A stretch of DNA of 64,000 nt from Chitinophagaceae bacterium. Its GTDB lineage: Bacteria; Bacteroidota; Bacteroidia; Chitinophagales; Chitinophagaceae. Shown one piece after another: positions 1 through 64,000 of this stretch. The first letter of the stretch is position 1. Every line of letters starts with the position of its first letter. The notes beneath the pieces were generated by a model. That model did no database searches and was not told the origin of the DNA. It was given only the letters and a program-made list of their open reading frames with translations. Location: NCBI GenBank assembly GCA_031424835.1, contig JANPIE010000025.1, positions 10,423 to 74,422 on the forward strand, read 5' to 3'. Made by a program: the position numbers and the translations under genes.

Positions 1-1106
1 GTTTTATCAATATTCGGAATGATACGCAATGCGTTCCTGTAATAGATCTTTTTCAGCACCGTATCATTTAGTCCCATCCCATACATTTTCCAGAACGCAT
101 GGTATTTTTTGTGATAGGGGAAATATTCATCTTCCGATTCCAGCACGCGAAAATAGGTTGCATATTCTGATGGCACCCAGCTGTCTTTGCCAAAGAGTAT
201 CCGGTCCTGGTATTTTTCAAAAAACTTTTTTGACGTCCTTGGTTGTCTTCCTAACTCAGCTATCACAGCACCGAATTCCACATACATATTTGGAAAAGAA
301 TCCAGCAGTGTTCCCAACTTACCAAGGTCGTTTGCATACCAGCCAAAATGGGCAGCAATAAAATTGGTGTTGGGGTGTTTGCGTATGATATTGTGTTGCT
401 GTTGTATCAGGTCCTCCCATGGCGCAGGATCGGTACTGCTTCTTTTTCTATCGGGGTGTGTGGCCAGTTCAAGCCATCTTTCATTCTGATCATCCAATGC
501 GTCCCAGAAAGGTTTGGGATCAGCGGTATGAATAAGCACGGGTATCTTTAGCTCGCCACATTTCTTCCAGATGACATCAAGCCGGGGATCATCGATGCGT
601 AACAATTTTCCTTTATTGTCTTTGAATGAGAAACCGAGATTCTTATAGACTTTTAAACCATTCGCCCCCGATTTTACATCCTGTTCCAATTCTTTTACCG
701 CATTCTCTGCCCATCCAGGTTCACCTACCCCGATAAACGAAACATTGGTGAATTGTATGACCCGGTTGGGTGTGGTCTCCTTCACATGTCTGATGGCATC
801 TGCCAGGTAGCGGTTATCCTGCAAACCGAACTGTCCACCCACGGACCGATAACTACGTCCGCTCAGGTTAACCATTACGCGCATATTCAACAGATCCATT
901 TCTTTCAAAAGCGCCTTTATATCCTGCGTAGGCATGCTGAACTGGTGGTTATGAACATCAATGAAAGGAAACTTGGCTTTGGTAATGACACGGCCGGGTA
1001 CCACCAGGGTGGAGGGCGGCTCGTATTTTTCAAAATCCATTTTATTCGGTTGGGCCGAGGCGGCCAAAGTGCCGAGGAGAAACAAAGAAGCCAGGATGAT
1101 TTTCAT
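1..1106 (-). CDS. Secreted/periplasmic amidohydrolase family protein (Amidohydro_2-like); 3' end runs off the window
   Basis: Not in the ORF track; translated by hand from ATG at 1106: MKIILASLFLLGTLAASAQ signal peptide, then IDVHNH, GLKVYKNLG, PVLIHTADP, AAHFG and LFGKD metal-binding TIM-barrel motifs. The frame is open to the window edge. Confidence 0.85.
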   Translation of the reverse strand, partial: MKIILASLFLLGTLAASAQPNKMDFEKYEPPSTLVVPGRVITKAKFPFIDVHNHQFSMPTQDIKALLKEMDLLNMRVMVNLSGRSYRSVGGQFGLQDNRYLADAIRHVKETTPNRVIQFTNVSFIGVGEPGWAENAVKELEQDVKSGANGLKVYKNLGFSFKDNKGKLLRIDDPRLDVIWKKCGELKIPVLIHTADPKPFWDALDDQNERWLELATHPDRKRSSTDPAPWEDLIQQQHNIIRKHPNTNFIAAHFGWYANDLGKLGTLLDSFPNMYVEFGAVIAELGRQPRTSKKFFEKYQDRILFGKDSWVPSEYATYFRVLESEDEYFPYHKKYHAFWKMYGMGLNDTVLKKIYYRNALRIIPNIDK

Positions 1107-1187
1107 GCAGCAGATTTTTGGAGTAGTAAACTAATTGGCTGCGGCCCGAAAACCGCACCACTGTTATATCTTAACGTTTCGTTGTAT

Positions 1188-1841
1188 TTATTTGTTGAAT
1201 CCAGCTTCTGCCATTGCCGCCCGCAACCTCGCGGATAACGTTTCATGATCGGTATATCCCCTTGCCAGCAGGTGAAACCTGGTTTCCGAAACCTGCAGCA
1301 ATACACAGGGGTAACCGGTTACCTTTAACTGCTTGCATAACTGGAACTCGTAATGTGCCTGCTCTTTGTATTCCTCGCTGCCCAGTTTTACATAAAAAGG
1401 CTCCGCCTGTATGCTGTATTTCTCCAGCAGGTGGCGATAGGCTTCATCATCTGTTAGGTCCCTGCCCTCATAGTGCAATGCATACTGGAGGTCAGAGGCA
1501 AATTCAACCTGGCGGCCAGGGTAGTATTCTTTAAAGATGCACATGGCGATGGCCGGCTTTTCTGAATGCGGAAACCAATCGCTTAGCTCGGGATTTTTTA
1601 TATGCCACAGGTAATCTTCTCCGAATTTTATGCCTGTATATTCCTCCACGGTAGGATAGGCTTTCTGGATATAGGCAGCGGTTGCTGATATAGGAACGGG
1701 TTCCTCAGAGAGGATCATCCCCCCGGACAATACTTCTACCTGTAGTATCGGATGTTCCTCCGCTAACTGCTTAATCACAGGGCTAAAGCCATAACACCAC
1801 CCGCAGTAGGCATCGTAACAGTAGAAGAGAATGGGATTCAT
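1188..1841 (-). CDS. DsbA/FrnE-like thioredoxin-fold protein (no signal peptide)
   Basis: YDAYCGWCYGF CxxC motif at the N-terminus and VTGYPC cis-Pro loop. Start moved to ATG 1841 (MNPILFY), directly after a TACTTTTG box. Confidence 0.85.
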   Translation of the reverse strand: MNPILFYCYDAYCGWCYGFSPVIKQLAEEHPILQVEVLSGGMILSEEPVPISATAAYIQKAYPTVEEYTGIKFGEDYLWHIKNPELSDWFPHSEKPAIAMCIFKEYYPGRQVEFASDLQYALHYEGRDLTDDEAYRHLLEKYSIQAEPFYVKLGSEEYKEQAHYEFQLCKQLKVTGYPCVLLQVSETRFHLLARGYTDHETLSARLRAAMAEAGFNK

Positions 1842-1845
1842 GCAA

Positions 1846-1853
1846 CAAAAGTA
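1846..1853 (-). promoter_or_regulatory. Bacteroidota sigma-A -7 box (TACTTTTG) for the DsbA-like gene
   Basis: Exact TAnnTTTG match 4 nt upstream of ATG 1841. Confidence 0.6.
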
Positions 1854-1891
1854 AGAAGTCTGTTGCTGGAAGAACTGCTTACACACAATAA

Positions 1892-1988
1892 GTTTGGTGT
1901 TTGGTGTTTGGAGTTTGGAGTTGTTTTTGGTTTAGTTAGTACCTTTGTATTCTGATAACGCCAAACTCCAATCAACAAACCCCAAACC
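1892..1988. repeat. Inverted pair of heptamer arrays: (GTTTGGW)x4 ... (MCAAWCH)x4
   Basis: GTTTGGT GTTTGGT GTTTGGA GTTTGGA at 1892-1919; CCAAACT CCAATCA ACAAACC CCAAACC at 1961-1988. Confidence 0.85.
1940..1947 (+). promoter_or_regulatory. Bacteroidota sigma-A -7 box (TACCTTTG) for the kdnA-like gene
   Basis: Exact TAnnTTTG match with TTTG about 22 nt upstream. Confidence 0.65.
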
Positions 1989-1995
1989 GTCTCCC

Positions 1996-3213
1996 ATGCC
2001 TGGTTATGAATTTTTTGGTGATGAAGAACGAAAAGAAGTAAATGATGTGCTCGAAAGCGGCATATTGATGCGTTATGGTTTTGATGGTGCACGTAAGGGG
2101 CATTGGAAAGCCAAAGAACTGGAACAGGCAATTACCGGGGTTTTTGGCTGCAAATATGCCCAACTTACATCAAGTGGTACTGCCGCGCTTACTACCGCAA
2201 TGGCGGCATTGGGTATTGGTGCAGGTGATGAGGTGATCATGCCCTCTTTTACATTCGTGGCAAGTTTTGAAGCGGTATTGAGCGTGGGTGCCATTCCTGT
2301 GCTGGTGGATATTGACGAAACACTTACACTAAACCCGGCTTCTGTCCGCTCTGCCATAACACCCCGCACTAAATGTGTGATGCCGGTTCATATGTGTGGT
2401 AGCCCGGCAGATCTTGACGCGCTGCAGCATATCTGCCGCGAACACAACCTTATTTTACTTGAAGATGCTTGCCAAAGTATAGGCGCAAAATACAAAGGCA
2501 AAATGCTGGGGACGATCGGGGATGCCGGCACCTTTTCTTTTGATTTTGTAAAAACGATCACGTGTGCTGAAGGCGGAGTGGTGATGACAAACAGGGAAGA
2601 TGTGTACACCAAATCAGATGGATATACAGATCACGGCCATGACCATGCGGGTATTGACCGTGGTGCAGATCTGCATCCGTTCATCGGGTATAATTACCGA
2701 ATCAGTGAACTGCATGCCGCTGTGGGCCTGGCGCAGATCCGGAAGCTGGATACTTTTCTTTCTATTCAGAAAAAAAACTGCGCAGCACTGAAAAACCACC
2801 TGTCAAAAGTTCCTGAGATCAGTTTCCGTGTATTACCTGAAGGTGGCGAAGACAGTTGTACTTTTCTTTCATGGTTTCTTCCGTCAGAAGAAATTACGCA
2901 GGCAGTAGTAGCCGAGTTGAAAGTGCAGGGAATAATGGCCGGAAGCTTCTACTGGTTTATCAATAACTGGCACTACATCAGCAAATGGGAGCACCTTAAA
3001 AACGCGCACACCTTACATAGTATCCATCCGGAGCAAAAAGCTGCATTACTGAAACTTGCGAATGCAACGTTTGCTGCCAGTGATGCAGTAATGAGTCGCT
3101 GCATATCTACAGCCATCAGCTTATCATGGACAGAAGAGCAGTTGACAGACAAAGCAGAGAAAATGGTTTCTGTTATACAAAAAGTTTTACAACAACAATT
3201 GCAGCGGGCATAA
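1996..3213 (+). CDS. kdnA: DegT/DnrJ/EryC1/StrS PLP aminotransferase, KdnA-like (8-amino-3,8-dideoxy-manno-octulosonate transaminase)
   Basis: Family motifs SSGTAAL, DEVIMPSFTFVAS, LLEDACQ and SFDFVKTITCAEGG (PLP Lys). MPGYEFFG start, DHGHDH, NYRISE and FYWFINNWHY resemble Shewanella KdnA as I recall it (not aligned). Start moved to ATG 1996. Confidence 0.8.
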   Translation: MPGYEFFGDEERKEVNDVLESGILMRYGFDGARKGHWKAKELEQAITGVFGCKYAQLTSSGTAALTTAMAALGIGAGDEVIMPSFTFVASFEAVLSVGAIPVLVDIDETLTLNPASVRSAITPRTKCVMPVHMCGSPADLDALQHICREHNLILLEDACQSIGAKYKGKMLGTIGDAGTFSFDFVKTITCAEGGVVMTNREDVYTKSDGYTDHGHDHAGIDRGADLHPFIGYNYRISELHAAVGLAQIRKLDTFLSIQKKNCAALKNHLSKVPEISFRVLPEGGEDSCTFLSWFLPSEEITQAVVAELKVQGIMAGSFYWFINNWHYISKWEHLKNAHTLHSIHPEQKAALLKLANATFAASDAVMSRCISTAISLSWTEEQLTDKAEKMVSVIQKVLQQQLQRA

Positions 3214-3216
3214 AAG

Positions 3217-3693
3217 ATGTCGAGGTTTCCTGTATACAGGCATGCGCGCAATAAGCAGCGGGAGATAACTTACGCGTGGTTACTTATCGTGTTTGCAGTT
3301 ATCATACTAATTGCCGGCACATTTTTTATGAACTGGCCATGGAAAAGCCTTAGCCCGGTTGTGTTTTTTATTTTCATTTTATGGACGGGTGTCGATAAGT
3401 TGCGGAATACTCGTCGAGAATATTTTTTTGAGGTAACACCGCTTACACTTGAGTGGTTATTGGATGAGGGCGCTGCGCGCGTACAAATACCGTGGGAGGA
3501 TATCCGCTGGATAAAGAAAGAAAGTAACGGAAGTATCAGTTTTTTCCAGGATAGCAGTTTCAACAAAAACATATTGCTGAATATGTATGCGAAAGAGGAA
3601 AGAACCCGCATTGAAAAAGAAATAGAAGAAATGGCAAATGCCAGGCAGATAAAGCTGCTTAATTTTTCTTCGCCGGTTTCGGAGCTTGCTTAA
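3217..3693 (+). CDS. Hypothetical membrane protein (2 TM plus soluble C-terminal domain)
   Basis: 158-aa ORF 3 nt after the aminotransferase stop; two N-terminal hydrophobic segments. Confidence 0.7.
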   Translation: MSRFPVYRHARNKQREITYAWLLIVFAVIILIAGTFFMNWPWKSLSPVVFFIFILWTGVDKLRNTRREYFFEVTPLTLEWLLDEGAARVQIPWEDIRWIKKESNGSISFFQDSSFNKNILLNMYAKEERTRIEKEIEEMANARQIKLLNFSSPVSELA

Positions 3694-3964
3694 AATCCAT
3701 TCCTTTTCCTTCCAGCCTGTCTACATAATCCAGACCACCCAGCCGAATTCTGAACGGTATTTTGGTGATCTTTTCGATCTGCCATTCTTTTTTACAAAAA
3801 AACGGAAGTGAGTTCACATAATAGTTTTCGGGCATCAGGCGCACCGGCAATCCCCTGAGGCTGTCAATCTGCGACAGGTTCAAACCGCGTAAGGGCCTGA
3901 GCTGCTGCGCGCTGGCCAGTACGGCAATTAGCAATAAATTCACAAACAAACAAATCGGTTTCAC
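3659..3964 (-). CDS. Small secreted hypothetical protein
   Basis: GTG start, signal-peptide-like MKPICLFVNLLLIAVLASAQQ, motif PFFCKKEWQIEK...PFRIRLGGLDYVDRLEGK. Fills the gap upstream of rpoN. Confidence 0.6.
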   Translation of the reverse strand: MKPICLFVNLLLIAVLASAQQLRPLRGLNLSQIDSLRGLPVRLMPENYYVNSLPFFCKKEWQIEKITKIPFRIRLGGLDYVDRLEGKGMDFKQAPKPAKKN

Positions 3965-4062
3965 CGTTGGGATGCTTTCTTTTGTATGTAAATTTACGGT
4001 TTAAACAAAGAAGGGTTTGAACTGGTACGGTTTTTTTGTACTGACCGTACCTCCTATTGGAT

Positions 4063-5553
4063 ATGTCACTTAACCAGTCATTACAGCAAAAGTTACTGCA
4101 GAAACTGTCGCCCCAGCAGATACAGTTAATGAAGCTATTGCAGGTACCCACCGCCAACCTGGAAGAGCGGATCAAGGAGGAACTGGAGGAAAATCCCGCC
4201 CTGGAGCAGGGTGAAGAAGGGCACGAAGATGAATACGGTGATGATGTGCAGGATGAGTTTGAAAGCAGTTCAGACGACGAAGCCGATATGGATGGCAGCG
4301 CCGACGAGTATGAGAATGTTGACATCAGTGAATACGTAGTGGATGATGACGGTGAAATTGCCGATTACAAGATGAAAGATGATAACTACCCGGAAATCGA
4401 CGACCAGAAAGTGATCCCGATCAAGGTGGAAACAAGCTTTCATGAATTGCTCCTCAACCAGCTTGGTATGCTGGAACTGGATGAGCGCAATTTTAAAATA
4501 GCCGAACAGATAGTGGGCAGTCTTGATGACGATGGCTACCTGCGCAGGGAGCTTGCCTCCATTGCCGATGATCTTGCCTTCAGGCAGGGACTGGTGGTGG
4601 AAGAGAAGGAAATAGAAGAATTGGTAGAAAAGATCCAGCAATTTGATCCACCCGGAATCTGTGCACGGGATCTGCAGGAATGCCTGCTGGTACAGCTAAA
4701 AAGGAAATTAACCGAAGGGAAAAGTGTTACACTGGCCATTCAGATTTTGAGTAAATATTTTGACGAGTTTACAAAGAAACATTACGAAAAAATTCAGCGC
4801 AGCCTCAATTTATCTGATGAGCAATTAAAGGAAGTGATTGGGCAGATCATTAAACTTAATCCCAAGCCGGGTGGTAATATTGGCGAGATCAACAAAGCGG
4901 AAAGTTATATTGTTCCGGATTTTTTTGTGTTAAACAGCAATGGCAAACTCGAACTAACCCTTAATGCCAAAAATGCACCCGATCTCCGCATCAGCGAAGG
5001 ATACCGGGATATGCTGAAAGACTACGATAAAGGAAGTAAAAAAGATAAGCGCCAGAAAGAAGCCGTTCTGTTTATTAAGCAGAAGATTGATTCCGCCAAA
5101 TGGTTCATTGATATGATCAAGCAGCGGCAGGATACTTTGGTAAGTACCATGAGCGCAATCATGAAACACCAGCGTGAATTTTTTCTCACCGGGGACGAGA
5201 CTACTATGCGCCCCATGATCCTGAAAGATATTGCAGAGATCACGGGCCTGGATATCTCAACGGTAAGCCGGGTGGCCAACAGTAAATTTGTTCAGACAGA
5301 ATTTGGCACCTATCGCCTTAAATTCTTTTTCAGCGAATCACTCAGTACCGATAGCGGAGAAGAAGTGAGTACACGTGAAGTGAAGAAGATATTGAGTGAT
5401 ATGATTGAAGCCGAAGACAAACGTAAGCCATTAAGCGATGAAGTGCTCACAGAAATGCTTCAGGAGAAGGGGTACAATATAGCCCGGAGAACAGTGGCGA
5501 AATATAGGGAGCAATTGAATGTGCCGGTGGCGCGACTACGGAAAGAACTTTAG
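4063..5553 (+). CDS. rpoN: RNA polymerase sigma-54 factor
   Basis: Gln/Leu-rich region I (QKLLQKLSPQQIQLMKLLQ), acidic region II, DISTVSRV HTH and RpoN box ARRTVAKYRE. Start at ATG 4063. Confidence 0.98.
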   Translation: MSLNQSLQQKLLQKLSPQQIQLMKLLQVPTANLEERIKEELEENPALEQGEEGHEDEYGDDVQDEFESSSDDEADMDGSADEYENVDISEYVVDDDGEIADYKMKDDNYPEIDDQKVIPIKVETSFHELLLNQLGMLELDERNFKIAEQIVGSLDDDGYLRRELASIADDLAFRQGLVVEEKEIEELVEKIQQFDPPGICARDLQECLLVQLKRKLTEGKSVTLAIQILSKYFDEFTKKHYEKIQRSLNLSDEQLKEVIGQIIKLNPKPGGNIGEINKAESYIVPDFFVLNSNGKLELTLNAKNAPDLRISEGYRDMLKDYDKGSKKDKRQKEAVLFIKQKIDSAKWFIDMIKQRQDTLVSTMSAIMKHQREFFLTGDETTMRPMILKDIAEITGLDISTVSRVANSKFVQTEFGTYRLKFFFSESLSTDSGEEVSTREVKKILSDMIEAEDKRKPLSDEVLTEMLQEKGYNIARRTVAKYREQLNVPVARLRKEL

Positions 5554-5592
5554 AATTTTGAATATTGAGCAGGGAATGATGAATATAGAAGG
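5554..5592 (+). repeat. Single-arm heptamer array (AATWTYG/AGCAGGG family) directly after the rpoN stop
   Basis: TAG|AATTTTG AATATTG AGCAGGG AATGATG AATATAG AAGG. Confidence 0.65.
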
Positions 5593-5641
5593 AGGGTCGT
5601 TTAAGCATAAAGCCACCATAAACCAGAAACCATTGCAAAGC

Positions 5642-6295
5642 ATGCACGCAGACACAACACCGGCCAAACCATCTTTCCTGCTTACTTTTCCCGCAAAGTT
5701 GTTGTCTTATCTATTTCATCCATTATTTATTCCCACCTATGTTTTTATCTTCCTGGTATACCAGGTACCTTATGAATTTGCGGATATCGGGGAATGGCGG
5801 CTGAAGATGCGTTTGTTTGGCGTATTCTGGATCACTGCGTTTTTTCCTGCGTTTGCGGTGTTTCTTTTGTGGCGACTGAAATTCAGCGAGAGCATTTTCC
5901 TTCGTACACAAAAAGAAAGAATAGTGCCTTATGTTATCACCATGTTTTTTTACTGGTGGATGTATTTTCTCAGCAGGAATTTTACTGATCAACCTGCCGT
6001 GCTGAAGTTTTTTTACATGGGTATTTTTATTGCCACGGTGTGGGGACTGATATTGAACAATTATTTTAAGATCAGTTTACATGCGATGGGTGCCGGCGGT
6101 GCACTCGCCGCTATTATACTTTTTGCCATGTATTACCAATTGCCACTGGGCCTTTCTATCAGTATAGCAACATTGGTTACAGGAATGATTTGCACAAGCC
6201 GGTTCCTAGTTAGTGACCATTCCCCAAAGGAAATTTATTCGGGCCTTTTGGTTGGGATCGTATGCCAGGTGGGCGCCTACTATTTTGTGATGTGA
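5642..6295 (+). CDS. Multi-pass membrane protein, degenerate PAP2-like
   Basis: About 6 hydrophobic segments; KISLH and SRFLVSDHSPKE resemble PAP2 motifs 2 and 3. Start likely ATG 5642. Confidence 0.7.
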   Translation: MHADTTPAKPSFLLTFPAKLLSYLFHPLFIPTYVFIFLVYQVPYEFADIGEWRLKMRLFGVFWITAFFPAFAVFLLWRLKFSESIFLRTQKERIVPYVITMFFYWWMYFLSRNFTDQPAVLKFFYMGIFIATVWGLILNNYFKISLHAMGAGGALAAIILFAMYYQLPLGLSISIATLVTGMICTSRFLVSDHSPKEIYSGLLVGIVCQVGAYYFVM

Positions 6296-7333
6296 TCAGA
6301 AGCGAACACAACGAACCCTGTCCAGGGTTGAATTCCTGATTTTCAAAAAACCTTTATACGCCGCTGTCAATTCCAGGCCCCCACGCCAGTTGGACACTAC
6401 GTTGAGCTTTGAAACATTGACATCATAACTCACACCTATGCTCATATGGTTGAATTCGAGTTTTACCACCGGAATCAGCGCATCTCCATAACGAAGAAAA
6501 CTGCCTACATAAAAAACCGCTGCAGTTTGTTCTTCGTCTGTTGAATAGCCTGCCGCCTCCAGTCCTACCAGCACACCGCCCAGTAGTTGCCTGTTTCCAT
6601 TCTGCGCATAATAGTCCGCAAAAGCTATGATATGCCCCCTTTCGCCAATTTTTCCATGCGAGCCAATATTGAGCGATATTTTTGGTGCAAGAAAATTTGC
6701 CTCTGTGGTAGTCACCGACCTGATCACCGGTTTTGTAAAATGGGATAGCCCGGCCGCTACATAGAAATTCGTTCCGTTATTCAAAACCGTACTAAAGCTC
6801 AAACCTGTACTCAGGTCCCAGTACGAATAATTGTTGCCGGTAAGTGGTTGCATACTCTGGTTAGAAGTGTTGAAGGATCCTCCGTTGTATTGGTCACCAA
6901 ATTTCAACTGTGTAATATCAAACTGGCTGGATACCGGACCGCCCATAAAAGCGAGTGAAAGATAGGTGTCTCGCTCCCCATTGAGTGATTTATGAAAATT
7001 GATCGCCGGCAATATTTGTGTCCTTTTCAGCCTGATGTCTCCTGCACCGTCCATACTCATCTGAGACCCGATGGTAAGCACATCGTTGTGTTGACCAATA
7101 GGTATTTTGTGTTCAATACTTAACGAAGTTGTTCTGAATGGAACGGTTATGCTGCCCCACTGGTCTCGGTAGCCCATTGACACGCGAAGGTCACCGGTAA
7201 AGATCCCCGCCAGTGCGGGATTTCTCAATAGCGGTTGCTCATAAAACTGCGAGAACGTGAAGTCCTGCGCACTGCCGCTCATGGCGAATGAAACAAGAAG
7301 CAGGCATGTTAAGTAATTTTTTTTCATCGTCAC
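6296..7333 (-). CDS. Type IX secretion system PorP/SprF family membrane protein
   Basis: Signal peptide then QDFTFSQFYEQPLLRNPALAG, YRDQW and IGVSYDV; lies immediately downstream of a type-B CTD gene. Confidence 0.93.
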   Translation of the reverse strand: MTMKKNYLTCLLLVSFAMSGSAQDFTFSQFYEQPLLRNPALAGIFTGDLRVSMGYRDQWGSITVPFRTTSLSIEHKIPIGQHNDVLTIGSQMSMDGAGDIRLKRTQILPAINFHKSLNGERDTYLSLAFMGGPVSSQFDITQLKFGDQYNGGSFNTSNQSMQPLTGNNYSYWDLSTGLSFSTVLNNGTNFYVAAGLSHFTKPVIRSVTTTEANFLAPKISLNIGSHGKIGERGHIIAFADYYAQNGNRQLLGGVLVGLEAAGYSTDEEQTAAVFYVGSFLRYGDALIPVVKLEFNHMSIGVSYDVNVSKLNVVSNWRGGLELTAAYKGFLKIRNSTLDRVRCVRF

Positions 7334-7334
7334 T

Positions 7335-10300
7335 TTATTTTAATATCGCCACATTGCCTTTAAAAATGGAGGGAGCGCCTTTTTCGCAGACAACCTCACA
7401 TACATACACGAACACATCGGGCGTAGCCGCTTTACCCCTGACCTTACCATCCCAACCGTTAGAAGGATCGCCAGGCATGAAATTGGTTTTTTCAAAAACA
7501 AGCTCCCCCCAGCGACTATATATTCTGAAACTTTTTATCACTTTCACGCCTTTACCCTGCACAAATAACCTGTCGTTTATGCCATCGCCATCGGGCGTAA
7601 ACGCATTGGGTACAAAAATTTCTGTAGTTGGGCAAAACGTTTTTATGCAGACGGTATCGATACTGTTGCACCCGTAAATATTGGTAGCGGTGCAGGTAAT
7701 GCAGGCATCGTTGATTACTTTGGCTACCGGTGCGGGGCAGTTAAGACAGGAAAAGTCACCGCCTTCCCACCGCCATTTTCTTATATCAGCTAAACTGCTT
7801 ACAGCGCGCAATTGCAGGGAACTGCCGGATAGCAATACGGTATCCTTTCCAACATTCACGGGTGTTGGCGTACCCACTACCAATCTTATACGGGCCGTAT
7901 CAGCAAAACAATTGAAAGCATCTTTACCAATTACGCTGTAGGTAGTGGTGGTTAACGGAGTGGCGGACGGAGATGCGATAGCGTAATTACTTAAACCGGG
8001 AGTATTGCCCCATGAATAAATGGACGCACCCGAAACAAACAGCTTTTTTGTTTCTCCTGCACAGAGCGTATCCAGCAATTTTGCAGTAAGTTTAAAAGGC
8101 TGAATCACGCGGACGTTGGTAACTGCAATTTCACTGCACCCGAATTGCGAATAGCCAATCACTTTGTATTGGGTATTTTTTTGAGGTAACACGCGTGTTG
8201 TAGCGCAACTGGTGCAGAGGATATTGTTATCCTGGTCTTTCCACACATAATTCGTGGCACCACCGGCTTTCAGTTCCAGGGAATCACCTTTGCATAAAAT
8301 TTGATCAGCCGACACATTGATTTTTGGAACGGCATGAATGGTCAATTGTTTAAATGCGGAATCATAACAGTTGTTTACCGTGGCCACTGTTAGTTTTACT
8401 GTGTATTTCCCTTCTGAATAGTAGGCCACGTTCACAATGGAATCTGATGCGCTCATGCCATTGCCCAGGTTCCAGGATCTTATTACCACAGAATCGATTG
8501 AATTTACCTCAGACTTTAATTCCAGAAGGTTGTTCATGCAGGCTTGTGCGATAGAATTGATATTTGCCTGCGGATACTGGTAGATAGCGACGGTAAATTT
8601 TGCGTCAAGTGTGCTCACGCAACCCGAGTTGCTTTGCACCTGCAATGTAGCGTCATGCTCACCGCCCTGGGTAAACAGGTACCGGTATTCTTTCTCTGTT
8701 GCGGTGGCGTTCCCGTTGAGGAACCATACGCGTTTATCGATTCCGAAATAGGATTGCGAGGTATCAATAAACCGGAAACTGGTTTTTCCGCAATCATACA
8801 ATGCCGATAGCTTGAAGCCAATCCTTATGTCGTCAATGATGACAGAATCTTTGGGTATTACAGGAACAACGCAGTTGTTCGCGCCAAGCAGTTGCAAACT
8901 GGGCAGGTATTTTCCTGCGGCGAGATAGCGGTGCGAAACTTTTCCTGGTAAACTGGTGAGCGATTTACCATCCCCAAAATCCCAGCGGATAGAATCTGTT
9001 GCATTTGTATTGGCTACGAAACTCACCAACGAGTCCGGGCTGCAGTACACCCCGCCCTGATACTGCAGGGAAACCGAAGGGGCATTGATATGGACAAAAG
9101 CACTGTCCTCATACAGGCAGCCCGCCGGAGAGAAGGCCTGCATTTTAACCTGGTATTTTCCATTTGCGGTAAATACATGCTGCAATGAGTCGCCGGTACC
9201 GGCAGTACCATCGCCCCATATCCAAACGGTTTTTACAGATGGTTTGCTTTCATTGCGGAATGTGGCAGTAAAGGGAGTACATCTTCCCAGTGTATCGTTA
9301 ATTTTTAAATCAGCCTTTTGGGTTGCTGTGATAGAAATTTTACTAATGCTGCTGTCATAGCAGGATAGCTGGGGATGTGTGCTCCTTACTTTCAGGCTGG
9401 GGTAGTAATCACCGGCTTTGGAGTAGCTATGTATGGTATCGCCCGGAGTGTAAATGGTGCCATCGCCATAATTCCATTCGAAAGTTAGTGATGGGTCAGA
9501 CAGGTTTCGAAAAATGATGGCGTCGCCAACGCAATTTTTTTGTGCGGTCACAGCAGACCGGGCCTTTACAGCGGGATACACAATTAAAGTTCTTGACACA
9601 ACCGTATCACTGCAACTGGTTTTCACTGAGCCCTTAATGAGGTAAGTGCCCGGCAAACTGAAATTATGCGCCAGGTTGCCAGTTTGTGTACTGGTTTCTA
9701 AAGGCGATCCAACATTCCAGTCCCAGCTAATTTGTGTTGCCCCGGTAATAAAATTATTGAGGGTAGCTGTGTAGGGAGCGCCGCAAACAACGCTGTCCTT
9801 TAATGACAGGCTAACACTAAGAGGGCTTTTGTTTACTGGAATGGAAACCGATATGGAATCAGTGCCACAAATATTACTCGCGGATAAAGTGGCGATGAAA
9901 CTGGTATTGCTGCCGCTGTAATACATATGTTGCAGCAGGCCATTGGCTGCTAATGTATCACTACTGCCATCACCGAATGATAAACGAAACTGCGCACTGT
10001 TACCTGTTGAAACATTGTTGAACCTTACGTTCATGGGAGAGCAGCTATTGAGTATCGTAGCAACAAGCAGTGGTTTCACTTTTCGCGATACAGTTAACTT
10101 TCTGCTGAAATAAGCCGTATCACAACCGGTGAATGCTTTTAATGTGATTTGGTAGACTGTGTCAAGCCCGCTAAAGGAAGAAGGATACACTACATAGCCG
10201 GGTTGCAGTAGTGAGCTTGTTTGCCCGTTACCAAGGTCCCAGTAATATTGGAAAGAGGAGGAAGAAGGTGTATTGTTTTGAAAACTAACCTGCAACGGCC

Positions 10301-12941
10301 CGCATCCACTGGTGTCGCTTAAAACAAATGAAGGCGCGGGCACACTAAAAACAGAGAACACTCCAGAGGTACTGTCTGCATTGCAGTTGTAAATACTGGT
10401 TACTTTCAGTTTGATTACAGTTGAATCGTCCTGCAATACATAGCCGGGGAATTTAATACCGGTTCCAATCAATACATTATTGGCATACCACTCATAGCCC
10501 AGGTTTACTGATGGGTTATCAGCAGCCTGTACCATCAGGCTGTCTATGCTGAAGGGTGCACAACCTATATTCTTCACCACGGTCAAACCAGCAATAGCGG
10601 CCCTCCGGGCAGTAACGGTTACAATATTGCTTATGATTGACTGGGGTCCGCTGCAAATGGCCGTGCTTACCACCCTTCTTAACAAACTCGTGGATAGTAA
10701 TTGTACCGGGCCCAGGTCCCTGCCGGTTGCACCATTGAGAATGGTCCAGGTGTTTCCATTGTCTGTGCTTTGCTCCCAGCGAAACTGGTAATTGCCATCA
10801 CCGCCCACGGGTACGGAGCCAACAATCGGTTGTGTAAAATTTCCTTCACATACTTGCTGGTTTCCTGAAATGGTATTGCCGGATAGCGCCGGCAATACAG
10901 TAATCGTTACAGTATTGCTGGTAGCTGCACAGGGTGCGGAATTAGTCTGTCGTCGGAACAGCATTCCGGAAACAGCAGCAAACCCGTAGTCTGCACCAGT
11001 GGCTCCGGCGATCGTGGTCCATGTATTGCCATCAATGCTTTGCTCCCATTGGTATTGATAGCTGCCGGTTCCGCCTGATGCGGGCTGCGCCCCAATGAGC
11101 ACGGCTTGTCCCGCGCAAACAGTTTGTGCCGTGCCAGCCATCGTAGTGTTGATGGCGGGCACTATGGTTACGGCAACTGTATCTTTTTTAATGGCGCATG
11201 CACCATTGGATATACTCCAGGTAAATTGGTAGTTGCCCGGAGTAAGACTGCTAACGGAACTGTTGTACAAAGCAGCATCGGAAAATGCAACCGGTGAAGG
11301 CCCGGATAAGAGCGACCAGCTACCCGTGCCGATAACGGGAGCAGTGGCATTGAGGCCGGTGCCTGTTGCATTGCACAATATTTGATCATTACCCGCCGCG
11401 GCCACAGACGGCACGGCGTAAACCGTTACAGTGGTTGTATCCGAAATGCCGCAGGTAGTGGGTGCGAGTGCGGTAATGATATACCTGACGGTGGATGGTG
11501 TACCTGAAGTATTTGTAAGCAGATCATTGATATTGTTGTCTGAAGATCCCACCAGGTTTACGGAAGCTCCCGCGGTACTGCCGGTGAGATTGGAAGGGAT
11601 CCAGTAATACAGCGTACCTGGTATGGAACTGCTGAATTGAATAGCTGTTGAAGTGCCACTGCACTGGGCCAGGGTATTGTTTACCAATGACAATACCGGC
11701 AGTGGGTTGATGCCCACATTTGTGCTGCCGGTGGCAGTGCAGCCATTGGCATCGGAAACCGATAGCTGGTAACTGCCCGCATTGCCGGGCGAAACGCCGG
11801 TGATAACAGGGGAAGCCAAGGATGAAACAAAAGTGCCGGGGCCCGTCCAGCTATAGGTGTATGGTGCATTGCCAGCTATTACAGTGGATGAGAGGGTAAG
11901 ATTTTTTCCAACGCAAACAGGCGCATTGCTTCCGGCAGTTATGACAGGCAGCGGGTTTACAGTAAGTGTAATGCTGTTTGAGGCAGTGATACAGGATGCG
12001 GAAGATAAACTTCCCACATCCGGCCCAACCAATACCCGGTACATACCGCCATCGGCGAGCGTAACATTACTGATGGAAAAACTGGTATTACTGGTACCCG
12101 GTGTGCCTATGTTGTTCCAGGTGTTGCCATTGTCTGTACTTTTCTGCCATTGGTAAGCGGGTGTTGAAAACGGGCTGTTGGTTAGCGAGGAATTCAGCGT
12201 GGTGGTATTCCCCACGCAAACAGCCGCCGCGGTGGCCAGTGTTGCCGTTACCTGTGGGGTGCAGGCAGTAAAAACAATATCATCGAGCGCTACATCATTG
12301 CCGCAGGCAGCGCCCCCACCATGAAAATCCACCATCTCCAGGATCACGGAACTGGTGCCGGATGGAAGGGAAAACTGGAAACCATATTGTTGCCAGTTTA
12401 CCGGACCACTATTGGGTGAGAGTGGGAGTAATCCGGTAGTATAAGTGCCCAGCACGGCGCCGAACGGGTCCTTAATGTTGAATATAACTTTTGGATACAC
12501 CAGCCCGGGGTTGCAAATACCCTGCGTATTGGGTGTATTTACATTAGCAATCCACGCAGTAAAATTGAAACTTGATCCGGAACATAGCCCACTTACGGTT
12601 TGCTGGAAAAAAATAGAATTGCCACCGCCGGCATTTACCAGGAACATATTACCATTCGTGTTGCCGGTATGGTCACCGCCCCGGGTCCAGTCGTTTTTGT
12701 TGGCATTTTCCACCCGGGGGGTGATGATGTAATTGCCATCCGTACCCACATTTCCAAAATTATAATTGGTAGAACCCGGCGCGGCTGAAGAAGTGGAGGA
12801 AGAGGAAGCACCCTGGCCAAAATCCTGCTTGAATACAGGAGCCAATGCTGTATTGGGACAAAGCCCACCCTGGGAAAAAACAGGCAGGCCGTACCAACAC
12901 ATACATGCAGTTAGCAGGTATTGACGGGTTTTCATAGTCAT
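7335..12941 (-). CDS. 1868-aa T9SS type-B (gliding-motility-associated CTD) surface protein with Ig-like and multiple PKD domains
   Basis: Signal peptide; repeated Y.WDLGNG / WDFGDG / W.WGDG PKD motifs; C-terminal IFVPNAFTPDGDGIND...IYSRWGELVF...WDG...G.VAILK type-B CTD. Confidence 0.93.
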   Translation of the reverse strand: MTMKTRQYLLTACMCWYGLPVFSQGGLCPNTALAPVFKQDFGQGASSSSTSSAAPGSTNYNFGNVGTDGNYIITPRVENANKNDWTRGGDHTGNTNGNMFLVNAGGGNSIFFQQTVSGLCSGSSFNFTAWIANVNTPNTQGICNPGLVYPKVIFNIKDPFGAVLGTYTTGLLPLSPNSGPVNWQQYGFQFSLPSGTSSVILEMVDFHGGGAACGNDVALDDIVFTACTPQVTATLATAAAVCVGNTTTLNSSLTNSPFSTPAYQWQKSTDNGNTWNNIGTPGTSNTSFSISNVTLADGGMYRVLVGPDVGSLSSASCITASNSITLTVNPLPVITAGSNAPVCVGKNLTLSSTVIAGNAPYTYSWTGPGTFVSSLASPVITGVSPGNAGSYQLSVSDANGCTATGSTNVGINPLPVLSLVNNTLAQCSGTSTAIQFSSSIPGTLYYWIPSNLTGSTAGASVNLVGSSDNNINDLLTNTSGTPSTVRYIITALAPTTCGISDTTTVTVYAVPSVAAAGNDQILCNATGTGLNATAPVIGTGSWSLLSGPSPVAFSDAALYNSSVSSLTPGNYQFTWSISNGACAIKKDTVAVTIVPAINTTMAGTAQTVCAGQAVLIGAQPASGGTGSYQYQWEQSIDGNTWTTIAGATGADYGFAAVSGMLFRRQTNSAPCAATSNTVTITVLPALSGNTISGNQQVCEGNFTQPIVGSVPVGGDGNYQFRWEQSTDNGNTWTILNGATGRDLGPVQLLSTSLLRRVVSTAICSGPQSIISNIVTVTARRAAIAGLTVVKNIGCAPFSIDSLMVQAADNPSVNLGYEWYANNVLIGTGIKFPGYVLQDDSTVIKLKVTSIYNCNADSTSGVFSVFSVPAPSFVLSDTSGCGPLQVSFQNNTPSSSSFQYYWDLGNGQTSSLLQPGYVVYPSSFSGLDTVYQITLKAFTGCDTAYFSRKLTVSRKVKPLLVATILNSCSPMNVRFNNVSTGNSAQFRLSFGDGSSDTLAANGLLQHMYYSGSNTSFIATLSASNICGTDSISVSIPVNKSPLSVSLSLKDSVVCGAPYTATLNNFITGATQISWDWNVGSPLETSTQTGNLAHNFSLPGTYLIKGSVKTSCSDTVVSRTLIVYPAVKARSAVTAQKNCVGDAIIFRNLSDPSLTFEWNYGDGTIYTPGDTIHSYSKAGDYYPSLKVRSTHPQLSCYDSSISKISITATQKADLKINDTLGRCTPFTATFRNESKPSVKTVWIWGDGTAGTGDSLQHVFTANGKYQVKMQAFSPAGCLYEDSAFVHINAPSVSLQYQGGVYCSPDSLVSFVANTNATDSIRWDFGDGKSLTSLPGKVSHRYLAAGKYLPSLQLLGANNCVVPVIPKDSVIIDDIRIGFKLSALYDCGKTSFRFIDTSQSYFGIDKRVWFLNGNATATEKEYRYLFTQGGEHDATLQVQSNSGCVSTLDAKFTVAIYQYPQANINSIAQACMNNLLELKSEVNSIDSVVIRSWNLGNGMSASDSIVNVAYYSEGKYTVKLTVATVNNCYDSAFKQLTIHAVPKINVSADQILCKGDSLELKAGGATNYVWKDQDNNILCTSCATTRVLPQKNTQYKVIGYSQFGCSEIAVTNVRVIQPFKLTAKLLDTLCAGETKKLFVSGASIYSWGNTPGLSNYAIASPSATPLTTTTYSVIGKDAFNCFADTARIRLVVGTPTPVNVGKDTVLLSGSSLQLRAVSSLADIRKWRWEGGDFSCLNCPAPVAKVINDACITCTATNIYGCNSIDTVCIKTFCPTTEIFVPNAFTPDGDGINDRLFVQGKGVKVIKSFRIYSRWGELVFEKTNFMPGDPSNGWDGKVRGKAATPDVFVYVCEVVCEKGAPSIFKGNVAILK

Positions 12942-13089
12942 GGATACTTAAATTTAACACAGAAAAACAGCCCGTCACTGCTTTCTGAAAAACTCAGTGT
13001 AAATAACAGCATTCCCAGTTAAAACAACCGTTTCTGCTTGTCCAATTTTTATCGTTTTCTTTGTAGTGTTTAATCTATTAGCGAATAGT

Positions 13090-15414
13090 ATGTGGTATAA
13101 AACAGGCAGGTTCATCTTACATAATCGATTGTTACTATTGATCGCTTTATTCCTGGTCACGGTATTTATGGGTTGGAAGGCTTCCGGGGTGCAATTGAGT
13201 TACGATTTTACACGGGCCGTACCCACGGACAATCCCAAATACATAGCCTACCAGGATTTTCTCAAAAAATTCGGGGCCGATAACAATACGATGGTAGTGG
13301 GATTGGAAACGAAAGATTTTTATTCCATCCATTTTTTTAACCAGGTGGGCGATCTGCATCAACGCCTCAGGAGCATCAAAGGGGTAACGGAAATTATCAG
13401 CATACCTGAGGCTGTTAATCTTCAAAAAGATTCTGCCAACCAGCGCCTGCAGCCCGTTAAAATATTCAGTTACCCGTATTCAGTGCAGGCTTCGCTGGAC
13501 AGCGCAAGAAAAATTTTTGAAAACCTGCCTTTTTACAGGGGCATTTTGTACAACCCGCAGACCCATAGTTACCTGGTGGGCATCAGTGTTGACAAAGACA
13601 CCATTAACAGCAAGAGCCGCACACGACTGATAAATGATATAGTGGCCGAAGTTGAGCGTTTTGAAAAAAACGCCGGTGCTGCTGTGCATACCAGCGGTCT
13701 GCCTTTTATCCGCACAACCATTGCTAACCGGGTAAAGGACGAAATGAACTGGTTTCTGGTGGGGTCACTCATTTTATCGGCCATTACGCTGTTGCTTTTT
13801 TTCCGCTCTCTTAGCGCGATGCTTATGAGCCTGGCAGTGGTAGGTATGGGCGTGATATGGAGCCTGGGTACCACGGAGTTGCTGGGCTATAAAATCACAC
13901 TGCTTACAGCCTTAATACCCCCGCTGGTGGTAGTGATCGGCATCCCCAATTGTATTTATTTTCTGAATAAGTACCATAGCAGCTATCGTGAAACGGGCGA
14001 TAAGGAAAAAGCATTGATCACCATGGTGGGCAGAATGGGAGTGGTAACACTTTTCTGCAATATTGCTGCGGCTATTGGCTTTGCTGTATTCGCCCTTACG
14101 CGCAGCGATCTTTTAAAGGAATTCGGGGCAGTTGCAGGCATCAACATTATGGCCCTGTTTGTTATTTCGCTTGTTTTCATTCCGCCAGTATTGAGTTATC
14201 TGCCGCCCCCTAAAAAATCACATACGCGTTACCTCGACAATTCATTTCTCGAAAAAATTTTGGTGCGCATTGAGCGATGGGCCTTTCATCATGCCCGCTG
14301 GGTATATGGCATTACGATTGCCATTACGGTGGTGGCCCTGTTTGGCATTCTGCGTTTGAAAAGCGAGGGATTTATTGTGGACGACCTTCCTAAAAGTGAC
14401 CGCATATATACGGATCTGAAATGGTTCGAGAAAAATTTCGGCGGAGTAATGCCCCTGGAAATAGTGATAGATACCAAAAAGAAGAAAGGCATATTCAGAC
14501 CCGCGCCCATAGGCAAGATCGATGAGCTGTCTGCCTATATCGATGCCAATCCTGCTACGGCAAGGCCCTTGTCTTTTGTAGAAGGATTGAAATTTGCAAA
14601 GCAGGCATATTTTGATGGCGACAGTGTGAGTTATACGGTACCCTATGAAGGCGATCTTGTTTTTATGGCGCCATTTCTTCAGGCAAGAGGTGATACCTCG
14701 GGCGCTAAAAAAGGTTTTGCCAAGTTGATGAATAATTTTATGGACAGCAACCAGCAGGTGGCGCGCATCAGTGTGAACATGAAAGATGTTGGGAGTTCAC
14801 AGTTACCATTGTTGCTGAAAGATTTTGAAGACAAAGCCCGTGCATTGTTCGATACTGCCGCTTATCATGTAAGCTTTACGGGCAGCAGCGTTAGTTTTCT
14901 GGAGGGGTCGGGTTTTATCATCAAAGGACTTAAAGAAAGTATTTTCTGGGCCTTCCTGCTCATCACTCTCTGTATGTTTTACCTGTTCCGTTCATTCAGG
15001 ATACTGATCTGTTCACTCATTCCAAACCTTGTGCCACTGGTGATCACAGCGGGAGTGATGGGGTGGGCGGGTATCCCGCTTAAGCCCTCCACCGTTCTGG
15101 TTTTCAGCGTGGCACTGGGGATAGCCATTGATGTTACCATCCGTTTTCTGGTCAATTATAAACAGGAGCTGCCACACTATAATGGCCAGGTTGGGCAAAC
15201 GCTTGTGCAAACCATACGGCATACAGGCATCAGTATCATCTATACCTCGCTGGTGCTGATAGCCGGGTTTATTATTTTCTGCCTGAGCGATTTTGGCGGT
15301 ACTAGGGCACTGGGCTGGCTCACCTCATTAACCCTGGTTGCGGGTACCCTTACCAATCTGGTGCTGCTCCCGGTACTGATTATTTCGGTTTCGGACCGAA
15401 AAAAAGCGGTTTAA
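13090..15414 (+). CDS. MMPL/RND family transporter
   Basis: Two repeats of TM, large periplasmic loop, then 5 TM; motifs SGLPFIR, VVIGIPNCIYFLNKY and LGIAIDVTIRF. Start ATG 13090. Confidence 0.92.
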   Translation: MWYKTGRFILHNRLLLLIALFLVTVFMGWKASGVQLSYDFTRAVPTDNPKYIAYQDFLKKFGADNNTMVVGLETKDFYSIHFFNQVGDLHQRLRSIKGVTEIISIPEAVNLQKDSANQRLQPVKIFSYPYSVQASLDSARKIFENLPFYRGILYNPQTHSYLVGISVDKDTINSKSRTRLINDIVAEVERFEKNAGAAVHTSGLPFIRTTIANRVKDEMNWFLVGSLILSAITLLLFFRSLSAMLMSLAVVGMGVIWSLGTTELLGYKITLLTALIPPLVVVIGIPNCIYFLNKYHSSYRETGDKEKALITMVGRMGVVTLFCNIAAAIGFAVFALTRSDLLKEFGAVAGINIMALFVISLVFIPPVLSYLPPPKKSHTRYLDNSFLEKILVRIERWAFHHARWVYGITIAITVVALFGILRLKSEGFIVDDLPKSDRIYTDLKWFEKNFGGVMPLEIVIDTKKKKGIFRPAPIGKIDELSAYIDANPATARPLSFVEGLKFAKQAYFDGDSVSYTVPYEGDLVFMAPFLQARGDTSGAKKGFAKLMNNFMDSNQQVARISVNMKDVGSSQLPLLLKDFEDKARALFDTAAYHVSFTGSSVSFLEGSGFIIKGLKESIFWAFLLITLCMFYLFRSFRILICSLIPNLVPLVITAGVMGWAGIPLKPSTVLVFSVALGIAIDVTIRFLVNYKQELPHYNGQVGQTLVQTIRHTGISIIYTSLVLIAGFIIFCLSDFGGTRALGWLTSLTLVAGTLTNLVLLPVLIISVSDRKKAV

Positions 15415-15595
15415 GGGGTTCTTCCAATCCATTTTTTATGCTGAAAAAAGCAATTCCCAACCAGTTTAAACGGTCAAAATGCGTGGTTGAGTGGCATTTT
15501 TTGGCTTTTTAGCGGATAAAAGCACATTTGTGCAGCCATTTTTAGTGATTTACTGTCTAAATTGCACATCTCTAAAACTCAAAAAAAATTCGCAC

Positions 15596-18500
15596 ATGAG
15601 AAAACTATTGGCCATTCTGGCTGGAGTTGTGATGTTGACATCCCAGCTCTATGCACAAAACCGCACAGTTACCGGTAAGGTAACAGATGAGCGTGGTACA
15701 CCCCTAGCCGGTGTGACGGTTACCACATCTTCTTCTGAGAAGAGAGCGTTAACCGACAATTCCGGAAATTTTTCCATCCAGGTTACACCCCGGGACCGAT
15801 CCTTAAGTTTCGGTTATGTGGGATTTGCGCAGGAAAGCGTTTCTGTGGGAAGCGGAAGCACCCTTTCTGTAAGAATGCGTTCTGAGGACCAGGCACTATC
15901 TGAAGTGGTGGTGGTAGGGTACGGTACACAGAAGAAAAAGGAAGTGACCGGAAGTATTTCAACTGTAAAAGGATCCGCATTGGCCGATAAGCCCGTGCAG
16001 AGTTTTGAACAGGCGCTTGGCGGACGTGCCGCAGGTGTACAGGTTACTATTCCCAGCGGTGTTTTGAATGCACCCCCTGTACTAAGGGTTCGTGGAACCA
16101 ACTCTATTTCCAATTCATCCTATCCATTGATCGTGGTGGATGGAGTACCGGCGTTTACTGGCGATTTTAGTGGTACCAGTTCTGCCGGTAATGCTCTTGC
16201 CAGCATCAATCCCAATGATATCGAAAGCGTGGATGTGGCTAAAGATGCCGCCGCCTCCGCTATTTATGGCAGCCGTGCTGCCAACGGGGTAATATTCATT
16301 ACGACCAAGAAAGGTAAACAGGGACGTTCACGTGTTACCCTCGATAGCTGGGTAGGTGTAAGTGAAGTTCAGCGTTTACCGGTATTAATGGATGCTTTTC
16401 AATATACCGATTACAAGAACGAAGCGCTGGTGAATGCGGGTACATTTAATGCTGCCTCCAATGCCTTTGCATTAACCACGGGCCCGGATGGCAATCCCAT
16501 CAATACACGTTGGTATGATTATGTATACCGTAAGGGTTTACAACATAGCCATACGGTAAGTGTATCCGGCGCAAATGACGCTACCAGCTACTATTTTTCT
16601 GCAGGGTATACAGACCAGGAAGGTATTATCAGGAGAAATGATTTTAAAAGACTGGGTATGTTGATGAACGTAGATCACCGGGTCGGTAAGTTTATCAGCC
16701 TGGGTGGTAAGATCCAATACTCCAATGAAAAAAACCTGGCCGCGGTTAGTTCAGGTTCCCTGGGCGACGCGTTTGCTACAGCGGGTCTTGGCCGTGTGGT
16801 ACTCGTAACCGCGCCCAATGTTTCTCCATATAATAATGATGGTACCTATAATTTTAACGGAGCGCTGATTGGTTCCATGAATAACAAGCAGGGCCAGGTA
16901 GGTTTCAATAACCCGGTGATCCAGCTTGACCAGAACAGGAACAACAGCGAAACGGAACATTTTATCGGTAACGTTTATGCGCAGATCAAGCCATTCAACT
17001 CACTCACATTGCGTACAGTGTATGGTGTAGATAATTTGTTAGTTGATAACGACGCCTATTTCAGCCCTATTTCGGGTGAGGGTTTTGCCTCTACGGGATC
17101 GGTTACGGCAACCTTTGGTAAGAATAAGAGGTGGGTTTGGACTACCACGGCGCAGTATGACAAAACATTTGCTGAGAGGCACAATGTGGGATTACTTGCC
17201 GGTATAGAGCAGCAGCGCACCACTGGCACGGGCTATGGACTTAACCGGATTACGGTGTCTGATCCTGCTTTTGTAAACATCCAGGGTGGATGGGCCACTC
17301 CAAATGCGGCAGGTTTAGCAATCGGTGAAAACTACCTCTATTCAGAATTCGGTCGTTTGCAATACAATTACGACAGGAAATATTTTATCACTGCCAATGT
17401 GCGCAGGGATGGTGCTTCTCAATTGGGCGCCAGTACCAAATACGGTGTATTCTACGGAGTATCTGCCGGATGGGAAATTGTGAGAGAGAATTTCTGGACA
17501 TCCATGAGGCTTGATAAAGTTTTCAGCAGCTTCAAACTCAGGGCCAGCTATGGTAAAGTAGGTAACATCGGTGGCGTAGGTAACTTTGCTTCGTTGTCGC
17601 AGTACGGTTCTGGTTTATATGGTGGAAACGGAACAGTTTTATTTAACCAGGCGGGTAATGCTGATTTGCAGTGGGAAACCAGTAAGAAAACCGATATCGG
17701 TTTCAGCTTTGGTTTGATGAATGACAGGTTAACAGGAGAGTTTACTTATTATAACAATGATGTGGACGGACTGATCCTGAATGTGCCATCTCCCCCATCA
17801 GCAGGTGTTCCCACCTCTATTCCTACAAACGTGGGAAGCATGTATAACCGTGGTATAGAGTTTGGCCTGAACTATGCCGTTCTACAGAAAAAAGACTTTA
17901 GCTGGAATACGTCTTTCAACGTAGCAACCAATAAAAATGAGGTAACCTCACTGGCACCCGGACTTACGCAGATTGTATCTTCAACAGGTGGCCTGGAGAA
18001 TCCAAGCATTACCAGGGTGGGATATCCTGTAGGGATGATTTTTGTTACCCTTACCAAAGGAGTTGATCCTGCCACTGGGCGCCGTATTTATGTAAACGCT
18101 GCGGGAAGAGATGTATACTTCCAGCACGTTGCACCTGCGGGCCAGTTCCGTTTTTCTTATGCAGATGGAACTGTGGCACCTACTGTGAGCAGTGCAGATG
18201 CGGTTGTATATAAGAATACCAACCCTAAAGTGTTTGGTGGTTGGGAAAATACATTCCGTTTCAAAGGATTTGAGCTAACCGCTATGCTTACTTACCAGTT
18301 TGGTAACTATATCTATTATGGAACACAGGCCGGATTACGCGACCAGCGTTTCTGGAACAATGAAACGGCCATATTGAACAGGTGGAGAAAAGCAGGTGAT
18401 GTTACAGAAATACCAAAAGCTGTTTTCGGCGACAACATTTCAAATGGATCTGCCTTCCCGCTTGATATCAACGTTTTCAAAGGTGATTTTGTAAAACTGC

Positions 18501-18727
18501 GTACACTAACCGTTGGTTACAGCCTGCCTAAGAGCATGCTGGATAAGGTAAAAATAGCCAGTGCACGTTTTTATGTTTCAGGAAATAACCTTGTGATCCT
18601 TACCAAATATCCAGGACCAGATCCCGAAGTTTCTTCGAACGGAAACGGTTCTTCAAACTTTGGTGTCGACCGTAATACCGTGGCAAACCAGAGAACCATC
18701 ACTGTAGGTTTAAACGTTGGTTTCTAA
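15596..18727 (+). CDS. SusC/RagA family TonB-dependent outer membrane transporter (pair 1)
   Basis: Carboxypeptidase-like N-domain, [51 protein letters not shown], terminal Phe. Start ATG 15596. Confidence 0.97.
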   Translation: [1043 protein letters not shown]

Positions 18728-18752
18728 TTGTAAACAATTAATCCGAGCAAAA

Positions 18753-20213
18753 ATGAAAAAGAATCTATTATACATCCTACTGGCAGCAACCGTGGTGCAA
18801 CTCGGTTCCTGCGCAAAAGAAAGTTTCCTGAACCCGGTACCCACCAATGCGATATCAGATCTTACAGCATTTGATAGCAAAGACAGGATCGAGGGCCAGG
18901 TACGGGCCATCTATGCCTCTATTAAAAATGCTGGCATGTATGGCGGCCGCTACCAGATATTTAATGATATCCGGGGCGAGGAATTTGCCAACGACAGAAC
19001 CAACGTGGTTACCGGTTTTGATGTGTGGAATTACACACCCAGCAACAGCTCAACCAACAGTGTTCTGAACCATTGGTCACGCGCGTATTATGTGATCAAC
19101 CTTGCGAATGTTTTTCTGGATGGAATGGCTTCTAAAGGAACTTCTGTGGTAGGTGCTACGCTTTCCAATAACTTCCAGGGTGAAGCGCGTTTATTGCGTG
19201 CAATGAGTTATTATTCATTGCTGCAGTTGTATGCACGTCCTTACTGGGATGGTAACGGAAGTAAACCCGGGGTGCCACTTCGCTTAAAAGGTAATACCGG
19301 TTCAGGCGATTATGCGCTTGCCCGTGCTACCGTTGCTGAAGTATACACCCAGATACTTGCTGACCTGACTTTTGCAGAGCAAAACCTACCGCTTACCAAT
19401 GCCTCTGCATTCCTGAATACTACCAGGGCACACAGGAACACAGCCATTGCATTAAAAACAAGGGTATACCTGAGTATGCAGAAATATGCGGAAGTGATCA
19501 CGGAAGCCAATAAGATCGTTTCTGCCACACCTCCCTTCACCGCAGCAACGGGGGTGAACCATTCTCTGCAGGCTGATTATACAAATATTTTTAAAGCGCC
19601 TTATACAACAACGGAATCAATCCTCTCTATGCCATTTGCAAGTAATGAGCAACCCGGCACACAAAACCAGTTGGGTTATTATTACGGACCATCTGCATTC
19701 AACGGCGGTAATGGAGAATATTCTTTATTGCCAACAGGCATTATTTCCAACACCGGCTGGAAAGCAACAGACAGGCGGCGCAGTTTTGTACAGGTGTTCA
19801 GCGGTAAGAGTTACCTGACAAAATACAGTGTACCCGCTACTTTTATTGACTATGCACCCGTGATCCGTTATGCAGAAGTATTGCTGAACCTGGCGGAAGC
19901 CCGTGTTCGCGCAAACAACGCGGTAGATGCGCAGGCTATTTTACTCCTGAATGCGGTTCGTGGCCGTTCAGATGCCAGCACGGTATTTAGCGTGGCAGAT
20001 TTTGCCACTCCTGCTGCACTTGCCGATGCAATCCTGACAGAAAGAAGGATCGAATTCCTGGGTGAAGGATTACGCGGAACAGATCTTACGCGCCTGGGTC
20101 TGCCTCTTCCGGCCAAACCCGGTGTTCCGGGATTGCCCAATACCAGCCAGCAATATATCTGGCCAATATCTTCGGAAGAATTATTGCTGAACCCACTGGC
20201 TAAAGACAACTAA
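18753..20213 (+). CDS. SusD/RagB family lipoprotein (pair 1)
   Basis: Lipobox LGSC; GEARLLRAMSY, IRYAEVLLNLAEA and ERRIEFLGEG motifs. Start ATG 18753. Confidence 0.96.
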   Translation: MKKNLLYILLAATVVQLGSCAKESFLNPVPTNAISDLTAFDSKDRIEGQVRAIYASIKNAGMYGGRYQIFNDIRGEEFANDRTNVVTGFDVWNYTPSNSSTNSVLNHWSRAYYVINLANVFLDGMASKGTSVVGATLSNNFQGEARLLRAMSYYSLLQLYARPYWDGNGSKPGVPLRLKGNTGSGDYALARATVAEVYTQILADLTFAEQNLPLTNASAFLNTTRAHRNTAIALKTRVYLSMQKYAEVITEANKIVSATPPFTAATGVNHSLQADYTNIFKAPYTTTESILSMPFASNEQPGTQNQLGYYYGPSAFNGGNGEYSLLPTGIISNTGWKATDRRRSFVQVFSGKSYLTKYSVPATFIDYAPVIRYAEVLLNLAEARVRANNAVDAQAILLLNAVRGRSDASTVFSVADFATPAALADAILTERRIEFLGEGLRGTDLTRLGLPLPAKPGVPGLPNTSQQYIWPISSEELLLNPLAKDN

Positions 20214-20273
20214 AATTGAATGTGTTTATTTTGTAATACATAGCTTTTATTGTCAGAAAACAGTCATTTTAAG

Positions 20274-20304
20274 AAAAACCAGGTCAGCCAGACCTGGTTT
20301 TTTT
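20274..20304 (+). terminator. Rho-independent terminator after SusD1
   Basis: AAAAACCAGGTC-AGCCA-GACCTGGTTTTTTT. Confidence 0.85.
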
Positions 20305-20467
20305 ATTATATAATCTCCTGAATATCAACGTGAGCGCTTGGGTGAAAGATTATGACGCAAGGAATATTTAAAAAATGCAGCACAAGGCAACAATCTATTG
20401 TCCTTACATGTTCATGTTAGGTTTTCTTTAACTAATTTGCGCCCCCGCAATCACTAAAAATTGAAAA

Positions 20468-23400
20468 ATGAGAAAATTAATGACAATGCTGTTGTGCGTT
20501 GTTCTGGCCGCCTCCCAATTGGCTGCCCAGTCACGTACAATCAGAGGCCGGGTATTGGACGATAAAAATAATCCTGTCGCCAATGCATCGGTTCTCGTAA
20601 AAGGTACCAATACCGGTACTACCACCGGAGCTGACGGAAACTTCTCCATCGGCATTACTTCCGCTGCAAAAGTTTTGGTTATCCGTTCGCTGGGCTTTAC
20701 CCAGCAGGAGATCGCTATTACCTCCAGCAATTCTTATGGTGTGTCTTTAAGATCAACAACAGAAAATCTTGACGAGGTTGTTGTAACAGGTTATTCCCGC
20801 GAGCGGAAAACCCAGTTTGCCGGTGCTGCCAATACCATCAGCCCAAAAGCTGTGGATGCAGTTCCCGTGGGTTCTTTTGACCAGGCTCTTCAGGGTCGTG
20901 CGCCAGGTGTATTGGTGAATTCTTCATCGGGACAACCGGGAAGCAGCGCCTCTATTACCATTCGTGGTGTACAGTCAATCCAGGGTGCTGGTGCGCAGCC
21001 GCTGTTTATCCTTGATGGAGTTCCACTACCTGCATTTGATATGCAAACCATCAACCCAAATGATTTTGAATCTATCACAGTTCTGAAAGATGCAAACGCT
21101 GCCGCATTATATGGTGCGAGAGCTGGAACAGGTGTTATCGTTCTTACCTCTAAGAAGGGCAGAACCGGAGCAACCAGTTTCCAGTATCGTACACAATATG
21201 GTTTTACGCAGCGTCCAAATTTTGATCGCTTGAACCTGATGAATTCTGCCGAGATGCTGGCCTACGAGGAAAGAGAAAAATTAGGCGGTACACCAGGATG
21301 GGTTTGGTCCCCTTTAAACCCTGCCATCCCTGCAGGATATACTGCTGCCATGAAACAGAAATCACTGGACAGCATCCGTAATATCAATATTAACTATGCT
21401 GATGTGTTTTATCGCCAGGGTATTTCACAAACACACGAGCTGAATATGTCAGGTGGATCCGACAAGACAAGGTTTTACCTTTCCGGCGCTTATTTTAACC
21501 AGCAGGGTATTGACCTGGGTTCATCACTGAAAAGGTATACTGTTAGGTTTAACCTTGATCATACAGCGGATAAACTCACCGTTTCATTGAATTCTTCCGT
21601 TGGTTACTCTCAATCGGCATTTGCTGAAGGAGAGGTGTTGGGTAACAGCCCAAGGAACCCTTTCCAGATGACGTTTCGTGCCAAAACCTATGAGAATCCT
21701 TACAATCCTGATGGATCACTCAATTTTGGTGCAACTACGCCCCTGTATAACAAACAGGTGGCTAACCTGCTGGAAGGTATTCAAAACTCAAAAAGAAATA
21801 GCAACCAGATTAAGATCAATGCTGGTTTGAGCCTGTCTTATAAAATCCTCCCTTCACTTACTGCCAAGAATACGGTGGGTATAGATGTGGCCAATGAATA
21901 CCAGAATCGTTTTATCAACCCTGCGTCTTTCATAGGTTCCCTGCAAACCTTCCAGTCTGGTCTTGCACAGGAGGCTCACAGGATGGTTACCCAGATGATC
22001 AATACTTCCAGCCTGATCTTTGCGAAAAGATATGACGTACATGAAGTAGAAGTTGGTGGTTATTTTGAAGTAGTAAGAGGCTACCAGAAAGGTCTGGGCT
22101 TTACTTTGTTCAACCTTGACCCAAGGTTAACTGAAACCGGCCAGGGTGCAGGTGCTTTACCAATTTCGGTTGGTCAGACAACCTATCCTCAGAATGCTGC
22201 CAGTGCGAAGAGTGGTTTCGGTATCCGTTCATTCTTTGCATCTGCAAAGTATACCTACAACAACAAGTATAGCATCAACGGTAATATCCGTCGCGATGGT
22301 ACTTCAAGGATCGTTAACGAAGAGAACAGGGAAGTTACAACCTGGTCTGCAGGTTTGATCTGGAACGCATTGCAGGAAGATTTCCTGAAAGACCAGAGCA
22401 TCTTCACTGATTTAAAACTCCGTGTGAGCTATGGTATCGTTCCTAATATCGGCAGTATCAGCACAAACCAGTATGGTGCCGGCCTGGTTGGGATTACAAA
22501 CTACCAGGGACCACAGGTTCCCACATTTGGTACTACCAACTATGCAGGTTCAACCGTTACAGGTCTGGCCCCCGCAACTCCGGGTAACCCTAACCTGAAA
22601 ATTGAGAAGATCAAAAAACTCAATATCGGTCTTGACTTTGCCGTTTGGAACAACCGTGCAAGGTTCAGCGTAGACGCATATTCTAACAGAACCGTTGACC
22701 TGTTTGTTAACCAGCCGCTTTCCGGAACAACCGGTTTCGGTACCCTGGCCATCAATGCAGGTGTAATGACAAACAAAGGTTTCGAGTTTGTAGCAAATGT
22801 TGATGTTGTAAAACAGAGAAATTTTGGGGTTAGTGTTAACTGGAACCACTCTATTAATACCAACAATATCGAAGATCTTGGTCTGGTTAATGAATACTTC
22901 CTCGGAACTTTCGTGATCAGAAAAGGACTTCCTTATGGCTCACATTATACGTATCATTACCTTGGTGCTGATCCAGCAACAGGAAGGCCCAGGTATGAAA
23001 CGGCCGATGGTAAAGAAACGATTGATGCTGCGCAGGCTGGACAGTTTGCAAAATTTGGAACTTACCTTCCCAAGCACCAGGGCGGTTTCGGTGCTGACCT
23101 GAGATACAGAGCTTTCTCGGTATCAGCTTTGTTCTCTTACCAGTTTGATGTAATAAGAAGCAACAATGCACGTAACTGGATCACAAGGGGTACTCCGGGT
23201 TACCACCAGATCGTTAGGGCTTCAAGAGAGCTGATCGAAGGTCAGTGGCAGAAAGCCGGTGACGTAAAACCGTTCCAGTCATCAGCTTTTGACAGGGGCT
23301 TTACCTCGTCTGACCTTGAAGATGCCAAATTCCTGCGTTTCAGGAACCTGACTATATCCTACGATGTGCCTGAGATCAGGACAAGCGGCGGAACCGTGAT

Positions 23401-23551
23401 CCTGAAAAAAGCAAGATTCTATGTAATGGGTCAGAACTTAGCGATCTGGAGCCCATGGCGTGGTATGGATCCTGAAGACGATAACAACATCAGTCTGAAT
23501 GAGTATCCAAATCCAAAAATGTTTGTTGTAGGTCTGGATATCACTTTCTAA
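20468..23551 (+). CDS. SusC/RagA family TonB-dependent outer membrane transporter (pair 2)
   Basis: LDEVVVTGYS, INPNDFESITVLKDANAAALYGARAGTGVIVLTSKKG, terminal Phe. Confidence 0.97.
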   Translation: MRKLMTMLLCVVLAASQLAAQSRTIRGRVLDDKNNPVANASVLVKGTNTGTTTGADGNFSIGITSAAKVLVIRSLGFTQQEIAITSSNSYGVSLRSTTENLDEVVVTGYSRERKTQFAGAANTISPKAVDAVPVGSFDQALQGRAPGVLVNSSSGQPGSSASITIRGVQSIQGAGAQPLFILDGVPLPAFDMQTINPNDFESITVLKDANAAALYGARAGTGVIVLTSKKGRTGATSFQYRTQYGFTQRPNFDRLNLMNSAEMLAYEEREKLGGTPGWVWSPLNPAIPAGYTAAMKQKSLDSIRNININYADVFYRQGISQTHELNMSGGSDKTRFYLSGAYFNQQGIDLGSSLKRYTVRFNLDHTADKLTVSLNSSVGYSQSAFAEGEVLGNSPRNPFQMTFRAKTYENPYNPDGSLNFGATTPLYNKQVANLLEGIQNSKRNSNQIKINAGLSLSYKILPSLTAKNTVGIDVANEYQNRFINPASFIGSLQTFQSGLAQEAHRMVTQMINTSSLIFAKRYDVHEVEVGGYFEVVRGYQKGLGFTLFNLDPRLTETGQGAGALPISVGQTTYPQNAASAKSGFGIRSFFASAKYTYNNKYSINGNIRRDGTSRIVNEENREVTTWSAGLIWNALQEDFLKDQSIFTDLKLRVSYGIVPNIGSISTNQYGAGLVGITNYQGPQVPTFGTTNYAGSTVTGLAPATPGNPNLKIEKIKKLNIGLDFAVWNNRARFSVDAYSNRTVDLFVNQPLSGTTGFGTLAINAGVMTNKGFEFVANVDVVKQRNFGVSVNWNHSINTNNIEDLGLVNEYFLGTFVIRKGLPYGSHYTYHYLGADPATGRPRYETADGKETIDAAQAGQFAKFGTYLPKHQGGFGADLRYRAFSVSALFSYQFDVIRSNNARNWITRGTPGYHQIVRASRELIEGQWQKAGDVKPFQSSAFDRGFTSSDLEDAKFLRFRNLTISYDVPEIRTSGGTVILKKARFYVMGQNLAIWSPWRGMDPEDDNNISLNEYPNPKMFVVGLDITF

Positions 23552-23593
23552 AAGTGAATAGTGGAGTATAATTAGAAACTAAAAAAAAGAAAC

Positions 23594-25045
23594 ATGAAAA
23601 ATAAAATATTGGTCTTTTGTGTTTTATTGATTTCACTTGCTTCCTGTAAGAAGGTGATTGAAATAAAAGAAACGGATCTGCTTGCTGGTGATATAGCCCT
23701 GAAAACCGTTGCTAATAACGAACAGGGTGTCATCGGTGCTTATGCAGCAATGAACGTGGAAATGGGTATCCTGCTGAACGGGGTTATGTCTGATGAACTC
23801 CGCGTAGCGGATTTCTACAATGCAGCTACTGCCCATGAATGGCAGTACACTTCAACAGATATCGTTCTGCGTGACAATTTCACCGCTTTCCCTTTGTATT
23901 TCAGGATCATTGATCGTGTAAACAGGGTATTGCAGGCATTGCCCACCGCTACTTCTTCTGTTGCTGTGCCAACACCCGCTACTATTGCGGCTGATGAGGC
24001 CTTAAAAGCAAGGGTAAGAGGTGAGGCGTTGTTCTTAAGGGCATTCTGCCATTTTGAACTGTACAGGTTTTACAGTAACAGTCCGGTAGGAACTGACCTT
24101 GCACTGGCATATAAGGAAACCCCTTCTTTGTCACCAGAGGCAAGGATTACGGTTGCTCCTTACATGACCAAGCTGAAAGCTGACCTGGTTGAAGCAAAAG
24201 GGCTGTTGCCAAACAATCTCACCGACATCAAACGTGCCACCAGGCTTGCTGCCAGTGGTCTCCAGGCCAGGGTTGCCCTGTATCTTAAGGAGTATGCTGA
24301 CGCCATTACTTTCAGTACTGAATACATCAATGGTCTTCCTTTGGCCTCACGCGCTAACTTTCCAGGCATCTGGACAGATGCGAACGCTAGTGAACTGGCA
24401 TTCAAGCTGAGCCGTACCGCTTCATTGGGTGGCCGGATCGGTTCTTTGTACAGAACTACTTCCGGAACAACAAGTGCTTCAGGTATTTCTACAATTACCT
24501 GGAGGCCATCTGACAAATTATGGAACAGTTACGACCAAACCAATGATATCCGCTTCTCTTCTTATTTCAAAGATGAGCCCGTACTATCATCCAGGTCCTC
24601 TACAAAGCTGATCGCGAAATATGCAGGTACAGGATATGGCACTGCCGCAGAAAATGTTGCGGATGCAAAAGTTTTCAGAACGGGTGAAATGTACCTTATC
24701 CGTGCTGAAGCAAAGGCAGAAGGCAATGACCTGGTTGGCGCCGCTCTTGATTTGAATACATTGCGTGCGGCCCGTATCAATGGATATGTGAATGCTACAT
24801 TCGGTACCAAAGATGCACTGATCGATGCAATCATGACAGAGCGTTTCAAAGAGTTGCCTTTCGAGGGTCATCGTTTCTGGGATCTGAAAAGGAGAAATCT
24901 GCCAGTTGTCCGTGTCGGTTCTGACGCACCCAGTGCAGTTGGAACTACGTTAGCTGCCGGTAACTTCCGTTTCCTGTTGCCGATACCCAATTCTGAGATA
25001 CAGGCCAATCCCCTGATCCAGCAGAACCCTGGGTATACCAACTAA
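23594..25045 (+). CDS. SusD/RagB family lipoprotein (pair 2)
   Basis: Lipobox LASC; GEALFLRAF, FRTGEMYLIRAEA, ERFKELPFEGHRFWDLKR and NPLIQQNPGY motifs. Confidence 0.96.
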   Translation: MKNKILVFCVLLISLASCKKVIEIKETDLLAGDIALKTVANNEQGVIGAYAAMNVEMGILLNGVMSDELRVADFYNAATAHEWQYTSTDIVLRDNFTAFPLYFRIIDRVNRVLQALPTATSSVAVPTPATIAADEALKARVRGEALFLRAFCHFELYRFYSNSPVGTDLALAYKETPSLSPEARITVAPYMTKLKADLVEAKGLLPNNLTDIKRATRLAASGLQARVALYLKEYADAITFSTEYINGLPLASRANFPGIWTDANASELAFKLSRTASLGGRIGSLYRTTSGTTSASGISTITWRPSDKLWNSYDQTNDIRFSSYFKDEPVLSSRSSTKLIAKYAGTGYGTAAENVADAKVFRTGEMYLIRAEAKAEGNDLVGAALDLNTLRAARINGYVNATFGTKDALIDAIMTERFKELPFEGHRFWDLKRRNLPVVRVGSDAPSAVGTTLAAGNFRFLLPIPNSEIQANPLIQQNPGYTN

Positions 25046-25068
25046 TCGCAAAACCGTTATTTAATGAT

Positions 25069-25104
25069 AAGAGACCATGCAAATTTGTATGGTCTCTTTT
25101 TTTT
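25069..25104 (+). terminator. Rho-independent terminator after SusD2
   Basis: AAGAGACCATGCAAA/TTTGTATGGTCTCTT hairpin followed by a T-run. Confidence 0.8.
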
Positions 25105-25154
25105 GGGACAGGCGAAGGGATTAACGGTTCATTGTAACGGGCAGCGGCATTTTT

Positions 25155-25209
25155 TTGCCACAGATTACACAGACTAGCACATTTTAGAATCAGTGCTAAT
25201 CTTTGGCAA
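25155..25209. repeat. Nonamer-type (CACAGAT) imperfect inverted repeat
   Basis: TTGCCACAGATTACACAGACTAGCAC ... GTGCTAATCTTTGGCAA. Confidence 0.6.
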
Positions 25210-25230
25210 TATTTTACCGGGGGGAATGAA

Positions 25231-26352
25231 TTATTTTAAGACCTCCGCTAATTTAGCGGTAAGTGCAGCACCTCTCAGATCGGTTGCAATAATCTTTCCC
25301 TGCGGATCAACCAGTACATTGAATGGGATACTTTCAAATTTATAGAGCTGTACCATCGGCGTTTCCCAGAATTTAAGATCGCTAACATGTATCCAGCTAA
25401 GGCTATCATCCTTTATTGCCTGCTCCCAATCTGCTTTTTCTTTGTCGAGCGATACACCCAGTATGGTAAAGTTCTTATTCTTAAACTGGTTGTATGCGGC
25501 CACCACATTTGGGTTTTCCTTACGGCAGGGCCCGCACCAGCTCGCCCAGAAATCAACCAATACATATTTTCCTTTCAGGCTGCTTAGCTGGAAATTCTTC
25601 CCGTTTATATCTGGCAGGCTTATCTCCGGTGCCTGCTGGTCCAGCAACGGATATTTAGGAGTAACCGGTTTTTGAACGGTTAGCAGGCTTTTGATTCTGG
25701 CCAGGCCACTGTGCTCTTTGAATTTATCAGCGGAAGCATTGGCCAACTTAAACACTTCTTCCTGCGGCATTGTGCGTGAGGCCATTCCTAACGCATAGTA
25801 ACGCGCGGCGGGACTGTTGGACTGGTTAATAAAATCGGCCACCATTTTGTTCATCTGTGCAAGCTGGTTATCTCTCTGTAACTGCACCATTGTTAATACG
25901 CTGTCACCCGCTTTCTGTTTTTGCAATGTATCCAGTTGCGCAAATATCAGGTACAGGGCCGAATCTTTTTTACGGTAATTTTCGAATAAGGTTTGAAGGC
26001 TGGCACTTGCGGGCGAATTTTCAACTTTATAGGAGCGGTAGCGCTCAACATCGAGGGTTAGTTTGATATCGTCGTCGTCGTTTACCAGCAATACATCCGG
26101 ACCGTTCTCAATTACCAGCCTGTAAAGGCTTTCTTCTTTACCCATACCCTGCAGGCTGAACGTACCATTCGCAGCCAGTGAGCCCGAATCCACAATAATC
26201 GGCTGATCGCCACTGTAGGGAATTTCCTGTAGAAATATTTTTTTGGCAGGTGCATGCGATATTTTACCGCTAACAGTAAATGAGCCATTGCTTTTATCAC
26301 GGCATGATGCGATGGCCACGATGGCGGTTATAATAATTAAGCTTCTTTTCAT
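25231..26352 (-). CDS. TlpA/ResA-like thiol-disulfide oxidoreductase lipoprotein (DUF4369 plus AhpC/TSA)
   Basis: Lipobox IASC; YVLVDFWASWCGPCRKENP; IPFNVLVDPQGKII. Confidence 0.93.
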   Translation of the reverse strand: MKRSLIIITAIVAIASCRDKSNGSFTVSGKISHAPAKKIFLQEIPYSGDQPIIVDSGSLAANGTFSLQGMGKEESLYRLVIENGPDVLLVNDDDDIKLTLDVERYRSYKVENSPASASLQTLFENYRKKDSALYLIFAQLDTLQKQKAGDSVLTMVQLQRDNQLAQMNKMVADFINQSNSPAARYYALGMASRTMPQEEVFKLANASADKFKEHSGLARIKSLLTVQKPVTPKYPLLDQQAPEISLPDINGKNFQLSSLKGKYVLVDFWASWCGPCRKENPNVVAAYNQFKNKNFTILGVSLDKEKADWEQAIKDDSLSWIHVSDLKFWETPMVQLYKFESIPFNVLVDPQGKIIATDLRGAALTAKLAEVLK

Positions 26353-26395
26353 AGTTCTCTGTTTATACCTGGTCTTATTCAGGATGTATGACTGT

Positions 26396-27841
26396 TCAGT
26401 TGTTTAATTTTTCTTCCAGCAATTGTGTTACCAACTTTGGATCGGCTTTGCCTTTGCTGCGTTTTTTTACTTCGCCTACAAAAAGGCCCATCAATCCTTT
26501 CTTGCCTTTTTTGTATTCGGTAACCTTATCCGGCATGGATGCCAGTGCGCTGTTGATCCATGCATCAAGTTCTTGGGTATCGCTTACCTGCAACAGGTTC
26601 AATTCTTCGGCCAATGCCAAAGGCGATACCTCTTTCACCATCAGCACGGGTATGATCCGGGCAGAGGCAACAGAAAAGCTGAGTTTCCCTTCTTCCACAA
26701 GGTTAATCAGCTCGGCAAGTATCTGCGGTTTCAAACTAAGTGTGTCAAATCCGGTGCCGTTCCCGTTAAGGTATTGCCTAACGGGTCCAAGAATCCAGTT
26801 GGCCGCGGCTTTGTAATGGGGGGTGTGCAAAATAACGGTTGAAAAATAATCACTGGTGGCTTTCTCATCTGCCAGTTGCCTCGCGTCATAATCACTCAAT
26901 CCAAACTGCGTTTGGTAGGTGGCAACCAAGGCATTGGGTAAAGCCGGCAGGGCATTTTTAATGGAAGTGATAAAAGTATCTGTCAGGTGAAAAGGAGCAA
27001 GATCCGGATCGGGGAAATACCGGTAATCATTGGCTTCTTCTTTATCACGGATGGCAAAAGTGGTATCATTGGATGCATCAAAGCTGCGTGTCTGTTGCTG
27101 CACGCGCCCCCCGCTTTCTACCAATGCGGTCATACGTTCTATTTCAAACTCAATCGCTTTTTTTACATTGCGTATCGAGTTCAGGTTCTTTACCTCTACT
27201 TTGGTGCCCAGCGTGGTTTCGCCTTTCAATCTTATAGAAACATTCGCATCGCAACGAAGGCTTCCTTCTTCCATGTTTCCATCGCATACACCCAGCCAGC
27301 GCACCAGCCTGCGGATTTCGGTTACGTACTGCCAGGCTTCATCTGCAGAAAAAAGATCCGGCTCGGTAACGATCTCTATCAGCGCGGTACCGGCGCGGTT
27401 CAGATCCACGCAGGTAAAATCTTCATCCAGGTCATGTATGCTTTTGCCGGCATCCTCTTCCAGGTGTATCCTGTTTAACTGTACATCCCGTTCACCATTT
27501 GCCGTTCGGATAGTAACGCGCCCACCTTTACAGATGGGCGTTGTATGTTGCGATATCTGGTATCCTTTGGGAAGATCGGGGTAGAAATAATTTTTGCGCG
27601 CAAAATAATTGTCCTTCACAATTTCGCAGTTACATGCGATCCCCATTTTGATTGCGTATTCAACCGCTTTTTTATTGGTTTTGGGAAGGGTACCCGGATG
27701 GCCCATCGTTATAGGACTAATATGTGTATTGGGCGCCGCGCCAAAAGCAGTGCTGTCTCCGCAAAACAGCTTGCTATTCGTGGCCAGTTGTGCGTGCACT
27801 TCCAGGCCGATTACTGCTTCATATTTATCACTCAGCGTCAT
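26396..27841 (-). CDS. gatB: Asp-tRNA(Asn)/Glu-tRNA(Gln) amidotransferase subunit B
   Basis: VIGLEVHAQL, RKNYFYPDLPKGYQISQ, IHLEEDAGKS, MEEGSLRCDANVS and YRYFPDPDL. Confidence 0.98.
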   Translation of the reverse strand: MTLSDKYEAVIGLEVHAQLATNSKLFCGDSTAFGAAPNTHISPITMGHPGTLPKTNKKAVEYAIKMGIACNCEIVKDNYFARKNYFYPDLPKGYQISQHTTPICKGGRVTIRTANGERDVQLNRIHLEEDAGKSIHDLDEDFTCVDLNRAGTALIEIVTEPDLFSADEAWQYVTEIRRLVRWLGVCDGNMEEGSLRCDANVSIRLKGETTLGTKVEVKNLNSIRNVKKAIEFEIERMTALVESGGRVQQQTRSFDASNDTTFAIRDKEEANDYRYFPDPDLAPFHLTDTFITSIKNALPALPNALVATYQTQFGLSDYDARQLADEKATSDYFSTVILHTPHYKAAANWILGPVRQYLNGNGTGFDTLSLKPQILAELINLVEEGKLSFSVASARIIPVLMVKEVSPLALAEELNLLQVSDTQELDAWINSALASMPDKVTEYKKGKKGLMGLFVGEVKKRSKGKADPKLVTQLLEEKLNN

Positions 27842-27846
27842 CCCCG

Positions 27847-27854
27847 CAAAAATA
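27847..27854 (-). promoter_or_regulatory. Bacteroidota -7 box (TATTTTTG) 5 nt upstream of the gatB ATG
   Basis: Exact TAnnTTTG match. Confidence 0.5.
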
Positions 27855-27892
27855 AACCGTGCCGGCCAGAGATACGCAAATGATTTTCATGC

Positions 27893-28873
27893 TCAAAGGG
27901 CAAGTATCTGCTGCAATTCGGCCGGCGAAACCGTGAGCAGTCCTACCGGTGGCAGGCGCCGCGTGAGCTCTTTCCAGTTCCTGTCCCTTGCAAAGATTGA
28001 CCTGAGCGTAGGTATTGCCTTGCCCAGTTGTTTGTTGTTGGCCAGTGTAATGGCTGTCCAGTACTGCATCTCGAGGTTGGCGGGAAATAATTTCATGGCA
28101 GCATTGTATTCATTCATGGCCAATGGCATATTGTTCTTTTCCACCGCCAGGTCGCCACGGTTCATGTGTTCATACGCCAGGTGTACATTGTATAACCTGC
28201 GCAGCTCTTTGAGGGGTTCGGTTGCATCATCCACGCGGAGGTCCACAGTTGCATTGTTCCAGCTTTCCGCACGGGTACCGGGCACTACAACAAGAGCGGC
28301 AGCCTGCATACCCCGTATATCACCCCCGGCCTGCTGTGCCGCATCCAGTGCGGATAATATCCTTTCTGCAAGCGGTTTGCCCGCTGATTGTTCAAAGGCT
28401 TTGATCATATACTCTGAAACCTGCCCGCCCAGCATCATATTGCTCTGCACACTTACATTGGTTCCCCGGATATGCTTTGCGAACTGGATGCATTTTTTCC
28501 CGGTATGGACAGCAACATTTCCCTTAGCATCAATAATGGCTACCTGCCTTACATCCCTTCCCGCATCTGCTTTCAGGAGGTTATCCATCGCCTGTTGCGC
28601 GGTGAATCCTTTTTTTAACAATGCCAGCGCTTTCGGCCCATAGGATTTATCAACAAAGGATTGTGTAGCTACAGCACCCACCCCCGCTTCGGCCCAGGGA
28701 ACGGATGTGCCCACGCTGAACCAATGGCTTTGTACACCTACTGCCATTTCTCCTGTTTTGGCATCCCTTGCCACAATGGAAAATGTATGCACCAATGGCT
28801 GTTTGGAAGAATACACCTGCGCCCCGGAAACCAGGCAGGTTAATAAGAAGGGAATGACAAATATCTTTTTCAT
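27893..28873 (-). CDS. DUF1028 family protein (Ntn-hydrolase-like) with signal peptide and C-terminal TPR-like helices
   Basis: HTFSIVARD, GAVATQS, RQVAIID, AGGDIRG.QAAALVVV and DLRVDD motifs. Confidence 0.9.
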   Translation of the reverse strand: MKKIFVIPFLLTCLVSGAQVYSSKQPLVHTFSIVARDAKTGEMAVGVQSHWFSVGTSVPWAEAGVGAVATQSFVDKSYGPKALALLKKGFTAQQAMDNLLKADAGRDVRQVAIIDAKGNVAVHTGKKCIQFAKHIRGTNVSVQSNMMLGGQVSEYMIKAFEQSAGKPLAERILSALDAAQQAGGDIRGMQAAALVVVPGTRAESWNNATVDLRVDDATEPLKELRRLYNVHLAYEHMNRGDLAVEKNNMPLAMNEYNAAMKLFPANLEMQYWTAITLANNKQLGKAIPTLRSIFARDRNWKELTRRLPPVGLLTVSPAELQQILAL

Positions 28874-28922
28874 GCGGTATGATTGTCCGCTAAAGTTAAC
28901 CGTTTGTGTCAGATTGCCCGGC

Positions 28923-31076
28923 CTATAACCTGATCTTTATACCGCCATTTACCACGAAACCATCTACGGGTGCATAGATATCACGGAAACTGGGATTGGT
29001 AACAGAACCCGTGTAAATGGTATCAAATCTTGTCTGTCTTGTATCGCTGAAATTTTCAAAATTGATAAACAGGGAAAACCTTTTCCAGAATCTTTCTCCC
29101 ATTAAACCGAAGATCCAGTATGATCTGCCTGTAAATCCATCTGTAAGTTTTTGCGGACTGAAGAAGTAGGCTTCCAGCCCCATCTTTAATTTGCCTTCCT
29201 TTTCATACATGAGCACATTGTTCAAACGATGGCGCGCCGTAAGTGGCAATACGGTTTTTACAGCATTGAAATGTGTGTTCACATCCGCGTAGGTGTATCC
29301 TATAAACAGTTTCAGGTCATTGTATGTAAACCGCAGGTTGGTTTCCATACCCCTTGTATCAATATGCCCGTTTGCGTTGGCAAACTGCCGGGCACTGGCG
29401 GCCCCTGCCACCAATACCAACGGTCTGTTTAATCTTGTGTAGAAGAATAGCTGGTTGGCGGTAAAACCGATGTCGCCAAATTTTGTGCGGTAGTTGATAT
29501 CAAAATTAGCTCCGGCCGATCGCTCATTTTCTACCATGCCCGGGTTAACCGGCAATATATTCCGGAACTGGATTTTTTCTGCCTCTTCATTGAATACAGT
29601 AGGTACTTTGTAGCCCAGGCCCCCGCCGAGCCGCGCGGTAAGCGCGGGTGTGGCTTTCAGCATCAGCGAAAACCTCGGCAATAGTGCAAATCCATAATCA
29701 TCTACATGATCCGTTCTCACCCCCGTTTCCAAACTGAGCCTGGACGTGGGCGACCAGGTATGCTGGATGAATGCGCCCACCGTGGTATGGTTGTAGTTGC
29801 GGAGTGCGTTGTTGTTGAGACGTGTTTCTGCAAATGCATCCGTAACTAGATTGATTCCCAGTACCCATTGAACTTTTTCGGTGTGGATGTTAAAGCTGGC
29901 TTCTGAAAAACTGGATTGCTGCAGGCCGGTAAAGGCATAGGATGGTACTTCAATGGACCTGTTAAACCGGTTATAGCTGCTTTTAAAACCTATAGCGGAA
30001 TGGTCATTAAGTTTGTGGCTGAGTTGCCCCTGTAGTGTAAAACGGTCGGTATGGTTGGTTTCGAAATAGCCCGCTGTACCATTTTTGATATAGTCAGTAC
30101 TGCCGCCTGTACGCTCTTCGGTTATAAGACTGAAACCAATATCCATATGGGTTCTTTCGCCATAAATAAACAAACGGGGATTGATCGTATATCGTTCAAA
30201 GCGTGGAATGGCGGTGAGGCCGATTCCGGCAGGATCATAGGCCCTTGCAGTATTGCGTGAACCAAAAACAGTGATGCCTGTTTTTGTAAAACGCTGGCTG
30301 TAAAATCCGCTTAGATCGAGTCCGCCTGCGGATGTGCCGTTGGCTAGAAAACTCAATTCTCTTTTGGCCTGCGGCGTTTTGGAAATAAGATTGACCAGCC
30401 CCGCAATTGCGCCCCCGCCATATAAGGTGGAGGTAGAACCTTTGATGACTTCTATCTGTTTCAGGTCCAGGGGAGCCACCTGCATAAGACTAAGCCCACC
30501 TGAGAAGCCGCCATACAAGGGCAGACCATCACGCAATACCTGTGTATACCTTCCATCCAAACCCTGGATGCGTATACTGGAATTGTACGAGGTGGCAGAT
30601 GTTTGCTGTGTCTGGATTCCCGTGCTTTCATTCAGTAACATCCGAATATCACCCGGCTTCATGTTTCCTTTCTCTGCGAGTTCCTCACCCGAAATGGTTT
30701 CTGTTCTAGTGGGTGTATTGCTGATGGTGCGACTGGTGCGGGTGGAAGTGACCACCACGTCTTCTTCCTCATCTTCGGTTGCTTCCAGGAAAATTTCTGC
30801 TTCGGTACCGGTTTGCGGTGCGGTGATTGTCATCACCTGTTCTGCAAAACCGATATGAGAAAATTGTATCAGGTAACTGCCTTCCACCAGGTTGTTGAAA
30901 ATGATGAAACCGGCACTATCTGCCAATGCAGTCTTCTTCAACGAAAGGATACGCGCCACCGCGCCCTGCAGGGGTTCTTTTGTTTCCGCGTCTTTTATGA
31001 CGATTCGTAGTGTATGCTGCGCATGCAGCACACCTATTGCAAGCATGAATATAGCAGATAACAATAGTCTTTTCAT
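28923..31076 (-). CDS. TonB-dependent receptor (CirA/FepA-like, not SusC)
   Basis: Signal peptide MKRLLLSAIFMLAIGVLHAQ; plug motifs VVVTSTRT, IRIQGLDGRYTQVLRDG and IEVIKGSTSTLYGGGAIAGLVNLISK. Start ATG 31076. Confidence 0.93.
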   Translation of the reverse strand: MKRLLLSAIFMLAIGVLHAQHTLRIVIKDAETKEPLQGAVARILSLKKTALADSAGFIIFNNLVEGSYLIQFSHIGFAEQVMTITAPQTGTEAEIFLEATEDEEEDVVVTSTRTSRTISNTPTRTETISGEELAEKGNMKPGDIRMLLNESTGIQTQQTSATSYNSSIRIQGLDGRYTQVLRDGLPLYGGFSGGLSLMQVAPLDLKQIEVIKGSTSTLYGGGAIAGLVNLISKTPQAKRELSFLANGTSAGGLDLSGFYSQRFTKTGITVFGSRNTARAYDPAGIGLTAIPRFERYTINPRLFIYGERTHMDIGFSLITEERTGGSTDYIKNGTAGYFETNHTDRFTLQGQLSHKLNDHSAIGFKSSYNRFNRSIEVPSYAFTGLQQSSFSEASFNIHTEKVQWVLGINLVTDAFAETRLNNNALRNYNHTTVGAFIQHTWSPTSRLSLETGVRTDHVDDYGFALLPRFSLMLKATPALTARLGGGLGYKVPTVFNEEAEKIQFRNILPVNPGMVENERSAGANFDINYRTKFGDIGFTANQLFFYTRLNRPLVLVAGAASARQFANANGHIDTRGMETNLRFTYNDLKLFIGYTYADVNTHFNAVKTVLPLTARHRLNNVLMYEKEGKLKMGLEAYFFSPQKLTDGFTGRSYWIFGLMGERFWKRFSLFINFENFSDTRQTRFDTIYTGSVTNPSFRDIYAPVDGFVVNGGIKIRL

Positions 31077-31201
31077 ATGGTCGCTAAGGTACGGGGGGAA
31101 TGCTTTGCAGGCGGCTGGCAGGCGGTTCATTTTTTCCTGGCTGCAAGGGATGCAGAATGCGGAACGGTTTATTGCCTCATAGGAGGCAATAAAATTTGCG
31201 T

Positions 31202-31229
31202 AAAAAAACCGCGCTAAGAATAGCGCGGT
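31202..31229 (-). terminator. Rho-independent terminator of the PDZ gene
   Basis: On the minus strand: ACCGCGCTA-TTCT-TAGCGCGGT followed by T6. Confidence 0.85.
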
Positions 31230-31266
31230 GTACAACATGAGAAAAAATCAAGAAAGTCGTAGGACC

Positions 31267-32244
31267 TTATAATTCTGCGGTCTTTAATTTTTTAGGGAAT
31301 GAAAGGGTGGCTGTTTGTGTTTTACCGGCGCGCTGGTAAGTAATTTTCAGGCTATCGCCTTCTTTCAGTTCGCTTACCTGCGACCTGAGTTCATCAACTG
31401 AAGCAACTGCTTTACCATCTATTTCAGTGATCACGTCATCTTTTTGTAAGCCGGCCCTGGCCGCAGCAGATTCGCTGTCAACGTCAAGGATTTTAACGCC
31501 TTTTCCTTCAGACAGGTCCTGTATACCCAGGCCCAGCCGGGGTTTGCGGGAAAAGGAAAAGTCTTTTCCATCCATGTGTGGCATTGATGGCATTTTGAAA
31601 TTAAAATCGCGCGGGAAATTATCGCCAAAATCCCTGCTATCAAATTTGAAAGTTTTTGCCATCGAGCCGGTTTTGCCGAGTGTAGCCGTTACCTGTGCCT
31701 CTTTTCCATCACGCAGGTAACTGATGGTAACTTTTTCTTCCGGCTTGTATTTGCCGATGGCATCAAACAGGTCATCGCTGCTTTCAATTTTCGTATCACC
31801 CACTTTTGTTATGATATCATCTTTTTTCAATCCGGCTTTTTCAGCGGCGCTTTCTTTTTCTACGGAGTTTATTTTCGCACCCTTCTCATTTTTTTCAGAG
31901 GCTACCCCCAGAAAGGCACGACTACCGCCAAATGGAAACTCATCACCCATCATTCTCAGGCTGCCCCTAGGCACCCGATCCCTGATGCGTGCCAGTGGTC
32001 CATAACTTCTGTCGCGAAGCACTTCAATATCCGAGTCCTTCAGTTCGTCGAGTGGTTTTCCATTAACGGTGATCTGGTCCCCATCAATGACAATGGTGGT
32101 CTTTTCTTTGCTGTCACCTTTTTTCCGGATGGTTACACTGCCCTCTTTCTTTTTCAGAGGCGGGTCAATTTCTTTTGTTTGTGCAAAGGCTCCTGTGCCC
32201 AGTGCCAGAGCCAGAAAGGCGAGGGAGAAAAATTTCCTATTCAT
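31267..32244 (-). CDS. Secreted protein with two PDZ domains and no protease domain
   Basis: Signal peptide; AFLGV...SAAEKAGLKKDDII and RLGLGI...SAAARAGLQKDDVI; no trypsin or S41 catalytic motifs seen. Confidence 0.88.
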   Translation of the reverse strand: MNRKFFSLAFLALALGTGAFAQTKEIDPPLKKKEGSVTIRKKGDSKEKTTIVIDGDQITVNGKPLDELKDSDIEVLRDRSYGPLARIRDRVPRGSLRMMGDEFPFGGSRAFLGVASEKNEKGAKINSVEKESAAEKAGLKKDDIITKVGDTKIESSDDLFDAIGKYKPEEKVTISYLRDGKEAQVTATLGKTGSMAKTFKFDSRDFGDNFPRDFNFKMPSMPHMDGKDFSFSRKPRLGLGIQDLSEGKGVKILDVDSESAAARAGLQKDDVITEIDGKAVASVDELRSQVSELKEGDSLKITYQRAGKTQTATLSFPKKLKTAEL

Positions 32245-32355
32245 GGTGTAAAGTTTTAGTTGTACGAATTATTTAGTAGATCAAATCTAACGGATTTTGG
32301 AAATACGAAACAATTCGCAAATGTTAAAAAAGGTTAATGATTTTGTGGGAGTTGA

Positions 32356-32874
32356 TCAGTGAGAGGTTGAGGGATTGATAAGGCGGTAGGTTTTTACGGC
32401 ACATCCATCGACCCGCTCAAAACCAATGTGTTGCATACCTGCTTTTTCCAAAACCTGCAAAGAGACATGGTTGTCGGTCTGCGCCATTGCTGCTATTTCG
32501 GTCAGCTTTAGCTCATTAAAACCATGAGCAAGGAGTGCAACAGCGGCTTCCGTTGCATAACCTTTCCCCCAGTATGCCCGCATAAGGCGATAGCCAAGAT
32601 CAGTTTCCTTTCTTTCAGGACGGTATTTAAGTCCGCCCCACCCAATGAATGCATTGTTTTCTTTCAAATGAATGGCCCAGCGGCCGTACCCATACTCTTT
32701 GTACTGTGTGAGAATGCGATCAAGATTTTTGCCCGCGGAATTGATATCGGTAACGGGTTCTTCGTGAACAAATTTCACTACTTCCGGGTCACTGTTAAGT
32801 TGGTAGATGAGTGGGGCGTCATCTTCGGTGAACTCGCGGAAGTGCAGTCGTTCGGATTGGAGAATTGTTTTCAT
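32356..32874 (-). CDS. GNAT family N-acetyltransferase (RimJ/RimL type)
   Basis: LQSERLHFREF, DLGYRLMRAYWGKGYATEAA and NHVSLQVLEKAGM. Confidence 0.92.
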   Translation of the reverse strand: MKTILQSERLHFREFTEDDAPLIYQLNSDPEVVKFVHEEPVTDINSAGKNLDRILTQYKEYGYGRWAIHLKENNAFIGWGGLKYRPERKETDLGYRLMRAYWGKGYATEAAVALLAHGFNELKLTEIAAMAQTDNHVSLQVLEKAGMQHIGFERVDGCAVKTYRLINPSTSH

Positions 32875-32887
32875 GCCAAAAGATTTT

Positions 32888-32936
32888 AGCCGCAGGTTCG
32901 CAGATTTTTTCTGATTAAATCTGCGAATCTACGGCT
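32888..32936. repeat. 20-bp imperfect inverted repeat (CGCAGAT nonamer type)
   Basis: AGCCGCAGGTTCGCAGATTT / AAATCTGCGAATCTACGGCT, 18 of 20 complementary. Confidence 0.75.
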
Positions 32937-32960
32937 GGAAAATAGCGGACCGGCTTAATT

Positions 32961-35585
32961 TTAAGCTGGCTCAGTCAATAGAGACTTCACTTTCGCAATC
33001 ACTTGCTGTAGGTTACCTGCATCCTGCCCACCGGCGGTGGCAAGTGTTTTTTGTCCGCCGCCCCCGCCTTTGATCAAACCTGATATATGTTCTTTGATGA
33101 TCCTAGGCGCTTCCAGGTTTTTTGACGTACTGATATGATCATCTATCAGTATGGCAACCTGCGCCTTGCCTTCTACATTTGCAGCAAGTACCACCAGGTA
33201 ATCTGTAAGCTCATTCTTAAGTTCAAAACACAATTTCTTCAGGCTATCGGCATTGCCAACTTCTACCACCGCGCCAATGAAACAGACACCGTTTATATTT
33301 TCCGTTTTCTGCAGCAGTTCATTTTTAATGCTCACCAGTTGTTTGGCCTCAAGGCTTTCCATGCGTTTTCTCAACTCACTGTTCTCAACTGCTAACGTTT
33401 CTATAGACTTTGCTAGGTCTTTGGGGCCTTTTAAAGTTTCGCGAATTATGCGAACCTGTTCAAATTGTTCGTTGATGAGTTCTTCAGCCGCTTTACCGCT
33501 TACGGCTTCTATTCTTCTTACGCCGGCGGCAACTGCCGATTCGTTTCTGATCTTAAAAAAACCCAATTCGCCGGTTGCGCAGGTATGTGTGCCACCGCAT
33601 AACTCAATGGAAAAATGGGGGTCCATCATGACTACGCGTACCGTGTCTCCATATTTTTCTCCAAACAGCGCCATGGCACCCATCCCTATCGCTTCATCCT
33701 TGTGCATTTCTTTGATATGAACGGGGATATTGGCGCGGATTTTTTCATTCACCAGCGCTTCTACCTGTGCCATCTCTTCATCCGACACTTTAGCAAAATG
33801 TGAAAAGTCGAAACGCAGGTAGGATTCGTTTACCAGGCTTCCTTTCTGCGCCACATGTTTACCCAATACGCTGCGTAAGGCAGCATGCAGCAAATGCGTG
33901 GCGCTGTGGTGCACAGCAGTGGCCCTTCGTTTTGAATGATCCACTTTGGCCATTACCGCTGCATTTATTTTTTTAGGAAGTCGTTCGGTAAAATGTATGA
34001 TGAGGTTATTCTCTTTTTTGGTATCAGTAACAGCAATGACTTCTCCTTCAAAATCAAGTACGCCAGTGTCTCCTGCCTGCCCGCCGCTTTCGGCATAAAA
34101 AGGTGTTGCTTCCAATACAAGCTGGTAGGCTTCTTTGCCCTTTGCCTTCACCTTCCGGTATCTGGTAACTTTGCTGGGTATTTCGAGTGAATCGTATCCC
34201 ACAAATTCATTTTGCCCGCTTTCTGTAACCGTTATCCAGTCTTCAGTATCCACAGTACCGGCTGCGCGGCTGCGGTTTTTCTGCTGCAGCATTTCTGTTT
34301 CAAAACCCGCTTCATCCACTGAAAGATTTTTTTCACCGGCTATCAGGCGCGTGAGGTCAAGCGGAAAACCAAATGTGTCAAATAATTCAAACGCTGCTTT
34401 TCCTGCTATTTCTTTGCCGGAGGTCGCAATAATGTCATCGATCCTTTTTAATCCTTTGTCCAGTGTTTTCAGGAAAGCATCTTCTTCTTCTTTCACAACC
34501 TTACTCACAAAATCAAGTTGTTTACCCAGTTCAGGAAAAACACTCTCAAACTGTTTGGCCAGCAAAGGCAGTAGCTGGAACAGCAGGGGCTGTTTATAAT
34601 CGAGATAGGTATAATAATAACGCACGGCCCTTCGTAAAATACGCCTGATCACGTAACCTGCGCCATTGTTGGATGGGAGCTGTCCATCTGCAATGGTAAA
34701 GGCAATGGCGCGCAGGTGATCTGCCAATACACGAAAGGCGATCGCTTCTTTGCTATCGTCCTGCGCATATTTTTTTGCCGTAATTTTTTCTATGGCAGCA
34801 ATGGTACCGCTGAAAACATCGGTATCATAATTACTTTGTTTTCCCTGCAGTACGCGCACCAGTCGTTCAAATCCCATACCGGTATCCACATGCCGTGCCG
34901 GCAGCGGCTCCAGTGATCCATCTTTTAATCGGTTAAACTGGATGAATACATTGTTCCAGATCTCAATCACCTGCGGATGGTCATTGTTTACCAGTGTTTT
35001 GCCCTCCACAAGTTTTCTTTCTGCATCGGGTCTGCAATCCACATGGATCTCGGTACATGGACCACAAGGGCCCGTATCCCCCATCTCCCAGAAATTATCT
35101 TTCTTGCCAAATAGCAGGATGCGGTCCTCGGGTATTACTTTTTTCCATTCTGCAAATGCCTCATCATCTTTTGGCAAACCTTCTTTATCGTCGCCCGCAA
35201 AAATGCTTACGTACAAACGGTTTTTATCCAGTTTATAGGCTTCCGTTAACAGCTCCCAGCTCCAGGCAATGGCTTCTTTTTTGAAGTAGTCGCCAAAGCT
35301 CCAGTTACCAAGCATTTCGAACATGGTATGGTGATAGGTGTCTACGCCTACTTCTTCCAGGTCGTTATGTTTGCCGCTTACACGAAGGCATTTTTGCGTA
35401 TCGGCAATACGGGGTGAATCGGGGGTTTTGTTACCGAGAAAATAATCCTTGAACTGGTTCATACCTGCATTGGTGAAGAGCAGGGTGGGATCATTCTTTA
35501 CCACGATAGGCGCAGAGGGGACGATCTGGTGTTTCTTTGCTGCAAAGAAATCCAGGAATTGTTTGCGTATCTCTGCACTTGTCAT
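32961..35585 (-). CDS. alaS: Alanine--tRNA ligase
   Basis: DPTLLFTNAGMNQFK, HHTMFEMLGNWSFGDYFK, DTGMGFER, HHSATHLLHAAL, ELCGGTH editing site and KGGGGG DHHA1. Start ATG 35585. Confidence 0.99.
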   Translation of the reverse strand: MTSAEIRKQFLDFFAAKKHQIVPSAPIVVKNDPTLLFTNAGMNQFKDYFLGNKTPDSPRIADTQKCLRVSGKHNDLEEVGVDTYHHTMFEMLGNWSFGDYFKKEAIAWSWELLTEAYKLDKNRLYVSIFAGDDKEGLPKDDEAFAEWKKVIPEDRILLFGKKDNFWEMGDTGPCGPCTEIHVDCRPDAERKLVEGKTLVNNDHPQVIEIWNNVFIQFNRLKDGSLEPLPARHVDTGMGFERLVRVLQGKQSNYDTDVFSGTIAAIEKITAKKYAQDDSKEAIAFRVLADHLRAIAFTIADGQLPSNNGAGYVIRRILRRAVRYYYTYLDYKQPLLFQLLPLLAKQFESVFPELGKQLDFVSKVVKEEEDAFLKTLDKGLKRIDDIIATSGKEIAGKAAFELFDTFGFPLDLTRLIAGEKNLSVDEAGFETEMLQQKNRSRAAGTVDTEDWITVTESGQNEFVGYDSLEIPSKVTRYRKVKAKGKEAYQLVLEATPFYAESGGQAGDTGVLDFEGEVIAVTDTKKENNLIIHFTERLPKKINAAVMAKVDHSKRRATAVHHSATHLLHAALRSVLGKHVAQKGSLVNESYLRFDFSHFAKVSDEEMAQVEALVNEKIRANIPVHIKEMHKDEAIGMGAMALFGEKYGDTVRVVMMDPHFSIELCGGTHTCATGELGFFKIRNESAVAAGVRRIEAVSGKAAEELINEQFEQVRIIRETLKGPKDLAKSIETLAVENSELRKRMESLEAKQLVSIKNELLQKTENINGVCFIGAVVEVGNADSLKKLCFELKNELTDYLVVLAANVEGKAQVAILIDDHISTSKNLEAPRIIKEHISGLIKGGGGGQKTLATAGGQDAGNLQQVIAKVKSLLTEPA

Positions 35586-35654
35586 CGGAGTAGCCAAATT
35601 TTAAGAAGCCAGTTAGGTGGTTAGAAACTATATTTGAACTCTTTTTAAGGGTGT

Positions 35655-35662
35655 CAAAGGTA
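35655..35662 (-). promoter_or_regulatory. Bacteroidota -7 box (TACCTTTG) for alaS
   Basis: Exact TAnnTTTG match about 70 nt upstream of the start. Confidence 0.65.
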
Positions 35663-35673
35663 AGGATTTACGC

Positions 35674-35715
35674 CGTCAAACGTGAATCGTGCGGTGTGAA
35701 TGGTGAATAGTTGAT
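35674..35715 (+). repeat. Single-arm heptamer array (NGTGAAT), about 6 units
   Basis: CGTCAAA CGTGAAT CGTGCGG TGTGAAT GGTGAAT AGTTGAT. Confidence 0.65.
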
Positions 35716-35796
35716 GGGGCCTGGAATTTTCCTGTCCGGCATTGACATTTCCCATTTACCAGCCTCCTAACCCTGCCCGCATTAGCTCGCGCCGTT

Positions 35797-36768
35797 ATGA
35801 AAAAGGTCAAATACTATTATAATACCCATACCCTCCGCTATGAAAAGCTGGATACCCCTTTGCGGGTAAGGCTGTTGCGGGTAATTGGGTTTATAGCGGC
35901 TTCCATCGTAACCGGCCTGCTCATCTTTGCCATTGCCTTCCAGTACATAGATTCACCCAAAGAAAAATACCTGCGCCAGCAGAACCAGGACCTAAAAGAA
36001 AATTACAGTGTATTCATGGAGCGCATCAAACAGCTGGAGTTGCAGATGGATGAGATTGAAAACCGCGATAACAATGTATACCGTTCGATATTTGAATCGA
36101 AGCCCATTCCGGATAGCGCCCGCATTCGCGACATGGAACGAAAAAATGAAGTAAAGCTGGTGCAGCAGATGGGTGAGTCAGAGTTGGTAACCAGTATTGC
36201 CGCCCAGCTAAACAATCTTTCGCTGCGTTCTGCCTACCAGATGAAATCATTTGATGAGATTGCCGGTATGGTAAAGAATAAAGAAAAATTATTGGCATCA
36301 ATACCCGCTATTCAGCCGGTGAGCAATAAAAACCTGAACCGGATTGCGTCTGGATTTGGTTACCGGATCGATCCCGTATACAAGGACCGGAGGCCACATA
36401 TGGGATTGGATTTTACCGCTCCGCAGGGCACACCCATTTATGCTACAGCCGATGGTGTAGTGCGGGATGCGGGTTTCAATACCGGCGGACATGGGAACCG
36501 CGTTGTGATTCACCATGGATATGGATATGAAACCCTGTACGGCCATATGTACCGGGTGAAGGCACGCGTAGGTGAGCAGGTAAAAAGAGGCGAGGTAATC
36601 GGTTATATCGGAAATACGGGTAAAAGCACCGGCCCCCACTGCCATTACGAAGTACACAAAAACGGAATTCCCGTTGACCCCATCTACTATTTCTACAACG
36701 ACCTGACCCCGGCGCAATTTGACCGGATATTGAAACTTGCCGCGGCTAGTAACCAGAGCTTTGATTAG
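35797..36768 (+). CDS. M23 family metallopeptidase (MepM-like)
   Basis: N-terminal TM and coiled coil; HMGLDF (HxxxD) and STGPHCHYEV (HxH). Confidence 0.95.
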   Translation: MKKVKYYYNTHTLRYEKLDTPLRVRLLRVIGFIAASIVTGLLIFAIAFQYIDSPKEKYLRQQNQDLKENYSVFMERIKQLELQMDEIENRDNNVYRSIFESKPIPDSARIRDMERKNEVKLVQQMGESELVTSIAAQLNNLSLRSAYQMKSFDEIAGMVKNKEKLLASIPAIQPVSNKNLNRIASGFGYRIDPVYKDRRPHMGLDFTAPQGTPIYATADGVVRDAGFNTGGHGNRVVIHHGYGYETLYGHMYRVKARVGEQVKRGEVIGYIGNTGKSTGPHCHYEVHKNGIPVDPIYYFYNDLTPAQFDRILKLAAASNQSFD

Positions 36769-36786
36769 CGGCGCAGGTGGGTGCGG

Positions 36787-36887
36787 CGTCAGTCGTGAGT
36801 GGTCAGTTGTGAGACGTCGGTCGTGAGTGGGATTTATACTCACGATTCACGTCTCACGATTGACGTCTTACGATTGACGTCTTCCCA
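36787..36887. repeat. Inverted pair of heptamer arrays (CGTGAGW / CTCACGW family), 6 + 7 units, 10-nt loop
   Basis: CGTCAGT CGTGAGT GGTCAGT TGTGAGA CGTCGGT CGTGAGT -GGGATTTATA- CTCACGA TTCACGT CTCACGA TTGACGT CTTACGA TTGACGT CTTCCCA. Confidence 0.88.
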
Positions 36888-36931
36888 AATTCTCGTTTTT
36901 GTCGATCTTTGCCTCACATTCAGCCTGCCTC

Positions 36932-37162
36932 ATGGAACCCGGCGTTAAAAAATACCTGCAGCGTATCATCAACACCCTCTCGCTGGGATTGATCTGGATG
37001 GCATTGAACAGCACATTCGGGATCATGTATGGACATGCATTTATTAATGAACATGTCCGCAGGGGTAATATAATATTTTATGTTTGGTTCGTCATCAGCC
37101 TCACTGCTTTTCTCTGGTGGGTAATAAGGGTATGGAGCAAGCCTATTGATTTTGAAGAATGA
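36932..37162 (+). CDS. Small 2-TM hypothetical protein
   Basis: MEPGVKKYL start, two hydrophobic helices, preceded by a GATCTTTG -7-like box. Confidence 0.65.
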   Translation: MEPGVKKYLQRIINTLSLGLIWMALNSTFGIMYGHAFINEHVRRGNIIFYVWFVISLTAFLWWVIRVWSKPIDFEE

Positions 37163-37215
37163 GTAAACGGTGGGATGGACCACACAGGGCCATCGCCCGT
37201 GAGGAAAGCGGAGGC

Positions 37216-37255
37216 TTCACCACGGAGATAGGGAAAACACAGAGATGCACAGAGA
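37216..37255 (+). repeat. Single-arm CACAGAG-type repeat
   Basis: TTCACCACGGAG...ACACAGAGA TGCACAGAGA; same family as the arm at 62120-62159. Confidence 0.5.
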
Positions 37256-37450
37256 ATTGCTCCTGAAATATTTACTATGGGATGAGGGCTGCCGCGTATG
37301 CTCTACCCAAACCTTTATTGAATGCTGTATTTTGAATTATTAAGATTGAGTAGCTGTTCAAAACTTCTGAACCGTGCGGAAGGAAAACAGGAACACTGAA
37401 ATTTTTTTTGCGCGGGCTTTTACGTATTTTCAGTGTCTAATCAATGCTGC

Positions 37451-37843
37451 ATGTACCTTAAGACCGTTTCAAAATGGACGCTGATCGCAGGCGTGTTGTT
37501 GATTTGGATTGTAAAATTTATCATCAGACCCTTTGTTCATATTCCTTTTCCGGTAAAGCCTCTGATCGGTCTAGCGCCCAACCTGGTTGGCTCATTCTTA
37601 TTGCCTTTTGGAGCCTGCCTTTTTTTCCAGCGTTTTTTTCGCCTCGAGAATTCCCGCGACCTGGCATTTACCTGTTCCTTCGGACTATTGCTGGTTATTA
37701 TCAACGAGTACCTGCAACTCATACCGGCGTTCGGCCGCACATTTGATTACCTTGATATTTTTTCTTCGGTGCTGGGCGTGTTTATCGGGCATATTGTATT
37801 TGCCAAACTGCTGGTAAAATCTGCGGTGCCGGCTAGTTTTTAG
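37451..37843 (+). CDS. VanZ-like membrane protein
   Basis: 4 TM; EYLQLIPAFGRTFDYLDI resembles the VanZ E..Q....R..D..D motif. Confidence 0.65.
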   Translation: MYLKTVSKWTLIAGVLLIWIVKFIIRPFVHIPFPVKPLIGLAPNLVGSFLLPFGACLFFQRFFRLENSRDLAFTCSFGLLLVIINEYLQLIPAFGRTFDYLDIFSSVLGVFIGHIVFAKLLVKSAVPASF

Positions 37844-38738
37844 TATCCAGGATTACCGGCGTTCTTCCACCACCCATGATGATCACTTTTGAATTGGGCG
37901 AGGTGATCAATCCTTTGGTCATCTGTATCTGTTCGTACTGTAATTGTTTGTCACTAAGTCCAGTGCTCATGATACGTTGATAGTCCGCTATACCCTGTGC
38001 TTCCACTCTTTTCCGTTCCGCTTCCTGTTTTTCTTTCTGCAACACGAATTCCATTTTCTGCGCGTCCTGTTCTGCCCTTATTTTTTCTTCGATGGATACT
38101 TTAACTGTGGCGGGCAGGGTAATGTTGCGTACCAGCAATTGCTCGAGGATCAATCCGCGTTTTTTGAAATCCTCCTCAATACTTTTGAAAATGCGCCCCT
38201 GGAAAAGATCTCTTTTGGTAGAGTAAAGATCTACGGCGGTGAAATAGACCGCGTTATCCCGAATCTTGGTGCGGGTAAGTGGCCGTACGATCTTGTCCCT
38301 GAAATCAAGTCCTGTTTCGCGTAGCAGTTTGGGTGCATCCGCTGCTACTACCCGGTAAAGCACCGTAAGGTCTATGACTACTTCCAGCCCATCGGCGGTT
38401 AATGCGCGTATGGCATCGTCGCCGCTTTTATCACCCTCATCATGTACGCCGCTCATGGTGTAATTCTGAGTCTTTACGTCTACCTCCTTCACATCCACCA
38501 GCGGGTTTACCAGGTTTAATCCGCTGTTAAGAATGTCATTGTCTACTTTTCCGAATAAGGATTTTACACCCACTTCACCTACGCCGATCTGCTTGATGGC
38601 TGAAGTGAAAAAGCCGAGTATGATTACAACAATTCCCGCAATCCGCAGACCATTGCCAACTTTGTAAAGGGTTTCATTTTGTTTCGCAAGTACAATGCCG
38701 GCGATCAGTAAGATGATGCCGAGTATAATAATGGCCAT
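37833..38738 (-). CDS. SPFH/prohibitin (band 7) family protein
   Basis: N-terminal TMs; TADGLEVVIDLTVLYRV, LLVRNITLP and the EKIRAEQDAQK...EAERKRVEAQG coiled coil. Confidence 0.93.
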   Translation of the reverse strand: MAIIILGIILLIAGIVLAKQNETLYKVGNGLRIAGIVVIILGFFTSAIKQIGVGEVGVKSLFGKVDNDILNSGLNLVNPLVDVKEVDVKTQNYTMSGVHDEGDKSGDDAIRALTADGLEVVIDLTVLYRVVAADAPKLLRETGLDFRDKIVRPLTRTKIRDNAVYFTAVDLYSTKRDLFQGRIFKSIEEDFKKRGLILEQLLVRNITLPATVKVSIEEKIRAEQDAQKMEFVLQKEKQEAERKRVEAQGIADYQRIMSTGLSDKQLQYEQIQMTKGLITSPNSKVIIMGGGRTPVILDTKN

Positions 38739-38796
38739 GGCTTTTGGTTTTGGTTGAATATAATGTATTGGTCGATGGAACGCTTAAATTATTACA

Positions 38797-39252
38797 TCAG
38801 CTGCTGTGATCTGCCACTATCACCCATTGATTGCGGATCTTCCTCAGGAGAAGGGTAAAATAGCCCTGTAAATTGCCGATGCTCCTGTGCAACATCCATT
38901 TACCCGCAACAAAGTACCTGTCGGCTGCAATCTTTTCCATCCGTAAAAAATCAAAACCCAACTTCCCCATTGCCGCAGTATCAGGGTATCCTTTTTTATA
39001 ACTCTCCAGTGTGGTTCTGTAACCATATTTTGGCCCGTTTTTTCCTATAAATAAAAGGCTGTCATTTTCCCAGTATCCTTTCATATATCCCTCTATACTT
39101 CCCTTGTTCCAGTCGGCCGCCTGCCTGGCCAATAGCTTCCTGATGGCTGTTTCATCTTTGTTCTGTGCGTGGGCTGCGGGGGTTAGAAAGATGAGAAAGG
39201 TTAAAAGGGTTAAATAGGCTAATGGGGTTAAAGAGGGGAGTGATCGGTTCAT
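38797..39252 (-). CDS. Secreted NTF2-like (DUF4440/YybH) protein
   Basis: Signal peptide; WNKGSIEGYMKGYW, G.FTLLLRKI...WVIVADHSS. Confidence 0.88.
   Translation of the reverse strand: MNRSLPSLTPLAYLTLLTFLIFLTPAAHAQNKDETAIRKLLARQAADWNKGSIEGYMKGYWENDSLLFIGKNGPKYGYRTTLESYKKGYPDTAAMGKLGFDFLRMEKIAADRYFVAGKWMLHRSIGNLQGYFTLLLRKIRNQWVIVADHSS
39196..39231 (-). repeat. In-frame tandem nonamer (TTAACCCNN)x4 within a signal-peptide coding sequence
   Basis: Minus strand TTAACCCCA TTAGCCTAT TTAACCCTT TTAACCTTT encodes LTP LAY LTL LTF. Confidence 0.6.
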
Positions 39253-39347
39253 AATTTTATTTGGGTTAAGCTACTAAAATTTCACAGATAGTGGGTAAAG
39301 TGGGGAGAAAGGCGGGAGTTGATAGTTTGGCCTGCTGGAAAGTTGGG

Positions 39348-40013
39348 TTAAACACGCAAGGCTATTACCATCTCACGCTTTCCCCAAGGGCCCGGTATTT
39401 TTTGCACATGGAAACCGGCTTCTTTCATGGCTTTCCGTACGATGGTTTTGCTGCAATACGTTACCAGTGAACCGCCGGGTAATAAATGGGCATACATTTT
39501 TTCGAATACTGCAGGTGTCCACAGTTCCGGTTGAACAGTGGGGGAGAAGGCATCAAAGTAGATGCAATGTACAGGATCATTTTCCGGCGCATGTTCAAGC
39601 GCCACCGGCCATTTTGAAAAAGTGAAAAATTCGTTGATCCGAACAGGAACGCCCCATGCTGAAAAATGAATCCGCAAAAAATCATCCGGCATGGATAAGC
39701 AATGGCCATGATTGATCAAACCAATCTCTGTTTCCGTTAGAGGATATTTTTCAATTGACAGGTAAACAATCTTCTTTTTGTGTTTTACCGCCTCACGCAA
39801 ACTGAGCATTGCATTCAGACCGGTACCCAGGCCGATCTCGAGAATTCTTACCGGCGCGGGGCTGTTATCGCTGAGAAATGGGCGTAGTCCGGCATCTATG
39901 AATACATGCATGCTTTCCTGGATGGCGCCGTGGTGACTATGATAGCTGGTTGCAATTTCCGGAATAACAAGGGTGTGAGAGCCGTCTGCGGTAAGTTGTA
40001 TCTCTCTTTTCAT
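39348..40013 (-). CDS. mnmD: tRNA mnm5s2U34 methyltransferase (stand-alone MnmC methyltransferase domain)
   Basis: YHSHHGAIQESMHVFI, ILEIGLGTGLN, YFDAFSP..QPELW and GPWGKREM. Confidence 0.92.
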   Translation of the reverse strand: MKREIQLTADGSHTLVIPEIATSYHSHHGAIQESMHVFIDAGLRPFLSDNSPAPVRILEIGLGTGLNAMLSLREAVKHKKKIVYLSIEKYPLTETEIGLINHGHCLSMPDDFLRIHFSAWGVPVRINEFFTFSKWPVALEHAPENDPVHCIYFDAFSPTVQPELWTPAVFEKMYAHLLPGGSLVTYCSKTIVRKAMKEAGFHVQKIPGPWGKREMVIALRV

Positions 40014-40076
40014 TTTGGCGGTTAGCTGTTGGGCATGAGCGAAGGTATCGATAGTCAGGTCTTTTTCTTAATTTTC

Positions 40077-40691
40077 ATGATGCATTACATTGCCCATTTA
40101 CAGAAAGACAAAAGATTGGCGCGTACCATTGGTGAGGAAGTACATTCGCTGGAACTGCATCCCAACATTCCCGTGCGCATCATGGCGAGCATTATCAGCC
40201 AGCAGCTAAGTACCAAAGTGGCGAAAGTAATATTCAACCGCTTTCTTGCCATTTATAAAGGGAAAGAACCCAAACCCCGGCAGGTACTTGATACACCGGC
40301 GGAAACACTACGGGCTATCGGGTTGAGTAATGCCAAAGTAAGCTATGTGCACAATGTAGCGCGATTCTGCATTGAGCATAAAATCACGGATAAAAAATTG
40401 CTGGCAATGAGTAACGACGAGATCATAGACCTGCTGGTGCAGATCAAAGGCATTGGTAAATGGTCAGTAGAAATGTTACTGATGTTTACACTGGGAAGGG
40501 AAGATGTTTTTGCGGTAGACGACCTGGGCATACAGCAGGCCATGACCAAACTGTATAAGCTGGATACTGCAGATAAAAAGGCAATGAAAGAAAAAATGCT
40601 GAAACTGTCTGAGCGCTGGAGCCCTTACCGCACCTATGCCTGCCTGCATTTATGGAAATGGAAGGACAATGTTGTGCAAAAACAAAAGTGA
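40077..40691 (+). CDS. DNA-3-methyladenine glycosylase, AlkA/HhH-GPD family
   Basis: IISQQLS, IKGIGKWSVEMLLMF (HhH), DVFAVDDLGI and WSPYRTYAC. Start ATG 40077 or 40080. Confidence 0.92.
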   Translation: MMHYIAHLQKDKRLARTIGEEVHSLELHPNIPVRIMASIISQQLSTKVAKVIFNRFLAIYKGKEPKPRQVLDTPAETLRAIGLSNAKVSYVHNVARFCIEHKITDKKLLAMSNDEIIDLLVQIKGIGKWSVEMLLMFTLGREDVFAVDDLGIQQAMTKLYKLDTADKKAMKEKMLKLSERWSPYRTYACLHLWKWKDNVVQKQK

Positions 40692-40706
40692 TGCTTGCCA
40701 TAAATT

Positions 40707-43292
40707 TTATGCAGAATTTCTTGCCGCATTGATGATGCCAAACATGCTGCGCGTGACAAGTTTTTCGTACACCTCTTTCATTTCGGGCGTAGTTCCCGGT
40801 TCATGCAGGTGGTGCAGTGCATATTGCTGGATGGTGAGCAGCGGCAATACAATCCTGTCGCGCATTTGAATGGAAGCGCGCCCTGTTTTATCGTCCTGCA
40901 TCAGTTCTTCAGACGATGAAAGTTCAAGGACAAGTTTGGCGGTAAGATCAAACTCATTCTTGATCAGCTCCCAGATAGCGCCATAGGTAGGGTCTGTTTT
41001 TATGAATTGCGTAGGTGCGAAGTTGGATTTCAGCATGCTCATCATACTGTTATCAATCAGTGTACGGAAGAACAATACGTTGCGGAACATGGCTTTCACA
41101 TCCTCCCACAAACCTTTCTCTTTCATTTTCTGCAGTGCAGTGCCTACGCCAAAATAGCCGGGTACATTTTGCTTTAGCTGGCTCCAGCTACCCACAAAGG
41201 GAACTGCCCGCAGGTCCTCAAATCGCAATCCACCACCACCGCCGCGTTTGGAAGGACGGCTCGCTATATTGCTTTTGCTGTAATAATTCAGCGGACTGAA
41301 TTGTTGCAGGTAAGCCATAAATAACGGATGCGTCTTGAATGCCTGGTATGCTTCATAGCTTATTTTTCCCAACTCTTCCAGCAGGTGCCTGTCGTGGGGC
41401 GATATCTGAACACGTGTATCCGAAAACAATTCATTGCTGATGCCCGCACTAAGCAATTGTTCCAGGTTATACTGGGAGGATTGTATGGTACCAAAATTGG
41501 AGGTAATGGTTTGACCCTGTATCGTTAATTGTATTTCCTCATTCTCGATCGTATTACCCAGCGACGCATAAAATTTATTGGTCTTGCCGCCGCCGCGGGA
41601 AGGAGGGCCGCCCCGGCCATCGAAAAATTTTGCCTTGATATTATGCTTATGCGAAATAGCGGTAAGGTTTTCCTTGGCCGTATAGATACTCCAGTTAGCC
41701 TGCAGGTAGCCGCCGTCCTTGGTACCATCACTGAATCCCAGCATGATGGTCTGTTGCTGTTGCCGTTGCTCCAGGTGTTTTTTGTAGGCGGGCAGGTTGT
41801 ACAACGATTCCATGATATTTTCCGCTGCAGTGAGGTCATCGATGGTTTCAAACAGGGGAACGATATCAATGGTCAGGTTTTCTGTTGGCCAGCCGCACAG
41901 GTGGGCCAGTGCATATACTTCCATCACGTTCACCGCTCCCTGGCAATTGCTGATGATGTAGCGCTGGCAGCCGGGTACCCCGTTCTGCTGCTGGATGGTA
42001 CTGATGGCGCAGATGCTTCGCAGGGTTTCTTTTGTGGTTTCATCATTGAATGATTCCACGTCTACCGGCCCCTTAACCGCCGCCAGTATATTCATTTTTT
42101 CTGCAGGAGATAGTGCTTCGTATCCTTCTGGAAAAATGCCAGGCTGGCCCTTTGTTTTTAATTCCGTATCTATCTGTGCGAGAACTTTGGTATGTACCCT
42201 GCTGTCCTGTCTTACATCCAGGGCGGCAAAATACGTTCCGAATATTTTCACTTTGTGTATCAGGCTGTCAAGACGCTGGATGAACAGGGAGTGATGTTGC
42301 GACACGATCAGCTCGCGCATGGCCTGCAGTTGCTGCAGCAGTTCATCACTGGTGATGCGTTTGCTGTTCTTTGGACCAAAAACATTTTCGTAGAGTTGTT
42401 CCTCCAGGCTATGGATCATGGCATCTACCCCGGTAAAGGTGAGCCTGCGTGTGAGTTTTCTTACATCACGGTAGTAACAAACAATGATGGCGCTGCGAAG
42501 GGCTTCCGCTACTTTGAGGGTGATCTCTGCCGTTACAAAGGGGTTGCCATCCCTGTCGCCCCCCGGCCAGAATCCCAGTTCAATAAAGGGGTTGTCGCCG
42601 TCAAAATGGTTGTCGAATATTTCCCGCTCAATAAAATTGTAAATATTCCCAATGGAATGATACAGTATATTTTCCAGGTACCACATCAGGTTAACCGCTT
42701 CATCAAAAGGAGTTGGTTGTTTCTTGTTGAAAAAAGGCGTGATACCCAGTTGCTGTATGTAGAGGTTAATGGTGTGAAAATCATTTTTGGCGATGGCCTC
42801 GTTCATATCGTGAATGATGCCCAGTACACTCCCCGGGTAAAACTGTGTTGGATGCGCTGTGAGTACCACCCGTACCTTGAACCTGCGTAGTTTGTTCTTT
42901 AAAGCCTGGGTTTTACCTGTAAAAGAAGCCTCGGTAAGCAATGCTTTCAGACTGCCAGGCCCTTCAATATTGTGTACCGTTGTAAAGGCCGCATCTTCAA
43001 TGGCATCAAAAAGAACGATTTGCCGCTCTACGTACTGAACAAATTTAAAAAGGCGGTCAACCTTTTCTGTTTCCGTTCGCACGTTCGTATGCTGTTTAAA
43101 GAAATGATCGATGATCTGCATCGGGTCCTTGCCGTCGGCATATCCATCAATACAGGCCTGTAATAATATGGGTAACAGGGCACCCACATTGGCGATGCCG
43201 GAAAAAGGTAGCGCGGCGAACAGGCTGTTATAAATAACATACTTATCCGTTACATTCCGCTTGAAATTGCTGATGTATTGAGAGGATGACAT
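40707..43292 (-). CDS. ppc: Phosphoenolpyruvate carboxylase
   Basis: VLTAHPTQ, GGDRDGNP, IVPLFET, MLGFSDGTKDGG, GRGGPPSRGG, LRAVPFVGSW and IINAARNSA. Confidence 0.97.
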   Translation of the reverse strand: MSSSQYISNFKRNVTDKYVIYNSLFAALPFSGIANVGALLPILLQACIDGYADGKDPMQIIDHFFKQHTNVRTETEKVDRLFKFVQYVERQIVLFDAIEDAAFTTVHNIEGPGSLKALLTEASFTGKTQALKNKLRRFKVRVVLTAHPTQFYPGSVLGIIHDMNEAIAKNDFHTINLYIQQLGITPFFNKKQPTPFDEAVNLMWYLENILYHSIGNIYNFIEREIFDNHFDGDNPFIELGFWPGGDRDGNPFVTAEITLKVAEALRSAIIVCYYRDVRKLTRRLTFTGVDAMIHSLEEQLYENVFGPKNSKRITSDELLQQLQAMRELIVSQHHSLFIQRLDSLIHKVKIFGTYFAALDVRQDSRVHTKVLAQIDTELKTKGQPGIFPEGYEALSPAEKMNILAAVKGPVDVESFNDETTKETLRSICAISTIQQQNGVPGCQRYIISNCQGAVNVMEVYALAHLCGWPTENLTIDIVPLFETIDDLTAAENIMESLYNLPAYKKHLEQRQQQQTIMLGFSDGTKDGGYLQANWSIYTAKENLTAISHKHNIKAKFFDGRGGPPSRGGGKTNKFYASLGNTIENEEIQLTIQGQTITSNFGTIQSSQYNLEQLLSAGISNELFSDTRVQISPHDRHLLEELGKISYEAYQAFKTHPLFMAYLQQFSPLNYYSKSNIASRPSKRGGGGGLRFEDLRAVPFVGSWSQLKQNVPGYFGVGTALQKMKEKGLWEDVKAMFRNVLFFRTLIDNSMMSMLKSNFAPTQFIKTDPTYGAIWELIKNEFDLTAKLVLELSSSEELMQDDKTGRASIQMRDRIVLPLLTIQQYALHHLHEPGTTPEMKEVYEKLVTRSMFGIINAARNSA

Positions 43293-43323
43293 AGATTGCT
43301 TGCTGACCCAAGTTAATTATTAA

Positions 43324-43391
43324 GTACGAAATACGCGGTACGAAGTACGAAGAGAAGATCAGTTGTACCTCGTACTTCGTAGCTCGTACTT
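43324..43391. repeat. Inverted pair of heptamer arrays (GTACGAA / CGTACTT), 4 + 4 units
   Basis: GTACGAA ATACGCG GTACGAA GTACGAA -GAGAAGATCAGT- TGTACCT CGTACTT CGTAGCT CGTACTT. Confidence 0.85.
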
Positions 43392-43418
43392 GTCTTATCT
43401 TTATAAAAATTGTTCCGA

Positions 43419-43964
43419 ATGCATCCTGATGATAAGGAGTTATTACGCGGGTTTCGGCAGGCAGCTACGAAGGAGCGGGCTTTTACCTCTATCCTGAAAA
43501 AATACCAGGAGAAACTATACTGGCATGTGCGGCGGATGGTGGTTGACCACGACGATGCCAATGATGTGCTTCAGAATATGTTCATCAAAGTGTGGAACGG
43601 GCTGGAGAATTTCAGGGAGGATAGCCAGTTGTATACCTGGCTATACAGGGTGGCAACCAATGAGTGCCTCAGCTTTCTTGAACAGCAGAAAAAAAGGGGC
43701 ACCATTCCGCTCGGCGATGTGGAGGAGGGGTTGAGTAATTCCATTAAGGCTGATGCGAATTTTGATGCAAGCCGGTTGGAGTGGAAGCTGCAATTAGCCA
43801 TCCAGCAACTTCCTGAAAAACAACGCGTTGTGTTTAATCTGCGCTATTACGATGAATTGCCATACCAGGATATGAGCCGGATACTGGATACCAGCGAAGG
43901 GGCCCTGAAAGCAAGCTATCACCATGCGGCCAAAAAAATTGAGGAATTCCTGAAGAATCATTAA
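43419..43964 (+). CDS. ECF-type RNA polymerase sigma-70 factor
   Basis: DANDVLQNMFIKVW, TWLYRVATNECL, and LPEKQRVVFNLRYY...Y..MS.IL..SEG.LK..YH. Start ATG 43419 (TTG 43410 possible); TATCTTTA box at 43396. Confidence 0.95.
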   Translation: MHPDDKELLRGFRQAATKERAFTSILKKYQEKLYWHVRRMVVDHDDANDVLQNMFIKVWNGLENFREDSQLYTWLYRVATNECLSFLEQQKKRGTIPLGDVEEGLSNSIKADANFDASRLEWKLQLAIQQLPEKQRVVFNLRYYDELPYQDMSRILDTSEGALKASYHHAAKKIEEFLKNH

Positions 43965-44001
43965 ACCAATCGCAGGCAGCGGCGTCTATATTTATTGACA
44001 A

Positions 44002-44718
44002 ATGGAACAAAGGCAACAAATAATCGATGAATTGCAGGAAATCAGTCCTTTCCTCGCAGAAACCAGGGTTTCAAGCCCGTACCAGGCGCCGCCCGGATAC
44101 TTTGATTCCCTGGCCGTTGCCGTTTTAAACCGTGTAACCGGGGAACCCGCTTTGCCGATGCCACAGGCCCATGCCTATTCGGTGCCCCGGGATTATTTTG
44201 AGGGGTTGCCAGGCAGTATACTTGCAAAGATCCACCGGCTGCAGGAAAACAGTAGTGATGCCATTCGCACAGAACTGGAAGAAATAGCGCCAACGCTTAG
44301 CCAGGTGAGCAGGGAAAATGTATACACTGTACCCCCAGGCTATTTTGAGCGGGGCATTGCCATTCCGCCGGGTGAGCAGAAAGCGAAAGTTGTGAGAATG
44401 AATTTTGCGAAAAGGTGGACACAGTATGTTGCAGCGGCAGTGATCACGGGTATACTGGTAACGGGTGCATTCCTTTACACGGATAACCGCAGCCCGGTAT
44501 TAAACCAGCAAAGCCAGGTTGATATGCCGTCTGAACTCAATAAACTGAGCGAAACAGAATTGGTAAAATACCTTGAAAACCCGGAGCAGACAATCGCTAC
44601 CAGTATGGCCGCCAATGAAACACCTGTGGATGTAAAAAAATTGAGCGATGAAGAGCTTGATCAGTATCTGAAAGAAAATGCAGATGCCGATCTTTTCATT
44701 GCTACTTCGAATAATTGA
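44002..44718 (+). CDS. Probable anti-sigma factor (single TM)
   Basis: Directly after the ECF sigma; three Y.(V/A)P.(G/D)YF(D/E) repeats, then TM YVAAAVITGILVTGAFLY. Confidence 0.75.
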   Translation: MEQRQQIIDELQEISPFLAETRVSSPYQAPPGYFDSLAVAVLNRVTGEPALPMPQAHAYSVPRDYFEGLPGSILAKIHRLQENSSDAIRTELEEIAPTLSQVSRENVYTVPPGYFERGIAIPPGEQKAKVVRMNFAKRWTQYVAAAVITGILVTGAFLYTDNRSPVLNQQSQVDMPSELNKLSETELVKYLENPEQTIATSMAANETPVDVKKLSDEELDQYLKENADADLFIATSNN

Positions 44719-44719
44719 T

Positions 44720-45130
44720 ATGAAAAAGATAATTGGTTACCTGTTAGTATTGGTGTTTTTCATTTCTGCCGCGGGTTTTGCGCAGGATGAAAAAATGCAG
44801 CCCGCACGTAAATTACAGGGTTTAAAAATAGCCTATGTTACACGGCAGTTGAATCTCTCAGGCGAAGAAGCAGAAAAATTCTGGCCCGTTTACAATACCT
44901 ATGTGGCAGAAATTAGAAAAGCCCGGCAGGAAAAGAAAGATGATGTTCTGCTTCAGGAGGAAGAGGTGTTGAATATCCGCAAAAAATACCGCGGTGATTT
45001 TAAGAAAATACTGAATACGGATGACCGTGTTTACAAAGTGCTTACCCTTGAAAGGGATTTCAACAACCTGCTTCGCAAAGAATTACAGCATCGCATGCAA
45101 ATGCGCAAAGGAAAAGACCGGAAGCCTTAA
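44720..45130 (+). CDS. Secreted all-helical protein, Spy/CpxP-like; third gene of the ECF operon
   Basis: Signal peptide MKKIIGYLLVLVFFISAAGFAQ; LNLSGEEAEKFWPVYN; highly charged helices. Start ATG 44720. Confidence 0.75.
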   Translation: MKKIIGYLLVLVFFISAAGFAQDEKMQPARKLQGLKIAYVTRQLNLSGEEAEKFWPVYNTYVAEIRKARQEKKDDVLLQEEEVLNIRKKYRGDFKKILNTDDRVYKVLTLERDFNNLLRKELQHRMQMRKGKDRKP

Positions 45131-45873
45131 ACGGGCCATACCGGCGATTTTATGTCATGATAGAAAAGAAAGGTCCAGTTTTCTTTTTGCCCCTGCTCCC
45201 ACCATTGCTGCCTTAACTCCATGCATTTTTTTCCATCGTAATCATATTTGGCCACAAAGCGGTTTTTCATTTGCTGTAGCTGCGGCGCCACATCACCCCC
45301 AAAAAATATTTTTCGTCCATCCTCCTCCAGCCAGAATACCTGGTGAAATTTACTGTGGGCCCCTGTCATTTCGAAATGGATATAGTTATCGATTGTGCCT
45401 TTGTCGGTATCCAGCCATACTACCCGGCTGAAATTTTCCAGCAGGGTAAAGTCTTCGGTGATGTAGGATCCTGTACCGGCGCCGGTTGCAAAATCAAATT
45501 CTCTTTTCTGTACATACCAGGTAGCATACGGAAAACTGATAAAACGTTCCGCCGCTCCCCGGGCCCTGGTGGTTATGCCCCCTGCATGGTCTTTGTGAAG
45601 GTGACTAACCAGCACACGTGTAATTTTTGCGGGGTCGATCCCTGCGTTGCGGAGATTGTTGTGCAACTGCGGTTGTCCATCGGCATCATTATAACCGAGC
45701 CCGGTGTCAAACAGTATAACATCTTTAGCGGTTATGATTACAAAAGGCTGTATCTCTACCAGCAAACTACCGGCGGGCCTGCTGTTCAATACTTCTTTTT
45801 CTGTATCAAACGGAACAAATTCTTTGGTTTTGTCTACCGTGAATGAGCCTTCAGAAAGAGGGATTATTTGCAT
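45127..45873 (-). CDS. MBL-fold metallo-hydrolase
   Basis: LFDTGLG, SHLHKDHAGG (HxHxDH), TGAHSKFHQ, GGDV and FYHD. Start ATG 45873. Confidence 0.92.
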   Translation of the reverse strand: MQIIPLSEGSFTVDKTKEFVPFDTEKEVLNSRPAGSLLVEIQPFVIITAKDVILFDTGLGYNDADGQPQLHNNLRNAGIDPAKITRVLVSHLHKDHAGGITTRARGAAERFISFPYATWYVQKREFDFATGAGTGSYITEDFTLLENFSRVVWLDTDKGTIDNYIHFEMTGAHSKFHQVFWLEEDGRKIFFGGDVAPQLQQMKNRFVAKYDYDGKKCMELRQQWWEQGQKENWTFLFYHDIKSPVWPV

Positions 45874-45881
45874 TTTCAATC

Positions 45882-46011
45882 GGGGATTGCAGATTTTTGG
45901 AAGCAGAACAAATGTACGCAGCGATCGGTTGTATCAGATATTGATTGAGCTGCTGTCAGAAACGCAAAGTAAACACTCAATCCAAAATCTGCCATCAAAA
46001 ATCTCCCATCA
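45882..46011. repeat. Inverted heptamer/14-mer arms (GCAGATTTTTGGA / TCCAAAATCTGC) about 80 nt apart
   Basis: Right arm TCCAAAA TCTGCCA TCAAAAA TCTCCCA TCA (rodA stop); left arm GGGATTGCAGATTTTTGGA. Confidence 0.65.
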
Positions 46012-47349
46012 CCTTAGCACCATCTGCCTGTCTGCATCCAGTCTTAATAAAATAAAAATCAACATCGTAAACGTAAGCAGGGATGATCCGCCGTAGCTGA
46101 TCAGGGGCAGCGGGATACCTACAATAGGAAACAGTCCTATCGTCATACTGACATTAACCGCGATATGAAAGAAAAGAATACTGGCTACCGAATAAGCGTA
46201 TACGCGGCTGAAAGTACTTCGTTGCCGTTCTGCTATCCTTACGATCCGGTAGAGTAAGGCAAGGTATATCACCAGAAAAATAAAACAGCCTGCTAACCCG
46301 AATGCCTCACCCAGCGATGTAAAAATAAAATCAGTGTGTTGTTCCGGTACATATTTACCCCGGGTTTGTGTGCCTTTCAGGAAACCTTTTCCAGTCAAAC
46401 CTCCCGATCCAATTGCTATCATGCTTTGGCGTACATTATAATCATCTGGTTTCCGGGCAGCTTTCTCGCCAGATTTTCTTTCTGATTTTTTGTTTTTGCC
46501 GCAGTCGTATTCTTTACCCACCATACTGTAGATACGCGTACTCTGGTAGCATTCCAGTACATTATTGAAAATATAGGGTACTACAAATCGCTGTACGCCA
46601 ACTCCCACCAGCCAGAGTGCCACTACCAGTGTGAGTAAACGTCTGCTACGCTTGGCCGTTCGGCGGATGATGAAAAAGATGATGGCGGCAATAACGGTTA
46701 ATGAAATGGCCAGCGTATTGGGCTCAATCAGCAGGGTGGCAATTACGAGAATGGCGAAAGATGAGCCATAGATCAATATTTGCGCAGGTAACCCTTCGCG
46801 GTACATGGCAAGCAGGAAGGCGGAGTACACCAGTGCCAGCCCCAGCTCATGCTGCGCAATGGATAAAACGGCGGGTGCCGCAATAATCAGCACCGCTATC
46901 AGCTGGGAACGCGGCCTGCTGAATTCTGTTTCCTGCCGGGAGAGAAATTTTGCCAAAGCCAGCGCCGTAAAAATTTTACAAAGTTCCGCCGGCTGCAGGT
47001 TAAACCCTCCACCCAGTGGAATCCAGCTTTTTGAACCATTGATGTTGCGTCCCAGCACAAAAGTGGCCAGCATTAACAATATGCCGAAAGCATATAGCAG
47101 GTTGGCGAGTGCGGTAAAGAGTTTGCTATCCGTTAGCAGAATAAATGTGGCGATAACGGTACAGAAAATGGCAAAAATCAGTTGCTTGCTATAGTTGGTT
47201 TTACCGCTGATAAAGGAAGAGAGTAGGTTGGTCTCCGGTCGGTATTCAACCATGTAAATGCAGAGCACACCAATGCCCACCAGTATTGCATACAGCCAGA
47301 TAATGGCCCAGTCAACTCCGGGCGCTATGCTATTGTTATCATTGTTCAT
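46009..47349 (-). CDS. rodA: Rod shape-determining protein RodA (SEDS)
   Basis: GSKSWI.LG..FNLQPAELCK, YNVRQSMIAIGSGG..GKG, PEQHTDFIF and PLPLISYGGSS. Confidence 0.97.
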   Translation of the reverse strand: MNNDNNSIAPGVDWAIIWLYAILVGIGVLCIYMVEYRPETNLLSSFISGKTNYSKQLIFAIFCTVIATFILLTDSKLFTALANLLYAFGILLMLATFVLGRNINGSKSWIPLGGGFNLQPAELCKIFTALALAKFLSRQETEFSRPRSQLIAVLIIAAPAVLSIAQHELGLALVYSAFLLAMYREGLPAQILIYGSSFAILVIATLLIEPNTLAISLTVIAAIIFFIIRRTAKRSRRLLTLVVALWLVGVGVQRFVVPYIFNNVLECYQSTRIYSMVGKEYDCGKNKKSERKSGEKAARKPDDYNVRQSMIAIGSGGLTGKGFLKGTQTRGKYVPEQHTDFIFTSLGEAFGLAGCFIFLVIYLALLYRIVRIAERQRSTFSRVYAYSVASILFFHIAVNVSMTIGLFPIVGIPLPLISYGGSSLLTFTMLIFILLRLDADRQMVLR

Positions 47350-49466
47350 CTTGCCACTGCTGTTTTTTTGGTTTTCCGTTCCTCTATAATTAATGCAGCA
47401 GTTGCCTGCGTAGGTTTGGTTTTGGATGCCGGCTTTTTATTTACCGGTGGTGGCGGTGCATACCGCTGTTCATCGCCCGGTTGGATGGTTTCTTCTGCGG
47501 TGGAATCGGCTTCTTCATTTTTCTCTCTTTTTTGTTCAAGCAGTCGCTCGTTATCCCTGATCCGTTTCAGCGAATCTTTTTTGGCCATTGCAATGCGCAT
47601 CACTGGGGGGATATATACTTTGTTTGCATATTCTTCTATCCAGGCCTGTCTTTCCTTGCCCCTGATAGAATCTTTCAGGTATTTCTCTACAAGTAAACTG
47701 GCAATAGGAGCGGCAACGCGTGCGCCCTGGTCAGAGTTTTCGCAAATAACCGCAATCGCAATACGTGGGTTATCACGTGGTGCAAAAGCGCCAAAAAAAG
47801 AATGGTCGGGTTGTTTTTTGGCAACTCCGTTTATGTTCGCATAGTTCTCCACTGTTCCCGTTTTTCCGCACATCACGATATCGGAAATTTTAGAGCGAAC
47901 GGCGGTACCATATTCCACCACCGCCTGCATACCCGTTTGTACAGCATTAAAAATGGAATCCGGAATACGCCGGTCAGTATAGTGTTTTACCCTGTAGGGT
48001 GCAAGCAAACCGTATTCATCGCCGCCTTCAATGGAATCAACCAGGTGGGGCGTATAGTACCATCCCTTGTTGGCAATGATGGCCATTACATTGGCAAGCT
48101 GTACGAGCGTTGTATTTACTTTACCCTGGCCTATGGCATTTGAAATAAGGTTGCATGAAAAAAGTTTTGGTCCGAATTCTTTACGGTAATTAGCGCCCAA
48201 TGGTATCAGCCCTCTTTTTTCTGAGGGAAGATCTACGCCTAATTTGTCACCCATACCAAAGGAAGATGCATATTCTTTAAACGCCGACAATGCACTGTCT
48301 GTATTCGGAAATTTTCTTTGCTCCAGAAACCGTTTGTACACCGTTGAAAAATACGAGTTGTCGCTATGCGCAACCGCATCCGTAAATCGGAACACACCTA
48401 TATCCAGACATTTGGGTTTACCCGTTCCGCAACCCGTGAAATAACCCGGGCAGGAAACCGTGGTTCGCTGATCAATTACACCCTCTGTTAAACCAATGAT
48501 GCCTACAACAGTTTTGAATGTGGAACCCGGTGAATAATACGTACCCAGTCCGCGGTTATTCAATGGCAAACGGGGATCCAGTATCAGGTCTGCAAAATGT
48601 CTTTTCTGCTCGCTGCCGGTTAAGTAATTGGGATCATAGGTGGGTGCGCTAACCATGCAGAGTATACCGCCTGTTCTCGGGTCAATCGCAACAATGCTCC
48701 CTACCTTATTGCTCATCAGTTTTTCGCCCAGTTTCTGCAGCTCCACGTCAAGACTCAGGTGCATGTTCTTACCGGCAACAGGCGTGGTATCATACAATCC
48801 ATTCTCGTATGCTCCCTGTATGCGGCTCTTGTTATCGCGTATATAATTTTTCACACCGCGTTGTCCCATCAGCACTTTCTCATACCGTGCCTCCAGACCT
48901 GTCATTCCCGCATAATCACCCATCTGGTATCCTTCATCCCGGTGTTTTTTAAGGTAGTTGGTATCTACCTCACGGATATAACCCAGTACATGACCGGCGG
49001 CGCTGTAAGGATAGGTTCGTACAGAACGTTCGATAAGTGTGAAGCCCGGGAAACGATAAATATTTTCATTGAGCCTTGCAAATGTTTCCACGGTAAGCAA
49101 AGGTTCAAAGATGCTGGGTTTCACATAACCGTTCTTGAAGATGAGGTCACGCATTCTTTTTTTGTACTCCGCCGTATCAATATTCAGTAACCTGCAAAGC
49201 GCAAACGTATCCACCCCCCTGCTTTCGGAAGGCGTTACCTGCAGGTCATAACTGATCGTATTTTCAAGAATGGCTCTTCGTTTCCGGTCGAAGATGATAC
49301 CCCTGTCCGGGTAAATCACTTTTCTAACAATGGCATTGTTATCGGCCGCAAGTTTGTACTTGGCAGAAAACACCTGCAGGTTGATCAACTGCCCGGTGAT
49401 CACCAAAAAAACAACAGCAAAAATAATTTGTATAATGCGTCCCCTGCTTTGATTGAATACCGGCAT
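47346..49466 (-). CDS. mrdA: Penicillin-binding protein 2
   Basis: YPDRGIIFDR, PGSTFK (SxxK), SDN (SxN) and KTGT (KTG); lies in the mre operon. Confidence 0.96.
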   Translation of the reverse strand: MPVFNQSRGRIIQIIFAVVFLVITGQLINLQVFSAKYKLAADNNAIVRKVIYPDRGIIFDRKRRAILENTISYDLQVTPSESRGVDTFALCRLLNIDTAEYKKRMRDLIFKNGYVKPSIFEPLLTVETFARLNENIYRFPGFTLIERSVRTYPYSAAGHVLGYIREVDTNYLKKHRDEGYQMGDYAGMTGLEARYEKVLMGQRGVKNYIRDNKSRIQGAYENGLYDTTPVAGKNMHLSLDVELQKLGEKLMSNKVGSIVAIDPRTGGILCMVSAPTYDPNYLTGSEQKRHFADLILDPRLPLNNRGLGTYYSPGSTFKTVVGIIGLTEGVIDQRTTVSCPGYFTGCGTGKPKCLDIGVFRFTDAVAHSDNSYFSTVYKRFLEQRKFPNTDSALSAFKEYASSFGMGDKLGVDLPSEKRGLIPLGANYRKEFGPKLFSCNLISNAIGQGKVNTTLVQLANVMAIIANKGWYYTPHLVDSIEGGDEYGLLAPYRVKHYTDRRIPDSIFNAVQTGMQAVVEYGTAVRSKISDIVMCGKTGTVENYANINGVAKKQPDHSFFGAFAPRDNPRIAIAVICENSDQGARVAAPIASLLVEKYLKDSIRGKERQAWIEEYANKVYIPPVMRIAMAKKDSLKRIRDNERLLEQKREKNEEADSTAEETIQPGDEQRYAPPPPVNKKPASKTKPTQATAALIIEERKTKKTAVAR

Positions 49467-49555
49467 ACCTTATTGTGAGATAAAAATGAATAGTGTGAAG
49501 AATTGTTTCAAAGTTCCTGAATTAGCGGGGTTTGGGTAAATCTTTTTTGTGGTTG

Positions 49556-49609
49556 GTTCATAGTCCATAATCCATGGTCGATAGTCCATGTTCCATTGAC
49601 TATGGACTA
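49556..49609. repeat. Heptamer array (TAGTCCA family) with a short inverted arm, between mreD and mrdA
   Basis: GTTCATA GTCCATA ATCCATG GTCGATA GTCCATG TTCCATT then GACTATGGACTA. Confidence 0.75.
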
Positions 49610-49666
49610 CAGCTGCAAGTTTTGGTGGGGGTGTTATTTGCCGGGGTTCATGGGTTCCGGCAAACG

Positions 49667-50200
49667 CTAAGCGGCATTGGTCCTGTGCCTTCCCTTCCTG
49701 CTGAACAGGAGTTCGGTAATGAATATCAGTAACAGGCTTATGGCTGTGGTGCCCAAAACCTTGCCGATAAAGAACATAAAATTACCAAACTGGAGCCATT
49801 CTATCAGTACAAGGTAAAAATGATGCAGGAAACTGAGCACTCCCGCATACAAGCCGTAGGGTGCCCATCCCATGTTTTTGGGGCTTGGCTCCATATAGCT
49901 TTGCTCGGTGGTTTCCTGCGGTATCAGCAGGTTAAGCAGGAAAGGCCGTACATAAGCAATGAGTACACAGGGCGCTGCATGGAGTCCGGGGGTGCCCGTA
50001 AAAAAATCCAGCGAAAGCCCAAAAAGGAAACTGATGATAAGCAGGAAAAAGCGGTTGATTGAAAACGGCAGCCAGAGTATGTACAGGAAATACAGGTAGG
50101 GTACAATGAACTGGTGCAGCGGCGGCACCTCATCCAGGATAAATACCTGGAAAAGGATAAACAGGATGAAACGGATAATATTTTTCAGCAGCGTGCTCAT
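49667..50200 (-). CDS. mreD: Rod shape-determining protein MreD
   Basis: Multi-TM; GLSLDFF..TPGLHAA; 4-nt overlap with mreC. Confidence 0.92.
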   Translation of the reverse strand: MSTLLKNIIRFILFILFQVFILDEVPPLHQFIVPYLYFLYILWLPFSINRFFLLIISFLFGLSLDFFTGTPGLHAAPCVLIAYVRPFLLNLLIPQETTEQSYMEPSPKNMGWAPYGLYAGVLSFLHHFYLVLIEWLQFGNFMFFIGKVLGTTAISLLLIFITELLFSRKGRHRTNAA

Positions 50201-51048
50201 GGTGTTTTGGGTGGATTGGTTTCTAACTGCACCTGCTCCGCATACAGCACATTCTTAATGAGGTATACATACTGCACATTGAAAAAATTGGTAGCGGTTT
50301 TGATTTTCAGTGTATAGAAATTGCTCTGCGTTTCGGACGAAATATTGGCTACTGTTCCTATCAAAAGGTGAGAAGGGAAATTAGCCGAATAAGTGCTGGT
50401 GAGTACCGAATCTCCCTTTGTTACTTTAGCGCCCTTGGTTACGTTTCGCAAGATCAGGTAAGTTGGGTCTACACCATCCCATTCCACACTGCCCGTACTG
50501 TTATCTTTTTTAAGCATCGCGCTTACTTTGCTGTTGCGGTGTAACAGGCTCATAACGCGGCTGAAATTGGCACTGGTTTCTACTACCACGCCTACAATTC
50601 CTTCCGGACCGGTAACGGCCATTCCCTTTTCCACCCCCTGTGCGCTTCCTCTTTCCAGTGTAAGAAAATTAGCCTGAAGGGTATAGGTGTTGCCGATAAC
50701 TTTTGCGGGCAGATAGGTAAATTTCCGCAATCGACCGGTGCTGTCTGATACCAGCGTATCGGTAACAATTTTCTGCGAAGTATCCGGAGCCTGGAAATTG
50801 GTGATAAGCATATTGCGCAACCGCGCATTCTCCATTGCCAGTTGGCGGTTGGTTTCTTTCAAACCAAAATAACCGCGCAGGCCGTTGTATTGCAGGTTTA
50901 CATTACCCGTGAGCTCATTTACAGTGGAAGAAAAAAAAGCCTCATGCGTTTTGCTCGCATTGCTCAGCAGGATAATGGCCAGTACCTGTAACAGCAGGAA
51001 GCTGAGAAAGGTAAAATACCTGCGGATGAAAAGGAATATGTTTTTCAA
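50197..51048 (-). CDS. mreC: Rod shape-determining protein MreC
   Basis: TTG start; N-terminal TM and coiled coil; GVEKGMAV..PEGIVGVV and GDSVLTS..S..FP..L.IG. Confidence 0.95.
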   Translation of the reverse strand: MKNIFLFIRRYFTFLSFLLLQVLAIILLSNASKTHEAFFSSTVNELTGNVNLQYNGLRGYFGLKETNRQLAMENARLRNMLITNFQAPDTSQKIVTDTLVSDSTGRLRKFTYLPAKVIGNTYTLQANFLTLERGSAQGVEKGMAVTGPEGIVGVVVETSANFSRVMSLLHRNSKVSAMLKKDNSTGSVEWDGVDPTYLILRNVTKGAKVTKGDSVLTSTYSANFPSHLLIGTVANISSETQSNFYTLKIKTATNFFNVQYVYLIKNVLYAEQVQLETNPPKTP

Positions 51049-51055
51049 GGTTCAA

Positions 51056-51130
51056 GCTGTTAGCTGTTAGTCCTTAGCCGTTAGCAACAATAGATTCTGG
51101 CTTGTAGCTAATGGCTAACAGCTAACAGCT
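51056..51130. repeat. Inverted pair of heptamer arrays (GCTGTTA / CAGCTAA) between mreB and mreC
   Basis: GCTGTTA GCTGTTA GTCCTTA GCCGTTA -21 nt- TAGCTAA TGGCTAA CAGCTAA CAGCT. Confidence 0.85.
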
Positions 51131-51135
51131 TTTTG

Positions 51136-52161
51136 TTATCTCATAATAAATGGAAAGCGCTGGTAATTCTTAAGGGCCAGGCCGGTACCACGCACCACGC
51201 TTTTCAGTGGGTCATCAGCTACATGAACCGGCAATTTAATTTTAGCGCTCAAACGTTTGTCAAGCCCACGTAACAGGGCACCACCGCCTGTGAGGTATAG
51301 GCCCCTGCGGTAAATATCCGCTGCCAGTTCAGGAGGCGTTGTTTCGAGTGCCTTGAGAATGGCTTCTTCTATTTTGAAAATGCTTTTGTCAAGCGCTTCA
51401 GCAATTTCCTGGTAGCTTACCATAATCTGTTTGGGAATACCCGTTACCAGGTCACGCCCGTTAACCGGAAGGTCGTCGGGTGGATTATCAAGGTCCTTCA
51501 TGGCAGCGCCTACATTGATCTTGATCTGCTCTGCGGTACGCTCACCAATTAACAAACTATGGTAACGGCGAAGAGCTTCCATGATATCAGCGGTAAACTC
51601 ATCACCCGCGATACGGATACTCTGGTCACATACGATACCGGCCAGTGCAATCACGGTAATGCCCGTGGTTCCGCCACCAATATCAATGATCATGTTTCCC
51701 ACCGGCTCTTCCACATCAATGCCTATACCCAGAGCCGCGGCCATGGGCTCATGTATCATATATACTTCTTTGGCTCCCGCCTGTTCTGCACTGTCGCGAA
51801 CCGCACGTTTTTCTACCTCGGTAATGGAGGAAGGAATACAAATTACCATCCGCCAGCTTGGAGGAAACAGGGGTTTTTTGGGATAGATCATTTTAATCAG
51901 CTCCCTGATCATCAGCTCAGCTGCGTTAAAATCAGCGATCACACCATCTTTCAATGGGCGCACGGTGCGGATACTTTCATGGGTTTTCTCGTGCATCATC
52001 AACGCCTTCTTCCCCACGGCGAGTACCTCTTTCATATTGTTCCTGTTAAGGGCAATGATGGAGGGTTCATTTACTACTACTTCGTCGTTATGTATGATAA
52101 GGGTGTTTGCGGTACCCAGGTCCATCGCAATCTCCTGCGTAAAAAAGTTAAATAAGCCCAT
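51136..52161 (-). CDS. mreB: Rod shape-determining protein MreB
   Basis: MDLGTANTLI, RPLKDGVIADF, EPMAAALG, IDIGGGTT and LTGGGALL. Confidence 0.99.
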   Translation of the reverse strand: MGLFNFFTQEIAMDLGTANTLIIHNDEVVVNEPSIIALNRNNMKEVLAVGKKALMMHEKTHESIRTVRPLKDGVIADFNAAELMIRELIKMIYPKKPLFPPSWRMVICIPSSITEVEKRAVRDSAEQAGAKEVYMIHEPMAAALGIGIDVEEPVGNMIIDIGGGTTGITVIALAGIVCDQSIRIAGDEFTADIMEALRRYHSLLIGERTAEQIKINVGAAMKDLDNPPDDLPVNGRDLVTGIPKQIMVSYQEIAEALDKSIFKIEEAILKALETTPPELAADIYRRGLYLTGGGALLRGLDKRLSAKIKLPVHVADDPLKSVVRGTGLALKNYQRFPFIMR

Positions 52162-52200
52162 CGTATATTAAAAAAGTTACAAATGTGTAATGTATGCCTG

Positions 52201-52208
52201 CAAAGGTG
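52201..52208 (-). promoter_or_regulatory. Bacteroidota -7-like box (CACCTTTG) for the mreB operon
   Basis: One mismatch to TAnnTTTG, followed by CA, 40 nt upstream of the ATG. Confidence 0.55.
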
Positions 52209-52284
52209 ACTGAAATTAGTTGAATAAACAAAGCCAAAGTACTGATTTTTCAAGGTTTTTGGGGCGTTGGGCGCCAATCCGAAG

Positions 52285-52347
52285 CGTGAGACGTGAGACG
52301 TGAATCGTGAGTAGAGAATCATATCTCACCACTACCTTCTCAGTTCA
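52285..52347. repeat. Inverted heptamer arrays (CGTGAGA family) between the purD stop and the mreB promoter
   Basis: CGTGAGA CGTGAGA CGTGAAT CGTGAGT ... TCTCACC ACTACCT TCTCAGT TCA (purD stop). Confidence 0.78.
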
Positions 52348-53628
52348 CCTGAACTCATACCCAATATCCCTCCGGTAATACATGCCTTCAAACGATATTT
52401 GCTCCAGCAGTTGTTTTGACCGGTCCACGGCTTCTGTAAGGGTATCTCCGAAAGAGGTAACCGCCAGCACCCGGCCGCCATTTGTGACCACTTCATCGTC
52501 CACTTCCTGTGTGCCGGCATGAAAAACCAGCGACCCATTCCCGGGTTCCAGTGCTGTTAATCCGCTGATGAGGAAATTTTTCCGGTATTCTCCGGGATAA
52601 CCACCACTCACTGCTACCACCGTTGCACAGCTTCTTTCATCGAATACTATATTAGTATCAACTAATGTGCCATTATCCATCGCGGCAAATAATGCTACAA
52701 GATCTGTCTGGAGCCGGGGCATCACCACTTCTGTTTCGGGATCGCCCATCCTGCAGTTATATTCAATTACCCAGGGCTCACCATTCATGTTCATCAACCC
52801 AAAAAAGATAAATCCATGGTATTCGAGATTTTCAGTGGATAGGCCATTTACCGTTGGTTTAATGATCCGCTCCTCTACTTTATGCATAAAGCTATCATCC
52901 ATAAAAGGTACCGGGCTTACACAACCCATACCTCCTGTATTCAGTCCCGTATCTCCTTCGCCAATCCTTTTGTAGTCTTTTGCATGACCGATAACCTGGT
53001 AGCTACTTCCATCCGTCAATACAAAAACACTCACCTCTATTCCCTGGAGGAACTCTTCAATTACCACTTTTCTGCTTGCCTCACCAAACTGTTTATGAAT
53101 GATCATCCCTTCAAATACTTCCAGAGCTTCCGCGTGCGTATGCACAATCACTACGCCTTTACCCGCGGCAAGTCCGTCTGCTTTCAGCACAACGGGAAGT
53201 GAATGTTCATTAATATATTTCCGGCCTTCCTCAAAACTGTCAGCAGTAAACTCTGCATAACCAGCGGTGGGTATATGGTGCCGTTGCATAAATTGTTTGC
53301 TGAATGCCTTGCTGCCTTCCAGTTGCGCAGCTTTTGCAGAAGGCGCCACTACAACTATGTGCTGGAGTTCGGGATCCTGTTTAAAAAAATCATAGATGCC
53401 TTTTACGAGCGGTTCCTCCGGGCCTACTACCAGCATGCGTACCCCAAATTGCAGGCAGGCTTTTTTTATGGCCATAAAATCTGTAGGTGCAATGGCCAGG
53501 TTGGTACCGAACTGTGCTGTTCCCGCATTGCCCGGTGCGATATACAAATCATCGCAATGGTGGCTCTGTACCATTTTCCATGCCAATGCATGTTCGCGAC
53601 CGCCAGATCCAAGTAGTAAAATATTCAT
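52345..53628 (-). CDS. purD: Phosphoribosylamine--glycine ligase
   Basis: MNILLLGSGGREHALAW, LEGSKAFSK, VLKADGLAAGKGV, QDYKR-like DYKRIGEGDTGLNTGGMG, EYNCRMGDPET and TNGGRVL. Start ATG 53628; TACTTTCG box at 53663-53670. Confidence 0.99.
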   Translation of the reverse strand: MNILLLGSGGREHALAWKMVQSHHCDDLYIAPGNAGTAQFGTNLAIAPTDFMAIKKACLQFGVRMLVVGPEEPLVKGIYDFFKQDPELQHIVVVAPSAKAAQLEGSKAFSKQFMQRHHIPTAGYAEFTADSFEEGRKYINEHSLPVVLKADGLAAGKGVVIVHTHAEALEVFEGMIIHKQFGEASRKVVIEEFLQGIEVSVFVLTDGSSYQVIGHAKDYKRIGEGDTGLNTGGMGCVSPVPFMDDSFMHKVEERIIKPTVNGLSTENLEYHGFIFFGLMNMNGEPWVIEYNCRMGDPETEVVMPRLQTDLVALFAAMDNGTLVDTNIVFDERSCATVVAVSGGYPGEYRKNFLISGLTALEPGNGSLVFHAGTQEVDDEVVTNGGRVLAVTSFGDTLTEAVDRSKQLLEQISFEGMYYRRDIGYEFR

Positions 53629-53862
53629 GGTAAGACAGCAACTGGTTTGGTTGATAATGTGACGAAAGTACGAATGCATTTCAACTGCCCGTAAGGAAAA
53701 TAGCACTTGTTTGTGTCCGTGGCAGTTTGCTGCCGCGCAGCACTCCTAAAACCGATATTTTATGCGGCTATCGGATTTGGCAAATCTGATATCATATCTA
53801 AACTGTATCGCCAGAGGTTTTGGTCATAATGCATACGATCCTTAATATCGCAGGCGGAAAGC

Positions 53863-53876
53863 GGCAACATGTTGCC
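53863..53876. promoter_or_regulatory. Perfect 14-bp palindrome GGCAACATGTTGCC, candidate operator
   Basis: Seen directly; a related GGCA-N6-TGCC occurs at 53721-53734. Confidence 0.35.
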
Positions 53877-54088
53877 ACAGAGGTAAACCACCCCATTTGG
53901 GTGTTATATGTGATAAGGTTAACTGTTAAATAATGGAAAACCGGCGGGCAACACCTGAAAATAACGCATCTTGGAAAATGCGCTTTGATGGAAGCGTAGC
54001 TGGGAGGAATGCTGCAGTTTATTTGGTGTGGACAAAGAGAAATCAACATTTATTATGAGGTTTGACGAAAAAATCATGATTTGATTTT

Positions 54089-54718
54089 ATGAGGATAATT
54101 ATCGCGGATGACCACACGATCGTGAGGGCGGGTATAAAAAAACTGCTGAAGGACGCTTTTCCTTTTGCGGAACTACTGGAAGCGTCCAATACGGTTGAGC
54201 TGCTTTCCCTCGTACGCGAAAGTGTATGCGACGTGGTAGTGTCAGATATAACCATGCCCCCCGGCGACTCCGGATTGGAAGCGGTGAAAGAGATCAAATC
54301 GATATCGCCACAAACTTCAGTGGTCATAATGAGTATGCATTCGGCGGAGCATTATGCTGTCAGGGCTTTCAAGTCGGGCGCCACGGGCTATCTCTCAAAA
54401 GATGCGGCAGCCATGGAACTGGTTAAAGCCGTTAACACGGTACTGGCCGGCAAAAGGTACGTTAATGAAGAAGTGGCGGCACTGCTGGAGGATTCAGCAG
54501 GATCCGGCTATGAAACCCGTTCGATAGATAACCTCTCGGACCGCGAGCTGGAAGTACTCAAGCTTCTCGGCCGCGGCAAAACCATTGCCGAGATCGCCGG
54601 GGAGTTGTCATTAAGCACCCATACCATCAGCACTTTCCGCGCAAAGATCCTGGAGAAAATGAATTTCCATAACAATATGGAGCTGATCAGGTTTGCAGTG
54701 GATAATAAGCTTACGTGA
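54089..54718 (+). CDS. NarL/FixJ-family response regulator (REC plus LuxR HTH), orphan
   Basis: IIIADDH, VVSDITMP (phospho-Asp), GATGYLSKD, and LSDRELEVLKLLGRGKT..EIA..LSLS.HT.ST.R. Confidence 0.96.
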   Translation: MRIIIADDHTIVRAGIKKLLKDAFPFAELLEASNTVELLSLVRESVCDVVVSDITMPPGDSGLEAVKEIKSISPQTSVVIMSMHSAEHYAVRAFKSGATGYLSKDAAAMELVKAVNTVLAGKRYVNEEVAALLEDSAGSGYETRSIDNLSDRELEVLKLLGRGKTIAEIAGELSLSTHTISTFRAKILEKMNFHNNMELIRFAVDNKLT

Positions 54719-54901
54719 GAAGTGAGAAGTGAGACGTGAGTCGTGAGGCGTCAAACGTGAGACGATTGTAGATCATATTCTCTATCCAAATTTGTTATCA
54801 GATTTTCACTTTTCACGTCTCACGCCTCACGTCTCATGCCTCACGTCTCACCTCTCACGTCTCACCTCTCACGTCTCACGCCTCACGTCTCACGTCTCAC
54901 G
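54714..54901. repeat. Large inverted pair of heptamer arrays: 7 x NGTGAGA, 41-nt spacer, 14 x YCTCACG
   Basis: Left arm 54714-54762 and right arm 54804-54901. The outermost unit of each arm contains the TGA stop of the flanking convergent gene. Confidence 0.95.
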
Positions 54902-56333
54902 CCTCCTCCTCTCCAACATACCTTCTCTCCGGCAGGCTTTTCGCTACCAACATAAACAATACTATAAAGACCGAAAGGATTGCCAGGAACAGCCAGTAAT
55001 ATTTGGCGCCGGTGAACTGGCTGAAGAAGCCTTTGTTTACGATACTGTTATTTACTACACTTACCAGCAGATTACCCATTGAAATACCCAGGAGATATAA
55101 TGCGCTCATGGTACTCTTCATTGATTTTGGCGCATGGGTATAAGCATATTCCAGGCAGGTTACCGAAACGAGTATCTCCGAAGATGCAAGCAGTATATAG
55201 GCCAGTACCTGCCACCATACAGAAGGTTTGCCACCTGCATCCACCCTTTCCTGCAATAAAGCGATGATGACAAAACACAGACCGATCACCACCAGGCCGG
55301 CTCCGATCTTGCGTAATGGGGTAATCTTCAACCCCCGCTTTTCAAGGAAGGGGAATAATCCATAGGTAAAAACAGGGATCAGGATGATCAGGAACAGCGG
55401 GTTGATAAAATTGACCTGCTCAGGCAATATTTTAAAATCTCCCACCAGCGTAAGATCCAGGCGTGTAGCCTGCAATACCCACTCAGAAAGGTTTTGATCC
55501 CATAATGCCCAGAAGATCGGTGTGAAGGCGAATACGGCCAATACCCTGTAAACCGCTTTGATACCATCGATCGATTTGGCAGAATATTTTTCCGCAACAG
55601 CCTCCCAAACTTTTTGTCCGGGTTTGCGGCTGAATAATTTCAGCAGGGCATACGTCGAAATCGTAAAGAAATTTTCCCGGTTGATTCCCGCAGGAGGCAC
55701 TCGCTTATATTTTTTTCTTCCCAGCCAGAAGGTGATGGTAGCCAGGGCCATCAATATTCCAGGTACGCCAAAAGCCACACCCGGACCGAAGTTTTTCATC
55801 AGTACTGGAATGAATAAAGGTGCTAAAGTACCACCCAGGTTGATGCTCATATAAAACCACCCATATACTTTTGAGAGCAGGTGTTCATTGGATTTATCGA
55901 ACTGGTCTCCCACATTTGCGGATACGCATGATTTTATTCCACCAGCGCAGCAGGCGATTACGATAAGTCCGAGGCTGAAAAGCCTATAGTTGCTTTCCGA
56001 CACAGATAAAATAAAATGACCCAGGGTATACACAATAGAAACAAACAGGATCACCCGGTATTTACCAAAAAACCAGTCAGCCATAATGGCTCCAACCAGT
56101 GGCATGAAATAGGCCAGCGTAACAAACAGGTGCGACATTTCATTGGCACGGGCATCCGCTTCAGCGGTAAGGGAAGGGTTGAGAGCAGGATTGAAAAAAG
56201 CGACCGCCATATAGGTAACCATGATGGACCGTAGGCCGTAAAAACTAAATCTTTCTGCTATCTCGTTCACAATGATAAAAGGGATCGCCCGCGGCATACC
56301 GGTTTTCTTAACCTCGCTCTGTATTTCGGCCAT
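54897..56333 (-). CDS. POT/PTR2 family proton-coupled oligopeptide MFS transporter
   Basis: EIAERFSFYG (ExxER motif), GAIMADWFFGKY, GGIKSCVSANVGDQF and FYMSINLG. Confidence 0.95.
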   Translation of the reverse strand: MAEIQSEVKKTGMPRAIPFIIVNEIAERFSFYGLRSIMVTYMAVAFFNPALNPSLTAEADARANEMSHLFVTLAYFMPLVGAIMADWFFGKYRVILFVSIVYTLGHFILSVSESNYRLFSLGLIVIACCAGGIKSCVSANVGDQFDKSNEHLLSKVYGWFYMSINLGGTLAPLFIPVLMKNFGPGVAFGVPGILMALATITFWLGRKKYKRVPPAGINRENFFTISTYALLKLFSRKPGQKVWEAVAEKYSAKSIDGIKAVYRVLAVFAFTPIFWALWDQNLSEWVLQATRLDLTLVGDFKILPEQVNFINPLFLIILIPVFTYGLFPFLEKRGLKITPLRKIGAGLVVIGLCFVIIALLQERVDAGGKPSVWWQVLAYILLASSEILVSVTCLEYAYTHAPKSMKSTMSALYLLGISMGNLLVSVVNNSIVNKGFFSQFTGAKYYWLFLAILSVFIVLFMLVAKSLPERRYVGEEEA

Positions 56334-56426
56334 AAGTTGTATTTTGGATTTTTAAAGGTATCGGAAAAATTAACCTAAGAGGTACACTTATTGTAGCTTG
56401 TACCCTCATCCAAAATCAGCGATTGT

Positions 56427-58490
56427 ATGTCAGACTCAAAAAAAGTATTCAAACCTTTTGTCGCGCCTGAAACGCAGATGAAGGAGCTTACCGTTAAATC
56501 TATACTCGTAGGCAGCCTGTTTGGTGTCATTTTTGGCGCGGCCACAGTATATCTTGCCTTAAAAGCGGGTCTTACCGTTTCTGCCTCTATCCCCATTGCA
56601 GTGATCGCCATTACATTGGGTAGAAAATTCCTGAAGACCACCATCCTCGAGAACAACATCATACAAACCACTGGTTCAGCCGGTGAAAGTATTGCAGCGG
56701 GTGTGGCTTTTACCTTACCTGGTTTTTTATTTCTTTCTTCGCCCAGCAGCGCAGAATATTTCAACTACCTCACCATTCTTATCCTGGCCATTGTGGGAGG
56801 ATTGCTGGGTACGCTGCTGATGGTGCCACTGCGTAAGGCACTTATCGTAAACGAACATGAGAACCTGCCTTACCCCGAGGGTACGGCCTGTGGTGACGTA
56901 CTGAAAGCGGGAGAAAAAGGCGGCGACTTCGCACGTACCGCATTCTGGGGTTTGGGCGTGGCGCTGGTATATGCGATCCTGCAGAAAGTATTGCATGTGA
57001 TTGCGGAAACGCCTTATTATGCCACCAAACAGATCAATAAGTTTTTTCCATCTGCTAAAGTGAGTGGAGAGATTACTCCGGAATACCTGGGTGTGGGATA
57101 TATTATCGGGCCCAAAATTGCGGGGGTACTGGTAGCTGGTAGCGTATTAAGCTGGCTGGTATTTATTCCCTTATTATCTACGCTGGTACCCTCAGATGTG
57201 ATTGCCACCCAACTGGTAAAACTGGGTTACCTCGCAGATATTGCCCAGCCCGGTGGTAAAGGCGGATGGGATCCCGTTTCGCATACATTCACTGATTATT
57301 CTGCGGCCATCTATTATGCCTTCATTCGCCAGGTAGGTGCCGGCACCGTGGCGGCAGGGGGCATCATTACCCTTATCAAAACCATTCCTACCATCGTAAA
57401 ATCTGTAAAAGGAAGTTTCGCATCTTTAAAAACAAATAAAGAAGCAGGGGCCGCATCAATCCTGCGTACAGACAGGGACCTAAGTTTAAAAGTGGTTGGT
57501 TTCGGCAGCCTTGCATTGGTGGCGCTCATAGCGGTACTGCCACAGGTTCCCGGCGATAGTATTCTGCAGAAATTGCTGATTGGTGTACTGGTGCTGCTGT
57601 TCGGGGCCCTGTTTGTTACGGTGTCTTCACGCATTGTTGGATTGATCGGTTCTTCCAATAACCCCATCAGTGGTATGACCATTGCAACGGTTATGGGTAC
57701 CAGTCTTATCTTTTTAAGTGTTGGCTGGAGCGGACAGGCATTTGAACCGCTGGTGTTGGTGGTAGGAGGAATGATCTGTATCGCGGCTGCCAATGCCGGC
57801 GCTACTTCGCAGGATCTGAAAAGCGGCTACATTGTTGGGGCCACGCCACGCAACCAGCAGATCGCTTTGTTTGTGGGGGCCATTGTCTCTTCCATAGTAA
57901 TTGGCCTCACTGTTAAGTTCCTGGATAAACCTACTACTGAAATGATGCAGCAGGGTATCACACATGCCATCGGTTCAGAAAAATATCCTGCGCCACAGGC
58001 CACACTGATGGCCACCCTCATCAAGGGAATTTTATCACAGAACCTCGACTGGCAGTATGTGGTGGTGGGTATATTTCTGGCCATCGTAATGGAATTATGT
58101 AATATCAAATCATTGAGTTTCGCCATTGGCGTATACCTGCCATTGGCCACTACCTTACCCATTTTCATAGGTGGCGCTATCCGTGGTATAGTGGAAGCCA
58201 AACAGAAAAAAGAAAAAAGGCAAATGAATCCCGAAGAAGAAGAATTGGGTAAGGGCAACCTGTTTGCCACCGGACTTGTTGCCGGAGGCGCTGTAGCAGG
58301 TGTGATCATCGCATTCCTGGCAGGATCATCGGGGGGAGAAAAATTCCTGAATGCAGTCAGCATGGAACATGGTCTGGAGGGTGCATTGTCGGAGGGAGGC
58401 TATTTCATACTTGGCACTTTGTTCTTTGCATTGATGGGACTCATCCTTTACCGCGTAGCGATCAAAAAATCTGATCCGAACCCGCTATAA
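56427..58490 (+). CDS. OPT family oligopeptide transporter
   Basis: ELTVKSILVG, YLALKAGLTVSASIPIAV, ENNIIQTTGSAGES, LPYPEGTAC, SNNPISGMTIAT and PAPQATLMA. Confidence 0.96.
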   Translation: MSDSKKVFKPFVAPETQMKELTVKSILVGSLFGVIFGAATVYLALKAGLTVSASIPIAVIAITLGRKFLKTTILENNIIQTTGSAGESIAAGVAFTLPGFLFLSSPSSAEYFNYLTILILAIVGGLLGTLLMVPLRKALIVNEHENLPYPEGTACGDVLKAGEKGGDFARTAFWGLGVALVYAILQKVLHVIAETPYYATKQINKFFPSAKVSGEITPEYLGVGYIIGPKIAGVLVAGSVLSWLVFIPLLSTLVPSDVIATQLVKLGYLADIAQPGGKGGWDPVSHTFTDYSAAIYYAFIRQVGAGTVAAGGIITLIKTIPTIVKSVKGSFASLKTNKEAGAASILRTDRDLSLKVVGFGSLALVALIAVLPQVPGDSILQKLLIGVLVLLFGALFVTVSSRIVGLIGSSNNPISGMTIATVMGTSLIFLSVGWSGQAFEPLVLVVGGMICIAAANAGATSQDLKSGYIVGATPRNQQIALFVGAIVSSIVIGLTVKFLDKPTTEMMQQGITHAIGSEKYPAPQATLMATLIKGILSQNLDWQYVVVGIFLAIVMELCNIKSLSFAIGVYLPLATTLPIFIGGAIRGIVEAKQKKEKRQMNPEEEELGKGNLFATGLVAGGAVAGVIIAFLAGSSGGEKFLNAVSMEHGLEGALSEGGYFILGTLFFALMGLILYRVAIKKSDPNPL

Positions 58491-58535
58491 CGGTACTAAC
58501 AGGTACCGCAACCGGTTCAATCACCCTGGCAAAAC

Positions 58536-58580
58536 GATCACAAGGCAGCACCATTCATTTAGTGCTGCCTTGTGATCTTT
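58536..58580 (+). terminator. Perfect 16-bp stem hairpin after the OPT gene, probable terminator
   Basis: GATCACAAGGCAGCAC-CATTCATTTA-GTGCTGCCTTGTGATC followed by TTT. Confidence 0.7.
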
Positions 58581-58709
58581 GTAGCGTAATACCCGCCTAA
58601 AATCTCCGTTTTATAAGCTCCATCAAAAACAGCAAATTTTTTTGGCTGCTTTTTGCCCCCGGATTAAACCATTCCCTGCAGAAACCATCCAACCCCCAAA
58701 GCTGTTCTC

Positions 58710-60701
58710 ATGCGTATCCATCGAATGATCAAAACTTTCTCCGCAGGTGCCGCACTTACGGTGATCTCTGCCTTTGCACAGGGCAATTACAGCTCCCCGG
58801 AACCCAAATTGAATCTCCCCTATAAAAAAATGGGATTGACACAGGAACAGGCCGCCGCACATTTGCTCGGTCGTTTTAGTTTTGGGCCCACACCCGGGCA
58901 GGTAAAGGCGGTGGCCGATATGGGGCTGGAAAAATGGCTTGGTCAGCAATTGGATGCAGTTTTACCCGATGATGAAGTAAGCAAAAGACTATCCGGTTAC
59001 GATGCACTTACACTCGATAACAAAACCATTGTGAATACCTACCTCAATGCCGGGCAGGTTATCCGCGTGGCGGCAAAGAATAAGTTACTGGATAAAGACT
59101 CTATCAGGAACCTTGAAAAACCCGAATACCGTCAGCAGATAAAACGGTTGATGGATCAGCAGGGGTATAAACCACAACAGGAGCTGCACAGACAACTCAT
59201 CAATCAAAAGATCATTCGCGCGGCCTACGGGCAGAACCAGTTGAAGGAAGTGCTGACGGATTTCTGGTTCAATCATTTTAATGTGTCCCTCACCAAAGGT
59301 CAGAGCCAGCAGTTTGTGATGACTTATGAGCGGGATGCGATCCGTCCGCATGTTCTGGGCAATTTTGAAACGATGCTGGAGGCTACCGCCAAACATCCGG
59401 CAATGCTTGAATACCTGGATAATGCAAGTAGTGTGAGTAATGATAATGACATGTCGCGCCGGCAGCAGAATAATGTATTGGCACGTGCCGCAAGAAAGCG
59501 AATGGAAGCAATGGCTATGGACACTACCCGGCCCGGTTCCAAAATTCTTGCACAAACATTGAAAGCAAAAAAAACGCAGGGGTTAAACGAAAACTATGCA
59601 CGCGAGGTAATGGAGTTGCACACATTGGGAGTTGATGGCGGTTATACGCAGCGTGATGTTACCGAGCTGGCCCGTATATTAACGGGATGGGGTGTTGCAC
59701 CATTGTACAAAGATGGTCCGGGTATGAAACTAATGGAAACCGCAGGTCCCGCAGTATTGGCGAGAAGGGGATATAAAATAGAAGGCGATTTTTTATTCAG
59801 GGGTGATAAACATGACCAGGAGGCGAAAACCATTCTCGGAAAAACCTATCCTGCCAATGGAGGATACGAGGAAGGTGTTGAAATATTGCAGACGCTCGCC
59901 AATCATCCGTCAACCGCAAGGTTCATTTGTACCAAACTGGCCGCGCGTTTTGTGGCCGATACACCCAATGCGGTACTGGTAAATAAAATGGCCGAAACCT
60001 ATCTTAAGAACAAAGGAAACATTCGGTCGGTGTTAATCACCATGGTGAGCAGTCCTGAGTTCTGGGATACAAAATCACTGCGTGCAAAGGTGAAATCTCC
60101 GTTTGAACTGGCCATCAGTACCATCCGGGCTACCAATGCCGATATACAGCAGCCTTTCCAGGTGTTTAACTGGTGTACCAAAATGGGGCAACGTTTTTAC
60201 TATTACCAGGCGCCTACCGGATTTCCCGACCGTGCCAGTTACTGGATCAATACAGGTTCCTTACTTAACAGAATGAATTTTGGACTGGCATTCGCTACTG
60301 AAAAAATTCCGGGTGTAAAACTCAACCTGGCGTCTTTAAACAATAACCATGAACCGGAGAGCGCTGAAGCGGCTTTAATGGTGTACAGCAAAATATTGTT
60401 ACCTGAACGTAACGCCGATGAAAATGTAAAGAGGCTTACCGCCATGGTAAGGGATGTAAATCTGGAACAGAAAATAACTGCGGCCGCCGAAAAAACCGCG
60501 GTGCCCAACACGCAAATGACATCCGATGATGAGATGATGATGGAAGCGGTGCCTGCACAAAAAAATAAAAAGCCAAACCAGAAAGCGGCCCTTGGCAAAA
60601 AGAATTTACCGGTAACTACTTTGTATGTGGCTGGCAATGTGAATACCGTATCTCAGGTAACCGGTATCATCATCGGTTCGCCGGAGTTTCAGCGAAAATA
60701 A
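58710..60701 (+). CDS. DUF1800 family protein
   Basis: AAHLLGRFSFG, LTDFWFNHFNV, HPAMLEYLDN, NENYAREVMELHTLG, ANHPSTARFI..KLA.RFV, KVKSPFE and SPEFQRK. Confidence 0.95.
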   Translation: MRIHRMIKTFSAGAALTVISAFAQGNYSSPEPKLNLPYKKMGLTQEQAAAHLLGRFSFGPTPGQVKAVADMGLEKWLGQQLDAVLPDDEVSKRLSGYDALTLDNKTIVNTYLNAGQVIRVAAKNKLLDKDSIRNLEKPEYRQQIKRLMDQQGYKPQQELHRQLINQKIIRAAYGQNQLKEVLTDFWFNHFNVSLTKGQSQQFVMTYERDAIRPHVLGNFETMLEATAKHPAMLEYLDNASSVSNDNDMSRRQQNNVLARAARKRMEAMAMDTTRPGSKILAQTLKAKKTQGLNENYAREVMELHTLGVDGGYTQRDVTELARILTGWGVAPLYKDGPGMKLMETAGPAVLARRGYKIEGDFLFRGDKHDQEAKTILGKTYPANGGYEEGVEILQTLANHPSTARFICTKLAARFVADTPNAVLVNKMAETYLKNKGNIRSVLITMVSSPEFWDTKSLRAKVKSPFELAISTIRATNADIQQPFQVFNWCTKMGQRFYYYQAPTGFPDRASYWINTGSLLNRMNFGLAFATEKIPGVKLNLASLNNNHEPESAEAALMVYSKILLPERNADENVKRLTAMVRDVNLEQKITAAAEKTAVPNTQMTSDDEMMMEAVPAQKNKKPNQKAALGKKNLPVTTLYVAGNVNTVSQVTGIIIGSPEFQRK

Positions 60702-60770
60702 AATGTGGCATTATGCCTTTGCGAAAATGTTGAACGCAGAGTTGCTGATGCGCAATGAAAAACAGAGTAT

Positions 60771-62030
60771 ATGATAAATCGCAGGGCATTTATGAAATCA
60801 GGCGCTATGGCGCTTTTTGCTGCAGGTTTTGGTGGCGTGCCAACTTTTATTGCGCGTGCCGCAGATAGCCGTAAGATCGTGGGTCCCTACAAGAAAAACA
60901 AAACGCTGGTATGTATTTTCCAGCGTGGGGCAATGGATGGACTGATGGCGGTAAGTCCATACACCGACCCAAACCTGAAAACACTGCGACCTACACTCTA
61001 TATGAGTCCGGCACAGAACGAAGGAAAGTTGATTGATCTGGATGGCCGGTTCGGTTTACATCCTTCCCTGCAATCCTTCGCACCCTTTTTTACCGAAGGG
61101 CGCATGGCCATTGTGCATGGTGTAGGCAGCCCAAACAATACCCGAAGTCATTTTGATGCGCAGGATTATATGGAGAGTGGAACACCCTTCAGCAAAAGTA
61201 CCCCCAGCGGCTGGCTTAATCGTGCGGTGGGTTTAATGGGACATGATGCAACGCCTTTCCGCGCTGTCAGTCTCACGAGTGCTATGCCCAGGAGTTTGTA
61301 TGGCGATAATGAATCACTCGCTATTAATAACCTGCAGGAGTTTGCCATCCAGATGCGCGGCAACCCTATGGCTTCCAATCTGGCTTCCAGGTCTTTTGAA
61401 CAGTTATACGACCAAACTTCCAGCGAAATTCTTAACCGTACGGGGAAGGAAAGTTTTGATGCGCTGAAGATGCTCAATGTAAACAACATCAAAAACTACC
61501 AGCCTGCAAACGGCGTGGTGTACCCCGCCTCGCCATTGGGTAATTCTTTGAAACAGATTGCGGTGCTTATAAAAATGAATATTGGTGTGGAAGTGGCTTT
61601 TGCGGAAAGTGGTGGATGGGATACGCATTTCAACCAGGGGGCAGCCAATGGCGCACTCGCCCGTAACCTGAGAGATTTTAGTGAAAGCATTGCGGCATTC
61701 TGGAAAGATATGGATGCGCACCAGGATGATGTTACGGTAATGACCATGACCGAATTTGGCCGCACCGCCCACCAGAACGGCACCGGTGGAACAGATCATG
61801 GACGTGCCAGTTGCCTGTTTGTTTTGGGAAATGATGTGCAGGGTGGAAAAGTATACAACAATATCAAAACGCTTTCGCGCCAGGATCTGGAAGACGGCCG
61901 TGACCTTCCTGTAACAACCGATTTCCGCGCTGTATTCAGCGCAGTTGCCAACGGGCATTTAAAGATCAACAACAACCAGAAACTATTTCCTCAATGGGAT
62001 GGTAAGAGTTTGTCAATAATGAAGGCATAA
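60771..62030 (+). CDS. DUF1501 family protein with Tat signal
   Basis: NRRAFMK Tat motif; IFQRGAMDGL, RSHFDAQDYMESG, GGWDTH, MTEFGRT and GTDHG. Confidence 0.95.
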   Translation: MINRRAFMKSGAMALFAAGFGGVPTFIARAADSRKIVGPYKKNKTLVCIFQRGAMDGLMAVSPYTDPNLKTLRPTLYMSPAQNEGKLIDLDGRFGLHPSLQSFAPFFTEGRMAIVHGVGSPNNTRSHFDAQDYMESGTPFSKSTPSGWLNRAVGLMGHDATPFRAVSLTSAMPRSLYGDNESLAINNLQEFAIQMRGNPMASNLASRSFEQLYDQTSSEILNRTGKESFDALKMLNVNNIKNYQPANGVVYPASPLGNSLKQIAVLIKMNIGVEVAFAESGGWDTHFNQGAANGALARNLRDFSESIAAFWKDMDAHQDDVTVMTMTEFGRTAHQNGTGGTDHGRASCLFVLGNDVQGGKVYNNIKTLSRQDLEDGRDLPVTTDFRAVFSAVANGHLKINNNQKLFPQWDGKSLSIMKA

Positions 62031-62042
62031 CTCTCCGTGACA

Positions 62043-62159
62043 TTCTGTGTCCTCTGTGGCTCTGTAGTGAAGCCTTCGCTTCGAATGATATTGAACGTTC
62101 AATAAAGAATAATTTTTCCTTCACCACAGATTCACAGAGGGCACAGAATACCACAGAGG
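62043..62159. repeat. About 106-bp symmetric element: 29-bp imperfect nonamer-type arms (CTCTGTG / CACAGAG) around a 16-bp perfect palindrome
   Basis: Arms at 62043-62071 and 62120-62148, 25 of 29 complementary; TATTGAACGTTCAATA at 62089-62104. Confidence 0.8.
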
Positions 62160-62166
62160 TTTTCGA

Positions 62167-62251
62167 TCCTTGCTCATCTGTTCCTTGTTCCCTGCTCCTC
62201 TGTTCCCCTGCCCTTCAGCATTCAAAATTCATTGTTCGATATTCGATATTA
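62167..62251 (-). repeat. Heptamer array (AATATCG/AATTTTG plus AGCAGGG/AACAAGG family) starting at the TonB receptor stop
   Basis: Minus strand T-AATATCG AATATCG AACAATG AATTTTG AATGCTG AAGG...AGCAGGG AACAAGG...; same family as 5554-5592. Confidence 0.72.
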
Positions 62252-64000
62252 ATTGGTACCCATTCTCTTACTTTCTTCCGTTGCACCTCCACTTGTACGA
62301 CGGTTATCTTTGAATGTTTTACCAAACCGCCAGGTAAAAGCCAGGTTCAGCACCCTGGTATCCCTTGTGAGTTTAAAATATTCTGTTGCATGTTCAAATA
62401 TGGTGAATCCTTTCATGGCCTGTGTATAGAAGATATCACGCATATTGAGTTTCAGTGATGCCTTATTATTGAACAATTGTTTGGAAATACCTACGGATAA
62501 TTGCCCCGTAGGATCGGTGATCTCCTGCAGCTCCTGCTCACTTGTATTATAGAAGCCGCTTAATTCAAGGGCCCATCCTTTTTTCAAACGGAACTGGTTA
62601 CTCATATTAATGTTCATGGTGGTGAGCGCTGCAGTTAAAGGCGACCATACATATCCCTCTATTTTTTTATGATTGAAACTTGCAGAAAAATTCAGTGACC
62701 ATATTTTGGCAGGCTGCAATTGAGTGGTTACGGAAATTCCGTAATTCACCATCTTTCCCAGGTTGCCCTCTGAATACACGATGATATTATCGGGGTCCGC
62801 ATAAAAAATCTGCGAGAAATAATCCTTTGTGTAGCCATAGTTCAGGCTTGTGAACAACAAATCTTTGAAATTATGAGTAAACTCTAGGTTCCAGGTGTAT
62901 TGTGGTTTGAAAAATGGGTTGCCACGCTGGTAAGTGTATTTATTGATCACGAATACAAACGGGTTGAGCTTCTGGAACGCGGGCCTGTCTATTCTTCGTC
63001 CAGCGGTAAGGGTAAAACTATGGTTAGAATCTGCCTGCACGGTTAACATAGCGGAAGGAAACAAACCTTGGTACTGTTTTGAAAAAGAAGAATCTTTTCT
63101 AAGCGCATTACCTTTTTGGGTAGCGTCGTATGCTGTATTCTCATAGCGTAAACCACCCTGCAATGTCAGGTTACCACTTTGTTTATGCAGGTTGGCATAG
63201 ATGGCGTGGATGGTTTCATGGTAAATAAAGTGGTTGGTCTTGCCCAGGTCGGGCGAGTAGGCACCGGAAGTTTTTGTATAGTAGTCGGCCACATTATCGG
63301 TATTTACGCGAGCAGATTTCCAGCCTGTCTCCAGTTTGAAATCTTTGTTGAATGTTTGCGTGTAATCTGCTTTCCCGGAAAAAATCTGTACGTTGGCGGG
63401 CAGGAACCCTTTGAGCGCATCCGTAACCATGGCTCCATTGAGTGTATTCTCAAAGAATTGGTTGTTACCTATATCGTATCCTAAATAATCAAAATCAGCA
63501 CTCAGTTCCTGTGATTTGGAAAAACTATGCCGCAGGTTCAGGTTCAATCCCAGGTTCTGCCAGTCAGTACTGTTGTCACTGGTGGTGAGAATGGACGAAT
63601 CTGTTTGCCCGGATGCGTTGATCCAGTAGGCCGGACTGTTACCACCATTTGTTCTTCGCGAAAAAATACCATTGAGGGCCATGCCCAGGGTGGTTTTTTT
63701 AGAAAGGGTATAATCCATTCCCGTTTTGATGGTGTGGCTTTTGCCGTGCCCAAATAAAAACCCAGGTTGCTCATAGTATGATTTTACGGTCTTATCGTCA
63801 GTTGCATAGTAGGTTCTCCGTGCATACAGATCTGTAAAGCCGCGGTTACCGCCATAGCTATACGTTAGAAAAAGATTTACCGATTGGTTACGGTAATTCA
63901 GTAACAGGCTGTTGTTGGTTTTATAATAACGACCCTGGCCATACCCGAGTGTAAGGGTACCATTCAACCCCTGTGTGCGCAGTTTTTTTGTTTTGATATG
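62249..64000 (-). CDS. TonB-dependent receptor / outer-membrane beta-barrel family protein; 5' end outside the window
   Basis: Frame open to the edge (HIKTKKLRTQGLNGTL...); GLRYENT, RRIDRPAFQKLNPF, GNPFFKPQYT, and L.FTWRFGK with a C-terminal tail. Confidence 0.9.
   Translation of the reverse strand, partial: HIKTKKLRTQGLNGTLTLGYGQGRYYKTNNSLLLNYRNQSVNLFLTYSYGGNRGFTDLYARRTYYATDDKTVKSYYEQPGFLFGHGKSHTIKTGMDYTLSKKTTLGMALNGIFSRRTNGGNSPAYWINASGQTDSSILTTSDNSTDWQNLGLNLNLRHSFSKSQELSADFDYLGYDIGNNQFFENTLNGAMVTDALKGFLPANVQIFSGKADYTQTFNKDFKLETGWKSARVNTDNVADYYTKTSGAYSPDLGKTNHFIYHETIHAIYANLHKQSGNLTLQGGLRYENTAYDATQKGNALRKDSSFSKQYQGLFPSAMLTVQADSNHSFTLTAGRRIDRPAFQKLNPFVFVINKYTYQRGNPFFKPQYTWNLEFTHNFKDLLFTSLNYGYTKDYFSQIFYADPDNIIVYSEGNLGKMVNYGISVTTQLQPAKIWSLNFSASFNHKKIEGYVWSPLTAALTTMNINMSNQFRLKKGWALELSGFYNTSEQELQEITDPTGQLSVGISKQLFNNKASLKLNMRDIFYTQAMKGFTIFEHATEYFKLTRDTRVLNLAFTWRFGKTFKDNRRTSGGATEESKRMGTN

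Follow-up and report, generated by a model that had tools for sequence, protein, structure and literature searches.

What are the degenerate arrays of tandem 7-nt units that recur in the intergenic spacers of this Chitinophagaceae genome, and what generates or maintains them? An earlier note, made from the window alone (the whole stretch of 64,000 nucleotides analysed here), listed 11 such sites, ascribed one palindromic architecture to all of them and suggested that they are cargo-free sites of a mobile cassette. Here we follow these claims through the window, the genome and its relatives, and ask which explanation the arrays bear best.

Elements in the window

Period-7 arrays are present at all 11 listed sites, nine of them found by TRF and two (5554 and 35674) by eye only. 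The common palindromic architecture stood in part: five sites form hairpins, four are single arms and two are weak. A further palindrome, at 62024..62165, was absent from the earlier list. The elements, none with an assigned strand, are as follows:

1891..1922, no strand: single-arm array (A/T)GTTTGG x4.6 (TRF score 50; fold z +0.55)
5554..5596, no strand: degenerate single-arm period-7 array (read directly)
35674..35710, no strand: single G-rich arm with a CGTGAAN/GGTGAAT word (from the sequence; fold z -0.8)
36788..36882, no strand: complete palindrome, strong (TRF; RNA fold -69.3 kcal/mol, z -10.3)
43322..43391, no strand: GTACGAA-word palindrome, strong (TRF; fold -32.6 kcal/mol, z -5.3)
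45880..46011, no strand: weak, long-looped element 3' of rodA (TRF; fold z -0.9)
49559..49614, no strand: TAGTCCA/ATGGACT-word palindrome, moderate (TRF; fold -21.5 kcal/mol, z -3.0)
51055..51130, no strand: AGCTGTT-word palindrome, strong (TRF; fold -39.8 kcal/mol, z -6.1)
52285..52349, no strand: asymmetric element, weak, in the purD/mreB spacer (TRF; fold z -1.2)
54713..54905, no strand: largest element, strong (TRF scores 62 and 137; fold -81.4 kcal/mol, z -9.6)
62024..62165, no strand: gene-less palindrome of a second subclass, strong (from the sequence; fold -57.9 kcal/mol, z -7.9)
62167-62207, no strand: C-rich single arm, TCCTTGY-like x5.4 (TRF; fold z -0.7 for 62167..62250)
62235-62250, no strand: single arm TTCGATA x2.3, abutting the stop of a TonB-dependent receptor gene

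The palindrome at 36788..36882 begins 20 nt past the stop of the M23 peptidase gene and mirrors a 14-nt higher-order unit in both arms: (GTCAGTC GTGAGTG)x3 in the left arm (36788-36830), a 7-nt loop, and (CTCACGA TTGACGT)x3 in the right arm (36838-36882); it is missing from the orthologous spacer of G007 and G018. The G-rich arm at 35674..35710, with alaS on one side and the M23 peptidase gene on the other, has its only complement in the right arm at 36838, on the far side of the peptidase gene (C25 46219-47190 flank complementarity). The GTACGAA palindrome lies in the divergent spacer between a PEP carboxylase gene and an ECF sigma factor gene. The largest element fills the convergent spacer between the genes for a LuxR-type response regulator and a POT transporter with 7 x NGTGAGA, a 48-nt loop and 13 x YCTCACG, and both TGA stops (54716-54718 and 54897-54899) fall within its outermost units; at the inner end of its right arm, TTTTCAC stands twice here versus at least four times in another strain. 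The palindrome at 62024..62165 carries CTCYGTG (CTCTGTG) words in its left arm and CACAGAG words in its right, spaced 9-11 nt and not 7, a spacing that resembles that around GxxExxY genes in relatives.

The mre operon does harbour arrays, as the earlier note had it: in the purD-mreB, mreB-mreC and mreD-PBP2 spacers and after rodA. The palindrome that fills the mreB-mreC spacer has a G022 counterpart with an altered word, AGCTNCG, in both arms, and is absent in at least 20 other genomes of the genus, where this spacer measures 4-17 nt. The palindrome between mreD and the PBP2 gene is identical in a 99.86%-identical strain, and the same spacer of G022 holds a related word, two mismatches away. 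In the purD/mreB spacer, CGTGAGA x3.9 on the + strand stands opposite a degenerate arm (52324-52349) reaching over the stop codon of purD, whose present TGA (52345-52347, - strand) lies within the outermost unit, GGTGAAC, a relic of the ancestral purD stop context lies downstream of the element, and no other genome of the genus has the element. In the element that follows rodA, GGGGATTGCAGATTTTTGG pairs with CCAAAATCTGC...ATCAAAAATCTCCC, with a clear array in the right arm only (period 14, x2.3).

Among the single arms, the array at 1891..1922 has no reverse-complement partner; its spacer, 58 nt long, separates the divergent genes for a DsbA-like protein and a DegT-type aminotransferase. The array at 5554..5596 (units GAATTTT, GAATATT, GAGCAGG, GAATGAT, GAATATA and GAAGGAG) begins at the first base past the rpoN stop, is likewise without a partner, and was missed by TRF, which gave only ACCATAA x2.7 at 5615-5633. 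No hairpin forms over 62167..62250, where the 62167-62207 arm has no partner.

Abundance, pairing and polarity of the arrays

The period-7 excess over shuffled DNA on which the earlier note set store holds genome-wide: TRF returned 839 period-7 rows versus 92 in a 3rd-order Markov shuffle (~9-fold), besides 243 period-14 and 84 period-21 rows, and at scores of at least 50 period 7 has 201 rows versus 21 for period 8 and 9 for period 9. Merging leaves 857 period-7 arrays totalling 30.7 kb; non-ORF DNA makes up 11% of the genome, yet it holds 71-83% of these ~850 arrays.

The paired-arm bias is equally general. Same-word neighbours at most 300 nt apart are inverted in 133 cases versus direct in 12 (p 6e-27), and a reverse-complement partner lies within 200 nt for 56% of arrays scoring at least 40, compared with 6% for scrambled units; about 40% of arrays have no detectable partner. 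Wherever a locus has two arms they carry a single word, in agreement with the claim that both belong to one family. The companion claim, that the families are unrelated in sequence, fails: on either strand the G-rich version comes first, as the 5' arm (120 vs 5; 275:12 in a second count; 41:1 around 43 PF05635 genes from many phyla), 36 of 47 distinct 5'-arm units contain GT (~43% expected), and words intergrade, with GTGAGAC, GTGAGAA, GTGAAAA and GTCAAAA intermixed in single arrays as one continuum.

A few words recur at dozens of loci with one common build. The genome's commonest word, GTACGAA (59 arrays), has copies of a common 4-5-unit build with unrelated loops, and loops in general are not conserved between copies, each being unique. 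Such loops are unlike a copy-and-paste MITE. The word, and not merely the pairing, thus looks conserved: arms score 0.68 against the family word and 0.66 against their own partner.

Genes enclosed by the arms

The cassette idea fits the genes that lie between arms: all eight PF05635 (four-helix-bundle) genes and all three PF13366 (GxxExxY) genes of this genome are enclosed by inverted heptamer arms of one word. In relatives, about 22-24 of 30 PF05635 loci lie between such arms, so that the bracketing of four-helix-bundle genes, named in the earlier note, is upheld. For GxxExxY genes it is upheld here only; their arms in relatives consist of 7-nt words spaced ~10-11 nt with mixed polarity, and therefore form a separate subclass. 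Two other links named there fell away: the genome's single DUF559 gene lies between direct copies of another hairpin repeat and not between heptamer arrays, and the reverse transcriptase (RT) link is unsupported because the genome has no PF00078 gene. No transposase, RT or other enzyme able to move the elements was identified in the genome.

Complementary flanks were found for 42 of 2885 genes, among them 8 of the 11 PF05635 and PF13366 genes (Fisher test, conservatively using 7, p 3e-11). Among arrays scoring at least 40, 35% match exactly a word on resident cargo-gene arms, and ~44% are more than one mismatch from any such word (for example GGAGTTT, AGCTGTT and CCATAGT), in an assembly with a completeness of only 95%. 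Cargo landing in pre-existing hairpins by abundance would also yield a match to abundant words. The solved structure nearest to the GTACGAA-armed PF05635 protein is 2RLD, an entry of five chains.

The expected co-occurrence with four-helix-bundle genes was recovered across relatives: over 15 genomes the number of PF05635 genes per Mb rises with the density of period-7 rows (Spearman 0.75, p 0.001), in samples of only 40-230 kb each and with statistics that ignore phylogeny. Genomes without a PF05635 gene have 0-2.5 period-7 rows per 100 kb versus 20.7 here; G034 and G040 have six PF05635 genes each, yet few arrays. The four most similar cross-genome PF05635 pairs have the arm word in common and different flanking genes. 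Among relatives of the GTACGAA-armed protein in 80 species, TACGA occurs in 19 of 43 strong arms, and the arm word drifts with protein identity, from AAGTACG through AAGTTAG/AAATATT to ACGATTT. Word sharing among close homologues may reflect common descent of the whole cassette rather than protein recognition.

These data bear on an explanation that we consider unlikely, namely that the arrays are minisatellites formed in situ by slippage: the polymerase would favour 7-nt units, as Mrazek is said to have proposed in 2007, local arrays would turn palindromic via template switching, and the four-helix-bundle and GxxExxY genes would be unrelated selfish genes that prefer, or survive best in, existing hairpin loops. 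The many words (231 canonical units), the highly variable arm length (3 to 33 units, with unequal arms), the strain difference in unit number at the largest array and the uniqueness of each loop are all consistent with slippage; single AACAGCTAA and TTAGCTG words in relatives' mreB-mreC spacers are possible AGCTGTT seeds, and a heptamer excess is reported in many phyla (PMC4679880, PMC6344855). However, slippage alone predicts neither the inverted bias nor the polarity, and simple neutral slippage is hard to reconcile with them; nor does it predict the recurrence of few words at dozens of loci with one build, or the common arm word of similar PF05635 proteins across unrelated contexts and phyla. 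Moreover, the sister species G017, G013 and G012 replicate their DNA with the same machinery and yet are almost free of arrays (0-2.5 rows per 100 kb).

Orthologous spacers

The elements are lineage-specific, and the spacers that hold them are otherwise short; a stop codon usually lies no more than ~7 nt away. Filled and empty orthologous sites with word switching, which the cassette idea had anticipated, occur at accB-accC: two species, G000 and G022, have the filled form, G017 has a palindrome built on another word with no gene inside, and in ~25 other genomes the spacer is plain. Between G000 and G022 a nearby coding gene is ~75% identical; the right arm of this cassette, judged by eye and not from a computed alignment, looks far more strongly conserved than that.

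A position next to stop codons (median 7 nt from array edge to adjacent stop) would also suit host-selected RNA elements, i.e. terminators, attenuators, mRNA 3'-end stabilisers or processing sites, an explanation that we hold to be distinctly improbable. On this view the polarity would be selected because, with the C-rich arm placed 5', a Rho loading site would lie open until the stem closed. The stems are very stable (median -44 kcal/mol), but no T-run follows them and none is terminator-like; convergent spacers are mildly over-represented among arrays (25% vs 17%), but 15% of arrays lie in divergent, promoter-only spacers. G-U pairs are slightly commoner on the sense strand (186 vs 146, p 0.03, the pairs not being independent), yet fold stability lacks strand asymmetry, the sense strand being better in 31 elements and the antisense strand in 30. 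Xanthomonas heptamer repeats are mostly transcribed (PMC4692102). Here, arms fit foreign partners as well as their own, so that there is no locus-specific compensation; no Rfam family matches; and conservation at orthologous spacers is lacking, G022 being without 7 of 12 elements, G017 without 8 of 9 and G018 without 10 of 11.

Break-healing scars, in which the two 3' ends at a double-strand break each grow by repeated copying from a short G-rich template before they are joined as 5'-(G-rich)n, junction filler, (C-rich)n-3', would account for the universal polarity (as telomere addition would give), the short, unique loops and the whole insertions in otherwise short spacers, but are very improbable, as they require hundreds of different templates in a genome with no reverse transcriptase gene and no candidate polymerase identified, and leave the gene-bearing copies and word-protein co-variation unexplained.

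Proposed origin of the arrays

The explanation that we prefer, and to which we give about an even chance, is that the arrays are gene-less copies of IVS-like cassettes, with a word read by the cognate PF05635 protein and with growth by slippage. They would constitute a dispersed palindromic family built like the ORF-bearing 23S rRNA IVS, in which a 7-nt word is repeated in two inverted arms and the space between them is either a short unique loop (in most copies and at all window sites) or holds a small PF05635 gene (eight copies). Each PF05635 protein would recognise its own heptamer word, on one strand and in one orientation, probably with one word per subunit or per binding step; a binding mode shared by homologous proteins would account for the one polarity of so many words. 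Gene-bearing cassettes may be the source or helper of gene-less copies, as RAYT is for REPINs, through a copying route without a recognisable transposase, and replication slippage would lengthen and shorten the arrays. Once transcribed, the 20-90-bp stems would be cleaved by RNase III, like those of the rRNA IVS, and an operon could then tolerate an element between its genes. That PF05635 proteins bind the elements, that the elements move and that their RNA is processed is what we infer here, and the heptamer-repeat excess in bacteria, long unexplained, would thereby gain a testable protein partner, PF05635.

Comparison with known systems

The IVS of 23S rRNA (Coxiella burnetii, Leptospira; S23p is a PF05635 protein) has terminal inverted repeats and a long stem around a PF05635 ORF, and every PF05635 gene here is likewise enclosed in inverted arms. 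The 5' stem of the Coxiella IVS contains tandem heptamers, GACAGAT x2-3, whose number varies among strains, and RNase III cuts at the first (PMC4990558). Unlike the IVS, the elements here occupy mRNA spacers or separate convergent or divergent genes, and over 90% of them are gene-less, with hundreds of copies and dozens of words in one genome.

REP/REPIN elements with their RAYT (a Y1 transposase) are similar in comprising many short intergenic palindromes and few gene-bearing copies with the same flanking repeat, and in their family-specific sequence and lineage-specific abundance. They differ in that the gene enclosed here encodes a four-helix bundle, not a Y1 transposase, and in that the arms here consist of varying numbers of tandem heptamers in place of a fixed palindrome of 20-35 nt. 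The two Y1 transposase genes of this genome, outside the window, have their own, different hairpins, and Y1 genes do not track array density across relatives (rho 0.12).

Avd, the PF05635-family accessory protein of diversity-generating retroelements, is a small nucleic-acid-binding four-helix bundle whose target is a repeat-bearing element. The proteins here, known from their PF05635 match, may do the same, but there is no reverse transcriptase, template repeat or variable repeat, and the genes are free-standing inside hairpins.

The STRR repeats of cyanobacteria, the Xanthomonas GGGAATC repeats, the TAACTGA repeats and the heptamer 'long simple sequence repeats' are, like the arrays here, tandem 7-nt units of intergenic DNA in excess over other periods; TAACTGA repeats differ in that they are direct, not inverted, and immediately precede start codons. 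The 70-75 close pairs in Xanthomonas are 'always' convergent (PMC4692102), the polarity seen in this genome. The function of heptamer repeats has been stated to be unknown (PMC6344855), and polymerase slippage has been proposed (PMC4679880). Whereas those reports describe one word per genome and name no protein partner, dozens of words coexist here, one polarity rule runs across all of them, and enclosure, co-occurrence and word-protein co-variation tie the arrays to PF05635.

Inverted heptamer arrays across the genome

The assembly that carries the window (3.63 Mb, 189 contigs, 46% G+C) is rich in period-7 arrays: TRF returned 839 period-7 rows against 92 in a third-order Markov shuffle, together with 243 period-14 and 84 period-21 rows, and at scores of at least 50 there were 201 rows of period 7, 21 of period 8 and 9 of period 9. 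Merging gave 857 arrays with 231 canonical units and a total length of 30.7 kb; non-ORF DNA, which on a crude ORF map makes up 11% of the genome, holds 71-83% of them. Same-word arrays at most 300 nt apart are inverted in 133 cases and direct in 12, and inverted same-word pairs make up 2.9% of randomly drawn array pairs; a reverse-complement partner lies within 200 nt of 56% of the arrays scoring at least 40, vs. 6% when the unit is scrambled. Enrichment over shuffled DNA and a genome-wide bias towards paired arms, the two statistics on which the earlier note had made its observation depend, are thus both positive and favour it. In a sample of the nearest species, G022 (L089-L100), period-8 arrays are over-represented as well (4.3 rows per 100 kb at scores of at least 40 vs. 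1.4 in the present genome); indels in heptamer arrays may account for them, or a second period may be real.

The pairs have a fixed polarity: the left arm has more G than C in 120 of 125 informative pairs, and a wider partner search gave 275 vs. 12. As a palindrome is identical on both strands, every element reads 5'-(G-rich words)-loop-(C-rich words)-3' on either strand, and the reverse arrangement, with the C-rich arm 5', is almost never used. The words had been described as sequence-unrelated families; this description does not hold, given the common G-rich 5' arm, the presence of GT in 36 of the 47 different units of the 5' arm (arm composition predicts ~43%; p 3e-6, with interrelated and hence non-independent units), and the mixing of words within arrays, GTGAGAC, GTGAGAA, GTGAAAA and GTCAAAA being found side by side in single arrays. 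A universal GT core was rejected as a feature of the class, as several words in other phyla (ACGATTT, AAATATT) lack GT.

Element anatomy and gene context

The 18 paired GTACGAA elements have a common build of 4-5 units per arm, usually with two perfect units beside the loop, around loops of unrelated sequence (generally 8-24 nt, one of 64 nt). Over all pairs, arm length has a median of 4.4 units and a range of 3 to 33. Complementarity of an arm is 0.68 with its own partner vs. 0.66 with same-word partners at other loci, which suggests that the word, not the pairing, is what is retained; locus-specific co-evolution of the arms was accordingly discarded, and mirrored variants, which some copies seemed to show on inspection, are not a general feature. 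The median fold of 103 genome elements is -44 kcal/mol, the sense RNA being more stable in 31 elements and the antisense RNA in 30.

Element-bearing spacers are co-directional in 60% of cases, convergent in 25% (baseline 17%) and divergent in 15% (baseline 18%). Where the 3' end of a gene faces an element, the median distance from stop codon to array edge is 7 nt, and 39% of such edges lie within -10 to +5 nt of the stop; the distance from start codon to array is larger (median 46 nt, with a crude start call).

Two CGTGAGA elements (C123:17355-17660 and C179:9116-9400) are ~97% identical over ~80 nt of the inner left arm and the entire loop and differ in their outer flanks; the explanation is a recent copying event from one locus to the other or else a single locus that the assembler divided at contig ends. 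At C44:1179-1661, inverted GTTGAAT-type arrays enclose an open frame of at least five tandem 51-nt repeats (repeating peptide RGNRSAEKIQERAACPD), which is probably a non-coding minisatellite, not a gene.

Sites in the window

Eleven window sites had been listed as palindromic heptamer arrays. TRF found period-7 or period-14 arrays at nine of them, and degenerate arrays can be seen in the sequence at the other two (5554 and 35674); arrays are therefore present throughout, but the palindromic architecture is confined to some sites, four being single arms and two folding weakly.

Folds at the eleven listed window sites
36788-36882: strong hairpin, MFE -69 kcal/mol, z -10.3
43322-43391: strong hairpin, MFE -33 kcal/mol, z -5.3
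51055-51130: strong hairpin, MFE -40 kcal/mol, z -6.1
54713-54905: strong hairpin, MFE -81 kcal/mol, z -9.6
49559-49614: moderate hairpin, MFE -21.5 kcal/mol, z -3.0
52285-52349: weak fold, MFE -20 kcal/mol, z -1.2
45880-46011: weak fold, MFE -34 kcal/mol, z -0.9
1891, 5554, 35674, 62167: single arms, partner absent

A further strong gene-less palindrome, absent from the earlier list, lies at 62024-62165 (-58 kcal/mol); its words, CTCYGTG on the left (including CTCTGTG) and CACAGAG on the right, recur at 9-11 nt and not at a strict period of 7. Together with it, six window sites fold at -21 to -81 kcal/mol (z -3 to -10).

The gene calls of the earlier note were correct: purD, mreB, mreC, mreD, the PBP2 gene and rodA lie on the minus strand, a LuxR-type response regulator gene faces a POT transporter gene, and a PEP carboxylase gene diverges from an ECF sigma gene. 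At 54713-54905, both flanking stop codons are TGA inside the outermost units; the current stop of purD likewise lies inside an outermost unit, with the ancestral stop context still preserved as a relic downstream of the element. Upstream of the conserved M23 peptidase gene is a single G-rich arm, and downstream of it a full palindrome (35674-36882), i.e. two left arms and one right arm, a layout that could permit alternative long-range pairing across the gene.

Genes enclosed by the arms

All eight genes of PF05635, the four-helix-bundle family of the '23S rRNA intervening-sequence protein' and of Avd, and all three PF13366 (GxxExxY) genes of the genome lie between inverted single-word arrays, with the G-rich arm on the left and a word that differs from locus to locus. 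The PF05635 gene at C54:12313-12729 has GTACGAA arms and the one at C53:321-671 has GTGAAAA arms. Of 2885 genes, 42 have complementary flanks, and eight of these 11 cargo genes belong to that set (Fisher p 3e-11, conservatively run with 7). The remaining genes with complementary flanks are housekeeping genes between two separate elements; rpsM, rplN, rpsI, purE, atpF and the M23 peptidase gene, considered as cargo, were rejected because each merely lies between two separate same-word elements. The same build occurs at ~22-24 of 30 PF05635 loci from 17 genera of the same order, and wherever the arms are strong the left one has at least as much G as C. At the GxxExxY loci of relatives, 7-nt words recur at ~10-11-nt spacing with mixed polarity (4 vs. 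4), which marks their arms as a related but distinct subclass; the palindrome at 62024-62165 belongs to this subclass by its word spacing.

The idea that the window arrays are cargo-free sites of a mobile cassette fits the data for two of the three genes named with it, the PF05635 and GxxExxY genes, and is unsupported for DUF559. The sole DUF559 gene (C122:2530-3260) has on both sides direct copies of an unrelated ~55-nt hairpin-containing repeat (CCCCTCTCTACNTGTAGAGAGGGGTGACGAGCGYAGCGAAGTCGGGGTG), a third repeat family, and was rejected as cargo. A suggested link to reverse transcriptase genes was likewise dropped, the genome having no PF00078 gene. Clusters of cargo genes were observed in two relatives: one GxxExxY and two PF05635 genes within 3.5 kb (G034:C1:4044789-4048276), and, at G039:C6:154927-156824 and G039:C4:342171-344426, a PF05635 gene adjoining a GxxExxY gene and a pair of GxxExxY genes separated by 2 kb.

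Arrays and PF05635 proteins vary together

In 15 genomes, the present one and 14 relatives represented by 40-230-kb samples, the number of PF05635 genes per Mb is correlated with that of period-7/14/21 rows per 100 kb (Spearman 0.75, p 0.001; 0.74 when GxxExxY genes are added), in a statistic that rests on small samples and ignores kinship. The five genomes without PF05635 have 0-2.5 rows per 100 kb vs. 20.7 in the present genome; the exceptions are two genomes with six PF05635 genes each and few arrays. A Y1/RAYT transposase was rejected as the driver, because such genes are found in array-poor genomes (G013 has three and zero arrays in its sample) and their count is uncorrelated with array density (rho 0.12).

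The word itself changes with the protein. Clear arms are present at 26 PF05635 loci, and in this set each of the four closest protein pairs from different genomes has a common arm word, the mean pair score being 76 bits for word-sharing and 37 bits for non-sharing pairs, and the genes that flank word-sharing pairs are unrelated.

Arm words common to PF05635 loci of different genomes
AATTACG: three different families of the order
ATGTTGA: the relative G025 and the present genome
GTTGACA: the relative G028 and the present genome

A search with the GTACGAA-armed protein, restricted to one genome per species, gave 80 loci, 43 of them with strong arms, of which 19 contain TACGA. The word drifts as protein identity to the query falls, being AAGTACG at 66-71%, AAGTTAG or AAATATT at ~50-59% in Flavobacteriaceae, and ACGATTT at 42-51% in Chloroflexota, Acidobacteriota, Verrucomicrobiota and Armatimonadota; the left arm has more G than C in 41 of 42 cases. 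In the present genome, 35% of the arrays scoring at least 40 match exactly the arm word of a resident cargo gene, vs. ~1.7% by our own estimate of uniform chance; size-biased insertion into existing arrays would also raise the observed share.

Slippage alone would explain part of what is seen, as would a function of the arrays in host RNA, but neither explains why the word follows the protein; break-healing, which also explains part, leaves the same link unexplained.

Gain, loss and persistence of elements

Comparison of orthologous spacers between adjacent gene pairs shows overlap between the present genome (G000) and G022 above chance (Fisher p 0.0014).

Arrays in orthologous spacers of G000 and three relatives
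G022 (nearest species), 81 spacers: both 5, only G000 7, only G022 3, neither 66
G017 (further relative), 52 spacers: both 1, only G000 8, only G017 1, neither 42
G018 (further relative), 44 spacers: both 1, only G000 10, only G018 1, neither 32

Filled and empty forms of one spacer exist. Between accB and accC, G000 and G022 carry a PF05635 cassette with GATAATN arms, G017, which is without any PF05635 gene, has a gene-less palindrome of a different word (AGTTGNT), and ~25 other genomes have a plain 20-100-nt spacer. Judged by eye, the right arm of this cassette appears far better conserved between G000 and G022 than coding DNA. The mreB-mreC palindrome is present only in G000 (AGCTGTT) and G022 (AGCTNCG, altered in both arms), other members having 4-17-nt spacers, and the purD-mreB element only in G000. 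An ancestral AACAGCTAA word may have seeded the mreB-mreC array locally, a reading that is only suggestive at an interspecies nucleotide identity of ~75%. The genus is deep, the M23 peptidase gene (35797-36768) having ~75% nucleotide identity even to the nearest species.

One strain, 99.86% identical, was available, and look-ups with two other proteins returned no others. Its mreB-mreC and mreD-PBP2 arrays are identical to those of G000; the largest array is different at its inner end, where the contig of the strain stops within the repeat. Elements are thus gained and lost on the species scale and last for a while, with rapid length change in the long ones.

Interpretation and comparison with known systems

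The best reading of the arrays is that they belong, without a gene of their own, to an IVS-like (intervening-sequence-like) class of heptamer-armed cassettes whose word is matched to a PF05635 protein; architecture, polarity, enclosure, co-occurrence, co-variation of word and protein, and turnover are the observations behind this reading. The PF05635 protein would bind the heptamer word, copies of the element would spread by a putative route, and RNase III would process the transcribed elements, as it excises the IVS of 23S rRNA.

The genome thereby supplies a concrete, testable protein partner for heptamer arrays, one whose genes here all lie inside them, rise and fall in number with them among relatives, and change together with their word. 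If the link is true, it would give a function to a very large family of proteins whose role is unknown, account for the prime-number period and the fixed polarity, place rRNA intervening sequences within a far larger class that invades operons, among them the essential mre and acc, and provide a source of natural word-specific nucleic-acid binders. A tentative extension, which we think possible rather than probable, is that PF05635 proteins are sequence-specific readers of tandem 7-nt words and form with them a transposase-less repeat-and-protein system analogous to REP/RAYT, one that would be the general cause of the bacterial heptamer excess (STRR, Xanthomonas GGGAATC and others); the 7-nt period and G-rich-first polarity would then be the footprint of a binding mode, and the rRNA IVS only the special case noticed first.

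The arrays differ from several known repeat types. Intrinsic terminators have a G+C-rich stem followed by a T-run; in the flanks inspected, T-runs are absent as a rule after the stems, and none of the arrays within 43000-56000 was called terminator-like. MITEs are conserved as whole copies, internal sequence included, whereas the 18 GTACGAA copies have loops that share neither sequence nor length, and no target-site duplication is evident at their edges. REP/REPIN-RAYT repeats flank and co-vary with a Y1 gene, but the two IS200/RAYT-like Y1 transposase genes here (PF01797; C13:17880-18344 and C129:20780-21124) have no heptamer arrays in their flanks (positions C13:17892 and C129:20780). Around the C13 gene there is instead a GC-rich hairpin of another kind (TGTCCCGTTAGGGACA ... 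CCCCGTTAGGGG), apparently an independent REP/RAYT-type system within this genome.

The likeness is closer to STRR and related heptamer repeats, which are head-to-tail 7-nt units, over-represented relative to other periods and mostly intergenic, as are the arrays here. For decades STRR repeats have served in typing, and to our knowledge no explanation of them has emerged in that time. Tandem heptamers are reported to outnumber every other intergenic repeat in prokaryotes, with "no clear clue" to what they do (PMC6344855); according to the summary in PMC4679880, the excess was reported by Mrazek et al. 2007, with polymerase slippage as the proposed origin. The GGGAATC repeats of Xanthomonas occur as 70-75 close pairs, described as 'always' convergent (PMC4692102), the same polarity as that of the arrays here. 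Our literature search, which covered few subscription journals, found no published link between dispersed heptamer arrays and PF05635 genes.

The closest known counterpart is the 23S rRNA IVS, which sits in a helix of the 23S rRNA gene and encloses a PF05635 (S23p) ORF. The window sites all lie between protein-coding genes, with no match to Rfam families, including rRNA, in the window, and they enclose no gene, but eight elements elsewhere in the genome do enclose such an ORF, and at six window sites terminal inverted repeats pair into a long stem as in an IVS. The Coxiella 23S rRNA IVS combines a 28-bp terminal stem and an S23p (PF05635) ORF with two or three tandem GACAGAT heptamers, strain-variable in number, at the first of which RNase III cuts (PMC4990558).
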